In this document: positions 1-64,000 of the stretch, piece after piece | Layout: the number at the start of each line of letters is the position of its first letter | Position numbering within the stretch: the first letter of the stretch is position 1 | From: Lepidodermella squamata | Lineage: Eukaryota; Animalia; Gastrotricha | Length of the DNA stretch: 64,000 bases | NCBI GenBank assembly: GCA_047495785.1 | Contig: JBLDXI010000030.1 | Location: 1,302,001 to 1,366,000, forward strand | Reading direction: 5' to 3' | Made by a program: the position numbers and the translations under genes | Notes under the pieces: generated by a model | Database searches by the model: none | What the model saw: only the letters and a program-made list of their open reading frames with translations | Told to the model about the DNA's origin: nothing

Positions 1-1482
1 TGAGGCTTTCTAAGCTGAGCATCGATTCCCATCAGCAGAAAGACTAATAATTTGACTAGTTCGAAAAACATCGTCTGGTTATTGAAGTTCACTGAATGAA
101 ATGACTAGGTTGAGCGGCGAACTCGAGAAGGGTATTTTGGTCCAGACATGATGTCATGAGTTTACTACTGCATCTAAGCTAATTATTTAGACTGCCCGAG
201 CTATCCTGTATATGCTATCAAACTATCCTGACATATTTGTATCTCTGGCGAGGACTCAAAAATATCCAAAATTTAAAGTTAATAGAATGTAATATTTTGG
301 CACAAAACGGTGCTATAAATAGTCGGCACATTCGTTAGTAAACGCTCAGTACAAAATGTCTTGTAGAGGTTGCAGCCCTTCATAAACATGTGGGTTGACT
401 TCCTCATCGCAGACGTGTGTTCACGCCTTCGCAGCTGATCGACTTTACCGAGGCCGCACCAGACACTTGACGCGGTTCAATTTTGAGGGTTGCAGATAAA
501 ATGGAAATTTCGTGTTGACCCTATAGTAGCCATGATCCTATGCGACCCTCGCTGTCATTAAAGGATTGAGTGCCAACCTCTACTGCTCGCCGTCACGGCA
601 ATTTCTCCAGGGTAGTTCCACGACACGAATGGCGACAGTACGGGGGTTCCCCCGGCATTGTTTAGGAATCGAACCTGAGTCAATGATCGAATTAAATAAG
701 ATAAGCAGATGAGGCCGTAATGCAGCTGACGCTAATTTCAAAAAGTGCGAAAGTTCACGCTTATCAGCACATTATCAGTACATTATCAGCTACCTCAAAC
801 AGTCTCTCCAGAAGCTTCTCGAATCTGATGAATACCTTGAGCAGAAGCCGGGTTCAAGACTGAAGAAGCCCTTTCATCTCGAATGCCACGTGCCCTATCA
901 TGAGTTGGACATTCTCATATGCTGGCGAGTTCGCCACATCAAATCGTTAGAATTCGACTTTACCGAGTTCAAAACGAATATTTCAACATGTTTTCTGCCG
1001 CGAGTCTTTCTTTCTTACGGCCTCTTCAATAACGAGTGTACGGCTGAGGGTGGATTCTTCAATGTCGAATATACTTTCGAAATGGCCGATGGACAGGAGT
1101 GTGAAGCAGGCTACGATCTTGAATTGTATATACTGCTTACCCCTGCTTACATATTGTTCTCACGACGCCGATGGATGCACATAAAGGAGTTCCTTGCTTC
1201 TCAGTACTTCACGATTTGAAAGCGGTCAGAGTTGTTTTAACAAACCACTGCTCAAACATATGCGACTTGTGTGTATACTCTGTTACCGTTGTTTTTAAGG
1301 TATAAAGGAACGTCAAAATCAGTTTACACGCTATTCTCGAAATGACATACCTCCAATTTCAGCAACTCGTTAAAACAAATGTCCCAGTATTTATATGATA
1401 ATTTCATTTTTACGAGGTCACGTCCGATGTGTGGAAGCGCTGCGCCGGGAGGTATTTCATCTCGATGGAGCAATTATGAATT

Positions 1483-2591
1483 ATGATGAAGCTAGAATTT
1501 CTTCTCATTCTATTAGTCTCAGTCCCACTGGCCTTAGGGTCGAGATCTTCGAAAGCCAGAAGAGATCCGCACAATGAATGGCGCATTTACAAGCGAACTT
1601 TTATGAAAAGCTACAAGCACTACGGCGAAGAGCTTCTGCGAAAGCGAACTTACGAACGTAACTCAGCCCTTATCGACGCCCACAACGAACGGTACAAAAA
1701 CTACGGCTTCCAACTGGGCGCGAACCGGTTGACTGATATGGCCCAGCATGAGTACAACATTCGCCTAGGTCTTAATTGGTCACCCTATAGCATTAAATTG
1801 CTCGGTGCGCTAAAAACTAACTCAACTGCGAAGAAACTCGGAAGCAATGCTGCATTAGTGGATTCGAACACTAAAACTGTTAATGGGTCCTTAGATTGGA
1901 GATCAAAAGGAGCCGTAGGTCCGGTTGTTGATCAAGGTGACTGTGCTTCCTGTTGGTCATTCAGGTTTGTAATTTTCAAGCATTTTAAGGAGGATTTTTC
2001 CATAGTTTCCTTAACAGTGCTGCTGGTGCTCTCGAGGGGAGACATTTTCTGAAAAATGGTGGAAAACTGGTTGATTTATCAGAGCAGCATCTTGTTGATT
2101 GTTCTTCCGAGTTTGGAAACGATGGATGCCATGGCGGATTGATGCATACAGCTTTCGACTACGTCAGAGTCTATGGCGGCCTTAATAACCTTCAAACCTA
2201 CCCTTACAAGGGCTCTACAGACCGGAAATGCAAGGTCAACCCGAAATCTGCGAAATTTGCGAAAGCCAACAGCTACAAAATCGTCCAGCCTAAAAATGAG
2301 GCTGCTCTCATTGAAGCTCTCAAAACTGGCCCTGTCTCTGTCGGAATCGATTCGAGCTTATTTACCTTTCAGTCTTACTCTTCCGGAATTTACAACGATC
2401 CGCAGTGTTCGGATAACGTAAATCACGCTATGCTGCTTGTTGGCTATGGAACAGATGCGAAAACGGGCGTGCCGTTTTGGATTGCGAAGAATTCGTTCGG
2501 CCCAGATTGGGGCGAGAAGGGCTTCATCAGAATTGCACGTCGCGGCAACACCTGTGGCATTCTTAATTACGCTACTTATCCGATTTTGTAA
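1483..2591 (+). CDS. Cathepsin L-like papain-family (C1A) cysteine protease, 2 exons (1483-1964, 2018-2591)
   Basis: Signal peptide; ERFNIN-like prodomain (EELLRKRTYERNSALIDAHN) and GANRLTDM. DWR...QGDCASCWSF|SAAGALEG is joined by a 53-nt GT-AG intron (1965-2017), followed by LSEQHLVDC, catalytic His (VNHAMLLVGYG) and Asn (WIAKNSFG). Confidence 0.95.
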
Positions 2592-2699
2592 TTGCGACAC
2601 CTGCCACTTCTGCGCCCGTGGGAAAACTTGTTCGTGCTATGAAATAGCAATAAAAACCCAGAAATAAATGCCCGAGATTTATCAAAAGTGACTTGAAAA

Positions 2700-2846
2700 C
2701 AGAGAGCGAAGTACCGCTAGGGATGGTAGGGATCATCCCTACCAGTTCCATCGGTCCGTATGGTGAGCTCATTCAAAGACCAAAGGGGGGACCCTTATGT
2801 CGATTTTTGTGATCCCTAGCAGTTCCGCGGTCCTACTTCGCTCTAT
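2700..2846. repeat. Short imperfect inverted-repeat element (MITE-like)
   Basis: agagcgaagta...gctagggat at the left end and atccctagc...tacttcgctct at the right end. Confidence 0.45.
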
Positions 2847-3070
2847 GCTTGAAAAAACTGAAGGAATTATCTTTAGGGCTGCCAAATAATTCCCGGACAT
2901 CTAAGCTAAAATATCAATCACTGACATTTCTCAGAAAAAAGCAAAACCCAATTTCGCAGTAGCTTCCAGCCAATAAATTCCCAACGTAGCCATAGCGATT
3001 GTCACACCTCGAGTAATTAAATGAAAAAGGTGAATTATTCATGAAATGAACGCCAAAAATATAAAAATCG

Positions 3071-3785
3071 ATGGATCTCGCGCATATCCGTTTTTCTTAT
3101 TTTCGTAATTTTCATTGTAATAATGCATCCGAATCGTGCGAGAAGCTTGTCTTTACCTAGCCTGGTAGCTAGAACCGGAGTCCGGCCTGTAGAACCACGC
3201 TGGCCTAACGGGATTATCCCCTACGAGATCGACTACGAGTCTTTCCATCGGCAGGAGGGGGTTGAACTAATTGGAATGATCCATTGGGCGATGGACGACG
3301 AGTTCAACATCAGATCGCAATGCATTCAGTTCGTACCTAGGAATCAACTTGAAGACGAAGACTACGTCGTTTTCCAATGTACTCTGATAACTGGGGCTTC
3401 AGCTGTTGGACGGCAGGGTGGTCGGCAAACGATTAAGATAGCTCGCGACTCTGATTTGACTGGTCTACTGCATGAAATGATGCACTCGCTAGGATTTATG
3501 CACTATCAAAGCCACAACTCAATCGATGGACGTTATGCCTTCCCTATTGTTAGGAAATCTAAGCTACTAGACTCTGGAGGGCAAAAGGTTGTCCTAACGC
3601 TCGGCTACTACGACAAATTGTCTGTTATGCGGCAACCATGCACTGGAGTTTACTTTCCTAGATCTGGCAAAAGTTCGCATAGGCTGAGCCGAAGTGATCT
3701 GAGAAGCATTTGGCTCATTTACGGGAGACCTATTGAAACAATTTTAATTCAGTGCAGTGACCGAAAGGTCCATTTTAGTAAATAA
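3071..3785 (+). pseudogene. Astacin-like (M12A) zinc metalloprotease, degenerate/probable pseudogene
   Basis: RWPNGIIPYEID, CIQFVPR, SAVGRQGGRQTI and HEMMHSLGFMH are present. It has HYQ instead of HE, no RxDRD, and a Met-turn SVMRQ instead of SxMHY. A hydrophobic signal-like stretch (ISRISVFLIFVIFIVI) is in frame, but its ATG at 3071 is 1 nt out of frame. Confidence 0.75.
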
Positions 3786-3799
3786 AGAATGTTCTCATG

Positions 3800-6700
3800 T
3801 CAGAGATACTCGTTTTCTTGTTTGATCAAAGTAATCTCTAAAATTTTAGCCCGGAGTTGTTTGAAGGAAGGTCTGTCTTCATACGTATGGATCCAGCAGA
3901 TCTTCATGATATCATTGTATCTGCAACAACATGTTCAAGAGAAGAATCGGAATACAAGAAAGAAAAACTAACATTTTATCGGGGCAAGCAGGTGGCTTCG
4001 GCAAGCGAAGACCTTGGCAAACGTGGAAGATCACTTCCATGCCTAGCAATTGATCGTATGGCTCCGATTCACAATCTACCAGATAGGATATACACGTTTC
4101 ATTTTGATGGACCCTTGGGTTCGCTTACTTGTGAACATTTCCCACATAACAACGCCGAAAGACCAAACATCACTCTTGAGGACGAAAATCTTACGCATCA
4201 ATGATTCGGGCGGATGCCATCTAACAGGAATTGCGGATTCATGCTCATCAGACGTTCGATAATAGCAGCCTTCATCGTCTAAAACTCGAGACAATCCAAA
4301 GTCGGAGATCTTGCAGGTCATGCCATCGGATAGCAGTACGTTTCGACAAGCTAAATCTCGATGCATGCAATTCTTGGAATGAAGGTACACCATTCCTTCG
4401 CAAATTTCACTGATGAACCTTAATCTACTTGTTAAGCTAACCTCGGAAACTTTCCTGGTCTTGAGGAAGTCTTTAAGGGTCCCGTTTTTCATGAAAGGTA
4501 CTGTCAGGTGGGGCTGATCGTGAAGAATCGCGATTCCAATTAGCGGAAGGACATTAGGGTGGTCGAAATCTTTCATAACATGAGCTTCTTTGATCAGCCC
4601 AGCTACATCAGCTTTCACATCAGGGCGGATGCTTTTCACAGCTACGTCTTGCTCGTCCTTATCAGGCATTCGAAGTACGGCGCGTTGGACTGTGCCGAAA
4701 TTTCCTGTTCCGAGTATCCCAGTTATCTCGAGCCAATTATTGCTAACGTTGATGCGTTCGATGAGAATGATCAGATCCTGAGCCCCTTCCAGTCCTTCGA
4801 GTAACTTGGTGAAATCAGCAAACGGGACGACGTAGTTAGAATCGTGACTGGTGACGATGCTATCAGCCCTAGTCCTCTTTAACTTTCGATGTCGTAAGAA
4901 TAGGAATCCTAGAAGGGCGAGGACGATTAGGACAATAGTGCCCAGAGTTGAAGTCAAAATGATCAAAAGTTCTTCGCCTGAAATCAAAAATTGAATGGGA
5001 AGAAAAATACAACAGATACCTCACCTGATTCTAGAGATTCATTCTCATTCACTCCTTCGATCACAGCGAAGTAAGGATTGTGGCTGTTATAATTTCTATC
5101 TTCCAAGGAACATCTTGTGATACTCTGAGTTATAATGGAATATATGGCAGCCGTTGTGCCTGATTCATTGGGAACCGTTGGGATTTTTAGCTCAGTTTCA
5201 ATGGCCGAAATAGGAATGAGCGTATTCTGAATTCGATCGAATAAGCTCAGCGTTTTACTGAAGTCAGGATCAATAGCCGTTATTGTTATATGGCTACTGT
5301 TGACTCGATAGTTGACCTCGTAGCCTAGGAAGGTGATTCCAGCCAACGTTAAGCTATCGATTCCATCTGGCAGAGATGGCTGTAAGATATCAACTCGATC
5401 AGTCCTTATCCTTAGCCCACCAAATCCGAACATGAGGACATTCAAAAAAGCGGCTGCGGTATATGTGTGGCCAATAGCCGAATTTTTCGTATCAGTAACA
5501 TTCCTCCAGATGAAAAATGGCTCGGAATAGTAGTTTTCGAGCAAACTCTCAAAATCCTTTCGACCAGCTGCCATTGAAGCTTTCGTAGCAAGTTGCATTT
5601 CCAGAATAGCTTTTACAGCCAAAGAAGTCCCAGAAATGTTCACTTCTTTGATCCCAGCTTCGAAGGTTCTGCCAAATTTGCGGTTGTAATTCTGGAAAAT
5701 CAAATAAAAAATATTCCATTTTTTGCTGATCTTCACTTACGTCAATATCGTTCCTCAAGAGTTCTGGAGGAGCCTGTTCCAGGAATCTCCCCGAAAAGTT
5801 GTACCCAACTGGGAAATGAGCCAAGAGGACATCGGCCTGAGAAATGGCATCACTCATATTGAAACCATCGAATTGATAGTTGATCTTTTTAGAATTGTCG
5901 TACGGGAATTTCAAACGCATCGATTTGTCAAGCTGATCTTCTTCGATAGGGTCTCTATTCAAACAATTCAAGTACTGAGTGAAGTGAACAGCCAGTTGAC
6001 CAAGAGTCAGTGTCAATAGGCTGTTTATTTGGTTCTGGTGCAGCTCATCAGTCCCACTGACATTGTGGATCGACAAAAAGGTGCTGTTTTGATCATTGTC
6101 CTCTAATTTCTTTTCGAATGACACTGCGGCATTCTTGTTGATAGAAAATATAGAATCGGTTTTAATCTTTGATCTAGTGATGAAGTACAGCATTCGAGAG
6201 GTTAAGCTGAACAAGCTTTCACTGAACATCGCTTGAACGGCGCAATGTGAACACCATGTAGGCTGAGCCTTAGCTTTGTTCAACGTTTCGTAGGGGTAGG
6301 GGATATTCCTGCCTTGGGTGATGGAGCGGCTGAGGACTATTTGGCCTGCAATATCAGGATGAAGCCATGCAACTGGTTGGAATAGGAAAAGTTCTTGCTC
6401 CACAGTATGATGGCCGCCAAATTGACGCCGGGTGGACCCACGGCCGAGACCACAAGCGGAAGCTCCATAGAAACTTCCGTAAAGATCATACGAGTCCCTG
6501 TTGAATTGCTCCACAAAACCGAGCTGACTGAAGACCTGGTAGTAGGCGGACTGAATTGCTTCATTTAGTAACAACGCGCGAGGTCCTGCCATATTTGTGT
6601 TGATTTTTCAATAATTTCAAGTAATTATTTACCTGATACGCTGACGGATCCAGTATTGATTAATTTTTGCCATTTCTGAACACTTAATTTCACAAACAGA

Positions 6701-7605
6701 TAAGGATCCGCGTTTGCCGTCACGACCCCACGCCGATACTCATCCAACGCAATGGCATTATCATAGTCTATTGTAAGGAGGGAAACAAGCACATCCGTGA
6801 CCGTTGTGTCCAATTTGACATCGAAAAACCGGCCGTCGCCTATCGCGAAGCGACACTTGACGTAAGCCGTCGCGTATGGAACGCTGAAGCCAGGATGTTC
6901 CAAGTAAAACGTGATTTTCCTATTGCCGAAAAATCGAGTCTCAAATTTGATTTAAATTACGAACTGTCACTACCAGGTATCACTCTGTTCTCCCATGGTT
7001 TTTGAGATGTTAACGTTTTTAGAAAAATATTTATCGCTCAACGCTTCGCGGTAGATTTCGCTTTGATAAAACCTGACATTGGAACTCTGGAGTAACGTCC
7101 CTCCAGTGATGCTGATAGTGTGGAAGTAAGTTCGCTTGTACTCGTAATGACATCCGTAAATTGAGCGAATTACCAATCCTCGCTTAGTCCAAATCACTTC
7201 CTGCCAGACGCCAATTGTAGGATAGAAACGGAACTTTCTGTCCGCAATAGGATCTACCACACTGTCTACTTCAATTTTCGAGATTTTGAACACTGCATAG
7301 TTCGGCAGGGGTGTTCTTTGAATGTATCCATCGTCTTCCCTGTGAAAATACGCCGAAAGGTAAATTGACTCCTGAAAAAAATAGTTCACTATCCTGAGCT
7401 AACAAGAGCATTCGAGTCGTAATGCTCTTACGTTGTAGACAACAGTTCCTATTAATCCAGTTGACAACTCGGGAAGCAAATCGGCATTTTTAGTGTCAAA
7501 ATCGGATCCAGCTTCGATGAAATCTGTAAAATGCTCCTCTAGCAATTGCCCAGCCACTGTTAACATGCATATAATGCCGAGATTTAAGATTTCCTCAACA
7601 AACAT
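3800..7605 (-). CDS. GH65/PGGHG-ectodomain receptor tyrosine kinase, copy 1 (8 exons)
   Basis: Signal exon ~7605-7432. Ectodomain exons contain LLPELSTGLIGTVVY, GASACGLGRG, SGTDELH, ISQADVLLAHFP, SEPFFIWRN and AAAFLNVLMFGFGGLRI. TM + kinase exon ~4978-4130 contains GTGNFG, VAVK, HRDLACRN, DFG and SDVWSFG. Two short 3' exons end ...QENEYL*. Confidence 0.9.
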
Positions 7606-7639
7606 TTTTTTTTAAATGCTTAAAAAATTATGCATACAA

Positions 7640-7735
7640 GTTTTATTGCGATCAACATCTTTAACATATGTCGTGCGCGCACTTTTTCGCGTTTATCAGC
7701 ACTTGAAGTCCACTATCTGATTTTCAATTGCAATG
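7640..7735 (-). promoter_or_regulatory. Conserved non-coding element upstream of RTK copy 1 (paralogous to 11654-11745)
   Basis: ttttattgcgatcaa...ctttaacatatgtc...cgtttatcagc(a/g)cttgaag...tatctgatttt is shared between the upstream regions of copies 1 and 2. Confidence 0.6.
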
Positions 7736-7829
7736 GCATCTGTTGAACAGCCTTTTTTACACTTGACAATTTTGGCTATAAAAAATTCGGAAACTTTCAC
7801 TTCAGCAAATTTAATTTCTTTGAAAGGAT

Positions 7830-10800
7830 TCACAGATGAACGCTAACTACATGCTGAGACATTGAGCCACAGATGTGAAGAAGTTCACCAAATGTTGGCC
7901 GAGCTTTCGGCTCCTGAGACCAGCATGCCAGCATTACTTGATACAATTGATCCGGGCAGATTTCAGGCTTGGGCAGGCGACATCCGTGTGATAGATGAAT
8001 AGCTATCTCCATGGGTTGCAAATCAGAATACGGCTCCATCTTGCAATCTAAAAGTTATTTAAAATACATGTAAAATACAGAGCCAACGCCTAACCTGTAA
8101 AAATTTCCCACATTACTACGCCGAAGGACCAGACGTCACTTTTCAACATAAAAATTCGACGGACAAGCGATTCAGGCGGGTGCCATCGAACTGGGACTCG
8201 GTACTCGGTAGCCTCTAAACATTGATAGAAGCCATCTTCACACTCCACTGTTCGAGACAAGCCGAAGTCTGAAATCTTCGCCGTTAAATCGTCAGACAGC
8301 AAAACGTTTCGGCAAGCTAAATCGCGATGCATGCAGTTTTTCTCAGAAAGATACGCCATTCCAGAGCAAATCTCCTGTATGAAACGAAGCCTATCTTCTA
8401 AAGTCATAGAACCAGCGTTGGAGACCACGTAGTCGTTCAACGTGCCCGACGACATGAAAGGAACGATTAAATTCGGCTGGTCTCTCAGAATCGCAATTCC
8501 GATAAGGGGTAGCACGTTAGGATGGCTGAAGTCCTTCATTACATAAGCTTCTTTGATCAACCCAGCCACATCAGCTTTCACATCAGGTCGGATGCTTTTC
8601 ACGGCTACAAGTTGTTCCGGCTCATTTGGCAGGCGAAGAACGGCTTTTTGAACTGCCCCGAAATTGCCAGTCCCAATGAGATCAGTGATTTCAAGCCAAT
8701 CCGCGCAGACATTGATGCGTTCTACCAGAATTATAAGATCTTCCGCTCCTTCTAAACCTTTGAGTAACTTTGTGTAATCCGCGAAAGGTTGGAAGTAGTT
8801 ATTTCCGTCTACAATTCTTTGTTGAGTTTCTGGATCTTTTTTCTTGCGACGAAGCAGGATAAACGCCGAGATTGCTAAAGATATCACAACAGTGACCGTC
8901 AAAGTTGAGGCGAGAATGACTTCGAGATCATCTGAAAAATTAAGCCTAGTGATACTATAGCTTAAGGTTTCTGGCTTTACCTTTTGTATCTGGGTCTTCA
9001 ACAATATAGTAAGGATTGTGGCTGTTGTAATTCCTGTCCTCCAAAGCGCATTTTGTGCTAGACTCCGTGATGAAGCTGTAGATCGCAGCAGTTGTCATTG
9101 AATCTTTTTCTGGTAGAGGTAAAGTGATCGAGCTATCTTTCAGCTTGATGTATTTCCCGTTTAAACGGTCATAGACAGTGGTTATTGCGATGAATTCAGC
9201 TTTCATCGATGAAACAGTAATCGTCTTCTCTGTCACTTCATAATCGACCTTGAATTCGTAGAAAAAGGTGATCTGTTTGAAACTCATTGTCTTTATGCCT
9301 TTGGGCAGGGATGGTCGCAGGATATCGATACGGCACACGCGCAGCCTTAGGCCACCAAATCCGGAGATTATCACGTTGAGAAAAGCTCCAGCCGTATAGG
9401 TATGCCCTATTGCTGCCGTGTTCGCGTCCGAAATGTTTCTCCATACGAAAAATGGCCCGGAATTGTATTCGGACATTAACATTTCGAAATCGCATCTGCC
9501 CGATTCAATGAATTGGTTAGTCCCGAGCTGCATTTCAAGAATGGCTTTGATCGCTAGGGAAGTTGCCGGAATCGAAGCTTTCCCACTAGTGTTCGCGAAG
9601 TTCGTAGTGTATTTCTAAGCAATTCAATAATTTAGTAAAAATTGTCTATCCTTTAACATGAAAAACCTGAATGTCATTGTAAAGAATTTGAAAAGGCGCT
9701 TGCTCTAGGAATTTTCCTGAAAAATTGTAACCAATAGGAAAGTGAGTCAGCAAAACTTCCGCTTGGCTGATCGCGTCTCCAAAATTGAACCCTTCGAATT
9801 CTCGATTGCTGGTCTCCACTTTGTCATATGGGAAGTAAAATCTCCTGGTGTTGTCAGCCGCCTCCGGGTCTACGAAATCTTGATTTACACAGGTGAGAAA
9901 CTCGTCGAAATGCAGAGCAAGAGACGCTAGAATGTTCGTCAACAAATTATTGCTCTCATTGCGATGCAGCTCATCTGGACCACAGACCTCGTTGATAGAC
10001 ACGTAGTCGTGGTCATCCGTCAGTTTCGGTGCTAGGAATGCCGAGGTCATTCCGCTGATTTGCTTCAACCGCTGGAAGCTAACTTTACCCCTTGTGGCTG
10101 CGTAGAAGATTCTGGTGGACAAGGAAAGCAATATCTCGCTGTACAACGACTGGTTATAGCAGTGATCACACCACGTAGGTGGCACCACCCATGTGTCAGC
10201 AATTTCGAACGCCATCGGCTCCACGTGTTGAAGCACACGCCAACGATGAAGGATAAGGCTCTCCATTGATGTTGGCTGTATGAAAGCGAACAGAGGCGGG
10301 ATGAAGAATTCGGAATCGGGGGTCACGTGACCGCCGAAGTTTCGCCTCGTAGCACCTCTTCCGAGGCCACACGCCGAGATTCCCGCGAAATCGCTATCGG
10401 TTCCCAAAGAATTTGTTACAGGATTAAAACGAAGAATTGACGGCATTTGGCTGTAGATATTGTACATTGCAGAACGGGCCATTCTATTCAACTTTACATC
10501 ATCTTCACAGCAGATGTAGATTTACGACTTGAGGTGTATATACTTACCTGCAAAGTTAATGAAAGTTCCACCCGCTCTGTTCTGCCAGGCTTTCAAATGT
10601 TGTTCCAAGGCTATGTAAGGCTTTTCCCGCGGGAAAAGATCGAATTCATCGCGAGCGTTTGCGTAACTTCGATCCATGGTCAGCCAAGATACAGTTTTAT
10701 CCATGTAGGTCGCTTCCAACGCCATTTCAAAATTCAAAGACGCGTTTGAAGCGAATATGTCGATTTCATTCACGTTTGAAATCTGATTTTTGAACCTCAC

Positions 10801-11503
10801 GGTATGATACCTGCAATCGTAAATTCAACATGAATCTGTGAAGATAATCAAAAGACTTGCATTGACTGAAGAACTTCATCGTAAACCGCCGATTCTACAG
10901 AAATATCTTGTTCCCTAGCTATTTGTTTGTAAAAATCCGGCTGACGAATTGTCAGTTTGGATCCAATATGAATGGTTGAAGTTTCAACAACTAACACATT
11001 GAAAAACGTCCGTGAGTAGTAGTAATTACATCCCGATATCAGACGCAGGCGCAACCCACTCACTGTGCGAATCTCCTGCTCAAACAAGCCGATTTCATAG
11101 TAGAATTTGAACGTTTCCCTCGTTATCCCTTCATTTGTGTCATTCAGATGAACAGATGCAATGCGGAAAACGGCATAGTTTGGCAAACGAACCCGCCTTA
11201 TAAACCCATCTGAAGACGATACAAACGAGAGCGAATGATAAATTGATTCCTGTATCAAAGGAAAGAGGTTTGAAAATCGCTGTTGAAGCTTCAAATTATA
11301 AAAAAACCCACATTATAAGGAGTCGTACCGATGACTCCGGATGATAGCTCTGGCAATGAATCATGGTCAGGGAGTTCATCGATCTCGATGAAGTCGATTT
11401 TCTCAAGTTGGTCAGTGATAGTGAAACCTAAGCCTGGTTCGTTGAAAATCGAGGCAGCGAGTGTGAAAAGACAGATGGAAGCTATCGCAGAAATTATGGA
11501 CAT
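7830..11503 (-). CDS. GH65/PGGHG-ectodomain receptor tyrosine kinase, copy 2 (most divergent, 7 exons)
   Basis: ORF pieces 11291-11503 (signal), 10848-11294, 10522-10800, 9646-10491 (CGPDELH, ISQAEVLL), 8955-9533, 8090-9004 (TM + kinase) and 7830-8039 (kinase C-lobe) are separated by short GT-AG introns. Confidence 0.9.
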
Positions 11504-12339
11504 AATAGCCTAAAAGATGAATGATAAATTAGATTTCTATGAGAAAGCATTCTTGTTTATTTCAAGCTCCAAAGCATAACCAAAAGCTCTGAAAATAAAT
11601 GTAGAAAATAATTTAGCTGTTATGTCAACGTCACTCTTTAATATTTATATAATTTTATTGCGATCAATAGCTTTAACATATGTCATGTGCGTACTTGTCC
11701 GTTTATCAGCGCTTGAAGCCTTTTATCTGATTTTTAATTATGGCACCTGCCAGACAACATATATTGTTACATAATAAGAATAATATTAAAAATAATAATA
11801 GTGGCTTCATTTTTTTCAGCCTCCTTGCGACTGAACGTCTCTGAAAGTTTCCCGTAATGAAGGAGTAGGCATGATAATGCTGAAACACAGGCACACACGG
11901 AATCATGGAAACACATAGACTTTGAATGTCCAGGTCCGGGAGCTGGAGCGAAGCGACTTGCTCGAGGCCGCAATGCGAGTTGTTTCTTTGCGGGCAGCCG
12001 GTACAGTTTGGACACTTTTGACGACTGGAATTTAGCCTCTTTTCGAACGGATTTAGCGACTTGCAAGAATACACTCCAAAACGACGTGGCCAGCATGGAA
12101 AAAACCGAAAATTCCACAGAAAATAGCGGCATAATTACCTGAAAGACATATTTTCTCCAAAAAACCTTAATTTACTAGGAAAGCATTTCACATATTTCCA
12201 ACAGGCCTAAACAATAGCCGAAAAAAGTCACTATAACATGTTGGGAATCAAGTTAACGACAAAGCGAATAATAATCAGAAATCAATAGCTGCTATACATA
12301 ATTTCACATGACAATTCTAATTAAACAGAGTATGTTTCG

Positions 12340-15300
12340 TTACAAAACTTGGCTGTAGTCACCGCAGTTCAATCGATCCAGTTTCTCTTGAAGCTCCAGA
12401 AACGAGGGCCTTTCCTCGTAGTTTTCCTGCCAGCATTTTGCAATGATGTCATCATATCTATGCATCATATCATCATATCAAAGTTCGATTGATCTTTAGT
12501 TCTTAGTTAAACAAAAGTCACATACATTTTATCTGGGCAAGTTGAGGGTTTAGAGAGACGATATCCTTGAACGATGTGAACAATCACCTCCATAGCTTGA
12601 AGTTGTCCGTATGGTTCTTGTTCGCAATCTGGAAGGAAAATTCGAACGAGTTACACTATCAAAACATGAAATATTATAGTATTACTTGTGAATATTTCCC
12701 ACATGATTACTCCGAACGACCAAACATCGCTTTTTAGCACGTAAACGTGTCTTATCAGCGATTCAGGTGGATGCCAACGAACGGGCACGGCATAATCGTT
12801 TTCATTCGCTGTTCGATAGTAGTCATCCCCATCTTCGAGAACCCGGGACAATCCGAAATCAGATATTTTAGCTGTAAAATCCTCCGCCAACAAAACATTT
12901 CGGCATGCCAGGTCTCGATGCATGCAATTCTTGTCATGTAGATAAACCATTCCGGCGCATATCTGGCTTGAGAAACGAAGTCTGTCGCCGAAGCTCACCT
13001 CGTCGAGCCGTCTTGGTTTCAAAAACTCTTTCAAAGTCCCATTTGGCATGAAAGGGACGATAAGATTCGGCTGCTCGTTAAGGATCGCGATTCCGATGAG
13101 GGGCAGGACGTTAGGGTGGTTGAAATCTTTCATAACATAAGCTTCTTTGATTAGTCCAACAACATCAGCCTTCACGTCAGGGCGGATGCTTTTCACGGCT
13201 ACTTCTTGCTCGTCCTTTTCGGGCATACGAAGGATAGCTCGTTGGACCGTTCCAAAATGTCCTGCTCCAAGGATCCCTTTTATCTCGAGCCAGTCATTGC
13301 AAACGTTGATTCGTTCGATGAGAATGACTAGATCCTGAGCGCCTTCGATTCCTTCAATCAGTTTTGTGAAATCGGCAAAAGGTACAACATAGTTTCCATC
13401 CCCATGGGCTTGAGACGTGTTTGTTGTCGGAACATGTTTCTTTCGATAACGAAGGAACAAGATTATAAAAGCTGCAACTACAACAACGAACAAGGCACCG
13501 AAAACTGAATACAAAATTGTAGCCAAATTATCCTCTGAAATTCAAACTTCGATCATAAATTGCGATTGAGGCCCAAAGAGTTTTACCGTCTGGCGATTCG
13601 TTTTGTTCAACCATATCTACCACAGTGTAGTAAGGGTTGTGGCTGTTGAAGTTCCTGTCTTCCAATTGGCAAGTCGAAACGGTATTAACGGTTAACGAGT
13701 AAATAGCTGCTGTTGTATCTGACGTCTCGGCTACCGTAGGAATTTCGAGTACTATTGTGTCGGATGCAATATGGAGATACCGGTTAGCAATTCGGCTATA
13801 CAATCTCGTGACTTTCTTGAAATCTTGGGACAGTAACGGTATGGTAATATGAGTTCGATTTATGTGGTAGTCCATTTCATAGCCTAAAACATGAATTTGC
13901 GATAGAGTTAGGCTGTCTATACCATCTGGTAGCGACGGTTGAAGAATATCGACTCGATTGGGTCTCATCCGAAGTCCTCCGAATCCGAACATGAGGACAT
14001 TCAGGAATGCAGCCGCGGTATATGTGTGACCAATAGCCGCATTTTCCTCGTCAGTGATGTTCCTCCAGATGAAAAATGGCTCGGAATGGTAGTTTTCGAG
14101 CAAAGTTTCAAAGTCTTTCCGACCAGCTGCCATTGAAGCTTTCGTAGCAAGCTGCATTTCAAGAATAGCTTTGACAGCCAAAGAGGTGCCGGGAATTTCC
14201 ACTTGCTTGATCCCAGCTTCATAAGTTCTCCCAAAGCGGCAGTTGAAATTCTAAATATTTGAACCTCATGTTATGCAGTACCGGGCTAAAATACATACGT
14301 CAATATCATTTCTCAAGAGACCTGGTGGAGCCTGTTCTAGGAATTTCCCGGAAAAGTTGTACCCAACTGGGAAATGAGTCAAGAGAACATCGGCCTGAGA
14401 AATAGCATCACTCGATTCGAAACCGTCGAACTGAGAGTGGGTCTGCGTAACGTTGTCGTACGGAAATTTTAGGCGCTTGGACATGTCCAGCAGCTCGTCG
14501 TCGATCGGATTTCCAATGCTGCAGGCCAAATACTGAGTAAAGTGAACTGCGAGTTGCCCGAGGACGTTGTTTAGCAAATTGTCAGACTGATTATGGTGGA
14601 GTTCATCAGGTCCAGTTACGCCCCTGATCGAAATGAAGTCGGTATCGCTGCTCTTACCGGTTTTCATCTTTGTAGCAAATTTCTCATTCAGAGGTTTGTT
14701 GATTTGCAACAAATGTATAGGTGTGATGGATTTTACCCTTTTGATGAAATATAGCAGTCGGGAGGCGAAACTGAAGAGCCCATCGCTGTATATTCCTTGT
14801 TGCGAGCAATGAGGACACCATGTTGCTGCGACGGCAACTCTTGTAGAAGTTTCATAGGGCACGTTGACGTTTGACGTGAAGGTATTCGATGAGCGAAGTA
14901 ACATAAGTTGTTCGGCCAAATCAGGAATCAGCCATGCAACAGGTTGGAATAGAAATATTTCTTGCTCCACGGTTTGGCGGCCACCGAATTGACGTCGCGA
15001 AGAGCCGCGCCCGAGGCCGCACGCAGAAGCTCCGTTGAAAGACTCATACACACCATCGCTAGTTTTCAAGCCATCTAAATCCACAGCGATCTGGCTAAAG
15101 ACTTGATAGTAAGCTGATCGAATAGCTCTGTTGATAACAGCTTCTCGCGGACCTAAAGAAGATCACAAATTTTATGAGGGTAGAATGATTCAACGAGAAC
15201 GAAGGAGAAAGCCGTTGTTAAAACTAGAATTAAAGTTTGATGGATCATCAGATGAGACCAACCTTTCACTGTGATACTCCCAGTATCAATCAAGCTCTGC

Positions 15301-16258
15301 CATTTTGTGACTTGGTAATCGATCAGTTCATTAGCTGGTAGCGCCATCAACCTTGCAAATTCATCACGAACGATCTTTTCATCGTGATCAATTGTCTGAC
15401 AGGCCATCGTGGATTCTGTAACTTCACCGGTGATCGCAATCTCGAGGTAAGCTTTCCCTGAGAGAGCGCTGTGGGCACTGTGGGCATAAATCCTTGTATT
15501 TCTTTTGCCGAAGGCTGAATCAGGTACGACGATGTCGACAAATCTATGAAACCATTTGGAAAACTGTTTTCAACAATTGAAATCAGTCTCCTTACGTAGC
15601 ATTGCAGCAGCCAACCTCCTTTAAACTTCTCGTCAACTTGACTCCATATCGATCTTGATAGACTTCATCACTCAAAAGGCCGGCATATTTCTTATCCTGA
15701 TGGAACCGAATGGTAGATCCAATGAAACGTTTGTCAGCTTCAATTGAAACAGCGTGGAAATAGGTTCGCTTGTACAGAAAGCTGCATCCGTAATATGAGC
15801 TGATGTTGATACCTCGTTGGGTCGTGATCAGCTCTTGCCAAATTCCGACTGTTTGATAGAAACGATACTTTCTATCAGTGATAATTTCGGATTCGTTGTC
15901 AACTTCAATCGATTCGACTTTGAATACGGCATAGTTAGGCAGGGGCAGACGTCTGACGTAACCAAAATCGTTGTAAAATTGCGTTGATAGGTAAATCGAC
16001 TCCTGAATAATTGGGAAGAGTCGACTCCTTAAAATGTAAGACTTGAAATCAAGTTTAACAAACGCTGTAGACGACGGTTCCTATGATGCTTGATGCAAGC
16101 TCTGGCAGCAAGTCTGGATCGTCGAAATTAAAATGTGGCCCGACTTCTTTGAATTCGATTCGCTTCAACATTTCCGGTATAGATTGGTTTGAAGCAGTAA
16201 CAATGAATGGAGTAAATAGTAGAAGTGTAAGAATAAACATCAATCCCGAGAGATGCAT
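12340..16258 (-). CDS. GH65/PGGHG-ectodomain receptor tyrosine kinase, copy 3
   Basis: Same 8-exon structure: signal MHLSGLMFILTLLLF, GVTGPDELH, TM, intact kinase motifs; ends ...CGDYSQVL*. Confidence 0.9.
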
Positions 16259-17309
16259 TTTCAGCTTTTAATCTTGAATATCAATCAAGATCAGAAATAA
16301 ATCATCGAATGGGAACTGTAGCAAGTGCCAACATATGTTAGGAATGTAAAACACGCCGAAATGCATTATCGGCACTTGAAACATAAGGAAGATAAGGACT
16401 TTGTAATTATTTGGCGTGAGAGTGATTACCTATCAAAATATTCAAGGCTGCTAATTTCTCAATCTATCGATGTATCGAAGATTAAAAGCAGAAAAGCATA
16501 TGTTTAGTATTTTGTATGCTGCTGTTTGCTGCATGCTTTTCAGGTTCGACAAGTTGGCAAAGAAACAGGATGTTCAATCTCTGTCAAATTTTAAGGCGTA
16601 AGACTCGCTCGAGCAAACATCAAAACCGCAAATCTTGACGTTTCAGTATTTAATTCCGTCATTGGCCGAATTCGAGTTCATATCTACCATGCAAGGATCA
16701 GGATCGTTGTGGTTGAAAAAGACTAATTACACAAACTATTAGTGACTTTTATTAACTACGTGCCTCCCAGAAGAGGCATTTCTGAGGGGTTATAAATAGC
16801 ACTTGTTTACATCTGAAAGCGAGGCACGAGGCGGCAAGACCGTTGCTACGTCTTAAGACAGTTGCCATGGCAACGTGTTGAAAGAGACGGACACGGATTT
16901 TGTGTAATTGCAAATTTTACTCGCTGAAGGCTGTGAAAGGATAACGCCATAAATCGCAAAGGCGTCGCCATTATTTTCCAGGGCGACTTTGATTTGACTG
17001 GTTAGCCTTTGTTTTTTAGCCTTTTTTTTATTTTTTAACATGAAAAGCCTAGCTTTTCAGGCGGGAACAAGGGAGAACTCTATGGAAAACCATGGAGAAA
17101 TATAATTTGGCCTTTTTTGACGATTTGGTTTTTAATAGAGCCGGTAGGCATCCCAGCTTCAAAGTTGTTTCGAATAATCGATGCTCTACATTCGTAAGCT
17201 TAAGCCTAAACTCAACAAATTGCACGACTAAATGCTTTCATCACGGAGTCATAGCAACAATAAATTGACCAATCAACGAGCGGTTCAAAGTGCTACTTAC
17301 TACTTGTAA

Positions 17310-17389
17310 CACAATGGATCAGTTCTTAGGAATCAAAGAGGTTGATGAGACTATAACGATATCTGGTATCATCTAACTCCGCTGGAACG
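17310..17389 (+). pseudogene. ~80-bp fragment of the Cys-loop channel gene at 39.6 kb
   Basis: gatcagttcttaggaatcaaagaggttgatgagactataacgatatctggtatcatctaactccgctggaacg nearly matches ~39615-39688, with a CAA>TAA stop. Confidence 0.85.
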
Positions 17390-17699
17390 GCAACTAGGGG
17401 GTATTTTCGGGCCCCGATTTTATGACCAAAGGGTCCTCCCTGTGGTTTTTTCGGGGTTTTCCCACTTTGGCCTGCCGAACTGGGGGTACGATACCCCTCA
17501 TTCCCCCCGTACTTCGCGCCCTGCTTGCGATAAACGTCTCTGTTAAATCACCGAAGACTGGCGAATGGCAATGGACAGGGGCGACACTGTATTATGGTCG
17601 CCATCAATTTAAGCAAAGTGCTCGACACGCTCGATCCGGATAGTGGCGAGGAGTCAAATCAAATCAATCAAAGCAATCAAATCAAATAAACAAATTAGC

Positions 17700-17930
17700 C
17701 AAAGCTCATTCTGACAGCCTACCGGTCCGAAATGGCGTCCCCCAAGGCAGCGTGCTAGGCCCTCTCATGTTTGTGATCTACTTCAACGAGCTTGCGTCAG
17801 TGCCTCTCAACAGCATTGTCGCCAAAATACGCCGATGACACTACTTTGTCCAGCATTCATCCTGATTCTAACGAAGCTACTTGTCTTCTCCAAATCGATG
17901 TCGATTTAGTTGGCTCATGGTTCAAGTCAA
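17700..17930 (+). mobile_element. Non-LTR retrotransposon (LINE) reverse transcriptase fragment, frameshifted
   Basis: LPVRNGVPQGSVLGPLMFVIYFNEL followed, after a frameshift, by KYADDTTL...LQIDVDLVGSWF. Confidence 0.88.
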
Positions 17931-18231
17931 TGGCAAGAATTCGTACTGATGATACTCGGTCCCCACTCGGAAAACCAGGTCACGGTGCAGTCGTTCCCGC
18001 CTTATCATCACAGCAAGCTCAAAAGAGTCTTGCCTATAGAGCCTATAGAGTATCGCCTGTTACATAGCGAGTAAAGTACCAGATGAATACGATCGAGCTT
18101 CGAACGTGGTGCGAAAATCACTAAGATCCGCCTACCCAGTGTGCAACTTTTAGAGGGAATGGGGGTTATCATGTATCATCTGCTCGGCAAAACCGGACAA
18201 TCAAAGTTAAAATTTAGCCGGCTGTTTTGTT

Positions 18232-18309
18232 ATTTTTGAGAGGTTTTGGAGCTATATAGTAGAAAATCTTAAAGAGGTTTTGGAGCTATATAGTAGAAAA
18301 TCTTAAAGT
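18232..18309. repeat. Tandem duplication of ~35 bp
   Basis: agaggttttggagctatatagtagaaaatcttaaag occurs twice back to back. Confidence 0.85.
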
Positions 18310-18570
18310 CTCGTTGCTTCACTCGATTTTCGGTTGAAACCACTAGTCATTTTGACATAATACAGCAACATTTCTATACCATCCGTTGCAGCTTCAGGAA
18401 CGGCGATCGCAACCTGCTCACGATGTCAAAAATTTCGCAAACCCCTCTTTTCATTTGTTAACGGCCAGTATCATTTATTTTGGGGAACGCTCTTAGCTGG
18501 TTCATTAAATGCTTTAAGCTTCTCGAAGTTCTGACTTATGGACATTAATTCGAAGACTAAAACACGCAGT

Positions 18571-21500
18571 TCACAGTACTTGACTAAGGTCGACACAGTA
18601 CATTCGATCTAGGTTTTCTTTAAGCTCCTCAAACGAGGGTCTTTCTTCATAGTTCTGCTGCCAGCATTTTGAAATGATATCGTCATATCTAAACGAAACC
18701 ATGGAAATGAAGTTGTCCCTTAAAAAGGCAAAGTTAACTTACAATTTATCAGGGCAAGCCGCAGGTTTAGATAAACGATAGCCGTGGCTGATGTGAACAA
18801 TCACTTCCATAGCTTGAAGTTCCTCGTACGGTTCGTGTTCACAATCTGTTGGAGAAATTCTCTTCAAAAACAAGATCGAAACTGAAAACAGGATAATTAC
18901 TTGTGAATATTTCCCACATGATTACAGCGAACGACCAAACGTCACTTTTTAGCACGTAAACGTGTCTTATCAGCGATTCAGGTGGATGCCAACGGACTGG
19001 GACAGCATAATCGCTTTCATTCGCTGTTCGGTAGTAGTCATCATCATCCTCGAGAACTCGGGACATTCCGAAATCAGATATTTTAGCCGTAAAATCCTCG
19101 GCCAACAAAACGTTGCGGCAAGCCAGGTCTCGATGCATGCAATTCTTATCGTGTAGATAGACCATCCCGGCACATATCTGGGTGGAGAAACGAAGCCTGT
19201 CTCCTAAACTCACCTCGTCAAGCCGTTTTGGTTTCAAAAACTCCTTCAACGTCCCATTTGGCATAAAAGGGACGATAATATTCGGCTGTTCGTGTAGGAT
19301 CGCGATTCCAATGAGGGGTAGAACGTTAGGGTGGTTGAAATCTTTCATAACATAGGCTTCTTTGATGAGACCAACAACATCTGCCTTCACGTCAGGGCGG
19401 ATGCTTTTCACAGCTACTTCTTGCTCGTCCTTATCAGGCATTCGAAGTATGGCATGTTGAACAGTGCCAAAGTGCCCGGCTCCAAGGATCCCTTTTATCT
19501 CGAGCCAATCATTGCAAACGTTGATACGTTCAATGAGAATGACCAGATCCTGAGCACCTTCGATTCCTTCGATAAGTTTTGTGAAATCGGCAAAAGGCAC
19601 AACGTAGTTTGCTTCTCCGCTGGAAGGAAACGTGTTTGATATTTTTGCAGCATTCTTTCGAGACCGAATGTACAAGATCAGGAGAACCGCTACTATAACA
19701 ACGACTAAAGCACTGAAAGTTGACAATAAAATTACAACCAAGTTATCATCTGTAAAAATTGAGAATTCGATCAAACAAGGGGAATTAGGCCTCAATATTC
19801 TTGCCTTCTGGCGATTCGTTTTCATCAACAATGTCGACTAGGGTGTAGTAAGGATTGTGGCTGTTGTAGTTCCTATCATTCAACGGACATAGGGAGCTAT
19901 CGCTAGCTATGAATGAGTAGATTGCCGCTGTCGTGTCTGACGTCTCGGCAACCGTAGGAATTTCCAGCTCTACCTTATCGGATGCGAGATCGATATACCG
20001 CTTCCCAATTCGACTGTATAGGCTCGTGGTTTTTCTGAATTTCGCGTTCAGATACGGAATGGTGATATGAGTTCGATTTATATGATAGTCGACATTATAG
20101 CCCAAAAGTTCGATATCGAACAGCGAGAGGCTCTCGATACCATCGGGTAGCGATGGTGGAAGAATGTCGACTCGATTGTGTCTTATTCTCAGCCCTCCAA
20201 ATCCGAACATCAGGACATTCAGGAAAGCAGCGGCAGTATATGTGTGGCCAATTGCCGCATTTTCCTCATCAGTGACGTTTCTCCAGATGAAAAATGGCTC
20301 AGAATGGTAATTTTCTAGCAGATTTTCAAAGTCTGCCATTGACGCTTTCGTAGCAAGCTGCATTTCAAGAATAGCTTTGACAGCCAAAGAGGTGCCAGGA
20401 ATTTCCACTTGCTTGACCCCAGCTCTGAATGTTCTGCCGAAGAGGCGATGATAATTCTTAAAATATTCCATTATATTTTGCCTTGAATCTGATGACAACT
20501 TACGTCAATATCGTTTCTCAAGAGGTCTGGAGGAGCCTGTTCCAGGAATCTCCCTGAAAAATTGTACCCAACTGGAAAATGAGCCAAGAGGACATCGGCC
20601 TGCGAAATCGCATCATTCAAATCGAACCCATCGAACTGATAGTGGGCCTTCATAACGTTGTTGAACGGAAATTTCAGGCGCATCGATTTTTCCAGCAGGG
20701 CCTCATCGATCTCATCTCTATTAATACAGGCCAAGTACTGGGTAAAGTGAACCCCCAGTTGCCCTACAATATTGGTTAGCAAATTGTCAGACTGATTATG
20801 GTGGAGTTCATCAGGACCAGCGACGCCGTAGATCGAGATGTACTCATTATTACCGCTGTTCTTTGATATCTCTTTCGCAAGATGTTTGTTTATATAGACA
20901 TTATTTGCTCTGCACAAATCAACAGCGCTCATGTTCCCCCGTTTGATAAAGTATAGCATGCGAGAGGTGAAACTGAAGAACCCATCAATGTAGATGCCTT
21001 GCTGCGAGCAACGAGGGCACCATGTTGATGAAACTCCAACTCTGTTCACTATTTCATAGGGGTTCAAATTTTGTTCGTTAAAGGTTGTAGGGCGGAGCAG
21101 CATGAGTTGCTCGGCCAAGTCAGGCCTCAGCCACGCAACAGGTTGGAATAGAAATATTTCCTGCTCCACAGTTTGGCGGCCACCGAATTGACGCCGCGAA
21201 GATCCGCGGCCAAGGCCGCACGCAGAAGCTCCGTGAAATGTGTCATAAAGCCCCGTTTTAGGGTCAAGTTTCGATTCCGCGATGTTGAAATCGATCTGGC
21301 TGAAGACTTGATAGTAGGCTGATCGAATGGCTCGGTTTATAACATCTTCGCGTGGCCCTTGTATCAACAGTTCAAAATGACAGTTCTTTGTTGAGAAAAG
21401 AAAGTATAAAAATGATACCAACCTTTCACGCTGACGTGGCCAGATTTAATCCTGACATCCCAGTCATCAACTTGAATTCTCATCAGCAAATTAGATCGCA

Positions 21501-22403
21501 AAACCGGATTCATCATGCCAGTGAACTCAGTCTTAGCTGCATCTGAATCGACATCGATGGTCTGAAAGGCCACAAAGGTTTCCGTAACTCCAGCTCTAAT
21601 CTCAATGTCGAAATAGGATTGGCCAGTTAGGGCAAATGTGCTATTCACATATATCGATACGGTTTGAGTATGGTCGGAGAGAGTATTCGGTACAATGATG
21701 GACACGTATCTAGTTAGAGAGATTCACACACCTGTTACAAGGCTCATATTACTTACGATGCATTGTAGCCGGCCACGTGGAATTCTTTGTCAATAAAGAG
21801 ATATTGATATCGATCTCGGAGGACTTCTTCACTAAGAAGCTCGTCGTATTTTTTATCGCGATGAAATCGAATGGTCGAGCCGATAGAATTGTTGCCGGCT
21901 GATATCGAAACAGAATGGAAATAGGTTCGTTTGTACCGAAAGCTGCATCCGTGATATGAACTGATGTTGATCCCTCGTTGAGTCGTAATCAACTCTTGCC
22001 AAATTCCGATTGCTTGGTAGAAACGATACTTTCTGTCAGTAATATTTTCAAATTCATTATCAATTTCGATCGATTCAACTTTGAATACTGCATAGTTAGG
22101 CACGGGCAGTCTTCTGACGTAACCAGAATCGTTGTAAAAAAGCGATGACAGGTAAATCGATTCCTAGAACAACTTTAAGATGCAATAATTTATCAATCAA
22201 TTTTTACGAACGTTATAGATGACAGTTCCGATCCTGCCCGATGCCAGCTCTGGCAGCAAGTCTGTGTCGTCAACATTTAAATTCGACCCGACTTCCGTGT
22301 AATCGCTTCCAGCTAAAACTTGCGCTATCGTTCTATCAGCAGTAACGATCGACGAAGTTCGCAGCTGAAATGTAAGTATCAATATCAATTCTGAAAGTTT
22401 CAT
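18571..22403 (-). CDS. GH65/PGGHG-ectodomain receptor tyrosine kinase, copy 4
   Basis: Starts MKLSELILILTFQL; GVAGPDELH; 4-aa in-frame deletion (ASMADFE vs ASMAAGRKDFE); kinase with DFGM and SFAV variants; ends ...CVDLSQVL*. Confidence 0.88.
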
Positions 22404-22879
22404 TTCCAGTTTATAGCTCAGCTTTTGTCGATGAAAAGAGGACAAAAGGGTAACATGTGTCGGAAATCGACAACACGTGTAAATCAATACTTTCTACTTC
22501 AAGATAAGGCTGATTGTAATTATTTGAACTGAGATCAAGTATCAACCTTATCGCAAACGAATGTAATTGAGCAAAATCAATACTAACACGATAAGTAGCA
22601 TATGCGTTGCCCTGATTTCGCGACTTTTACATACCTGAAGCATTTCTGTTATCAAAAGGTCCATACGTGATCCGGGATTTCATGAACGTTGAATGAAACT
22701 TGGTCCGTATATCGTACATTGTAAATCACGACCCTCGAATTTGAGGAGGTGGGAGATTTTCAGATCAGACTCAGAGATTTGTCGACTCAGAAGCCTGTGA
22801 CTGTATTGTCAGGACCTCCCGAACTGGTGGTCCGATAGCCAATTCCCTTTGACTTTATCGTACACTGCGGATTTCGCCA

Positions 22880-23340
22880 TCTGGATTTCGTGAGCATCGG
22901 TTTGTTCGGAAATTGAAGTAAGATGCTAATAATAGCATGAGTAAACAATCCGGAAAAGTTCATGAGAATTTTGAAGTTCGACAAACATTTCAATTATAAG
23001 CAAGATGGCAGCCTCACGGATGCGCGAGAATCTCACTTCAGTCAATCAGATGATTGCAACATTTGTGAGCATCGGTTTGTTCGGAAATATAAAAATGACG
23101 ATAAAAATAGCATGGGTTAACAATATCCGTGAAGTTCAACCTGCAAGTTCCACGGATACGGATACGGGTATCACACTTCATGCGTCGATCATGCGGTTTC
23201 GAAGTGCGGTAACCCTACTCCCTACTTGTGACTTTGCAGCTAGCCCTCGAAGACTCTCAAATTTCTCGATTTGTACTCTCAATATTGAAATACACTTTCT
23301 AGGCCAATCCGCATGCCCTGGATTCAGGACCTGGGCAGTA
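22880..23340 (+). pseudogene. Truncated duplicate of the promoter and first exons of the EGF/CUB-Cys-loop gene
   Basis: atgcggtttcgaagtgcggtaacc...ggccaatccgcatgccctggatt matches 37518-37670 but is frameshifted and lacks the splice donor. The two upstream g(a)gcatcggtttgttcggaaa repeats are also shared. Confidence 0.85.
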
Positions 23341-26104
23341 ACAAGTTGCAGGTTTTAGAGGATTTAACCGCTAAACCTGGTTTAAACTCAGAATTTTTCA
23401 AACCATGTACGAGGAGGTTTACAAAAAAACGAGTATTACGGCTCAACCGGCGGATGGCGCGTCTTATAGCGCCATTGCTCGATGGCGCGGAATTCAAAAT
23501 TTCGAAAAGTTGATGATATTTTCATTCCAATATTATCAGTAAAAAATCTAAATTTTCGGCTGTAATATTACTCGCAATATTTCTCGACGGTCCCGACTAT
23601 TTCGTTTGCGATCGGTCAATGATAAACGTTTTCTGCGTTGAATTTATCGCAAAATAGTTATTATTCAATATTACAATATTTCAATATAATTGGCGAACTA
23701 ATTTTTCCCCGCTCAGGACCGCTGAAAAATTATTATTTTAGGCATTGAATTGTTATATATTATTGTCCCCAATCGGCACCGTACGCCAATTTATAAATCA
23801 AATTATATTGCCCCAGTTTATTTTGTTACGCTCAGGTCATTCGAGCTGAAGTAAGAAATGAGGTTAAGAATTTTAGAGACATAAACAATATTTCGTAATC
23901 ATAATGGAAGGTATCAGGTGGGTTTTCATTGGGTTTTCAGCCCAGTTGACCGAATTCCTGAAGCGCTGGATTTCGCCATGATGCACCGGTACTCACTAAT
24001 ATCTAACCGATTACGATTATACTGATTACATATGTACGTCTTCGAGGCACAAAAATAGACTAGCTTCAGATCAGCTGCATATTTCATGAATTTTAGGCCA
24101 TTCATGCCCAACTACATTTTCTGAGAAGAATAATGCAAAAAAAATCAAAATTCAACAGAAGCTTAATTCACCTGAACAATAATAGCTAGGTGGCCATGAA
24201 TACTCCCCATCTCAATGGCAAATTCAGAAAGAACTTTTGCCAATTCGCATGATAGTTGAAAAATACTTCTCGCGAGAACTAGAAATGACGAACTGAATTG
24301 GCATGGTGCAGCAACGCGGCCGCCTCGTCTCACTGTTTCGTAACTATGGGTTGTCCCTTCTTTCCAGGGCATATCTACTGATGAAATGATTTTAAAATTA
24401 TTTCAAATTCAAGCATGAAGATTCATGTTCTTATAATTAATGCCTCGTTGCCTCGTTGACATAGCTCCTCGGCGGTGTTTGCGAGAAGCCATTATAATTC
24501 AGTCGTCTCATCGTTCGCGGAAAATTTTTTCATCAAAATTCAAGGCTAGCTAATTTACAAAGCAAATAGTCCTCGGTCCTGATCGTCCAGCCTTGCCTCC
24601 GGTAGGCCGTCGAGATTCTAAACGTGTATAATTCCTGAATCATTTAATAACAACAATAATAATAAATAGCCAACTGGATAGCCGTGAAATCCTATCAACT
24701 TTTTTACCTACCATCTACCTAGTTATTTTTTCATATTGACACCGCGGAAGAATGCTGCTGAAAAACTCAATCGTTCCATAATATTCTATAATCTCACTTG
24801 CTTCTTGCAGATGACACATTGAAAATTAAAAAGGGACGATTTAAAAATTGGTTTTAGAAATTATATAGGACAACACTAGAAAAGTGTCCCGGAGTAATTG
24901 GATTTTTAGAAAGATCTCGGCTCAAGTTTTAGCCTAACTTAGGAAAAGATACGGAAAGTTTAAGCTAGATTCCAACATACCCCCCAAAGTCACTGGATTC
25001 CTTGAAGCTAAAATTCCTTTTACAATTTAATTTTGCTTTAGTATTCTGTTGCTACATAGCTGTGTTGGCGTTAATAAGTGCCCTCTATTTTCCAACAAAA
25101 TTATGGCAATTATGGAATATCGTCACCTTAGCACGAGCGAAGCGAGAAATTTTCCAAGAATATTCCTGAAAATCGTTTTCCTTAGGCAGAAAAATCCTTG
25201 CTTTTCCCGTTTCATTCTGATAGAATAAACTCGGAAAACATTGAGGCAGGAGGATTCAGCTCTCATTCATTTTTCATCAAAACCCTTATTTAAATGAGTA
25301 AGCTTGTTCGAAATGAATTAAACCGGGGTAGTAATGATGTAATAGATTGCATAGGTAATAGTTTATGAAGTATCGAGCTGAGCGAGCAAAGTTTTAGCAA
25401 AATAAAAAATAGGCAGATCTGGATGCTTTGAAAGGCTCTCCAACTGTTAGGAACTGTCAATATCTTCAACCGCGCTATCTGCCCACCCCCTAGCCCGGTT
25501 GGTAGTCATCAATTTGTGGAACCCTTATAATAAATTAGTTGTAATAGTTATTTGATGAATTAAAAAAATTGAGTGTGAAAATTAAGCCTTCCTGGAAACC
25601 TAGCGGCGCGTTGTCGTGGTTTCGAGAGATCTAGTTATGTTTAGTTCAATTGAAACGAGTTGAAAGATGTTCAGTGCATTGAGCTGTTCTTGTCTTGTGG
25701 TTTTGAAATGACTTCGATTATGCAACAGAGTGTGCGGATCAGCTTCTACTCAAAAGATTGGGAATAATTTCTCCATCAGGCTGCTGGAATAAATCATGAG
25801 GCTGATGGAGAATCACTTGTATATTCAAGTTTTTTTCTGTCTGAAAAATGTTGAATTTATCCCAACTTTGCCCAATCAAGTCCTTGTTTGAAGATATAAT
25901 TTAACTTTGATGCATAGATTATTCACATAATAAAGCGATTTCCTTCTTTTGATTTGTCCTCCGAGTTATTGGAGTTATCAGACGAATTATTACGATTTTT
26001 GACAGTCGATAGGCCTGATCTAGTATGACTGGCTGCCAACTGCTAACTCCTGTATAATAGGAAGTTTGTTTCATAGGAAAATTGTTGCATAAGCTCTAAA
26101 TTCA

Positions 26105-26210
26105 AAAAAGCCCAGATTGTAAGGAGTCGTACTAATGACTCCGGATGATAGCGCCAGGAGTGAATCATGGCCAAGGAGATCATTCAACTCGATGAAGTCG
26201 ATATTCTCTA
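26105..26210 (-). pseudogene. Relic of exon 1 of RTK copy 2
   Basis: taaggagtcgtactaatgactccggatgatagc...gaatcatgg...tcgatgaagtcgat matches ~11310-11405. Confidence 0.85.
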
Positions 26211-26621
26211 GTGTGTGATCGCGTGGAATGAAAAATCGGGAATATCGCATAAGTTACAGACATATTAAACTAAAAGATAACTTCCATTGAAAAATATATT
26301 AAGCGCAACCAAACGCTCGTTACTACAGAAAAAGGTGCCTAAGGAATAATTATATTAGCTGAAACTGGCAGAAAATCAGTAAACCCGAAAAAACCCGAAA
26401 ATTTCCCACGGAGAATATACGCTATTTTCTGTAAAATGTTCGGGTCCCCCCGTGGTTGAACGCTTCGAGCAGGGACAGTCTCACGCGTCCCCGCCATCTT
26501 CGACGTGAAAGCGAGATAACGCCAAATTATTTTGAAAAAGCGTGATTGGCCAAATGATTGGCATCAATTCTTAAAACGATATATCAGTTGCATTAAAAGA
26601 CGAAATGTTGTGTCATATGTG

Positions 26622-29600
26622 TTACAAAACTTGGCTGTAATCGCCGCAAGTCAATCGATCAAGCTTCTCGCTGAGCTCATGAAACGAGGGCCTCTCCTCG
26701 AAATTTTGCTGCCAGCATTTCGAAACAATGTCGTCATATCTATACAAAATTGTATAATTTTGAGTGTTCTTCAATTAAGCAAAGTTCACCTACATTCTAT
26801 CCGGGCAAGTTGAGGGTTTAGAGAGACGATACCCCTGGCTGATGTGAACAATGACCTCCATAGCTTGAAGTTCATCGTACGGTTCGTGTTCGCAATCTGG
26901 AAGTGAGATTAGAACGAATTACCCAATCAAACTGTAAATTTAGTTTTACTGGTGAAAATTTCCCACATAATTACTCCGAACGACCAAACATCACTCTTCA
27001 GTACGTACACTCGTCTAATTAGTGATTCAGGTGGATGCCAACGAACTGGGACGGCATATTCGTTCTCATCAGCAGATTTGTAGTAGTCATCCCCATCCTC
27101 AAGAACTCGCGACAGTCCGAAATCCGATATTTTAGCCGTAAAATCATCGGCCAACAAAACGTTGCGGCAGGCCAGATCTCGATGCATGCAATTTTTAGAA
27201 TGAAGGTAGACCATCCCGGCACATATCTGGCTGGAGAAACGAATTCTATCGCCGAAACTAACCTCGTCCAGCCTTCTTGGTTTCAAAAACTCTTTCAGCG
27301 TCCCATTAGGCATGAATGGTACAATAAGATTCGGCTGATCGTTGAGGATCGCGATCCCAATGAGGGGTAGAACGTTAGGGTGGTGGAAATCCTTCATAAC
27401 ATGGGCTTCCTTGATCAGACCAACAACGTCGGCCTTGACGTCAGGGCGGATGCTTTTCACGGCTATTTCTTGCTCGTCCTTTTCGGGCATTCGAAGCACA
27501 GCTCGTTGGACAGTGCCGAAGTGGCCGGCTCCAAGGATGCCTTTTATCTCAAGCCAATCGTTGCAAACGTTGATACGTTCAATGAGAATGACTAGATCTT
27601 GAGCACCTTCGATTCCTTCGATGAGTTTGGTAAAATCGGCAAATGGTACAACGTAGTTTCCATCCCCATTGGCTTGAGATGTGTTTGTAGTCTGAACATG
27701 TTTCTTTCGATAACGAAGGAACAGGATTATAAAAGCTGCAACTACAACAACGAACAAGGCACCGAAAACTGAAGACAAAATTGTAGCCAGATTATCCCCT
27801 GAAATTCAAACTTCGATATAAATTGGGATTGAGGACAAAAGAGTTTTACCTTCTGGCAGTTCGTTCTTCTCAACAATGTCGACCACGGTGTAGTAAGGAT
27901 TGTGGCTGTTGTGGTTCCTATCATCCAACGGACATGCGGAGATTGTGTTCACTATGAATGAGTAGATAGCCGCTGTCGTGTCTGACGTCTCAGGAACAGT
28001 AGGAATTTCCAGCATTACTCTATCGCTCAGAAGTTTGATATACCTATTCGCAATTCGGCTATACAAGCTCGTCGTTTTTCTGAAATCCACAGACAGATGC
28101 GGTATGGTGATATGAGTTCGATTAATGTGATAATCGATTTTATAGCCTAACAAAAATATCTGCGATAGCGTTAGGCTTTCGATACCGTCCGGTAAAGATG
28201 GCTGGAGAATATCGACTCGATTGGGTCTTATCCTTAGTCCCGCGAATCCGAACATGAGGACATTCAGGAAAGCAGCTGCGGTATATGTATGGCCTGTAGC
28301 CGCATTTTCCTCATCGGTGACGTTTCTCCAGATGAAAAATGGCTCGGAATGGTAGTTTTCTAGCAGTTTTTCAAAGTCCTTCCGGCCCGCTGCCATCGAA
28401 GCTTTCGTAGCTAGTTGCATCTCAAGAATAGCTTTGACAGCTAAAGAGGTGCCAGGAATTTCCACTTGTTTTATGCCTGCTTCATAGCTTCTCCCGAAGC
28501 GGCGGTTGTAATTCTGTAAGTATCTGAAATTGATTCATGTCGAATGAAATTGCGACTTACGTCAATATCGTTTCTCACGAGTTCTGGGGGCGCCTGTTCG
28601 AGGAATCTCCCAGAAAAGTTGTACCCAACTGGGAAATGAGCCAATAGGACATCGGCCTGGGAAATCGCATCATCTAAATTGAAGCCGTCGAACTGATAGT
28701 TAGTCTTCGTAACGTTGTCGTACGGAAATTTTAGGCGCATCGATTTGTCCAACAAGTCGTCATCGATTGGTTCTCCAAAGATGCAGTCCAAATACTCGGT
28801 GAAGTGAACCCCGAGTTGCCCGAGAATATTGGTTAACAAATTGTCAGACTGATTACGGTGGAGTTCATCGGGTCCAGTTACGCCCTTGACTGAAATGAAT
28901 TCAGTATCGCCGATACTACTTTCTTTTATCTGTTTAATGAAATTATCATTCAAACGCGTGTTTACATTCCAAAATTGATAAGTTGAGACTGGTTTCGCCC
29001 TTTCGATGAAGTAAAGCATACGAGATGCGATACTGAAGAACCCATCACTGTAGATAGCTTGCTTCGAGCAATGAGAACACCATGTTGCTGCAACTCCAAC
29101 TCTCGCAGAAGTTTCATACGGCACGCTGACGTTTGTCATTAAGGTATTTGACGAGCGAAGCAGCATCATTTGCTTGGCAAAGGTAGGGAAAAACCACGCA
29201 ACGGGTTGGAACAGAAATATTTCCTGGTCTACAGTTTGGCGGCCTCCGAATTGACGCCGCGAAGATCCACGACCCAGGCCACACGCAGACGCTCCGTTGA
29301 AAGATTCATATTGACTGTCGGAATCAGTTTTCGAGTCACCCGAGCCCATAGCGATCTGGGTGAAGACTTGATAGGAAGCTGATCGAATGGCTCTGTTGAT
29401 AACATCTGCTCGTGGACCTAAAGAACATTGCGAAAACAATGATTTATTCAACGAACTCCTCTTTCCTTTAACTTTGCTGTATTTCTGGATGCCCAAGCGT
29501 CACTCCTTCACGCTACTAATAGTGCTTTGAGTCTTCTTCCGTCCACAATTTAGAGCCCAAGGAATTATTAGATAAGACCAACCTTTCACGCTGATACTTC

Positions 29601-30561
29601 CAGTTTGAATCAAGCGCTTCGATTTTTCGACTTGGTAATTAATCAGCTCATCAGGTCGCAGCGCCGGGTTCATCAGCTTCGCGAACTCTTCACGAGCCAT
29701 ACTTTCATCGTGATCAATGGTCTGAAATGCCACAATGATTTCCGTAACTTCACCGGTGATCTCAATGTCGAAGTAAGCTTTCCCCGTGGTGTGGACATAC
29801 ATCTGTGTAATTGTCTTGCTGCGAATTGCACCCGGTACGATGATGCGGACATATCTATGAGACCAATGTGAAAACTGATTGAAAATTTGAATCTGCTTCC
29901 TTACGTAACATTGCAGCAGCCAACTTCTTGAAAACCTCTAGTCAAATTCACTTCGTATCGTTCTCGATAGGCGTCATCACTCAAAAGACCGGCGTATTTC
30001 TTATCCTGGTGAAATCGAATGGTCGAGCCGATGAAACGTTTGTCAGCTTCAATTGAAACAGCATGGAAATAGGTTCGCTTGTACAGGATACTGCAGCCGT
30101 GATATGAGCTGATGTTGATACCGCGTTTAGTCTTAATCAACTCTCGCCAAATTCCGATTGTTTGGTAGAAACTATACTTTCTTTCAGTGATAATTTCAGA
30201 TTCGTTGTTAACATCGATCGATTCGACTTTGAATACGGCGTAGTTAGGCAGAGGCAGTCGTCTGATGTAACCCGAATCGTTGTAAAATTGCGTTGACAGG
30301 TAAATCGATTCCTGAAAAATTTGGGAAAAGCTTGACAATTGACGACCTTAAGAACTGAAGGCAAACGCTGTAGATAACGGTTCCGACTATGCTTGTTGCA
30401 AGTTCTGGCAGTAAGTCTGTATCTTCGAGATTAAAATCGGACCCGACTTCCGTGTAATCGATTCCCTTCAAAGATTGCGGTATCGATTGGTTTAAAGCTG
30501 TAACTATCGATGGCGTAAGCATTCGAAGTGTAAGAATCAACGTTAATCCGACGGAATGCAT
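26622..30561 (-). CDS. GH65/PGGHG-ectodomain receptor tyrosine kinase, copy 5
   Basis: Signal MHSVGLTLILTL; GRQTVDQE; GVTGPDELH; TM nearly identical to copy 3; intact kinase; ends ...CGDYSQVL*. Confidence 0.9.
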
Positions 30562-32668
30562 TTTTCAGTTGTTTAGCTAAATGAAAAAATTAAACGAGGA
30601 ACGTGACAATAACATATGCTAGGAATGTAAAACCCGCATTATTGGTACTTGAAGATAAGGCATTTTCAATAATGTGGAGCGAGAATAATTATCAAATATT
30701 CAAAGGGGAATACTGATAATCTCTAATCTATCGATGTAAGTCGATGCTATATTGGCGATTGCAAGCTGAAACGGCATGTGTTATATTTTCTAGGTCGAGA
30801 AGTCGATGAAGAACCGAGATTATCAATAAATTGTGGGTGTGAAGGGTGTGAGAAAGAAATCCAGACGAGAAAAAGGCGCTGACTTTAACAGATAAATCAT
30901 CTAGATAGATGTATGATTGTTCATCAGATTTGTGAACGGGCAGGAGCGACTTCTCATTATTGACTTGAAGCGCACGGTATTGGCGTACTATCGGCTTATT
31001 TATCAATATCACCTCATCCACCCTAATTTTAACAGCAAGCGCAGGGCTAGTTGCTAGTGCCTTGAGCCTAGACCCCTGCCCGGAGGTGGGATGAAGCTGT
31101 GCCCAAAGTTTGTCGCACATATGTGAATGCAGACCCTTTCGGCAGATAGCTGAAGTCTTAAAGCGTTAATCCTTATAGGCAAAGTTGGTTGGGTCGCGGC
31201 GGTACATAATTCCTAGTTTGCTACAGTGAACCCAGCTCCGTCAATCCGAGGCCAAATTGGGTCAAACTTTCAGAGAATATGTTATTCTGTGCGATGATGA
31301 CGAATTTTCTGTAAAAATACTCCAAGGTCCCACCCTTGAGGTGCGCGGTCAAAAAACGTCAATTTTGACAATTTTTACTTGGCCGCGCCCTTATGCGTCG
31401 ACTGCGAACATAAATTGGTGCATTGCAATTGTCTCATTGAGGCGCATCGTTTGACATAGGATTTATCGAAATCGGCCTTACCATCGCTGTAATGAGCTCT
31501 GTTTTGTGTGTAACAAATCAGCTTCACGCTCCACTAGTCACGTACCTCCCTGACAAAGAGGAAGCGCGCCGGCCTTGCGTGATGCGTCGGCTGACCGACA
31601 AAAGAATTTTTAGCACCTATCGAACACGGGCTTCACGCTGGTGTCAACATTTTCGGGGCGACACCTTGCCTTCTCACAGCAGGCGCGTTTGTAACAAATT
31701 AGGAATTTGCAAATGTCCTTAATTTTTGTCCGCACAACTCACACCACCCCTTCTACCGGGCGCGATTACGTCACGACTGTTAGTCAGAATTGGCTGAAAT
31801 TTTGCGAAAATGTAGAGGACATCCATCCCAAGATGTGGTTTAAAAATGAAATTAATATCTATCAATGGCGCGAAGCCCGGCGGATTTTTCGGAAAACTGT
31901 AACGAATAAGGACGTGTAACGAATGAGCCATACTCACCTTATGCCTAATTTTATTGCGATTATGGGACAAATATAAAGCGCTGATTCCCTTTAACTGAAA
32001 ACTGAGCCCTTTCGAAGCTTGAAACGAGGCTTTCAGTAACGAGGCTATACACTTTACAAAATGCGCACTTTCATAGGTACTCATAGGTACTCGCACTCCG
32101 ACCCGTTACAGTACTCCACCGATGGTAGTACCCTGGTTACAGGCACTGGCGATCAGGTTTATTACTCTGCTCCCGATGACTTCACACAGTGTTTTGAGCG
32201 GAGAATTTTCGAATTCAAGTTAAAAATCGAAAAATATATTTTTCAAATGGCTAACGCCTTCTACTCGTCAGCTGATTCTGTTCTATAATGCAGTTCCGCT
32301 TCCTTCCCCTGATCTGCAGATCTTTGTCGAATGCATTCGGATATTTGAGGTTTCCATACTGTTGTAATGTACTCACTTCTTTCTTCATTCCCTATACCAA
32401 ATTCTTAGCCTCTATATGCAAAGTCAAAGTCCAACTACTTGTTGCTGGGTAGTCGAGATCGTTTCGATACATTCGCGGCATCAGGAAAAGAAGCCTATAC
32501 TATTCAGGCACAGTTATCAGGTTTAAAATGTCAATTAAAATTATCTCAAATACAAGAACATTTGTTAGCAATAGAGGTAAACAGTCCCATTCTAGTTAAA
32601 AAAAAAAGTTTACTGAAAAAGTGAAAAGATTTGCAAGCAAAGAAGTCGAAGATTAAAACACGCACAGC

Positions 32669-35600
32669 TCACAAAACTTGACTGAATTCCGTACAGTGTA
32701 ATCGATCTAGGATTTCTTTAAGCTCCTCAAACGAGGGTCTATCTTCGTAGTTCTGCTGCCAGCATTTTGCAATAATGTTGTCGTATCTAAAAAAAAGCTA
32801 TCGGAATAACGCCGTCCCTTACAAAAGGCAAGGTCACTTACAGTTCTTCAGGGCAAGCTGCGGGTTTAGAGAGACGATAACCGTGACTGATGTGAACAAT
32901 GACCTCCATAGCTTGAAGTTCATCGTACGGTTCGTGTTCGCAATCTGTTGGAAACATGCTCTTCGAATTCAGGCTCAAAATTGATAAAATCACAATTACT
33001 TGTAAATATTTCCCACATGATTACTCCGAACGACCAAACATCACTCTTCAGTACGTAGACTCGTCTAATTAGCGATTCAGGTGGATGCCAACGAACTGGG
33101 ACGGCATAATCATTTTCATTCGCAGTTTTGTAGTAATCATCCCCATCCTCAAGAACTCGCGACAGTCCGAAGTCCGATATCTTAGCTGTGAAATCCTCGG
33201 CTAACAAAACATTTCGGCAAGCCAGGTCTCGATGCATGCAATTCTTGTCATGTAGATAGACCATCCCGGCACATATCTGGCTGGAGAAACGAATTCTGTC
33301 GCCGAAACTCACCTCATCTAGCCGTCTTGGTTTCAAAAACTCTTTCAGCGTCCCGTTAGACATGAATGGAACGATAAGATTCGGCTGATCGTTGAGGATC
33401 GCGATTCCGATGAGTGGTAGTACATTCGGGTGGCTGAAGTCCTTCATAACATGGGCTTCTTTGATCAGACCAACAACGTCAGCTTTAACGTCAGGTCGGA
33501 TGCTTTTCACGGCTACTTCTTGCTCGTCCTTTTCGGGCATTCGAAGCACAGCTCGTTGGACAGTTCCAAAGTGGCCGGCTCCAAGGATGCCTTTTATCTC
33601 AAGCCAATCATTGCAAACGTTGATTCGCTCAATGAGAATGACCAGATCCTGAGAACCTTCAATTCCTTCGATAAGTTTTGTAAAATCAGCGAAAGGGACT
33701 ACGTAGTTTCCTTCTCCGTTTGCGTGAAAAGTGTTTGAAAATTTGGCAGCTCTCTTTCGAGACCGAAGGTATAATGTCAAGAGAATCGCTACTATTATAG
33801 CGACCAAAGCACTGAAAACTGACAACAAAATGACAGCCAAGTTATCCTCTGCATTAGACAATCTAATCAAGCAAGTTTAATAATGCCACAATATTCTTGC
33901 CTTCTTTGGATTCATTTTCATCAGCAATGTCGACCAGCGAGTAGTATGGATTGTGGCTGTTGATGTTCCTATCCTCCAACGGACATTGGGAACTACCGCT
34001 AGCTATGAACGAGTAAATAGCCGCTGTTGTATCCGACGTCTCGGCTACCGTAGGAATTTCCAACACAATCATATCAGAATCGAGACGGATATACCGGTTC
34101 CCAATTCTACTGTACAATATTGTGATTTTTCTAAAATTCGGGGCCAGATACGGAACAGTAATATGAGTTCGATTCAAATGGTAGTCGACATTATAGCCTA
34201 AAATTTCGATTTCCGACAGCGTTAGGCTGTCTATACCATCTGGTAGCGATGGTTGGAGAATATCGACTCGATTGGGTCTTATCCTCAGTCCTGCATATCC
34301 GAACATGAGGACATTCAAAAAAGCTGCTGCGGTATAAGTATGGCCAATAGCCGCATTTTCCTCATCAGTGACATTTCTCCAAATGAAAAAAGGCTCAGAG
34401 TGGTAGTTTTCGAGTAGATTCTCAAAGTCCTTGCGACCTGCTGCCATTGAAGTTTTCGTTGCGAGTTGCATCTCAAGAATAGCTTTGACAGCCAAAGAGG
34501 TGCCAGGAATTTCCACTTGCTTCACACCAGCTTCATAAGTCCTTCCAAAGCGGCGGTTGTAATTCTGAAATCAAATACAATTGATGTAGAATGAAATTGC
34601 GACTCACTCGATATCGTAAATTTGTATTTAAAAATATTTTCGCTGAAATTACTGAAATTTACCTAGATGGCAACTTACATCAATATCATTTCTCAAACGT
34701 TCTGGAGGGGCCTGTTCCAAGAATTTTCCCGAAAAATTGTATCCCACTGGAAAATGGGCTAAGAGAACATCGGCTTGAGAAATGGCATCATTCAAATTGA
34801 ATCCATCGCACTGATAATGGGTCTTCGTAACGTTGTCGTAAGGAAATCTTAAGCGCATCGACTTTTCCAGCAGGGCCTCGTCTATCGGTTCACGATTAGT
34901 GCAGGCTAAGTACTGGGTAAAGTGAACCCCAAGTTGCCCGAGAATATTGGTTAGCAAATTGTCAGACTGATTACGATGGAGTTCATCGGGTCCAGTTACG
35001 CCGTAGATCGAGATGTACCCATCATTACCATTATTCTTTGAGATCTCTCTCGCAAGATTTTCCTTTATAATATCGGAATTTCTCCTCCACACATTTTCAG
35101 GGTTCATTTTCCCTCGCTTGATGAAGTATAGCATGCGAGAGGCGAAGCTAAAGAAGCCATCGCTGTAGATGCCTTGCTGCGAGCAATGTGGACACCATGT
35201 TGATGAAACTCCAACTGTGTTCACAATTTCATAGGGCTTCAGATCTTGCTCACTACTAGTTGTAGGGCGCAGCAGCATGAGTTGCTCGGCCAAGTCTGGC
35301 ACCAACCACGCAACAGGTTGGAACAGAAATATTTCCTGCTCCACAGTTTGGCGGCCACCGAATTGACGCCGCGAAGATCCACGACCAAGGCCACAGGCAG
35401 AAGCTCCGTGAAATGTCTTATAAAGCACGTTAGTGCCAGGGTTTGATCCCGCGAAGTTAATATCGATTTGGCTAAATACTTGATAGTAGGCTGATCGAAT
35501 GGCTCGGTTGATTACATCTTCGCGTGGACCTAGTATAAAAAGTAAACAAATATCCGAATTGTTTTGAAAAGAAATAATAAGTGATACCAACCGTTCACGC

Positions 35601-36584
35601 TGAGATAGCCTGATTGAATTAGCTTCTGCCATTTGTCAACCTGATTTCCAACCAGCATATTAGCTCGCAAAGCGGGATTCACTAGGCCAGCGAACTCATT
35701 CTTAGCTGCATCTGCATCATCGATATCGATAGTCTGAAGTGCAACAATAGTTTCCGTAACTCCATCGGTAATCTCAATGTCGAAATAGGATTTGCCAGTT
35801 AGGGCGAATGTGCTATTCACATATATCGATACGATCTGAGTGGAGCCAGAAAATGGATTCGGCACGAAGATATTCACGTATCTAGTAAGAGGCGTTTACA
35901 GAACCTGTTACAGGGCTCTTATTTCTTACGATGCATTGTAGCCGGCCACCAGCTGGAATTCTGAATGAAGCAGGAGTTGATATCGATCTCGGTAGACATC
36001 TTCACTCAGAAGCGCATCGTATTTCTTATCCCGGTGAAATCGAATCGTAGAGCCGATGAAATGCTCGTCGGCTGATATTGAAACAGCGTGGAAATAGGTT
36101 CGCTTGTACCAAAAGCTACAGAAGTGATATGAGCTGATGTTTATACCTCGTTGAGTCGTAATCAACTCCTGCCAAATTCCGATTGTTTGATAGAAACGAT
36201 AATTTCTATCAGTGATATTTTCGAATCGCCCATCTACTTCAATCGATTCGATTTTGAATACAGCATAGTTAGGCAGGGGCAGTCGCCTGATGTAACCAGA
36301 ATCGTTGTGAAAAAGCGATGAAAAGTAAATCGATTCCTAGAGCAGCTATGAGATGCAATAATAAATCAACCAATTTCGAAAATTACGTTATAGATGACTG
36401 TTCCTATCCTGCCTGATGTAAGCTCTGGCAGCAAGTCTGCATCGTCAACTTTAAATTTCGACCCGACTTCCGTGTAATCGATTCCATCCAAAATTTGCGC
36501 TATCGATTTGTCTTCGGCTGCAACGATCGATGAAGTTCGCAACAGTAGGAGTGTAAGTATGAGTATCAATTCTGAAAGTTTCAT
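32669..36584 (-). CDS. GH65/PGGHG-ectodomain receptor tyrosine kinase, copy 6
   Basis: Signal MKLSELILILTLLLL; GVTGPDELH; TM similar to copy 4; intact kinase; ends ...CTEFSQVL*. Confidence 0.9.
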
Positions 36585-37517
36585 TTCCAGTTGTTAGCTT
36601 AGCTTTTATTGTCGAAAAAGGAGAATAGGGTAACAGATGTTGGAAATCACGAACACGTGTAAATCGATATTTGCTACTTCAAGATAAGGCTGCTGTAATA
36701 ATTTAGATTGAGATGGAGTATCAAAGCATCAAAAGAATGTAATTTAGTGAAATCATTTGATAACACGATAAGCTGCATATGCTTCGTTCTGATTTTGTGA
36801 TTCATTACTAGCTGAAGCATTTCTGTCATCAAAAGGTCCATACGGTTTGGCTGATCTGAGATATCATGGACTTTGAATCGAACATATCGTCTGAGTCTGA
36901 CAAGACTTGACATTTCAGTCAAGTGAGAGGGTCTCCAAATCAAGTGGAGTATATGAAGCTCACTTATGATCTCCTCGTTTCGGTAATACTCTGATTATAC
37001 ACTTTTTCATGTTTCGGCGTTTTGAAAATTGTTTGCTTATATTGCAAATCGTGAATCTTGAATTGGATGAGGAGGGGTATTTTCCAATCAGAATTTATCG
37101 ACTCAAGGTTTGCCCAGACCTGTCGAACTGGAGGTCCCATTGCCCATTCCCCCTGAACTTCGAAAACAGGATTTTTCTCCCTTTCCAGCCGCCCTCTGAT
37201 CAAGCTGATATTGCTCTGTTTTTGTGAACATCGGTTTGTTCGGAAATTGAAGAAAGAGGCTAATAATAGTATGAGTAAATAATCCTGAAAGGTTCATGAA
37301 AAGTTCAAAATTCGACAACAATTTTAATTATAAGCGAAATCAGCCGCGCTGTATCTCACTTCAGTCATTCACTGATCAAGCAGATAATTGCAAAAATTCT
37401 GTGAGCATCGGTTTGCTCGGAAACGAAAAAGTGACGATAAAAATAGCATAGATTAACAATATCCGTGGAGTTTCATGCGAGTTTCACGGATGCGCGGGTC
37501 TCACACTTTGGTCGATC

Positions 37518-40500
37518 ATGCGGTTTCGAAGTACGGTAACCATCCTTGTGACTTTGCAGCTAGCCTTCGAAGGTAGACTGTCAAATTTTTCAAATTGTAC
37601 TCTCAAGATTGATTCACCATTTCCAGGCCAATCAGCATGCCCTGGATTAAGAACTGTACCCGGGCAGTACCAATACATGAATGGTTCGAGCGAGGCGACG
37701 TCCTAAGTTTGGATAAACGCAGCCGAGGAAGACGTTGTGAAGTCGAAAAACTTCAATGACACGGTTCGAGTGTTGCTGAACAATCAAGTCGTCAGCACAC
37801 ATCGATGCCAGAGCAATGGTACATGGGACGTACCGCCGAGAGATTGCATACCTGGCGGTAAGAGCTTTCCTATAAGCATTTTGTTAGAAGTTACTCGCAG
37901 TAACTTAACATAGAAAGAGCTTAATACTCATTAATATGCGAAACTATTTTCAAGATAATTTCTCTTTTAGAATCGTGTCCCAATTCCGGAATTTGCGATG
38001 GCAGTGGTATGTGCAAATGCCGTTTTGGGTTTCAAGGCGTATATTGCGATAGCTGTAAGTGGAATTGCTTTGAAGTCATGCAATTGATGCAATTTTCGAA
38101 TTAAGCTGCGTCCTTTATTTTGTGCATCGCGTCTTGTGGCAAGGTCGACTGCCTAAGTAGTTTCGTCTGTCAATGCCTTGGTAATACATTCGGCCCAGCC
38201 TGTAAACATGAAGCGGAAAACCGATTCAGCGACGCTTTTTGGTACATCGCACCGTGGACTACAATTCGTGGCCTTCAAAGTGGTGTACTTCAAAATTCAT
38301 CCTTCGGAAATAATTCCCTTAACCAATGGCGAATTTTCGCAGACGCTGGGAAGGTTCTGAGGTTTTCAAAGATGTACCTGGTAGCAGTTAATGAGAGTGG
38401 GGATCAAATTACAGAAGATGAGGTTCGTATCGAATTTTACGAGGCTAGCTACTCTGTCTCCTCTGGCTATGGAAGACGCTTTGCTTCGTTCAAGGCCAGC
38501 GATCTTGGACCGGAGAATGACGCTAACATCACCAGCGTAGGCTCTTCAGTTCTCGTTTGGATCACCACAAGTGTCAATGCGATTTACTCCCGTTACGAAA
38601 TTTTTTTCGAACAAGTTGATGCAGAAGCCCCAACCCCTACAAGCGGAAATAAAGTCGTCCCGGATATCTTTGAAAGCTGTAGCGCATTGGTAACTATCGA
38701 TTCGCCATTCGATGAAATTATCATCGGCGTCGAACCGACAACTCTTGTCAACAAATTCTCTAACAAATGTACTTGGCGCTTCAAAATTCCAGACGGGAGT
38801 TCACTCGAGTAATTCGATTTTCTATTCCATTTTCAAGACTAATCATAAATTGTTCAGGTATGCTTTGCTTAACTATACGGCCAAGGGTGATAACGGGTTT
38901 TACTTGGAAATGAATACGATAAACTACGACACTGGCAACGTTTTCACATGGATCTCATCAAATGACATTAAGAACAGCGAGAAGATAGTACCAGGGAAGA
39001 TGATGGCCGTTAATTTTGTGAATTCCCATCGTGAATTCCACGTCTTCTACACGTCAAGAGGCAGCAGCTCAGCAAAAACAAATGGATTCTACATCAAGTT
39101 GAAAATGAGTTTCGTTTAGTGTCGCTTCTTGATGATTGATGATTATCTTCCATCCATAGCATTGAGCACTACAACGGTTGCGAATTCAAGCACAACAACG
39201 ACGAGTCTTGCTTCGCTGAAGAGTGACGGATCGAGTACTACAACATCATTGCCAGCGGTTGTGAGTTCAAGCTCTACAGCGACGAGTTTCGGGTCGCCGA
39301 AAAGTAAAGTATCGATTACTACGACAGCGATTTTGGATTCAAGCTTCACAACAAAGGACCTCGCGCTGATAACGAGTAATGCAAGAAATTCACAGATCAA
39401 GGAAGCGGCTGCGATTGATCAAGTTTCATTGTCCGGACAAATGTCGGTGATTGAAAAGGCTGCAGCTGCTTTTCCAACGCTACCCGAGGAAACAGCCACG
39501 CCGAGGCTGCGAGATTCAGATATTTTGAATGGGAAGTGCCACGACTTCACGGCTGACAGGAGCGCTCCTCCCAACAACGGTAATGCAACTGATATTGGGA
39601 CGATTTTCGTCATTGATCAGTTCTTCGGAATCAAAGAGGTTGATGAGACTATTACGATATCCGGGATCATCCAACTCCGATGGAACGTGACAACATGCAA
39701 GCGGGATGATATTCCTGTCAAAATAGAAGGGCCGGAACGTGTGTTCGTTGGCGATATGGCGAAATTTTGGCTGCCTCCGTTAACATTCAGATCAAGCCCA
39801 GACAATGTGTACATGATCGACAGCCAACTAGGGGACGATTTCGTATTCGTTGTCAGGCCTACTGATGACATTTTCCTAAACATGCAGTTCTACTGGTCGA
39901 AGATAGGTGTCTTCGAGTCAACCTGCGATATGGACCTTCGAAAGTTTCCATTCGATACGCAGACTTGCGAGATCGAGTTCGGCATTCATCGCTCTGTCAA
40001 TTTGACGGCATTTTCTGAGCTAAAAATCATACCACCAGATGCCCTGACCCCCGTTGCCCAGTGGCAGATTCTGCCTGAGGAAACAAAATCCAAAATCAAA
40101 CTGTTGTCTGCTCCGACCATTGGTAGCAAAGTCAGCGTGGCTGTTTTCTCGCTGACTTTCCGTAGAAGGCCCAACTACTATCTGTTGAACATCATTGGGC
40201 CTTGCTTGGTTCTAACATTCTTAGAACTGGCTGCTTTCCTCATGCAAGCCAACAAGCCAGATCGAGTGATGTTCGTAGTCACTATCCTGCTGGCTCTTAC
40301 AGTTGCCCAGAATCAGGTCTTGCAAGATGTCCCGAAAAGTGCAGCGATGATCCTCCTGACGGAGTACATTTTCTACATGTCGGTCTACACGGGATTGGTC
40401 AGTATGTACAACCTGTTTCTCGGCTATTTCGCGACTGAAATGACGAATTCAGCCAACAAGATGCTGAAGTTCGGCTGCCTTCGCATTCCCGTTTTGAGTT

Positions 40501-40586
40501 CGCTGAATGCAATCGGCTTCGCAATGGCGGTTGCTTTTTTCTTCGGAATCAACATGTACGCGATGTATATTCTCAAATACGAGTAA
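37518..40586 (+). CDS. Cys-loop ligand-gated ion channel subunit with predicted N-terminal Sushi-like/EGF/EGF/CUB/CUB-like modules and Ser/Thr stalk (in-frame stop at 37704-37706)
   Basis: Predicted exons: 37518-37572 (signal), 37627-37857 (C...CQSNGTWDVPPRDC), 37971-38054 (SCPNSGICDGSGMCKCRFGFQGVYC), 38106-38808 (EGF + CUB-like), 38858-39108 and 39160-40586. The last exon has an S/T-rich stalk, WLPPL, Cys-loop CDMDLRKFPFDTQTC, RRRPNYYLLNIIGP and 4 TM helices. All introns are phase-compatible GT-AG. Confidence 0.72.
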
Positions 40587-40931
40587 GACTTTATTGGACT
40601 CATTTGATATTTGATGATATCAGCTATGACGAGCTGGCAATCGCTCAGCTCTGAAATTGAATTCTCGATCTATTATTTATTACTATTTTTCGCCCTAGAT
40701 TCAAGATAATCTTACCCTAAGAAATTGCAGAACGGTAGAATCAGATATTTCCAAAATATTATCATCATGTTTTTAATAGATATGGACAAAAGTAAGGAAT
40801 CGAGTATAGTAAAATTATGTTTTTCATGCAATCGCATATTGTTATGTTGAGAAAACATCCCAGAAAACCTTTAATATTATAGGCATTGGCTTACATGGAT
40901 TAAGAAGGATTCACGCGCAGAAGGGTGATTA

Positions 40932-42340
40932 TTAAAACAACATTTCTTTGAATAGCAAGAAATCAGGTATGGTAACAGCCAGACAAATGATGACAAAAGC
41001 CGCTATATCCAGAGCTCTGATGTAGGTCAACTTAGAGCTGGTAAAGCATCTCCGACACCAGGCGAGATTAGCCACGCCACATGTGACAATCGTGTAGATA
41101 GTCAAAACGCCGCCAGCGACGAATTTCCACGTAATCAAAACAGAGATGTAAACGACCTCAGAGGATTCTGGAGTCAGCGATGTGATGGCGCTCAAAGTCA
41201 TTGAATTCGCTAGGACAGCTGTTATGTTTATTGCAGATCTAGGAAAATAATTCGTATTCCGTCAACTGAGTCTCGACAATGCAGAAAACGACAACTCAGC
41301 CATGACTTTTCAGCCTGCGACAACTCAGCCTTTTAAATATTTATTTTAACTTACGACATCTCAGGCTGCGACAACTCAGCCTTTTCCTAATTCTAATAAT
41401 ATCGCGACAACTCAACCCACGACAACTCAGCCTTTATTCAATTGTGAAAATACCTAGCCATATTACCATGCGAGCGGAGCGAGCATGTGAGCCTGACTAA
41501 GTAGTTTAAAGGCTGAGTTGTCGTGAGTTGAGTTGTCGTAAATTAAAATAAATATTTAAAAGGCTGAGTTGTCGCAGGCTGAAAAGTCATGGCTGAGTTG
41601 TCAAGGACTCAAATGTCTGTGGACCAAATAATCAATAACAATTCGAGATTAAGTACTTCTAAATAGATTTCTTACCTATTAGGGTCACTTGGGTCGATGA
41701 TTAGGGCTATCATTTGAATGAAGAATAGCGTGAAAGGTGGGATGAAAATTAAAGGCACGTAGTAGATCGCGCGGCGTTGCAGCGTTACATTGTAATTAAT
41801 TTGGTCGTAAGATGAATGTCTACCAGTTCTTAGATAATCATTAACCTGCACGACTGAGACGAATTGCCAAACTTCAGCGCTGCTGAGGAACTTCGGAGTC
41901 ACATCATAAGGTTGCATAGTGAAGTTGACGTCGCTTGTCAAATGGCTTGACACAAATTTCAGACCGCAAGAAAACCTGTCGAACGGAAATTTACGAAGCG
42001 AAACGTCCATGCAACTTGATACAAAGTTTCCAATTGCAATGATTGACGCAGCGAAGACTCGATTTTTGCTCGTCACTTTGATCCAGTCGCTCTTCGTTGC
42101 CATGACATTAGGATCGCCGTTAGCTGTGTTCTCATGCAGGACTTTCGGGTACCAAATTGGCCGGTCCTCAGGGCGGCCAACTGATAGGTTCAAGGTGATT
42201 TGGTCTTTCCTGCACGCGATCTTAGATTGGTTGTTAGCTAGCACGGAACAATCGACTGGTTTCTCGCAATTATAACGCCAGTCGAATTGCAGCGCACCGA
42301 AAATTGTCATAGTTCGTTCTACGTCATTGATATCAATCCA
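40932..42340 (-). CDS. Second divergent Cys-loop ligand-gated ion channel subunit (5' end unresolved)
   Basis: Exon ~42340-41676 reads WIDINDVERTMTIFG, IWYPKV, CMDVSLRKFPFDRFSC, LQRRAIYYVPLIFIP and M1. It splices in frame (DPNR|SAINITAVLA) to exon 41238-40932 encoding M2-M4. Two TAG codons lie directly upstream and no signal exon was found. Confidence 0.8.
41266..41611. mobile_element. MITE with long inverted arms built of GACAACTCAGCC motifs, in the channel intron
   Basis: gacaactcagccatgacttttcagcctgcgacaactcagccttttaaatatttattttaa at ~41290-41350 and its reverse complement at ~41543-41602. Confidence 0.85.
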
Positions 42341-43327
42341 CTACTATTCTCTTAAATGACAATATTTCAAGGAAAGGTATTATTCGTGCTTGAATCGCTT
42401 GAAATTATTCGTGGGAAGTCCACAATTTTTCCATCAACTCAGTCATTCTATAGCTGAAATCATAACCAAATGGTGTGAGTCAAAATTATGGGCGGCTGAG
42501 ACTCAATCAATAACTTGAAACCTCGAAGCTTGACTGCGAGACGCGAAGCGGTTGACTGGCCCGACTATGTCGTGTCCACTCTTTTGTTATCATTTCGTTT
42601 TTCTCCGCTTTCCGACTGACAAAGCAGCAGCCACTTGTGCAGTCAGTATTCTGAGAAGAATGCTGAAACTGCAACGAAGCGCTACATGCGGGCACGATGT
42701 CAGATTTCGGGAAGGAGCCTGATTCTCAGTTGCACGATCGTGGAGCAGCAGGTCATAAGCTCAGCCCGATTCCAGTAGAACTGGGACTTGGGTTAGGAAT
42801 ATCGCTTTTTCCAGCTGAAAACAGGCATCGACGGGTCTGGTGCTGAGCTTTCTTCGAGACGCGTCCAAATAGCAACAAGTACACAAATTGCGATACAATT
42901 CCGGTAATTAGTTCTGCCGCCGCACTTCTCTTATATATAAAGTGCGCGCCATTCATCGGCCACATTATTGCGAAGAATTCGCTGCGAGTAGTAGCATTAC
43001 CGGCGCAAGCGAATTGTTTACGCCGTAAATGGCTCCAAGTGCGCACATATCGAAGCCGACATGAAGCTGTCAGTGAATGTTCTGTAAATTTCAGAATTTC
43101 TAGCATTTCCTAGTGAATTCATAAAGGAGTAATTTCCCAAAGCTTCAGATAATCTAATTCAGCTGCAAATCAACGAGGCTAAATTGCTTGAAAGTAAGTT
43201 AAATCTTAGTTATTCTTGGAGTTATTCAACGTCGCTAAAGATGTGTATCCTTGAGAACTTGATTCAACCTCGGTTTTGCAAGTAAAATGAAGAAAACGGC
43301 TGCAAAAATGAAGTAAATCTTCATTTA

Positions 43328-43530
43328 AGCGGCGCTGATTTGAGCATACAAAAAGTGTATCGTCTTTGAAGCGCCGATTATTTCGGTATACAAAAGTGTA
43401 TCCTCTTTTAAACGCCGATTATTTCGGTACACAAAAAGTATATCGTCTTTTAAACGCCGATCATTTCGTTATACAAAAAGTGTATGCGCTATTGAGCGCT
43501 GCTGTATTTAGCCTACGAAAAGTGTATGTT
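43328..43530. repeat. Minisatellite, ~39-bp unit, ~5 degenerate copies
   Basis: Repeated cgccgattatttcggtatacaaaagtgtatcctcttttaaa-like units. Confidence 0.85.
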
Positions 43531-44420
43531 CCTATAAGTATTTTGCGAAACGAATTTCATGGGGGAGAACATCATAGTTCAATAAATTAGTGTAATGACC
43601 AAATGAAAGCGTTTTACTTATCGTCAACCTTCGGCGGGAAAGCGCAGGATTTGTAATCTGTTGGAATACTTCCAAATAGTTTACGCAGACTCCACCTCGG
43701 TCTAACTAGGCGGCCCTAAAAGAGAATTTCTAGATTCTACAGGTAGAGAATGTAGACTCTGTACCCAGCCATGCCGCATTCGCAGCCAACATTTTTGTCC
43801 GTTCATCCAATTTTTGGCTGAAGTCGATTAAATTGTATCATAATTTTAATATTGAAACGTTTCGCGCGAGCGCCCACTTGTTCCTTCATGCGGCGCACTA
43901 ATTATTTGCGTTGCGTAATCGCTGCTGCAATTGGTGTGTTTCTGTGACGCTTGGTGGTGAGCCAACAATAAATCATGAGCAGCTATCGATCGTAAAAATG
44001 ACGGCCTGGAAAAAGTTTTGGCATACTTCAACCGCTGGAATCTAGAGGCGAACCTTGAGAATCTCTACCAGGCCGAAAGCCCCCGTCTACCGTAGGCTAC
44101 GACCGAAGAATCTACGTTTCAAAAAACGGATGAAGAATGCCATAGCTCTAGCCACATTCTGAATTACAGCAGTATCGCCAGCCTCCGCGTCGACAGAGCT
44201 CACTCGGACAAGCCTCTCGCCTCGATATCAAGAGAGCCAGAAACCTTATCTCCTCGCTGAACGCGGTCGAAGCAGCTCAGCAAGGCGAACAAGGTCTAAG
44301 GTGTCTAAGGCTGAAAATTTAGGCGATCTTGTAATTTGGTGGTCGGAGTGCTGACGCTAACTGGGAACGTAGTACTTGTTGCACTCGTTCTACAACGGTG
44401 AAAAAGATCTTTATTGCATA

Positions 44421-44825
44421 TACCGTATTTCATCAAATAATAGCCGTGGCTACTATTTTTTCCGTAACTCCGAAAATGGTCTAAAAAGGAGGCAATTATT
44501 CGAGGGGGCTATTATTTATAGGCAATTAGCAAATTTCATCATCGCAAGTCGTTTGCGCTGTTGAATTCTGTGATTTCTGACCCACACTGCTTATTAATCC
44601 TCGTCATTCACAAACAACCGCTTAAGTCCACCACCTTTAATCCACTTAGCGACGCAAGTAGGACAGTTTTCCCCTCCTTCAGCGCGCCACCTGCTTCGGA
44701 CAAGGCTATTACTCGAGGGGGGGGGCTATTATTTATTTTTAAATGCTCAAAATTGCCGAAAATTTCGGGCTATTATTCGAGGGGGCTTTTATTCGAGGGA
44801 GGCTATTAATCGATGAAATACGGTA
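44421..44825. mobile_element. Tc1/mariner/pogo-type MITE
   Basis: TA|ccgtatttcatcaaataatagcc ... ggctattaatcgatgaaatacgg|TA, with internal tattcgagggggct repeats. Confidence 0.85.
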
Positions 44826-45122
44826 TATATGCATATGTCTACAGATTTCAACTCTACCAACTCTATTTGCGTTGCAGCTAGCCTTAGAAGGAAGTACGTA
44901 ATAACTTTTACAGCAAAATCATTGGCCTGTTCACACAGCGGGCACCCTGGCCCACAGGCCTCAGGCTACTAACAGGCCAGGCCGGTCCTCTCTTTAGACG
45001 AGGGACGGTGGACAGTATACTGGTTATCATCGAATTTCGAGTTGCATTCACAGAACAGATTCGAACAACCGTAACGAACTTAATATGTTTCGCCTCATTG
45101 TTGAATGGTTGTATAAGAATGG

Positions 45123-45261
45123 CTTGATTAAGGAGAGATGTTGTAGAAAATTGCGAATAAAACTCAATAAAGCTTACAATTTAATGACTATGTCGACATA
45201 GTCATTAAATTGTAAGCTGAGTTTTATTCGCAATTTTCTACAACATCTCTCCTTAATCAAG
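45123..45261. repeat. Near-perfect spacerless palindrome (139 bp)
   Basis: cttgattaaggagagatgttgtag...atgactatgtc|gacatagtcat...ctacaacatctctccttaatcaag, with only a 5-nt indel between arms. Confidence 0.95.
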
Positions 45262-46484
45262 ACTATGTGTTCAAATTTTCTGTAGCACAGCATAATCGGC
45301 GGCATCCAAATTTATAGAAAAGTATAAATCCTTCATATCGTGTTTGCTTTGAGATTGCTGCTTTACAACACACTCACGCCAAGCAAAAAAGTATCGAAGT
45401 CAAGCTTTTTGCGTGAATATAGCCGCAAACGTGAACGAGCTTCAGCATAAACATTGCAGAACATCAATGCGCGCTATTTTACGATGCAAATCCACTAATA
45501 TATAAAATATTATGCGCGAGAAAGCCGCGTATCACGCGCTGGAGACGACATGCGATGGGCCCGGAATTGAGCGAACAAGATGATGCGAACCGTTAATTGA
45601 TAGAGACCATTGGATAAGCGCAAATCGATAATCGATAATCGATAATCAATCAGTTTCCTGTTCATGCATTGCAATGTTCAAATAGCAAATAGATTTTCCT
45701 TACCAAAGCATCCTCCTAATCGAACTAAATGCTTGAAAAAAAGAATGCAATAGAAGAAAGAAAGAAATAGGAATGAACGTGAGCAGATTCTCCTCTCTCC
45801 TCTACACTGTATTGTTAAAACATCTATCATAGCCGATTAATCGGGCGATTAATCGATGCCGGGAAAGACGATTTTGGGACGAGCGCCATGATTGAAATTC
45901 GATTCGACTTAATCGTGATTTTATCGAGATTGGCCAAAATCGGAGCGCATCACTATTGACCACGAGCGTAAACCCCATAATAATCGTATCAATTAACTGC
46001 GGCAAAAAGCACTTGTTGCACTTGTTGTTTTATGGATCGCACGACCAACATGTTTCATCCGGGAGTCATAGCAACGATCGATTGACCAATCAGCGCGCCC
46101 CCAGAAGTTCAACTATTTAGCTCAAACACAATGTTACACGCCCTTGGCTTGCAGAAAAAATGAGTTGAGGCAGTGCCAGTGGACGCGGTCTAAGCCATGT
46201 TCATTTCACAGATTCATTCATGAAATTTCACAGAAGGTACAAGTCGAGCTATCGGGAAAACCTCACTCAAGTCAATACAATTCGAGACACTATTCTGCTA
46301 GCAATTTATTTCTGAGTGGTTGATGGAGAAATTACCCCAATGGTTTATTATGAGTCTTTTTGGAATTTAAATGTTGATCTCTCATATTGCCGCACTGCCG
46401 AAAGATGACACGGTACTAAATGAATTGTATCATCATTTTAAAGTGAAGGGATCATATTTTCTTAGATTTTCATAGAAGCTGTCG

Positions 46485-46776
46485 TACAGGGTGACTTTTT
46501 TATAGTGGCAATAATCAATGTTAGCAATAATTGCGTCTAGTACTGAATCATCTTTGTATGGCGAGTACTTGCATGTCAATTTCTCCAAACTTAACGAACT
46601 CGTGCTAGCAATAAAATTTTATGAATGGCCTGGTATTACGCGATAATTATCAGATAGAGTTTGAAGAGTTTGGAGAAATCGACTTTAGTGCAGTGCAAGT
46701 ACTCGCAATACTAGACAGTACTAGTCCCGATTAATGCTAACAAAGATTATTTCCACTATAAAAAAGTCACCCTGTA
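46485..46776. mobile_element. Tc1/mariner-type MITE
   Basis: TA|cagggtgacttttttatagtgg ... ccactataaaaaagtcaccctg|TA. Confidence 0.9.
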
Positions 46777-46932
46777 GATGGGAACATTAACCTGGCACGA
46801 GAGCTTCTCGCTAAGAACATAAGAACATAAGAAAAGACGGGATATCCCTGGAAAATGCTCGATACACGACATTGCCAGTGCCGGAAGAATTGCGTTATCA
46901 CTCCCCTTTCTCTGCAAACACCCCGGTTTTAG

Positions 46933-47513
46933 AAGCCACTGTCGATGGCCAGCCTAGGGCTCTTCAGCACTAGTCAGATGGGACCTGACAATACAATATC
47001 TTTCACCAGCAAAAGCTCAGCAGTGCTGGTCACGTTCATCACAAATGAAACCTCATGCTATGTACATCTCGAAGTATATTTCGAACAAGTTAGTGCTCTC
47101 AGTCAGCTCTTGGTTCTCAAGTGTTTCCTGAGATCCCCGGGTATTGCAATGCTTTGACAACTATCGACTGGACATTTGATGAAGCCATAATTGGTGTTAA
47201 AGCCACGCCACTCATCGATAAAATGTGCAGGATATGCACGTGGAGGATCGAAATACCAGACGATCGGTTACTTCAGTAAGCCCCCTTGCGAACCTTGACA
47301 CTTAATAGCTGTATCGCGTCCCCTTACAGATATGCGGTACTCAATTGCTTAGTTGCGAATGAAAGAGCACGAATTTTAGCTTTGTATCCCATAAATTATG
47401 AAACATGGGAAGAGTTTCCGGCCAATTATTTCTTCGAAACAAATTCGGATGCGAAAACAACCGAGCAATTGATGTCGCGACCGATATATAATTTCACAGT
47501 GTTCAAAAATTGA
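46933..47513 (+). pseudogene. Paralogous relic of the CUB region of the EGF/CUB-channel gene
   Basis: FSTSQMGPDNTISFTSKSSAVLVTFITN...YFEQV, CNALTTIDWTFDEAIIGVKATPL...CTWRIEIPD and YAVLN...INYET align to 38480-38950, with the same intron position. No channel exon follows. Confidence 0.75.
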
Positions 47514-47755
47514 GTTTATACAGGTGGGATGTATAAATTCCGGAGCAATTTACATGTTTTTACACGTTTAAACATGTTTATACGTATATACATGTATTTA
47601 TTCCGAGTTTATACATTTCGGTACATCCCTGGTAATATTACTAATATCTGGTACTGTAATCTGGTACAGGTAATAATATGAACACCCCACGTATCGCTTA
47701 AACTGTGAGAGTTGCGAACTCAGCTGAAAGTTATGGACTTTTAACATGGGCTTAC

Positions 47756-47955
47756 ATATCGCGACTTCCGCGCCAGAACAGTGTGCCGGAAATAGAAACA
47801 AATGGCGTAAAACTAACTTTTTGCATCTCCGCCAAGTCAGTCGCGTGCCTGATCGCTAGAAATAAAGCTGAACACCAGTTTTTTCTGTGCATCAAATGCA
47901 TTACGCCATTTGTTTCTATTTCCGGCACACTGTTCTGGCGCGGAAGTCGCGATAT
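47756..47955. mobile_element. 200-bp MITE with perfect ~55-bp TIRs
   Basis: atatcgcgacttccgcgccagaacagtgtgccggaaatagaaacaaatggcgtaa and its exact reverse complement. Confidence 0.92.
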
Positions 47956-48640
47956 TTTTTCTATCAATACCAATCAATTTTGGAACGGGGATAGCGCTCG
48001 TGATCACGGGAAATTAAATCTTTCATTTTTTCAAGGTTGCAAGATAAAATAAAATCATTGTTATGAAAATTTTACGTTCATTCACATTACTTTCGTGGCT
48101 ATAGTATTTTTTTACATGGTAACGAAATTAGCTCAATTACTTTCTATCTGCAGTACACAAACATCATAAGCGCCGTCGAATGATTCTGATAAAGGCTCGT
48201 ATTCGTCAATGTGACGGGTGCCACGTAAAAAGCCGCGTTTTTTACGTGAATGAAGAGGCTTAAAAAAATGACTTTTTATTAACCACCCTCCACCTTCAAA
48301 CTTACGTAAACAAGCCTATACCTGGGTTATGCATCATGATGAATTTATTTGGTCACTACCATGAGGAATTATGAATGGCTTGCAAACTCAGTGTTCATTA
48401 CGACCATTTTACAGTTAAAAAATGAAAAATAACAGATGAATGAAAACAAAGCATTAGTTTCGGCGCAACTCTCCTGAGCTGACCCTGGCCTATGTGAACC
48501 CAAACCATTACTACACTAAGGAAATCAGACCAGTTCTTCGGCGATTTCCATAATTCAATTTTCAAAAACCTAAGAATTCCAAAATCGATACGCAGATATA
48601 AAAATCAGACTGCAATAAAAAACTTGAGACGGGGGAGAAG

Positions 48641-49245
48641 CATGGTTGCACTTGTATAAACATCTGTGTTAAAACAGGATGTTTAAACACATGTTTAAAC
48701 AGTATAAAGTCCGAGGGTTTATACATATGTATAAAGTCCTAATAGAAAATGCCCCAAATTACTAAAAAAAATCAGCAGATTTCCGCCATAATCTTGAATC
48801 TTTTAATATCAATTAGATGCATATCTGTATTACTCGCTGCAATCTGCAGTTTATCGTAAGTGATGTTGTGGTGATGTTGCGTCTTTGAAATTTTCATCAT
48901 TCACGAAAAAGGTTAATTATTCATAAGAGCGCCATACAACTAATTCTTGGCCTCGTGAGCTCTGAAATGTAACATGTTTTCGCTAAGAAAGAAAACTTTA
49001 CGTCAAATACACATAAACAGATATCAGAATGGTCTACTAGATGGTGCCAAAAATATGTACAAACTGTATCGCGCAAAGTCATTTATCGAAACTAATAGCA
49101 TGCGATGGGGCTGTATTTCGTAGTATTTCTGAATAAAATGGATTCCGTAGTCCAGAGCTGTTTAAACATCTGTTTAAACATGTTTAAACATTTAATCGTT
49201 TAAACATGTAGAAAGTCGGGTCCATATGTATAAAGTGCAACCCTG
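48641..49245. mobile_element. hAT-type non-autonomous DNA transposon
   Basis: TIR ca(t/g)ggttgcactt...aagtgcaaccctg, 8-bp TSD GGGAGAAG (48633-48640, 49246-49253), and subterminal tgtttaaaca repeats. Confidence 0.88.
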
Positions 49246-49852
49246 GGGAGAAGAATACTAGTAGTTCTATCTGTACTGCTGGGACGTGCTCGACTGCTCT
49301 AATGCCGCGATCAACCGTGATGAAGATTGGCAGCAACCTCAGCTTTTGTCTTCTCACGCTCTGTGACGCTGACGCACAGCGCGCGAGAAACATGCTCAAG
49401 ACTCAATTCAGCGACGCCATGTGCACATGGCGCACGAGCTGTCAACAAAGATTCCGGATAGAATCCAACGGGCAATCTCCATTTTTGTAATGTAAAAACC
49501 AAGTGGAATAATTCATAAAATCATAGAAAATCACGATAAAATCTAGCTCCTAGCATCAAAATTTAGACTTTGATCAGAATTACCCACCCTATTCGAAATA
49601 TGATTCAATTTCGATTTAATTAGTTAATGTCGATTTATTCCAAATCACAGACTTGTTTTTTCACGATTTCACTGCTTTGTATTGCTCTGAAAATTTCGAA
49701 AAATAATCGCAGTGTTCACCATTTGAAGCACCATCATCTGGTACCACCAGGTTTTTTATCGAGGAAATGTCCATAAATGAAAAATCACCTGATTTGCTTA
49801 CTTTTTCAACCACTGGATGCTGATTCATCACAACATGTGCCCATAGCGTTTG

Positions 49853-49891
49853 CAGGCGTCAGGCGTCAGGCGTCAGGCGTCAGGCGTCAGG
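49853..49891. repeat. (CAGGCGT)5 heptamer microsatellite
   Basis: Seen directly. Confidence 0.9.
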
Positions 49892-51249
49892 AGTAGGACC
49901 TCTATCTTAAAACTAGCTCTATGGGCAAGACTGAGCGACTTACAAACAAACATATCCACGCCATGAACGGTGACATACGGCTGTAATATATACTTAAGGT
50001 GGTTATAACTAAATCAGTTATCGCCAAGTATTTCGATTCGGTTTTTTTGCTTCTTTTTTATTGACCCATAAATATTTGAAAAGCAATTCTGCTGGCCTGC
50101 AGATGTCGTTTCTGCCTGACTGGCTGAATTGCAGTCGCAATTCGCATGTAACGTGCACTTGCGAAACCTTTAAAAAGATAAAATAAATTGGATATTTTCA
50201 AACCACTACAGAAAGCAATAAAACCTTTTTGTGACCCCCCTCGTGCGATTTTAAAATTTGGTCATCATTCCAGTGTGAGGTGAGCCATCTCGAGGTTTTA
50301 TAAAAGCAAAGAGAAAAAGGCTGATGCCCGTGGTAAAATAATTCAACCAAAAATTCAAACTGATGCGCATCATGGCAGACATACTTTGTGTGTACACCCG
50401 TCTGCGATCTAAGAATTTCGTAGGTTTTTGAATGCTCTTACGGTTAAGCCAGGCACCAAAGCTGCCGAAAAGCGTCCTCGTTTATCGAAATGTTGGCGAT
50501 AGATATCAAGCAATGTTAAAACTATATATTCCATGCTATAATTACGCGTGTACGCTTTCGAGAGAATACGAAATTTTTCAGTCGGGACTTTGAACCCTGG
50601 TTAGCAAAAAACACAAGATTTCGCCACGTGTAATTAACACCAATTAGATCAGACAGACTGACACAAAAGCATGATCTATTCTTCATTTGAGCAAAATAAG
50701 CTCCGCGAGAAACTTGCTTCAAACGAGCTAATATAACACGTTCTGTGATCACTGAATGTCGAGTACCTCGCCTCTAGTTCAAGAGGTCCGCTGGTGTTGC
50801 AATGCCACTGCAAAACGAATAACATGAACTTGAAAACAATTCAACGCAAATTTGCGCTTTCTAGTGAAGTTGGACATAAAATCCAGCTGAACATGGTAAT
50901 GAAATCAAACTGCTGACAGTAGTATCACCATCCGGAACACAACTTTCTACATGTCGAGTTAGAATATTGTTGACACACGACACACGACACGCGGCTAACG
51001 ATGATCATTTATTGCCCTGTCATCTATAGTTTTATTACCTATCATTTGGTTGATAGAAGTGCCATGATGCTTACCTTGAGCCTGGAGCTATAATAGAAGT
51101 TCTGCATAATTTATCCTTCCCAGTTAAAACTGGTTGACTTGTTAACACGGGCTTATATAATATCTTTTCCATCAATACCAATCGATTTTTAGACAAAGCA
51201 GGGATAGCGCTCGTGTTTACGAGATATTAATTTTTTTCATTTGTATATA

Positions 51250-52060
51250 ATTGTAATAAAAAGTTTACCTTCATTACTTATACTTATTTACTTATAGTAA
51301 TGAAATCAGCTTCAGCTCTTCATTGTTATTATCCATTTGCGGTACGAAAACATAATTATAGCGCCGTTGAATAACTATGATATAGGATTGTATATACGTC
51401 AGTTAAAATGAGATGGGTGGCACGTAAAAAGCGATGTTTTTACGAATGAATGAAGAGGCTACAGCAAATTACTTTTTACTTGCCACCGTCCTACTTCTTA
51501 CTGACGCAAACAGTCCAAAATTTCAGGTCAATACCAATTAATTAGGACACGCGGAATTATGAATGGCTTGCAAACTCATTGTTCATTGCGACCATCTCAC
51601 AGTTACAAAAATGAACAAACAAAGTGACGATGAATGAAAACAAAGCAATTGTTTCTCAATAATTTTATTGAACATTAAACCTGCATGTTAACATTGAACA
51701 GGCACGGCGTCGAACCTAAAGCTCATTCCATCAACTATCCTGAGCTGACCCTGGCTTATTATTTGAACCGCGATGTGTGACTTATTAAGGCTTGGTTACA
51801 CCCATTTCAAGGTTACAGTTGTCAAGTAAAAAAACGGTTTTCCAACGGGAATTAAGAGGCAAAAGCAAAATACTTTTTACTTGTCACCTCTCACTTTCAA
51901 ACGAATGTAAACAAGCCTAAATCCGAGTTATTCAACGACGCTAAAGATGAGACTTTGAAGCTAGCCCCTCCCTTAGCTAAGCCACTACGCTACCCTACAC
52001 TACGCCTCATTACAAACAGGCGTTTTTCTAAATCTTCCCAATTTCATCGCTTCGCTCGTT
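51250..52060. repeat. Left arm of ~0.8-kb dispersed inverted repeat (partner 56790-57570; partial direct copy ~47740-48500)
   Basis: For example, gtaaacaagcctaaatccgagttattcaacgacgctaaagatgag...gcctcattacaaacaggcgt is reverse-complementary to 56828-56945. Confidence 0.85.
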
Positions 52061-52404
52061 TTTTTTGGTTAAAATCACTGGTAATTCGCCCCAAGCTGTG
52101 AGAAACATCCGGTGACAACTGGTCCGGCCCGGCCGAGTTGTCACTAAAAATAATTATTCAAATATTAAAAATAATTTCGGATGAGTTGTCACCGGATGAC
52201 TTGTCGCGGACGAGTTGACATTTCACCTAAAATTTATAAATTAATATAAAAATTAATATAAAAGAAAAATGAGGAGATGAAATTGTGAAATTATTACGAA
52301 ATTCATTAGAAAATTATATCGAAATGTTTTGTGTACCCTACCCTGTAAAAAATTGCCATTTCAACATCGAATTTTGTTTCATGATTTTTATTTTCTATTT
52401 TGAG

Positions 52405-52620
52405 GTTGCAGAGCCCCATGACTTCAATGACTGGGATGAGTTTGAAGCCCAAGAGGAATTGCTTCAGAAAGGCATGCAATATGAAGCTTCGCTGCCCCTG
52501 ATCGGGGAAGAAATAATCGCCAATATAGCGGGTTTTTGCGTGAGAAGACTTCTGAATAACAAGCTCGGGAAATGCTCGGCTCGGGCTCTATCTATTCGCT
52601 GACTCGAGTCTTGTAACGCC
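52405..52620 (+). pseudogene. Possible P-element/THAP9-like transposase C-terminal fragment
   Basis: An acidic stretch followed by IIANIAGFCVRRLLNNKLGKCS, resembling the YIAGYV.RKL...CxxC motif. Confidence 0.4.
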
Positions 52621-52758
52621 ATGTCGCGTAATTAAAGGCTTCAGCTTTCGAACCCACGATGGCAGTATATGGTAAGAAAAAGGAATTTTTGAGAAAATTC
52701 TGCTAATTTCTTTTCATTTTAGTCTGACTCGCCCATTATTGGTGACCTATCGTTTCGA

Positions 52759-53686
52759 TAGAGGACCCCGCCCTAATTTCGGCCACTTCCTAAATTCGGC
52801 CGCTGCGTCCTAACTTCGGCCACCGGCCGAAATTTGGACACGAAGTGCTGTGCAGCAGTTTTATTTGCACGCAATTCAAGAGCTTTGCATTGTTGGGCCC
52901 ATCTGTTTCATGATTTTTCAAGCACGTGATCGCAAAAAAATAATTCTAAATGCGAGCGAGCGGGCTTATGTCGCTTCTCGAGTGCTCAGTTACCGCTACT
53001 TTGCAGGTATAATTTACCTGAAACTGGCTCTTTAAAATTTACTGCTTTCACCTCAATAATTACCAGCTAAACGCCAGCTTCATTCTGGTATAAAGTATTC
53101 TATCTAAAACCACCCAGGTGAAGAGATCCAGAGGGCCAATTTTAGGGTTTTTGAGGGTTTGATTCCAAAAATTAGCAGTCAATAGGGGAATTGAATTCGG
53201 GAAAACAATATCAATACTCTCATTCTACAGAAGGCAAGGGATTTTTTAGATATTTTTCCAGAACTTTAGAAAGTCAACCGCAGTTAGGTTATTAGGTAGA
53301 AAACTATCAAACTTGTACCTGTCAAAACAAGTTTGAGTTTCAGGCATCACGTCGTCGAGGAAAAGCTCACAGGTGAAGCAACAAAGGCGGTTTTTATAGT
53401 CAGCTTTTTGAGACAAATCTAACGATACTAAACTTATAGTATTAGTGTACCTGGATGAGGTGGCCGAAATTAGGGCACCCCGCTCCCTAATTCCGGCCGG
53501 GTGTCTGGGTGACTAAAAAATTAGCCATAAATCAAGGTAAAATCGTCCGGACTTGCGGAAAGCGGCATTCGATAACCTAATAACGCCTCTTTATTTCTGC
53601 TTATGCCGAATATTTTCTGAAAATTTACCTGACTGGCAAAGTCGGAAAAACCTGAAAAGCGGCCGAAATTAGGGCGGGGTCCTCTA
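52759..53686. mobile_element. ~930-bp non-autonomous TIR element
   Basis: tagaggaccccgccctaatttcggcc ... ggccgaaattagggcggggtcctcta, with subterminal cctaa(t)ttcggcc repeats. Confidence 0.9.
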
Positions 53687-53745
53687 ATTACAACTCTGCG
53701 ATCTCTTCGAGAAACTCTGGACCACTGTCCTATAGCGCCAAATCG

Positions 53746-53940
53746 ATATCGTTAGCGTCGTTGAATAACTCGGATTTAGGCTTGTTTACATCCATTTCGA
53801 CGTGATAGGTGACAGGTAAAAAGTCTTTTGTTTTTTTTCTCTTCATTCACGTTAAAAAACCGCTTTTTACTTGTCACATAGGATCTTGAAACGGATGTAA
53901 ACAAGCCTAAATCCGAGTTATTCAACGACGCTAACGATAT
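53746..53940. mobile_element. ~195-bp MITE (ATATCGTTAGCGTCG family), copy A
   Basis: ~47-bp TIR atatcgttagcgtcgttgaataactcggatttaggcttgtttacatcc. Confidence 0.92.
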
Positions 53941-54630
53941 GACAGAGCCGACGAAAAGTCGGAAAGCAGCTCAAAATCAGAACAATGGTGCCAACTGTGT
54001 GTGTGTTTTAAGAGGAAAGAAACAAGTGGCCGCGTAAAAAAAAGAAATAATCAATAAATAACGACTCAACAACTAAATTTTAATGCACTTTTTTGTTTTT
54101 CAATTTAAAAATCAACGGGGATTATTTATGTGAACATTTAAATTTTGTTGGAGAAGTACATCTTTTTCCACCATTTAAATCAATGCATTTAAGTTAGTAT
54201 GCAAATTTATGGTTTAACGACAACAGGCAAGTGCGTGAGTGTCCGATCTGTTACATCTATGACGATTGCTGATACGAACAATTTGATCGGTATTCGCGTT
54301 ACTTTTCGCGGCGGGGGCGAACTGAGGTCGTTCGAACAGCGTCACATTAGGAGAATGGAAACCCCAAATGGTCGGCCTTATTTCCTGGTGACAATTCCTT
54401 CATCGAAAATCACGCACAGGGTGCGATCTTGGATCCCGGAGCTGCCAGGGATGGAAACATTTTTTTTGCTGCATTTGCCCAAATGACCAGTCATTTCAAC
54501 TAAAAACCGAGCGAAGCGAGAAAACACGCTCCAAAACCTCTGAAAATTAACAAAACAGTGGGATAAATTCGAAATTTGTCGTCTGGAATTCGTGAAGGAA
54601 TACGAGAAAAAATATGTAAACATACAATTA

Positions 54631-54816
54631 CATATCGTTAGCGTGTTGAATAACTCGGATTTAGGCTTCTTTACATCCATTTGAAGGGGATAAGTTGAAA
54701 GTCTTTTGCTTTGGCCTCTTTATTCAAGTTAAAAACCGCTTTTTACTTGTCACCCGTGACCTTGAAACGGATGTAAACAAGCCTAAATCCGAGTTATTCA
54801 ACACGCTAACGATATG
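54631..54816. mobile_element. MITE of the same family, copy B
   Basis: catatcgttagcgtgttgaataactcggatttaggc ... gcctaaatccgagttattcaacacgctaacgatatg. Confidence 0.9.
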
Positions 54817-55122
54817 CCCCTAACATATACTTGGCCTAGGGGTATATGTAAGGTATGGATGTAACCTTAATACGAGTTCATCGACGCTAACGATATGATG
54901 ATGATGATGATGATACACATGTGAAGAATACACATGAGAATACATACAGAGCTCATATTTTAGCAAGTTTATTTATCGTTCATTAGCCGGGTTAGAAACA
55001 TATTTAACTGAAATTCATCGGCTCAATAGCTACCTGAGTAATCGATATGCCGATTCAGCCTCGTACGGTTAGCATGCACAGTTGAATGAGCAAATCGATT
55101 AAATTATATTATTTGGTTTTTT

Positions 55123-56079
55123 TTAATCGGTGCCAGTGCATATATCCATTGTCACACCGTATATACTAGTAGTGGAGGCTCCCTTGCCGTTCGCAGCGCT
55201 GCCGAGAGCAAGACAGCAAGTTTGGAATGAAGAGAAAGCAGCCGGGTTAACATTACCCTGCGATAAACAGTCACTTAAATTATTGGCCAAAATAAACGGC
55301 TGAAAAACAAATGCTTACAACTTGGTTTGCAGTATATGCGACGTGAGTAGCATCTCTTGCTGTGTTGGGGAAACGAACGCACGCTCCGGCAGTACCAGCA
55401 GTTACGCCTGTTACTTTGTAAGAATTCGCATCAAAACCTCCAATGCAAGTCAAAATTGGAGCTGCAGGACTTGTCTGCGGTAGGAGTTCGTATTTGATGA
55501 AGGCGGCATTGGGAACGGTCTGTGTGGCTGCGCAGCAAGCAGCAAATGTTGAGAAAGTGTTGGGCGTGTCAGCAGAAGACTACCAACGTCAATTAATATA
55601 TCAAACTAATATCTTTGGATGCACAAAAAATAATTACTACCGAAGCGGCAGTAGGTGCTACTGTTAGATATGCGGTACATGCGGAGGCTCCGGTTCCAAC
55701 GACATTGTGGCAAAATTTGACAGTTTGCGATACCGGAGCACCAGCAGAGGCTCCTAGGGTTGCCATTGTGCACAGTTGGTAAAGTGTCTGGGAAAGAAAT
55801 GAAAGAAACGCCGTGATAATGATAAGAATTATTGCATGTTACCGGAGATGCCGCAGCTTGGCAAGACGTGCCAGCTGTGGGACACTGAGTTGCGGTTTTG
55901 TCGATACAATTCTTGGTGGCAGTATCACAGGTACTAGTAGACGCTGCGCATTGTTGATTTGAGGGGCAAGCAGAGCTGCTTGTTGGGCTTGTTGGGCACG
56001 GAGTTGTCGTCGTCGACGGAGGGCAAGCTGTGACTACGGCACAGGTGGCAGCGATAATCGCCAGAGTAAGGTAAGCCAT
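55123..56079 (-). CDS. Secreted Cys/Thr/Ala-rich protein of unknown function, 4 exons
   Basis: Signal MAYLTLAIIAATCAVVTA. Three phase-0 GT-AG introns join ...CQAAASP|TLYQLC...PTAAS|SSADTPNTFSTFAACC...TANQV|GNVNPAAFSSFQTCC...DICTGTD*. A polyA signal (aataaa) lies on the minus strand near 54970. Confidence 0.82.
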
Positions 56080-56789
56080 CTGAAGACTTGTTAACAAGCG
56101 AATTAGAAGAGACTAATGCTCCTGGAAAAATTCTGCCAGGAATTAAAAGCTGCTCCGCATCATGTCAGACATTCTTTGTATGAGCCGCCATGCACGATTT
56201 CAGAATATCTGAAGGTTTTTGACTGCTATTATGGCAGAGACAGGCATCTTGACTGACCTAAACAACGTCCTCGGTTAACGACTTTACATCGAAAGCTATC
56301 AATCCATGGCAATATTTTAGATTCAATGCATTAATAACGCGTGTACTTATTAGAGTGAATACGAAAAATATAACTCGTGGAGCTGAAAAGGCAAAAAGTA
56401 TGTTGCCACGTGAGAATAACACCAATTAGATCTGACTGACACACAAAACATCAGCTAGGTATCATTTACACATAATAAGCTCTACGGGATACTTGCCTTT
56501 AATGCGCTTATTAAATTCTGGGGCTGGTTATTGTTGAAAAGATTGTCACATTTTGCGCATCCTCATTTCATCTCAAATCGGCAATTTCTGTCACGCCTTT
56601 CTAGAGTATTTGCTACTAAGTAATATGTTTCTCAATATACTCATGTTCCTGGCCGGCAGAATAAACATTCAGCTACATCAACTTCAAATTAGAAAATAGA
56701 AAATAAGATTGCGATCTTGGATCCTATAGCTGCCAGTGATGGAAAAAGCCATGTTAGCATATTTCCCGAAATGACTTTGGATGTTAACC

Positions 56790-57570
56790 AAAAAGAGCGA
56801 AGCGAGGAAATTGTGAAGATTATCAAACACGCCTGTTTGTAATGAGGCATCCAGGGTAGCGTAGTGGCCTAGCTAAGGGCGCGGCTAGCTTCAAATTCTC
56901 ATCTTTAGCGTCGTTGAATAACTCGGATTTAGGCTTGTTTACATTCGTTTGAAAGTGAGAGGTGACAAGTAAAAAGTATTTTGCTTTTGCCTCTTAATTC
57001 CCGTTGGAAATCTGTTTTTTTTACTTGACACCTGTAACCTTGAAATGAGTGTAAACAGTTGATGGGATGAGCTTTAGGTTCGACGCCATGCCTGTTCAAT
57101 GTTTATGCTCAATAATATTCTTGAGAAACAATTGCTTTGTTTTCATTCATCAACACCGTTCTTGTTCATTTTTGCAATTGTGAGATGGTCGCAATGAACA
57201 CTGCGCTTGGAAGCCATTCACAATGCCGCGTGGTATTGACCCAATTAATTCACCAATGTCATTAGTTTCGTTGAATTACTCAGATTTTGGCTTATTTGCG
57301 TCAGTTTGAAGGAGGATGGTGGCAAGTAAAAGGTCATTTGCTGTAGTCTCTTCATTCACGTGAAAAAACACCGCTTTTCACGTGTCACCCGTTCCATTTT
57401 AACTGGCGTAAACAAGCCTATATATCAGAGTCATTTTACGGCGCTAATGATGTTTTTCGCTACAAAGAAAAAAATGCTGATAGCTAATTTCATTAGTACT
57501 AATTTTTATAAAGAAATTAAACAAATATAGCCACGAAAGTAATGTGAACGAACGTAAACTTTTTATTAAA
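56790..57570. repeat. Right arm of the ~0.8-kb inverted repeat
   Basis: Reverse complement of ~51250-52060. Confidence 0.85.
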
Positions 57571-57658
57571 AGGGTGGTTGATAGTTTTACTCATGAAAAA
57601 TGAAAAAAAATTGTTTATTTATTTATTTATTATTTATTTAGAAGCTACTAGTATAACA

Positions 57659-57679
57659 GGCGCCCGCTTCGCGGGCGCC
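57659..57679 (-). terminator. Helitron 3' subterminal hairpin (rolling-circle termination signal)
   Basis: Perfect 9-bp stem with a 3-nt loop, 7 nt before the terminal CTAG. Confidence 0.92.
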
Positions 57680-57784
57680 AATGTATGTATACCGGATTGA
57701 CGATTTGGAAAGCAATAAAAGGAAAGACTCAGTTTTATTTCACACTAAACAACCGCAATTCAAGGAAGAAAAAAGCGGAAATAA

Positions 57785-58410
57785 TTAATAATCGGTGTAA
57801 ATTTCATGAGAGGTGAGGTTGCATTCTTCGGCTTCTTTCTCAGGGTTGTCGAACGATATCAGGCAGTCTTAGAATTAAGAATATTAAAATGGTCATATGT
57901 ATTTGATGGAAATTTCGCTTTACTCACCGTAGACGTAGCCGGGGTCGACATCCTCCAGATACATGTGTACAATGGCAACGGTGCAGTTGACTTCTTGCAT
58001 TTCTCGCCCTAATCGCCTGAAACCGCGTGAATCCAAGTGAGAGGACATCGCCTGTCGCCAATTGCTGACATACGCTGTCCGCCACGTCTTAATCCAGATG
58101 AAGTAGTACCCCATATCTGGGTCGTCGTCAAACTCGGGGTCCCAGTAGTCCTCGGCATCCTCATCAAGTCGAGAGTCATCCGGGCTGCAAGATTCATATA
58201 GGAATTTCCATCCAGGAAATTTTGGTACGAAGCCAACGCCGCAAATCTCAAATATCTCTTGAAAAATTTGTAGAATACCACACCTGGAAACGGATTCTCG
58301 CAGATCTCGGTACCAGAAGACGTACTCTTCGGGGATTTCGTAATAAACGCGATAACGGTCAGTGTAATACCAACTGGGGTACATATTAGTCGAAATATTA
58401 TTCTGATCTA
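57785..58410 (-). CDS. Helitron-borne accessory ORF, unknown function (acidic, Tyr/Trp-rich)
   Basis: Open frame 57920-58477 (MYPSWYYTDRY...DEDAEDYWDPEFDDDPD...). A gtgagt donor at ~57927 splices to a short last exon (DCLISFDNPEKK...). Confidence 0.6.
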
Positions 58411-58598
58411 AAAAAATAATTTGAATTAAATAAATCAAGGAGAGGAGATAGTTTGTGGACGAAATTCTGACGTCCACAACTGGGGAAGAATAAAGTTTGA
58501 GATCATGAAAAGTGAAGAATTCTTGATAATGAATTATGCTATGCGGATAGAATAGAAAAAAATAGGTAAAGCTGGATGTAAGAAGTGGCTATAAGCCA

Positions 58599-61500
58599 TC
58601 ATTTCAGCAACACCTCAGGATAGACAACATTGACGGTGTAGTACTGCTTTGTCTTCTTGTCGTAGTGGCTGAAAACAATAAGGTTTCGTGGATCTCGAAC
58701 GCGAGATAAAGCGACGTAAAGCTGGCCGTGAGTAAAAACTGGGTGGTTGGCCAGATGTAAGCCGACAACGTTGAAGGTTTGTCCTGTAAAATAAAAGAAT
58801 GAATAAATAATCGGTAAACGAAGGAAATTTAATGGTTCACCTTGACTTTTGTTGATTGTCATAGCGAAAGCAAGTCTTATTGGAAACTGTTGCCGCTTCA
58901 TTGGAACAGGGAAAACGCTCTCATCGGTGTTGAAATCAATTCGTGGAATGAGAACAACCTCGCCTACTCGCGTACCGGTAAGAATTTCGGCCGTGATAAT
59001 ATCGGACCCTAATTGGGTGATTCGAAGTCGCGTTCCATTACAAAGGCCCCCGGAGCAACTGAGATTTCTGATTAAAATAATGGGGGCGCCTATTTTCAAC
59101 GCCAATCGATGAGGTGGTATTCCTGAAGGATTGAGTGTATTGAGAACTTCAACTTGGAACATTGCTCGAGCAGCTTCATCTTGAACGGTATCGCGACTCG
59201 TGTAAATAAGAGCATTTCCGGGCAGCCGTTGCAGGATCTTCTCGTTGAGGTAATCAACTTCGTCATTCCTCGTGGCAAGTATACATCTCTCGGCGACGTA
59301 GCCGGCGTCAGTTCGGTTGGAAAGGTCATCATAGACGGCGCGAATTAGGTCGTTTTCCGAATTCGCGTGCTTAATTGGGTCAGGAATGATTACCGAGTCA
59401 GGTATGCCAGCAATTCCAGGGGCAACGCCATCCCCAACCTGAGATAAAATCTTTGTTATAAAAAAGACAGACAACTAAAAATGCCTTATTACCTGAATTA
59501 GCCATTGCACGTAGGGAGCTACAACGGGATCATTAATGACCCGCATATTTCTGGTCAGGCGCATGATTTTAATTGTTGGCCAGAAATCAGCTTTTCTCAA
59601 GCAAGCGTCAACGATCTCAGGTCGACCACCACGCGGAATGACGGGTAGGCATTGACGAAAGTCGCCACCGAAAACTATGGGAATACCTGATGAGAAATTG
59701 TCGATTAAAACCTGAATTCGGTCGTAACTAAACACAACTAACCTCCAAATGGCAAATTACATTGCGTCAGATCTCGAATGCTCTTATCTAGGGCCAAGAA
59801 GTTGAAGCGGCTCATCATTGGCGCTTCGTCCCAAATGATCAGATGAGTACGTCGGATAAGGTCAGCGACGGCAGATCTTTTCGAAATGGAGCAAGTGCTG
59901 TATTCATCCGCTTGTAGTGGAATCTTGAATCGAGAATGAGCCGTTCTTCCACTGTCGAGAAGAATTGCCGCTATACCAGAGGAAGCAACAGCCAAAGCGA
60001 TGTCGCCGAGAGACCGGACTGACCGTAGTAAGTAGTTGTAGATGTAGGTTTTCCCACAGCCGCCATAACCCTCGAGGAAAAACACTGATGGCTGACGCTG
60101 CCCGGCTCGAAAAGATTCCACTGCGCTTTCGACAACATTTACAACCGACCACTGCTCGTCAGTTAGTCGCAAGCGTTGCTCTTCAAGTTGAAGCATCAAT
60201 CTTCCTCGAGGATAACTCAATTCTTCGGTAATGAGAGAAGCAACGGGAGATGTAGGGATAGGCATGTTTGGAAAATCGGCCAAGCTCAGCCCTTGTGGGC
60301 TAATAAAATTAGCAATTTCAATCAATGCATTGTTTTTCATTTCTTGATTAAGTTCCATTTCCGGATTCAGACGTCTCGCTTCGTGTAAAAAATCCTCGCA
60401 TAAATGCAAGCAAAATTCTTCCCATAGCAACTCAGGGCTAGGAGGCTTTGCGAAAACCAGAAGAATGGCGAATAGTTGTCGTAACTGACGCGGTAGTTGC
60501 ATGACGGACGCTTCTTTCAAATACTGCTTGATTTCATCACCCGATTCGAGAAGTTTTCGCTTTCGACACGCATCAAAAAACGTAGCGTAAACTTGGCCAT
60601 CCACCGTTTTCAGGTATTCGAAGCTTGTAGGACCGGGAACATTGAGCAGCAGTAGACGTAAAGCAAAAAGCTCAGTGTTGTAAGGAGCTGTGTAAATTCG
60701 TCCAATGCCGTAAGCAGCATTCTTGCGGCGATTCCATTTCTTCACACCTTTCTTTCCATCCCAGGTGTAGTGTTCAGGCACCTTCTTATATGTCAATTGG
60801 CGAGCAAAATCGTCATTTTGGCAAAGCTTGAAAAACGCCGTCAACTTCGTATCCTCAGGATTTTGCAGGTCTTCGATGTTGTCACCTTCTTTAAAAGTAA
60901 TTCTCTAACAATAGATAAAAATGTTACATTTGTTAATGACATTAATTAATTTTTCTTACCTGCTGGTTCTCGAGATGCAGATCAAGCCGGCAGACAGATG
61001 GATATTCGCCGTGCATATGGTAACCGTAAATATGCCAAAAGGCCTCAGAGGTCGAGATGTACCTGCCTTCTAAAAATCGCTTTATTTCGTCACCATCATC
61101 AATTTCACCAGCGGCACGGTCGGGTCCCTTGTATACATATTTGTAGTGATATTTGACGCTTCCGACTGTTCCAACAGCTTCGCAATTGATATGGCAATTA
61201 TACTTTTTCAATAGATAGGGATTATAAGGAACGACCCATCTGTTGTCAAGGCGTACAGTTTGTTTATTCACGGTTTTCTCGACATATCGACCATTATCGG
61301 GACGCTCGTATTGAGGGTAGCCGTCATCAACCCATGCCGTAGACTCTTGAAAGTTCTTGGGGAAGTTTTTTGAGCACCTTCCATCCGCCATACACGGGCA
61401 ACTCGGTTGAACATGCCCACACGGCCCATGTAGCATATGACGCGCGACAATAGCGTGCAATTCAGGATGACTATCTGGATTGGGAAGTTCAGCGGATATA

Positions 61501-63117
61501 GCCTTATCGATGTCTTCGGGAGTTCTTAATTTATCCGGGTCGTTCAAAATGAGCAGTAAATGTGAGTGAGGTAGGCCGCGTTTTTGAAATTCGATGACAT
61601 AAACGTAGCAGATAACTTCTCCAAAAATCTGATTTTCAACAATGTCGTGAAGGATTTCCTTAAACTTGAGATTAAAAACTCGAGCACAAAGGTCGGGGCG
61701 ATCAGCAGCAGTTTGCAGAAGGTTACCATCGGAGTCACGTAACAAATTGTCCTGAATTTCGGGCCAATTAGGATTGCATGTTGTAGTAATAAACAAATCC
61801 GGTTTTCCAAAGTGGGCAACGCGAGCCATAGCATCATGGTACAACTGGAAATTATGACGCGGCGAGCCAATGTGTGTCGCAGGAAGGATAATGGAGCGTC
61901 CAATATTACCCAACTCTCTTTCTCCTTCTCGATGTGCATCCATTACTCCTTGATAGAGCTCAGCCCTTATCGTTTTCTGATTTTCTCGCACCCAATGCAA
62001 TCGATTTGATTCGATTTTAGCCCAAACGTCGCAAGCAAATTGATGAAATAATCGGCCGTACAAAAATAAATTTGAAGAATCGCGCAATTGGAACAAATAA
62101 TTGTAATAATCCAGATCCGTCAGTTTCTCATCGCATGTCAATGACTTCTTCATGTTATAAGTCCAACCGGGATTCCCCTCGGGAAACAACAAAACGTAAT
62201 GAAGCGGATCGTAAAGAGGAGAATTTTCATTAACACGTTGAAGACCGCCTTCACGTAAACGCAATACAACATCGCGCGGCTGTCAACGTGAAAAGAATTA
62301 TTAATGGTGTAAAATAGCATCTTTTGAAATATCAACTCACTTCTTTAATTCCAGGGTCATCAGGAATTAGAGCAGCGACTTCTGAAGACGTCGGTAAATT
62401 GTATCGCCTCTTATCCATTTCATTAGGATCGCAACGTAAAAATAAATTCAAATTCGGAGAGTTTCGAAGAATTTCATGAGCTTGTTTGTAAATGGCCACG
62501 TAAGGATTGAAATTATGAAGTTCCGCTTGGATTTCAGCGACCAAGACAGGATTCAAGTTCTTCAAGTGTCGCAATCGATTAGTAGCTTCATTATCGCTAT
62601 CGATAATGTACAGCTGAGCAAACTTGGGAATGTCTCCTGGAACAGGTTCAAGTGCGCCGTGTGAATGGTGTAGGCTTCCACAAAACCTGAAGGTTGACCA
62701 TTCCACACTTCTATCGAGACCGGGTACCCCCAAAGACGTGAAAGCGAAGGCTGAATTGAACGCGCGTACTTCACTGCGAAATGTCTTGCCAAGAGGCGAA
62801 TTTTCGAAGAGCAGCTTTTTGAACAGCGGTGTAGGCTGAGGGAACGGTGGAAGTACGATTTTCCCATTAGCACAGCAACGAAATGAAGGGTTGCCAATGG
62901 TTGACTTGTCAATTTTTTCCTTCATGAAGAATATAGCATTGCAGTGGCGACATTTCGACGATAACTGTCCAATATTGTTTTGGTTAACTTTCCGCTCGTC
63001 ATTGAACTCTTTCCGAGCAGCAAGACGTAACCTCTTCACGCCTTTAGGGCGACCAGCGACTGGAGCCGCTTCGTTGACGAAGTTCTCTAACTCCAAATCA
63101 TCTACAGAAATGAACAA
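58599..63117 (-). CDS. Helitron Rep/helicase transposase (RepHel), multi-exon; further 5' exons likely up to the window end
   Basis: CRHC...CC..G Zn-like motif; HUH Rep motifs PDLFITTTCNPNWPEI, VIEFQKRGLPHSHLL and KYHYKYVYKG; PIF1-type helicase motifs GYGGCGKT, WDEAPM, GDFRQCLPV, TINKSQG|QT and HGQLYVALSR; at least five ~52-58 nt introns. Confidence 0.96.
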
Positions 63118-64000
63118 TTGATAAAAACGGAGGGTCTCGAAATGGAGACATTATACCTCCTTCCAAAAGTCCGTCGATGGCCGGAGCAGAAGGCAGGGGA
63201 GTTTCTTGGCGTTCGATTCCGCCAATGCCGGGAATGTCCATTTCATCGTCAGACAATTCTACTGGATCTACATAACATGGTTAACGGAATTTAGGATTTT
63301 TTATAAACAATGAAATCTCACCATGAACGTATCTGCTAGTGGAAGGGGCGTCAAGCATAGAAGTTGGTCTCTTGACAGCTGAATAGGAAAAAGGGTAAAA
63401 AAAAAAAGATATCGTTTCGACCAATCATTACCAGTTATAGTGGGTGAAGCAGACTTAGGGTTTACAGGTGTGAACCTGAACCTTGGCTGAGGCGAGGGCG
63501 AGGACGCCGGTGAGGACAGGCGAAGCGATGCTATTGGAATAATAGGAGTTTGGGGTCGGGGAGAAACTAAAACAAAAAACAAAAAATCTTAAACGCTTAG
63601 GATTCTAGGATGAAAGCACCTTTACCTGACAATATAGGTCTCGGTTGTCTGAAACATGCTGCAGATTGAGGCCTTACAGTCACAGGCGTACCAGGATTAA
63701 GTGCTCGCAAGTACTGCGGGGGGTTGAACGCTGGAGGAGAAGCCAGTACTGAACAATCGACATACAAAGAATCACTCTGTTGAAATGATTAAATTGTGAT
63801 CCTACTTTCATCATCTACTGCTGTATTGCTCCTCTTCGGCGGAGGGCCTATAACAACGGGACCGCTAACATTACGCTGAACGGCGACCAATGATGACGGT
63901 CGAATTGGGGGAATAGCGGGAGGGGAAGGCAATTCTAATTTGAGAAATCGAGTGAACACATTTCATGAACTGAATTGATGTGCTTACCTTCATCTTCGCG

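Follow-up and report, generated by a model that had tools for sequence, protein, structure and literature searches.

A tandem array of six predicted receptor tyrosine kinases with an apparently inactivated GH65-type ectodomain

Receptor tyrosine kinases (RTKs) are defined mainly by their ectodomains, and the known repertoire consists of adhesion-type and growth-factor-binding modules; animal RTKs use Sema, Ig, FN3, discoidin and similar domains. In the plant GH18 receptor-like kinases, the kinase is of the Ser/Thr RLK/Pelle type and not a tyrosine kinase. Tobacco CHRK1 and about 90 other plant kinases have this layout, with a GH18 chitinase-like ectodomain, one transmembrane (TM) helix and a cytoplasmic kinase (PMC5485988). 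Klotho is GH1-like with a TIM-barrel fold; this glycosidase-derived ectodomain lacks a catalytic Glu and is the ligand-binding partner of an RTK, FGFR (PMC11696049). PGGHG/ATHL1 (GH65, EC 3.2.1.107) is a stand-alone enzyme, and a 2024 review of the GH65 family mentions neither transmembrane nor kinase fusions (PMC11442529).

The window analyzed here is a 64-kb stretch of Lepidodermella squamata DNA. A tblastn search with the g1 model as query found exactly six colinear minus-strand copies (g1-g6) at 3800-36584, and no seventh copy elsewhere in the window. Splice models were hand-built and scripted from genomic DNA, from which splicing was inferred; the one public run in which this DNA occurs is genomic and has no splice joints. 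All six models are intact, with 1121-1159 aa and zero internal stops, and each runs from an N-terminal signal-like segment through an ectodomain of ~790 aa and a single TM helix to a complete Tyr kinase. Eight exons are present in g1 and g3-g6, and seven in g2. The introns are 42-165 nt long (most 47-62 nt) and have the phases 0,2,1,0,1,1,2 at shared alignment positions. The exception is g2, which lacks intron 7 and has intron 3 (42 nt, phase 2) at a shifted position; the weakest splice signals of this model are those of introns 3 and 4. Splice ends are GT-AG throughout, except GC-AG at intron 5 of g4 and g6. The original prediction, a six-gene tandem family with a signal peptide, a whole GH65/PGGHG-like ectodomain, a TM helix and an intact Tyr kinase, was supported in all six models. 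Two introns that it had placed at ~5023-4979 and ~13587-13533 agree within 1-2 nt with our models (5024-4978 and 13586-13535). The genes, and the parts of g1, are as follows.

3800..7605, minus strand: g1, 1147 aa, splice model without internal stop; exons 7605-7432, 7371-6974, 6919-6633, 6585-5741, 5691-5025, 4977-4129, 4075-3973, 3920-3800
7830..11503, minus strand: g2, 1121 aa, splice model, most divergent copy; exons 11503-11312, 11249-10867, 10810-10526, 10483-9667, 9614-8981, 8931-8095, 8047-7830
12340..16258, minus strand: g3, 1156 aa, splice model; exons 16258-16064, 16002-15596, 15543-15263, 15152-14299, 14250-13587, 13534-12686, 12628-12526, 12457-12340
18571..22403, minus strand: g4, 1153 aa, splice model; exons 22403-22212, 22163-21757, 21709-21423, 21357-20504, 20456-19805, 19749-18901, 18845-18743, 18688-18571
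26622..30561, minus strand: g5, 1154 aa, splice model; exons 30561-30367, 30311-29905, 29854-29583, 29417-28561, 28513-27850, 27798-26950, 26896-26794, 26739-26622
32669..36584, minus strand: g6, 1159 aa, splice model; exons 36584-36387, 36336-35930, 35881-35592, 35529-34679, 34564-33901, 33848-33000, 32944-32842, 32786-32669
6633..7605, minus strand: g1 exons 1-3, residues ~1-287; signal-like hydrophobic N-terminus, then GH65 N-terminal beta-sandwich and helical linker (canonical GH65 profile from residue ~41; the equivalent part of the metagenomic relative P0001, modelled as beta-sandwich plus linker helices, superposes on PGGHG)
5741..6585, minus strand: g1 exon 4, main part of the (alpha/alpha)6 barrel; FWD-equivalent V348 E349 (6403-6398), general acid E467 (6046-6044), KQAD-equivalent S535 Q536 (5842-5837) (exon-4 profile against PDB, AF2 model of the g6 equivalent, motif table)
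5025..5691, minus strand: g1 exon 5, barrel end and C-terminal beta-sandwich; Asn632 (5502-5500) at the general-base position (exon-5 profile against PGGHG, motif table, weak Pfam Glyco_hydro_65C match)
4978..5024, minus strand: g1 intron 5, 47 nt, phase 1, at the junction of ectodomain and TM helix (position and phase kept in all six copies)
3800..4977, minus strand: g1 exons 6-8, TM helix (residues ~797-820), juxtamembrane segment and Tyr kinase with K905, D998, DFG 1016-1018 and YY 1029-1030 (Pfam, PDB matches, hydropathy)

The ectodomain contains none of the modules used by animal RTKs. Instead, it is homologous to and colinear with GH65 over its whole length, through the N-terminal beta-sandwich, the helical linker, the (alpha/alpha)6 barrel and the C-terminal beta-sandwich. 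A canonical GH65 profile (18 proteins) matched g1-g6 as a single colinear domain (residues ~41-737, E = 1e-52 to 1e-60), and the models cover positions 16-673 of its 697. When the PDB was searched, the exon-4 profile matched PGGHG (9sd4-9sd8, E = 1.7e-17), maltose phosphorylase (1h54, E = 4e-7) and 3wiq (E = 1.6e-3), and the exon-5 profile matched PGGHG residues 566-648 (E = 1.5e-3), colinear with the exon-4 match. Language-model features also assigned the ectodomain to the GH65 central domain. The AF2 model of g6 exon 4 (pLDDT 78) matched PGGHG with TMq 0.71-0.75, and that of P0001 (pLDDT 81) matched PGGHG at full length (TMt 0.79, E = 4e-34). Pfam searches with the exon pieces alone gave no Glyco_hydro_65m match at E <= 1 and a weak one to Glyco_hydro_65C (E = 0.048); P0001 is above the Glyco_hydro_65m cut-off (45.9 bits versus 27). 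PGGHG is the best solved-structure match by sequence and by fold and has the same four-domain order throughout, but identity is just ~20%. The likeness to PGGHG, first put forward from shared motifs, is true homology according to these profile, PDB sequence and predicted-fold matches.

The intracellular part was identified as a tyrosine kinase by Pfam (PK_Tyr_Ser-Thr, E = 5.9e-63). All of the kinase motifs listed in the original prediction are present (GxGxFG, VAVK or IAVK, HRDLACRN, DFG, SDVWSF); the first four, together with PVRWHPPE, occur in all six copies. Among single-domain matches in the PDB, MET, MER and TYRO3 rank highest (E ~1e-43). These nearest animal RTKs have in common with g1-g6 the HRDLACRN and DFG motifs, the tandem activation-loop tyrosines (YY in five of the copies) and the single-pass type I layout. 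Hydropathy fits this layout: the N-terminus is hydrophobic, and the single TM helix has a basic stretch behind it. N-x-S/T sequons number 8-13 per copy outside versus 0-2 inside. Among kinase matches of similar length (155-495 aa) in 5.8 billion proteins, the best has only 40% identity and adjoins a CUB-domain ORF.

Active-site roles were assigned from PMC8626586 and from the titles of PDB entries for the mutants E430Q and E574Q. All six copies retain the general acid Glu (human PGGHG E430, FjGH65A E472) within G(P/T)DELH. The general base Glu (human E574, FjGH65A E616) is described as invariant across GH65 hydrolases, and activity falls to <0.1% in E-to-Q mutants (PMC8626586). In g1-g6 it is replaced by Asn without exception, the canonical W-T/S-E reading W-R-N. 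This Asn is part of a conserved N-x-S/T sequon, and its glycosylation, if present, could block the pocket. At subsite -1, the Trp and Asp of FWD and the Lys and Gln of KQAD are completely conserved in GH65 (PMC8626586). The FWD-equivalent motif is TVE, TVD or TPD in g1-g6: Trp is changed to Val in five copies and to Pro in g2, and Asp (human D301) is changed to Glu in g1, g3, g4 and g6 and kept in g2 and g5. KQAD has become SQAD, with Lys changed to Ser in 6/6 and Gln retained. With Asn at the base position, both Trp and Lys substituted at subsite -1 and Glu in place of Asp in four copies, the ectodomain is apparently a pseudo-glycosidase that has lost catalysis and has a remodelled pocket. 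As to the glycan sensing proposed in the original prediction, the sequence speaks against glucoside binding or hydrolysis of the canonical kind, and with the loss of Trp and Lys the pocket may have lost all sugar binding. Phosphorolysis, for which GH65 phosphorylases have a phosphate site of two Ser, a His and a Lys, would be unlikely at the predicted extracellular location.

The invariant ectodomain residues are concentrated in the former active-site loops. The strongest-conserved motifs are GASACGLGRG..RR.FGG, G(P/T)DELH (GPDELH in five copies), ISQA(D/E)VLL.HFP.GYNFSG, PFF.WRN and GHTYTA. Every domain is under purifying selection: dN/dS among the copies is lowest in the kinase (0.06-0.11), intermediate in the barrel and C domain (0.16-0.29) and highest in the N domain (0.31-0.56), which is the most variable part between the paralogues. 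The dS values range from 0.35 to saturation.

Among the matches listed, just one is a close relative: the GH65-like protein P0001 (796 aa, eukaryotic metagenome scaffold, ENA ERZ23486764; E = 2e-51), with 31-36% identity to exons 4 and 5. Like g1-g6, it has WRN at the base position and S in place of the K of KQAD. Unlike them, it lacks a kinase and carries a hydrophobic tail at its C-terminus (GPI signal or TM anchor); its general acid is lost (DKLH), whereas g1-g6 keep the Glu, and it is a single intronless ORF rather than a gene of 7-8 exons. No GH65-kinase fusion was found among the best 150 of 190 GH65-like matches (E <= 0.001) in 1.84 billion representative proteins, and the literature searched gave no description of a GH65, TM and Tyr kinase architecture. 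Consistent with the proposal of a lineage-specific expanded family, six copies exist here and, among the matches listed, the kinase-less P0001 is the sole relative outside the genome. The claim that the receptor is without precedent needs to be narrowed: within the literature searched and the matches listed it stands for the fusion of GH65 to a tyrosine kinase, but conceptual precedents exist in the plant GH18 kinases (PMC5485988) and in Klotho-FGFR (PMC11696049). The plant kinases share the plan of glycosidase-type ectodomain, TM helix and kinase, and differ in host, in fold and in their independent origin. Klotho and FGFR are two polypeptides, whereas the pseudo-glycosidase and kinase of g1-g6 are one predicted chain, and the GH1 TIM-barrel contrasts with the GH65 (alpha/alpha)6 fold.

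We consider it probable that g1-g6 are type I RTKs whose entire ectodomain is a four-domain PGGHG-type GH65 protein with lost catalysis, and that in the receptor this former enzyme binds the ligand and mediates dimerisation. Because conservation within the ectodomain peaks in the old active-site loops, the remodelled pocket has probably kept a ligand. This ligand may be a small epitope, sugar-bearing or not; glucose would not be bound in the canonical manner. GH65 enzymes of solved structure, such as maltose phosphorylase, are typically dimers, so ligand binding would assemble or reposition two receptor chains. The paired chains would then trans-phosphorylate their activation-loop tyrosines and signal. 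The genes would in this way encode, naturally and in one chain, the combination of pseudo-glycosidase and RTK known from Klotho-FGFR. A more specific proposal, which we regard as speculative and rather doubtful, is that the dead PGGHG uses its remodelled pocket to recognise a matrix cue that bears carbohydrate, for example the glycosylated hydroxylysine of collagen or another glycoside, and that g1-g6 so form a new animal-type RTK class. If this is true, g1-g6 are an independently evolved, single-chain counterpart of both Klotho-FGFR and the collagen-sensing DDR receptors, and tandem duplication diversified them toward different ligands.

On the favoured reading, a complete four-domain glycosidase, apparently catalytically dead, has been recruited and is maintained by selection in at least six paralogues. 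Tyrosine-kinase receptors would gain an enzyme-derived ectodomain class, and GH65 biology would be extended to a predicted TM kinase fusion. The locus also offers a tractable case of the change from enzyme to receptor, with the acid retained, the base and the residues for sugar binding gone, and conservation highest in the pocket loops.

The pocket may instead be irrelevant to signalling, with the ectodomain acting as a structural or dimerising scaffold or binding its ligand away from the old active site, for which the faster-evolving N-terminal beta-sandwich is one candidate. This domain has the highest dN/dS of the protein, as would be expected if it diversified for recognition; subsite -1 has lost two of its four residues; and the base-position Asn, lying in a conserved sequon, could carry a glycan that plugs the pocket. 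We nevertheless think this unlikely, as the peak of ectodomain conservation in the former active-site loops is hard to explain with a functionless pocket. Still less probable is a membrane-tethered, kinase-coupled glycosidase or transglycosylase that remains active, the base being supplied by a different residue or by a group of the substrate. The acid Glu is indeed kept in 6/6 copies together with the Gln of KQAD, and some glycosidase-like proteins without a catalytic Glu, alpha-Klotho among them, are reportedly still weakly active (PMC11696049). Against such activity stand the Asn at the completely conserved base, with E-to-Q mutants nearly inactive, and the replacement of the completely conserved Trp and Lys in every copy (PMC8626586).

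The favoured receptor with a dead GH65 ectodomain would have both of its parts in one chain. From the gene structure we infer that one transcript joins them, since a phase-1 intron of 47-55 nt is conserved and exon 6 has no start codon. This intron 5 separates the ectodomain from the TM helix and is 47 nt long in g1 and 49-55 nt in g2-g6; the reading frame shifts across it in five copies, and in g5 it contains an in-frame stop. Exon 6 starts within the pre-TM segment, and no in-frame Met was found ahead of the glycine loop in any of the six copies. A secreted GH65-like protein and an adjacent TM kinase, wrongly joined in our models, would be in line with the stand-alone P0001, the closest relative among the matches listed, which has its own C-terminal hydrophobic anchor. 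We judge such a pair of genes very improbable: the gap is short and has GT/GC-AG ends, its position and phase are identical in copies diverged to dS 0.35 and beyond, the kinase exon opens as described, and the unspliced exon-5 frame meets a stop within a few codons and has no anchor.

Decaying pseudogenes or a misassembled repeat can practically be dismissed: the array is multi-copy and tandem, and the DNA run has variant contigs at two places (depth about one third), but the six ORFs are intact over ~3.4 kb each despite the divergence in dS, each domain has a dN/dS well under 1, the exon-4 proteins differ by 18-57% (43-82% identity to g6) and are therefore not collapsed assembly repeats, and independent contigs of run X1 tile the region without differences. 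The array probably grew by tandem duplication, including the copying of a two-gene block, g4 plus g3, to give g6 plus g5.

A tblastn search with a hand-spliced g1 model as query found six colinear sets of matches between 3800 and 36584, all on the minus strand, and none elsewhere in the window. The stop-free segments matching g1 followed the same order in all six copies. GT/AG pairs were enumerated for each junction and ambiguous junctions were then inspected, which gave the following spliced models:

3800-7605, minus strand, g1, 1147 aa
7830-11503, minus strand, g2, 1121 aa
12340-16258, minus strand, g3, 1156 aa
18571-22403, minus strand, g4, 1153 aa
26622-30561, minus strand, g5, 1154 aa
32669-36584, minus strand, g6, 1159 aa

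No model contained an internal stop. Each gene has eight exons, except for g2 with seven, and the introns are 42-165 nt long (47-62 nt in most). Intron phases were 0,2,1,0,1,1,2 at matching alignment positions, and the only exception was g2 intron 3, which is shifted and in phase 2. Intron ends are GT-AG throughout, save for a GC-AG intron 5 in both g4 and g6, where the context is a strong AAG|GCAAGA. Open reading frames running across introns in some copies were ruled out, since the in-frame introns carry stops. Checked against the six models, the intron coordinates and motifs of the original prediction were correct. g2 is the outlier of the family: its exon 4 is only ~43% identical to that of g6, intron 7 has been lost and the splice signals are weak at two introns. 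Its reading frame is intact and under purifying selection.

The ectodomain was then compared with GH65 proteins. A profile made from the exon-4 peptides of all six copies matched human PGGHG (protein-glucosylgalactosylhydroxylysine glucosidase; PDB 9sd4-9sd8) with E 1.7e-17, maltose phosphorylase 1h54 with E 4e-7 and kojibiose phosphorylase 3wiq with E 1.6e-3. The exon-5 profile matched PGGHG residues 566-648 (E 1.5e-3), downstream of and colinear with the exon-4 match. The fragment alignment (A3) was poor over exons 2 and 3, and the whole spliced models in an alignment of their own were used for the analysis. A canonical profile, built from 18 GH65/PGGHG-like proteins out of the library search, matched each spliced model as one domain (profile positions 16-673 of 697, residues about 41-737), so the whole ectodomain is GH65. 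Its E-values of 1e-52 to 1e-60 came from a database of six sequences and thus measure colinearity rather than database-wide significance, which was provided by searching the exon-4 profile against PDB and against 1.84 billion proteins. The N-terminal LLPEL...G.IGTV.Y motif, already assigned to GH65 in the original prediction, lies inside the profile match and is the start of the GH65 N-terminal domain. A Pfam search of exon-size ORFs found no Glyco_hydro_65m match at E <= 1; the homology emerged with family profiles. Protein-language-model features also placed exon 4 in Glyco_hydro_65m clusters.

Structure prediction gave a similar result. The AlphaFold model of g6 exon 4 (pLDDT 78) matched PGGHG with TM-score 0.71-0.75 by query. 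P0001, a GH65-like metagenome protein and the closest relative over the full length, was modelled with pLDDT 81 and pTM 0.87 and matched PGGHG over all domains (TM-score 0.79 by target, E 4e-34), followed by a Flavobacterium alpha-1,2-glucosidase and bacterial GH65 phosphorylases.

[quoted passage not shown] The Trp and Asp of FWD and the Lys and Gln of KQAD at subsite -1 are completely conserved in GH65 (PMC8626586). The window copies were aligned with canonical GH65 members, in agreement with the profile matches.

Active-site positions in canonical GH65 members and in the six copies
General acid: canonical Glu; Glu in 6/6 copies, G(P/T)DELH
General base: canonical W-T/S-E; W-R-N in 6/6 copies
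Subsite -1 FWD: canonical F-W-D; TVE in g1, g3, g4 and g6, TVD in g5, TPD in g2
Subsite -1 KQAD: canonical K-Q-A-D; S-Q-A-D/E in 6/6 copies

The Asn replacing the base lies at 5500-5502, 9435-9437, 14059-14061, 20277-20279, 28322-28324 and 34373-34375. Because the base Glu has become Asn, the Trp of FWD and the Lys of KQAD are replaced in the six copies, and mutation of the base alone leaves <0.1% activity in FjGH65A (PMC8626586), the prediction is that the ectodomains lack catalytic activity and that their sugar site is remodelled; residual enzymatic activity is unlikely. In all six copies the new Asn sits in an N-x-S/T sequon (RNVT, RNIS or RNIT; RNSS in P0001). Glycosylation of this sequon, if it occurs, could let a glycan of the receptor itself fill or block the old active site.

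The kinase half is well preserved. Exon 6 matched Pfam PK_Tyr_Ser-Thr with E 5.9e-63, and GxGxFG, (V/I)AVK, HRDLACRN, DFG and PVRWHPPE...SDVWSF are kept in all six copies. Tandem activation-loop tyrosines are present in five of them, with YQ in g2. Among solved structures, the best single-domain kinase matches were MET, MER and TYRO3 with E about 1e-43, ahead of Eph and FGFR. The nominal top match, 'EGFR' 9p9u (E 1e-64), was rejected as a closer relative, for it is a tandem two-kinase construct in which the scores of two domains add up. In the protein word-index search, the best kinase match was 40% identical and adjoins a CUB-domain ORF.

To place ectodomain and kinase in one predicted protein, we relied on gene structure. 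Intron 5, between the ectodomain and the TM helix, measures 47-55 nt and has canonical ends, and its position and phase are identical in six copies that have diverged from dS 0.35 to saturation. The reading frame shifts across this intron in five copies; the g5 intron holds an in-frame stop. Unless the intron is removed, the exon-5 frame meets a stop only a few codons on. Exon 6 starts just ahead of the TM helix and lacks an in-frame Met before the glycine loop, which, together with the short, phase-matched intron 5, makes separate genes for ectodomain and kinase unlikely. The topology is as expected for a predicted type I receptor: a hydrophobic N-terminus, one TM helix followed by basic residues, and 8-13 N-x-S/T sequons per copy outside versus 0-2 inside. 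The single public sequencing run found with this DNA (X1) has 95% of the words, introns included; its contigs are contiguous genomic sequence with no splice joints, and are neutral as to splicing. At 5857-5951 and 9348-9444 this run also has alternative contigs, with substitutions in clusters and roughly a third of the local depth; they probably derive from a second haplotype or from a near-identical copy at another place.

Pairwise Nei-Gojobori estimates of dN/dS among the copies were 0.06-0.11 for the kinase, 0.16-0.29 for the barrel and C-terminal domain, 0.06-0.39 for the TM and juxtamembrane region and 0.31-0.56 for the N-terminal domain. With such values across domains and intact frames, the six copies are unlikely to be pseudogenes. 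The lowest dN and dS were found for g3-g5 and g4-g6, and the GC-AG intron 5 is common to g4 and g6. These sequence relationships indicate that the array grew partly via duplication of a two-gene block (12340-22403 versus 26622-36584).

Invariant ectodomain residues are concentrated in the former active-site loops, which suggests that the old pocket is still in use. The presumably dead glycosidase would serve as a ligand-binding, probably dimerising module, and binding of a ligand to the conserved pocket or close by would position two kinase domains for trans-phosphorylation of their activation loops. The tyrosine of a conserved juxtamembrane NYVVPFADF is a possible docking site, a speculation from sequence alone. 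The chief rival reading puts recognition on the N-terminal domain, which evolves faster, with a pocket that is structural only; the clustering of invariant residues in the old loops argues against it.

The exon-4 profile was run in an exhaustive HMMER search against 1.84 billion representative proteins and returned 190 matches, of which only P0001 was below 1e-30. This 796-aa protein is encoded by a single intron-free ORF (L001, 10001-12391) on a 41-kb eukaryotic metagenome scaffold, beside ankyrin-repeat, ELO and SSF transporter genes. Like g1-g6, it has WRN at the base position and S for K in KQAD; unlike them, it has also lost the general acid, lacks a kinase and ends in a C-terminal hydrophobic anchor. 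No kinase motifs were found among the best 150 of the 190 matches, and the GH65-like hits P0006, P0054 and P0098 (each >1000 aa) lack a kinase domain. When 5.8 billion proteins were searched by word index with P0001, the kinase exon and the combined alignment A3, no ectodomain or fused relative came up beyond P0001, and no relative was found in the JGI metagenome contigs scanned. Many canonical invertebrate-type GH65 members end in hydrophobic tails, which makes extracellular anchored GH65 proteins a plausible source of the fusion.

GH65 had been proposed as an unprecedented receptor tyrosine kinase ectodomain. In line with this, full-text literature searches found no paper joining the two in one architecture, and it is absent from a holozoan tyrosine-kinome survey and from a 2024 GH65 review (PMC11442529). 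Conceptual precedents nevertheless exist in those plant receptor-like kinases that carry a glycoside-hydrolase (GH18) ectodomain on a kinase (PMC5485988), and in the Klotho co-receptors of FGFR, which are GH1-like and lack a catalytic Glu (PMC11696049). Given these precedents, a GH65-ectodomain receptor would not be categorically new.

Other genes were also identified in the window. The protease genes sit upstream of the array, and the channel genes adjoin it.

1480-2600 and 3045-3785, plus strand, cathepsin-L-like papain-family protease gene and astacin metalloprotease gene (Pfam Astacin E 8e-14)
38120-40586 (plus strand) and 41672-43106 (minus strand), two Cys-loop (pentameric ligand-gated) channel genes (Neur_chan_LBD and Neur_chan_memb matches)
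~57900-63100, minus strand, Helitron-type element in consecutive ORFs (Helitron_like_N E 5e-60, then PIF1 helicase and Pif1 2B domain)

Follow-up and report, generated by a model that had tools for sequence, protein, structure and literature searches.

A GH65-derived, probably inactive glucosidase ectodomain on predicted receptor tyrosine kinases of the gastrotrich Lepidodermella squamata

Klotho and beta-Klotho are pseudo-glycosidases derived from GH1 that act on animal cells as co-receptors of FGF receptors, having lost their catalytic glutamates and serving as ligand-binding modules. In tobacco CHRK1, a dead GH18 domain forms the ectodomain of a receptor kinase, and GH18 chitinase-like proteins also serve as lectins. 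We know of no described GH65 pseudo-enzyme and of no described animal receptor tyrosine kinase (RTK) with a glycosidase-fold ectodomain. Literature searches on pseudoenzyme glycoside hydrolases combined with receptor kinases returned papers on plant receptors only, and no paper or protein database entry with a GH65-RTK fusion was found. Here we describe a cluster of genes in L. squamata that appears to encode such a fusion.

The GH65 family comprises hydrolases such as PGGHG, acid trehalase and kojibiose hydrolase, as well as phosphorylases and one transferase. PGGHG trims the sugars of collagen, and three carboxylates of the human protein, D301, E430 and E574, are crucial for it (PMC11012932); the first-pass annotation of the present DNA had correctly stated that three carboxylates are required. 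PDB entries 9sd5 and 9sd6 hold its E574Q and E430Q/E574Q mutants, and according to the entry titles the former binds glucose and the latter kojibiose. In FjGH65A, an alpha-1,2-glucosidase from Flavobacterium johnsoniae (PDB 7fe3), the base mutant E616Q retains <0.1% activity, and every GH65 enzyme with a mutated base tested to date is inactive. The tyrosine that hydrogen-bonds the base is, according to a review, invariant across the hydrolases and phosphorylases of GH65. The Trp, Asp, Lys and Gln of subsite -1 are likewise described as fully conserved and hydrogen-bond every hydroxyl of glucose, the Trp and Lys contacting OH3/OH4 and OH1/OH2, respectively.

The window, by which we mean the whole 64-kb stretch of L. 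squamata DNA analysed here, contains six tandem genes between 3.8 and 36.6 kb, all on the minus strand. Spliced models remain open in all six and encode proteins of 1120-1159 aa with the same domain order: a signal peptide, a PGGHG-like GH65 ectodomain, one transmembrane (TM) helix and, last, a tyrosine kinase that is MET/TAM-like and intact.

3800..7605, minus strand: copy 1, the lowest-coordinate copy, 1147 aa, architecture as in copy 3, motifs TVEQE / GTDE / SQAD / IWRNV
7830..11503, minus strand: copy 2, 1120 aa, seven exons, motifs TPDSE / GPDE / SQAE / VWRNI
12340..16258, minus strand: copy 3, 1156 aa, eight exons, contains the region 14050-15000 singled out in the first-pass annotation
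18571..22403, minus strand: copy 4, 1153 aa, intron 5 with a GC-AG donor
26622..30561, minus strand: copy 5, 1154 aa, motifs TVDQE / GPDE / SQAD / IWRNV
32669..36584, minus strand: copy 6, 1159 aa, intron 5 with a GC-AG donor

Pairwise identity among the copies is 45-82%, copy 2 being the most divergent (~46% to the other five). The model of copy 3, pieced together from open reading frame (ORF) segments with the help of GT-AG sites and of conservation between the copies, comprises the following parts.

16258-16064, 16002-15596, 15543-15263 and 15152-14299, minus strand: exons 1 to 4
14250-13587, 13534-12686, 12628-12526 and 12457-12340, minus strand: exons 5 to 8
14299..15152, minus strand: exon 4, helices one to ten of the (alpha/alpha)6 barrel, in which lie the changes of Y to F, FWD to TVE and KQ to SQ as well as the acid motif PDE
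13587..14250, minus strand: exon 5, the remaining helices of the barrel, which include the former base position, followed by the C-terminal beta domain
12340..13534, minus strand: exons 6 to 8, the TM helix, the juxtamembrane part and a tyrosine kinase in which no catalytic motif is missing
Protein: signal peptide, ectodomain at residues ~23-800, TM helix at ~803-831, tyrosine kinase at ~882-1156

The kinase half matches Pfam PK_Tyr_Ser-Thr (E = 2e-62), and a motif scan of copy 3 located the G-loop, VAVK, HRDLACRN, DFG and the activation-loop YY pair. Across the six copies these motifs remain intact, with the YY pair found in five of them. The nearest solved relatives are the kinase domains of MET, TYRO3 and MER (E ~1e-43), a likeness that need not mean orthology; the MET/TAM ectodomains (Sema/IPT, Ig/FN3) are unrelated to the GH65-like ectodomain found here. 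Hydropathy analysis of copy 3 revealed one hydrophobic 19-mer stretch only, and the spliced models thus show the RTK features of a signal peptide, an ectodomain, a single TM segment and tyrosine kinase motifs.

The best match of the ectodomain in both sequence and fold is human PGGHG (ATHL1; EC 3.2.1.107; PDB 9sd4-9sd8), with which it has the whole three-domain architecture in common. Both have E430 or its equivalent as the acid Glu, the Gln of subsite -1 and a PA-type, hydrolase-type loop. Human PGGHG has neither a TM segment nor a kinase, and its identity to the copies is only ~20%. Profile-profile alignment with hhalign nevertheless matched residues 1-767 of copy 3 to the entire 686-aa sequence of a PGGHG ortholog (probability 100%, E = 1e-99, 670 aligned columns), while the N- and C-terminal domains taken singly reached probabilities of 98.8% and 96.6%. 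Human PGGHG was also the top match when exon 4 of copy 3 was searched against the PDB with phmmer (E = 3e-16). The exon encoding the C-terminal domain had no PDB match when searched singly, whereas a profile of exon 5 from all six copies did match PGGHG (E = 0.002), with EPF..W..D aligned without gaps. Copy 2 exceeds the cut-off of Pfam Glyco_hydro_65m and copy 3 falls slightly under it.

Structure predictions covered exon 4 of copy 3 and an intronless relative, P0001, and residues were mapped by sequence alignment. For the AlphaFold2 model of exon 4 (pLDDT 86.9), Foldseek returned PGGHG 9sd7 as the top match (TM 0.74); for that of P0001 (pLDDT 80, pTM 0.87), human PGGHG crystal structures ranked first, with TM up to 0.83. 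Other GH65 structures were also among the top matches, and FjGH65A has the same fold (TM 0.67-0.75). The elements of the GH65 fold family are present, from the N-terminal beta-sandwich and the helical linker through the (alpha/alpha)6 barrel to the C-terminal beta domain. A search of 1.84 billion representatives yielded a single close relative, the unnamed metagenomic protein P0001 of 796 aa (ENA ERZ23486764, scaffold_870; E = 1e-33, 37% identity), which forms the sister branch of the six copies in the tree (support 100%). Its ORF is intronless, its 22-kb context contains no kinase, and it ends in a hydrophobic tail, presumably a membrane or GPI anchor.

P0001 thus stands alone, with its own tail and no kinase nearby, which raises the alternative that the fusion is an artefact of gene modelling: the GH65-like gene and the kinase gene would be distinct and merely adjacent, or the cluster untranscribed or decaying. 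The need for a GC-AG intron in two of the six models (intron 5 of copies 4 and 6) points the same way, as does the sole candidate RNA run, which covered 9% of sampled words in short contigs with strand-switch artefacts and contained no splice joints; the only other run found was probably one of the source DNA. We nonetheless regard an artefact as very improbable. The exon 5 donor is homologous in all six copies and is followed by an intron of 47-55 nt, after which the next exon starts straight at the TM helix, an arrangement that recurs despite the divergence of the copies. The TM/kinase exon lacks a start codon of its own and has no upstream ATG or signal sequence; left unspliced, the ectodomain ORF stops after ~5-20 non-conserved codons. 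Because the donor and the short intron recur and the TM exon has no start codon, the two halves look like one gene. In addition, all exons are open in the six copies and dN/dS lies well below 1 in every domain, at 0.14-0.23 in the barrel, 0.35-0.40 in the N-terminal domain and 0.06-0.12 in the kinase. Judged by these ratios, the ectodomain is under purifying selection.

The alignment to PGGHG was obtained in three ways, by profile search against the PDB, by MAFFT with 43 PGGHG-like representatives and by hhalign, all three giving the same equivalents for the catalytic residues of human PGGHG; conservation was counted over 41 canonical PGGHG-like representatives, with K493 and E569 numbered as in possum PGGHG (P0003). 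The key positions in copy 3 are as follows.

14986..14988, minus strand: F350, position of the Tyr that hydrogen-bonds the catalytic base (FjGH65A Y337; mapped through the 7fe3 alignment)
14965..14970, minus strand: V356-E357 (E357 at 14965-14967) of TVEQE, the subsite -1 Trp/Asp (human W300-D301; FjGH65A W343-D344)
14602..14604, minus strand: E478 of GPDE, the general acid (human E430; FjGH65A E472)
14395..14400, minus strand: S546-Q547 of SQAD, the subsite -1 Lys/Gln (FjGH65A K538-Q539)
14053..14061, minus strand: N643-I-T (N643 at 14059-14061), the catalytic-base position (human E574; FjGH65A E616), in the context F-I-W-R-N-I-T
14026..14028, minus strand: H654, the FjGH65A F625 position, occupied by a phosphate-binding His in GH65 phosphorylases

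The base position, Glu in 41/41 canonical representatives (E569), is Asn in all six copies and in P0001. This region reads [IV]WRN[VI] throughout the copies, and an N-x-T/S sequon occupies the former base position in each of them. The WRN/WTE alignment is ungapped, anchored by EPF..W upstream and by an Asp and the FL..xxFGxxGxR block downstream. The tyrosine partner of the base (column 289; Tyr in 39/41) has become Phe, again in six of six copies and P0001. The acid Glu is retained in every copy, as GTDE in copy 1 and GPDE in copies 2-6, and is Lys in P0001. In subsite -1, the Trp is replaced by Val in copy 1 and copies 3-6 and by Pro in copy 2, and the D301 position holds Glu in copies 1, 3, 4 and 6 and Asp in copies 2 and 5, so that the equivalent of FWDQD reads TVEQE in four copies, TVDQE in copy 5 and TPDSE in copy 2. 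The Lys of the same subsite (K493), present in 41/41 canonical representatives, is Ser in all copies and P0001, next to a Gln that is unchanged in all six; the KQAD equivalent is SQAD in five copies and SQAE in copy 2. Among eight FjGH65A reference residues, the copies therefore retain E472, Q539 and a carboxylate at D344, whereas E616, Y337, W343 and K538 are all substituted. The motif states listed in the first-pass annotation were all found at the places given there, in exons 4 and 5 of copy 3 and in the other five copies.

A Glu near the lost base, for instance in VTDEE, could in principle take its place, and we searched for one. None is conserved: EE at +4/+5 from the WRN Asn occurs only in copies 3-6, the same positions reading TK in copy 1 and AN in copy 2. 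The Asp after WRNxT is also found in PGGHG and so does not replace the lost base. With Asn at the base position and Phe where the Tyr partner of the base stood in six of six copies, the proposal that the ectodomain is not a working GH65 hydrolase holds up: it is very probably not one, as read from these alignments.

Column 579, Phe in 40/41 canonical representatives, is His (H654 in copy 3) in the six copies and P0001. The phosphate site of GH65 phosphorylases (Lys/Arg, Ser-Ser, His) reads Cys, Pro(Ser)-Gly(Ala), His here, the His alone fitting. The Arg of the GLGRG loop was considered as the equivalent of the phosphate-binding Lys and rejected, as mapping through the FjGH65A chain gives Cys at this position. 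A phosphorylase-like anion site in place of the base was likewise rejected, with one of four site residues matching. A clade-specific insertion of eight residues after the KQ (SQAD) loop contains an invariant Glu; this residue and the clade-invariant His at the phosphorylase-His position may be candidate alternative bases.

The strict retention of the acid Glu in six paralogs, even though P0001 has lost it, would be understood if the ectodomain were still an enzyme, working with another base such as the new His or a water chain and having a new specificity or a transferase-like reaction. The invariance of a His where phosphorylases bind their nucleophile fits this idea, as does the range of reactions already known in GH65. 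Yet both the base and its Tyr partner are gone, half of the glucose subsite is substituted, three of the four phosphate-site positions are unfilled, P0001 lacks the acid, and GH65 enzymes with mutated bases have invariably proved inactive, all of which makes continued catalysis quite unlikely.

The first-pass annotation had further suggested that the domain retains binding of alpha-1,2-glucosides, namely the Glc-Gal-Hyl of collagen or kojibiose, or of trehalose, as a lectin-like sensor. In favour of this, the E574Q mutant of PGGHG still binds glucose in crystals and the E430Q/E574Q mutant kojibiose, according to the entry titles. The copies have also retained the acid Glu and the Gln of subsite -1, carry a carboxylate where PGGHG has D301 and, in six of six, keep the +1-subsite Glu of kojibiose enzymes (PWE motif). 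The surrounding pocket does not bear this proposal out. The "fully conserved" Trp and Lys of subsite -1 are Val/Pro and Ser in every copy, and the Asp is Glu in four; the +1 Trp has become Tyr/Phe, the conserved His364 and Asp368 are substituted, and the eight-residue insertion is added. Changes affect 36 of 50 barrel columns that are conserved in canonical PGGHG-like proteins, and only 16 of 64 such columns overall persist in all six copies. Binding of the ancestral substrates is accordingly doubtful. Since half of the canonical glucose contacts are gone, the ligand is more likely to be another kind of glycan or glycoconjugate, or even no sugar at all, than the ancestral Glc-alpha1,2-Gal/Glc. 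Between the paralogs, conservation of the substituted active-site columns does not significantly exceed that of other barrel columns (14/36 versus 99/298; Fisher p = 0.58), so we claim no new pocket as proven to be under selection.

P0001 has in common with the copies the TP-D state, a Ser in place of the Lys, W-R-N with the sequon, a His in place of the Phe, and the insertion that follows the KQ loop. As the six copies and P0001 form one clade with the same changes, loss of the base counts as a single ancestral event rather than six, and since P0001 has lost the acid as well (Glu to Lys), what selection maintains in this clade is not catalysis. The other two base-less PGGHG-like proteins in the alignment, P0067 and P0017, likewise carry Phe at the position of the base-partner Tyr. 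Their membership in the same clade was considered and rejected, as a quick tree places them on separate branches, indicating that these base losses were independent.

Taken as a whole, we put the probability that this is a GH65-derived pseudo-enzyme ectodomain on an RTK, serving as a putative ligand-binding module, at about three in four. Each gene would encode a single-pass RTK whose entire ectodomain derives from a PGGHG-type GH65 alpha-glucosidase. As the sequence shows, the ancestor of the clade lost the water-activating half of the catalytic machinery (base Glu to Asn, Tyr partner to Phe); half of subsite -1 was rebuilt (Trp to Val/Pro, Lys to Ser), with no loss of the acid Glu, of the Gln in that subsite or of the fold. 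The ectodomain would no longer hydrolyse alpha-glucosides and would instead act as a ligand-binding module, its occupancy controlling the dimerisation or conformation of a catalytically competent kinase.

As a class of mechanism, the likeness to dead-glycosidase receptor domains that had been drawn earlier is a reasonable analogy. Klotho differs in having a GH1 TIM barrel and in not being joined to a kinase: it works in trans, on an RTK that is a protein of its own. CHRK1 carries GH18 rather than GH65 and is a plant Ser/Thr receptor-like kinase, not an animal tyrosine kinase, with no common descent. A more far-reaching and still tentative idea is that the six genes represent an undescribed class of animal RTK in which a re-specified GH65 pocket directly recognises a glycan or a matrix glycoconjugate outside the cell; the Asn sequon, the new His and the clade-specific loop might then replace the base machinery, and tandem duplication might serve to sample different ligands.

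For the GH65 family, public proteomes contain at least two proteins annotated as 'PGGHG-like', of hemichordate and mosquito origin, in which the base is also lacking, and glucosidase activity should not be assumed for them. If the L. squamata models are transcribed, the cluster would be a natural example of the conversion of an enzyme into a sensor in which the steps can still be read: loss of the base and of its Tyr partner would have come first, a change common to the kinase-less, presumably membrane-anchored relative, with kinase fusion following later and tandem amplification after that.

Tblastn with ORF pieces near 14050-15000 identified six tandem minus-strand copies of one gene at 3.8-36.6 kb (c1 to c6, numbered from the lowest coordinate), whose consecutive ORFs carry a GH65 central catalytic domain and then a tyrosine-kinase domain (Pfam). 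Spliced models were assembled using stop-free segments, GT/GC-AG sites and the cross-copy conservation of junction peptides. All six are open, encoding 1147, 1120, 1156, 1153, 1154 and 1159 aa for c1 to c6 in 7-8 exons each, with introns of 45-165 nt; 14050-15000 comprises parts of exons 4 and 5 of c3. The introns are GT-AG throughout except for intron 5 in two copies:

19750-19804, minus strand: intron 5 of c4, GC-AG, donor GCAAGA (homologous c3/c5 donor, GTAAAA)
33849-33900, minus strand: intron 5 of c6, GC-AG, donor GCAAGA (homologous c3/c5 donor, GTAAAA)

These are either functional GC-AG introns inherited by sister copies or a common splice-site lesion. Each predicted protein begins with a hydrophobic N-terminus and a ~780-aa ectodomain, followed by a single internal hydrophobic stretch at around residue 800 and, C-terminal to it, the kinase, for which MET and TAM kinases are closest among solved structures. 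A G-loop, VAVK/IAVK, HRDLACRN and DFG are present in each copy, and the activation-loop YY pair in 5/6 (FY in c2). The six gene models show a predicted receptor architecture with intact kinase motifs.

The ectodomain of the six copies is an entire PGGHG, a GH65 alpha-glucosidase. Human PGGHG was the best PDB match of exon 4 (9sd4-9sd8, E 3e-16). In hhalign, a profile combining the spliced ectodomains of all six copies with their nearest relative, P0001, aligned end-to-end with one made from 40 canonical PGGHG-like proteins (probability 100%, E 1e-99, 670 columns), c3 residues 1-767 falling on PGGHG-like 1-686. The N-terminal beta-sandwich and the C-terminal beta domain were also recognized by themselves, with probabilities of 98.8% (E 5e-17) and 96.6%, respectively. 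AlphaFold2 models of c3 exon 4 (pLDDT 86.9) and of P0001, an intronless metagenomic protein (pLDDT 80.4, pTM 0.87), both ranked human PGGHG crystal structures first (TM 0.70-0.74 and 0.82-0.83), followed by the Flavobacterium johnsoniae alpha-1,2-glucosidase FjGH65A and GH65 phosphorylases.

The first-pass annotation had read this domain as a pseudo-enzyme that keeps the acid and has altered base and substrate motifs. Its motif list was correct in 6/6 copies, and the three required PGGHG carboxylates to which it referred are confirmed as D301, E430 and E574, the residues singled out by mutagenesis of the human enzyme (review, PMC11012932). In FjGH65A the acid is E472 and the base E616, the E616Q variant retains <0.1% activity, and the base Glu is conserved in all GH65 hydrolases (FjGH65A paper); PGGHG structures in the PDB include the mutants E574Q and E430Q/E574Q. 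By PDB chain count (offset +1), D301 is the first Asp of FWDQD, E430 lies in PDE and E574 in WTE. The corresponding residues are:

Human D301: Glu in c1, c3, c4 and c6; Asp in c2 and c5
Human E430 (acid): Glu in 6/6 copies
Human E574 (base): Asn in 6/6 copies

The base region aligns without gaps, from EPF through W-x-(E/N) and a common Asp to the FL..FG..G.R block, identically by profile-versus-PDB search, MAFFT and hhalign. The EE pair that the first-pass annotation had raised as a possible substitute base is confined to c3-c6 (TK in c1, AN in c2), so no neighbouring Glu is conserved.

Further pocket residues were placed through the FjGH65A chain of 7fe3 (offset +3), with roles from the GH65 review table. 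The Tyr that hydrogen-bonds the base, which that review calls completely conserved among both hydrolases and phosphorylases of GH65, is Phe in all six copies; with Asn for the base Glu, this upholds the pseudo-enzyme conclusion. Four fully conserved residues of subsite -1, the glucose-holding site, jointly hydrogen-bond every glucose hydroxyl (GH65 review). Here Trp is replaced by Val/Pro and Lys by Ser, Gln is retained, and Asp is Asp or Glu; because of these substitutions, the earlier suggestion of an alpha-1,2-glucoside ligand is weakened. K493 and E569 (possum PGGHG numbering) are present in 41/41 canonical representatives. Among 64 columns at least 88% identical in these 41 proteins, only 16 are retained in all six copies. 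The +1 Trp is Tyr/Phe, and the Phe at the phosphorylase-His position is His. A phosphorylase-type site was rejected: its Lys/Arg is represented by Cys and its Ser-Ser by Pro(Ser)-Gly(Ala), leaving the His as the sole match.

Ahead of the altered FWD, the six copies have a nearly invariant basic loop specific to the clade, A-C-G-L-G-R-G-S-S-R-R-Q-F-G-G (c3 residues ~338-352, window ~14980-15025), which replaces the canonical S-P-G-G-L..G loop lining the nucleophile side of the pocket. After the SQAD loop, the six copies and P0001 share an 8-residue insertion with an invariant L-E-Q. Catalysis through an alternative base, either the Glu of this insertion or His654 (c3 numbering), would be quite improbable. 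For the pseudo-enzyme reading, the alignments show a predicted pocket in which the base dyad is lost, the glucose subsite is partly lost and the acid is retained.

A HMMER scan with exon 4 against 1.84 billion representative proteins, a set without the window's own proteins, returned 130 matches, of which only P0001 fell below 1e-30 (37% identity). None was long enough to combine GH65 with a kinase: all were <=871 aa except a 1314-aa snail protein with GH65 as its only Pfam domain and a 1958-aa protein matched weakly over a short stretch (E 4e-4). P0001 is a 796-aa ORF on ERZ23486764 scaffold_870 (ENA; L001:10001-12391), a eukaryote-like scaffold that is a eukaryotic contig within a metagenome; neighbouring genes encode ELO, SSF and ankyrin proteins and have introns of ~60 nt. 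No kinase was found within 22 kb of it, and its hydrophobic C-terminal tail suggests a GPI or TM anchor. P0001 has the same Asn, Ser, His, Phe and insertion states as the six copies, and its acid Glu is Lys, so that both catalytic Glu residues are gone.

A maximum-likelihood tree from a quick search alone joined P0001 to c1-c6 with 100% support, as (P0001,(c2,(c1,((c3,c5),(c4,c6))))), and gave this clade a long stem. The sister of the clade was an annelid PGGHG at only 90% support, and its placement among canonical proteins is insecure. Since one clade shares the same base change, the base loss is, on this tree, a single old event, older than the duplications and present in a kinase-less relative. 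Only two full-length proteins among the other 129 representatives lack the base Glu, both annotated PGGHG-like: XP_077992271 of the hemichordate Glandiceps talaboti (Asn) and XP_053692205 of the mosquito Sabethes cyaneus (Lys). In both, the base-partner Tyr is Phe and the subsite -1 Lys is lost. Given their positions on branches separate from the window's clade, PGGHG-like proteins seem to have become pseudo-enzymes on several independent occasions in animals.

For the younger copies, pairwise dN/dS (Nei-Gojobori) was 0.14-0.23 in the barrel, 0.13-0.24 in the C-terminal domain, 0.35-0.40 in the N-terminal part and 0.06-0.12 in the kinase; the six genes are maintained under purifying selection and are not decaying copies. 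The share of columns invariant across c1 to c6 was higher for canonical-conserved positions (28/50) than for the rest of the barrel (99/298; p 0.0025). Taken by themselves, the substituted columns (14/36 invariant) had no excess over the barrel background (p 0.58), so a specially constrained new pocket cannot be claimed. Elsewhere, the window contains:

26116-26211, minus strand: solitary c2-like first-exon remnant in the interval separating c4 from c5 (32 aa, 72% identity)
38120-40586, plus strand: large ORF adjoining the cluster
41672-42310, minus strand: large ORF adjoining the cluster, neurotransmitter-gated ion-channel ligand-binding domain
57920-63117, minus strand: Helitron Rep/Hel transposase (Helitron_like_N, PIF1 helicase and Pif1 2B domains), divided among several ORFs

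The remnant probably derives from a former seventh copy.

The base-position Asn lies within an N-x-S/T sequon (c3: 14053-14061, minus strand) in 6/6 copies, P0001 and the hemichordate protein. A glycan at the bottom of the former active site, if attached, would be an unusual way of filling or reshaping a pocket. Our literature search for a GH65 receptor tyrosine kinase or a GH65 pseudo-enzyme found no description. We propose that the ectodomain would no longer hydrolyse and may instead bind a ligand, which would place activation of the kinase under ligand control.
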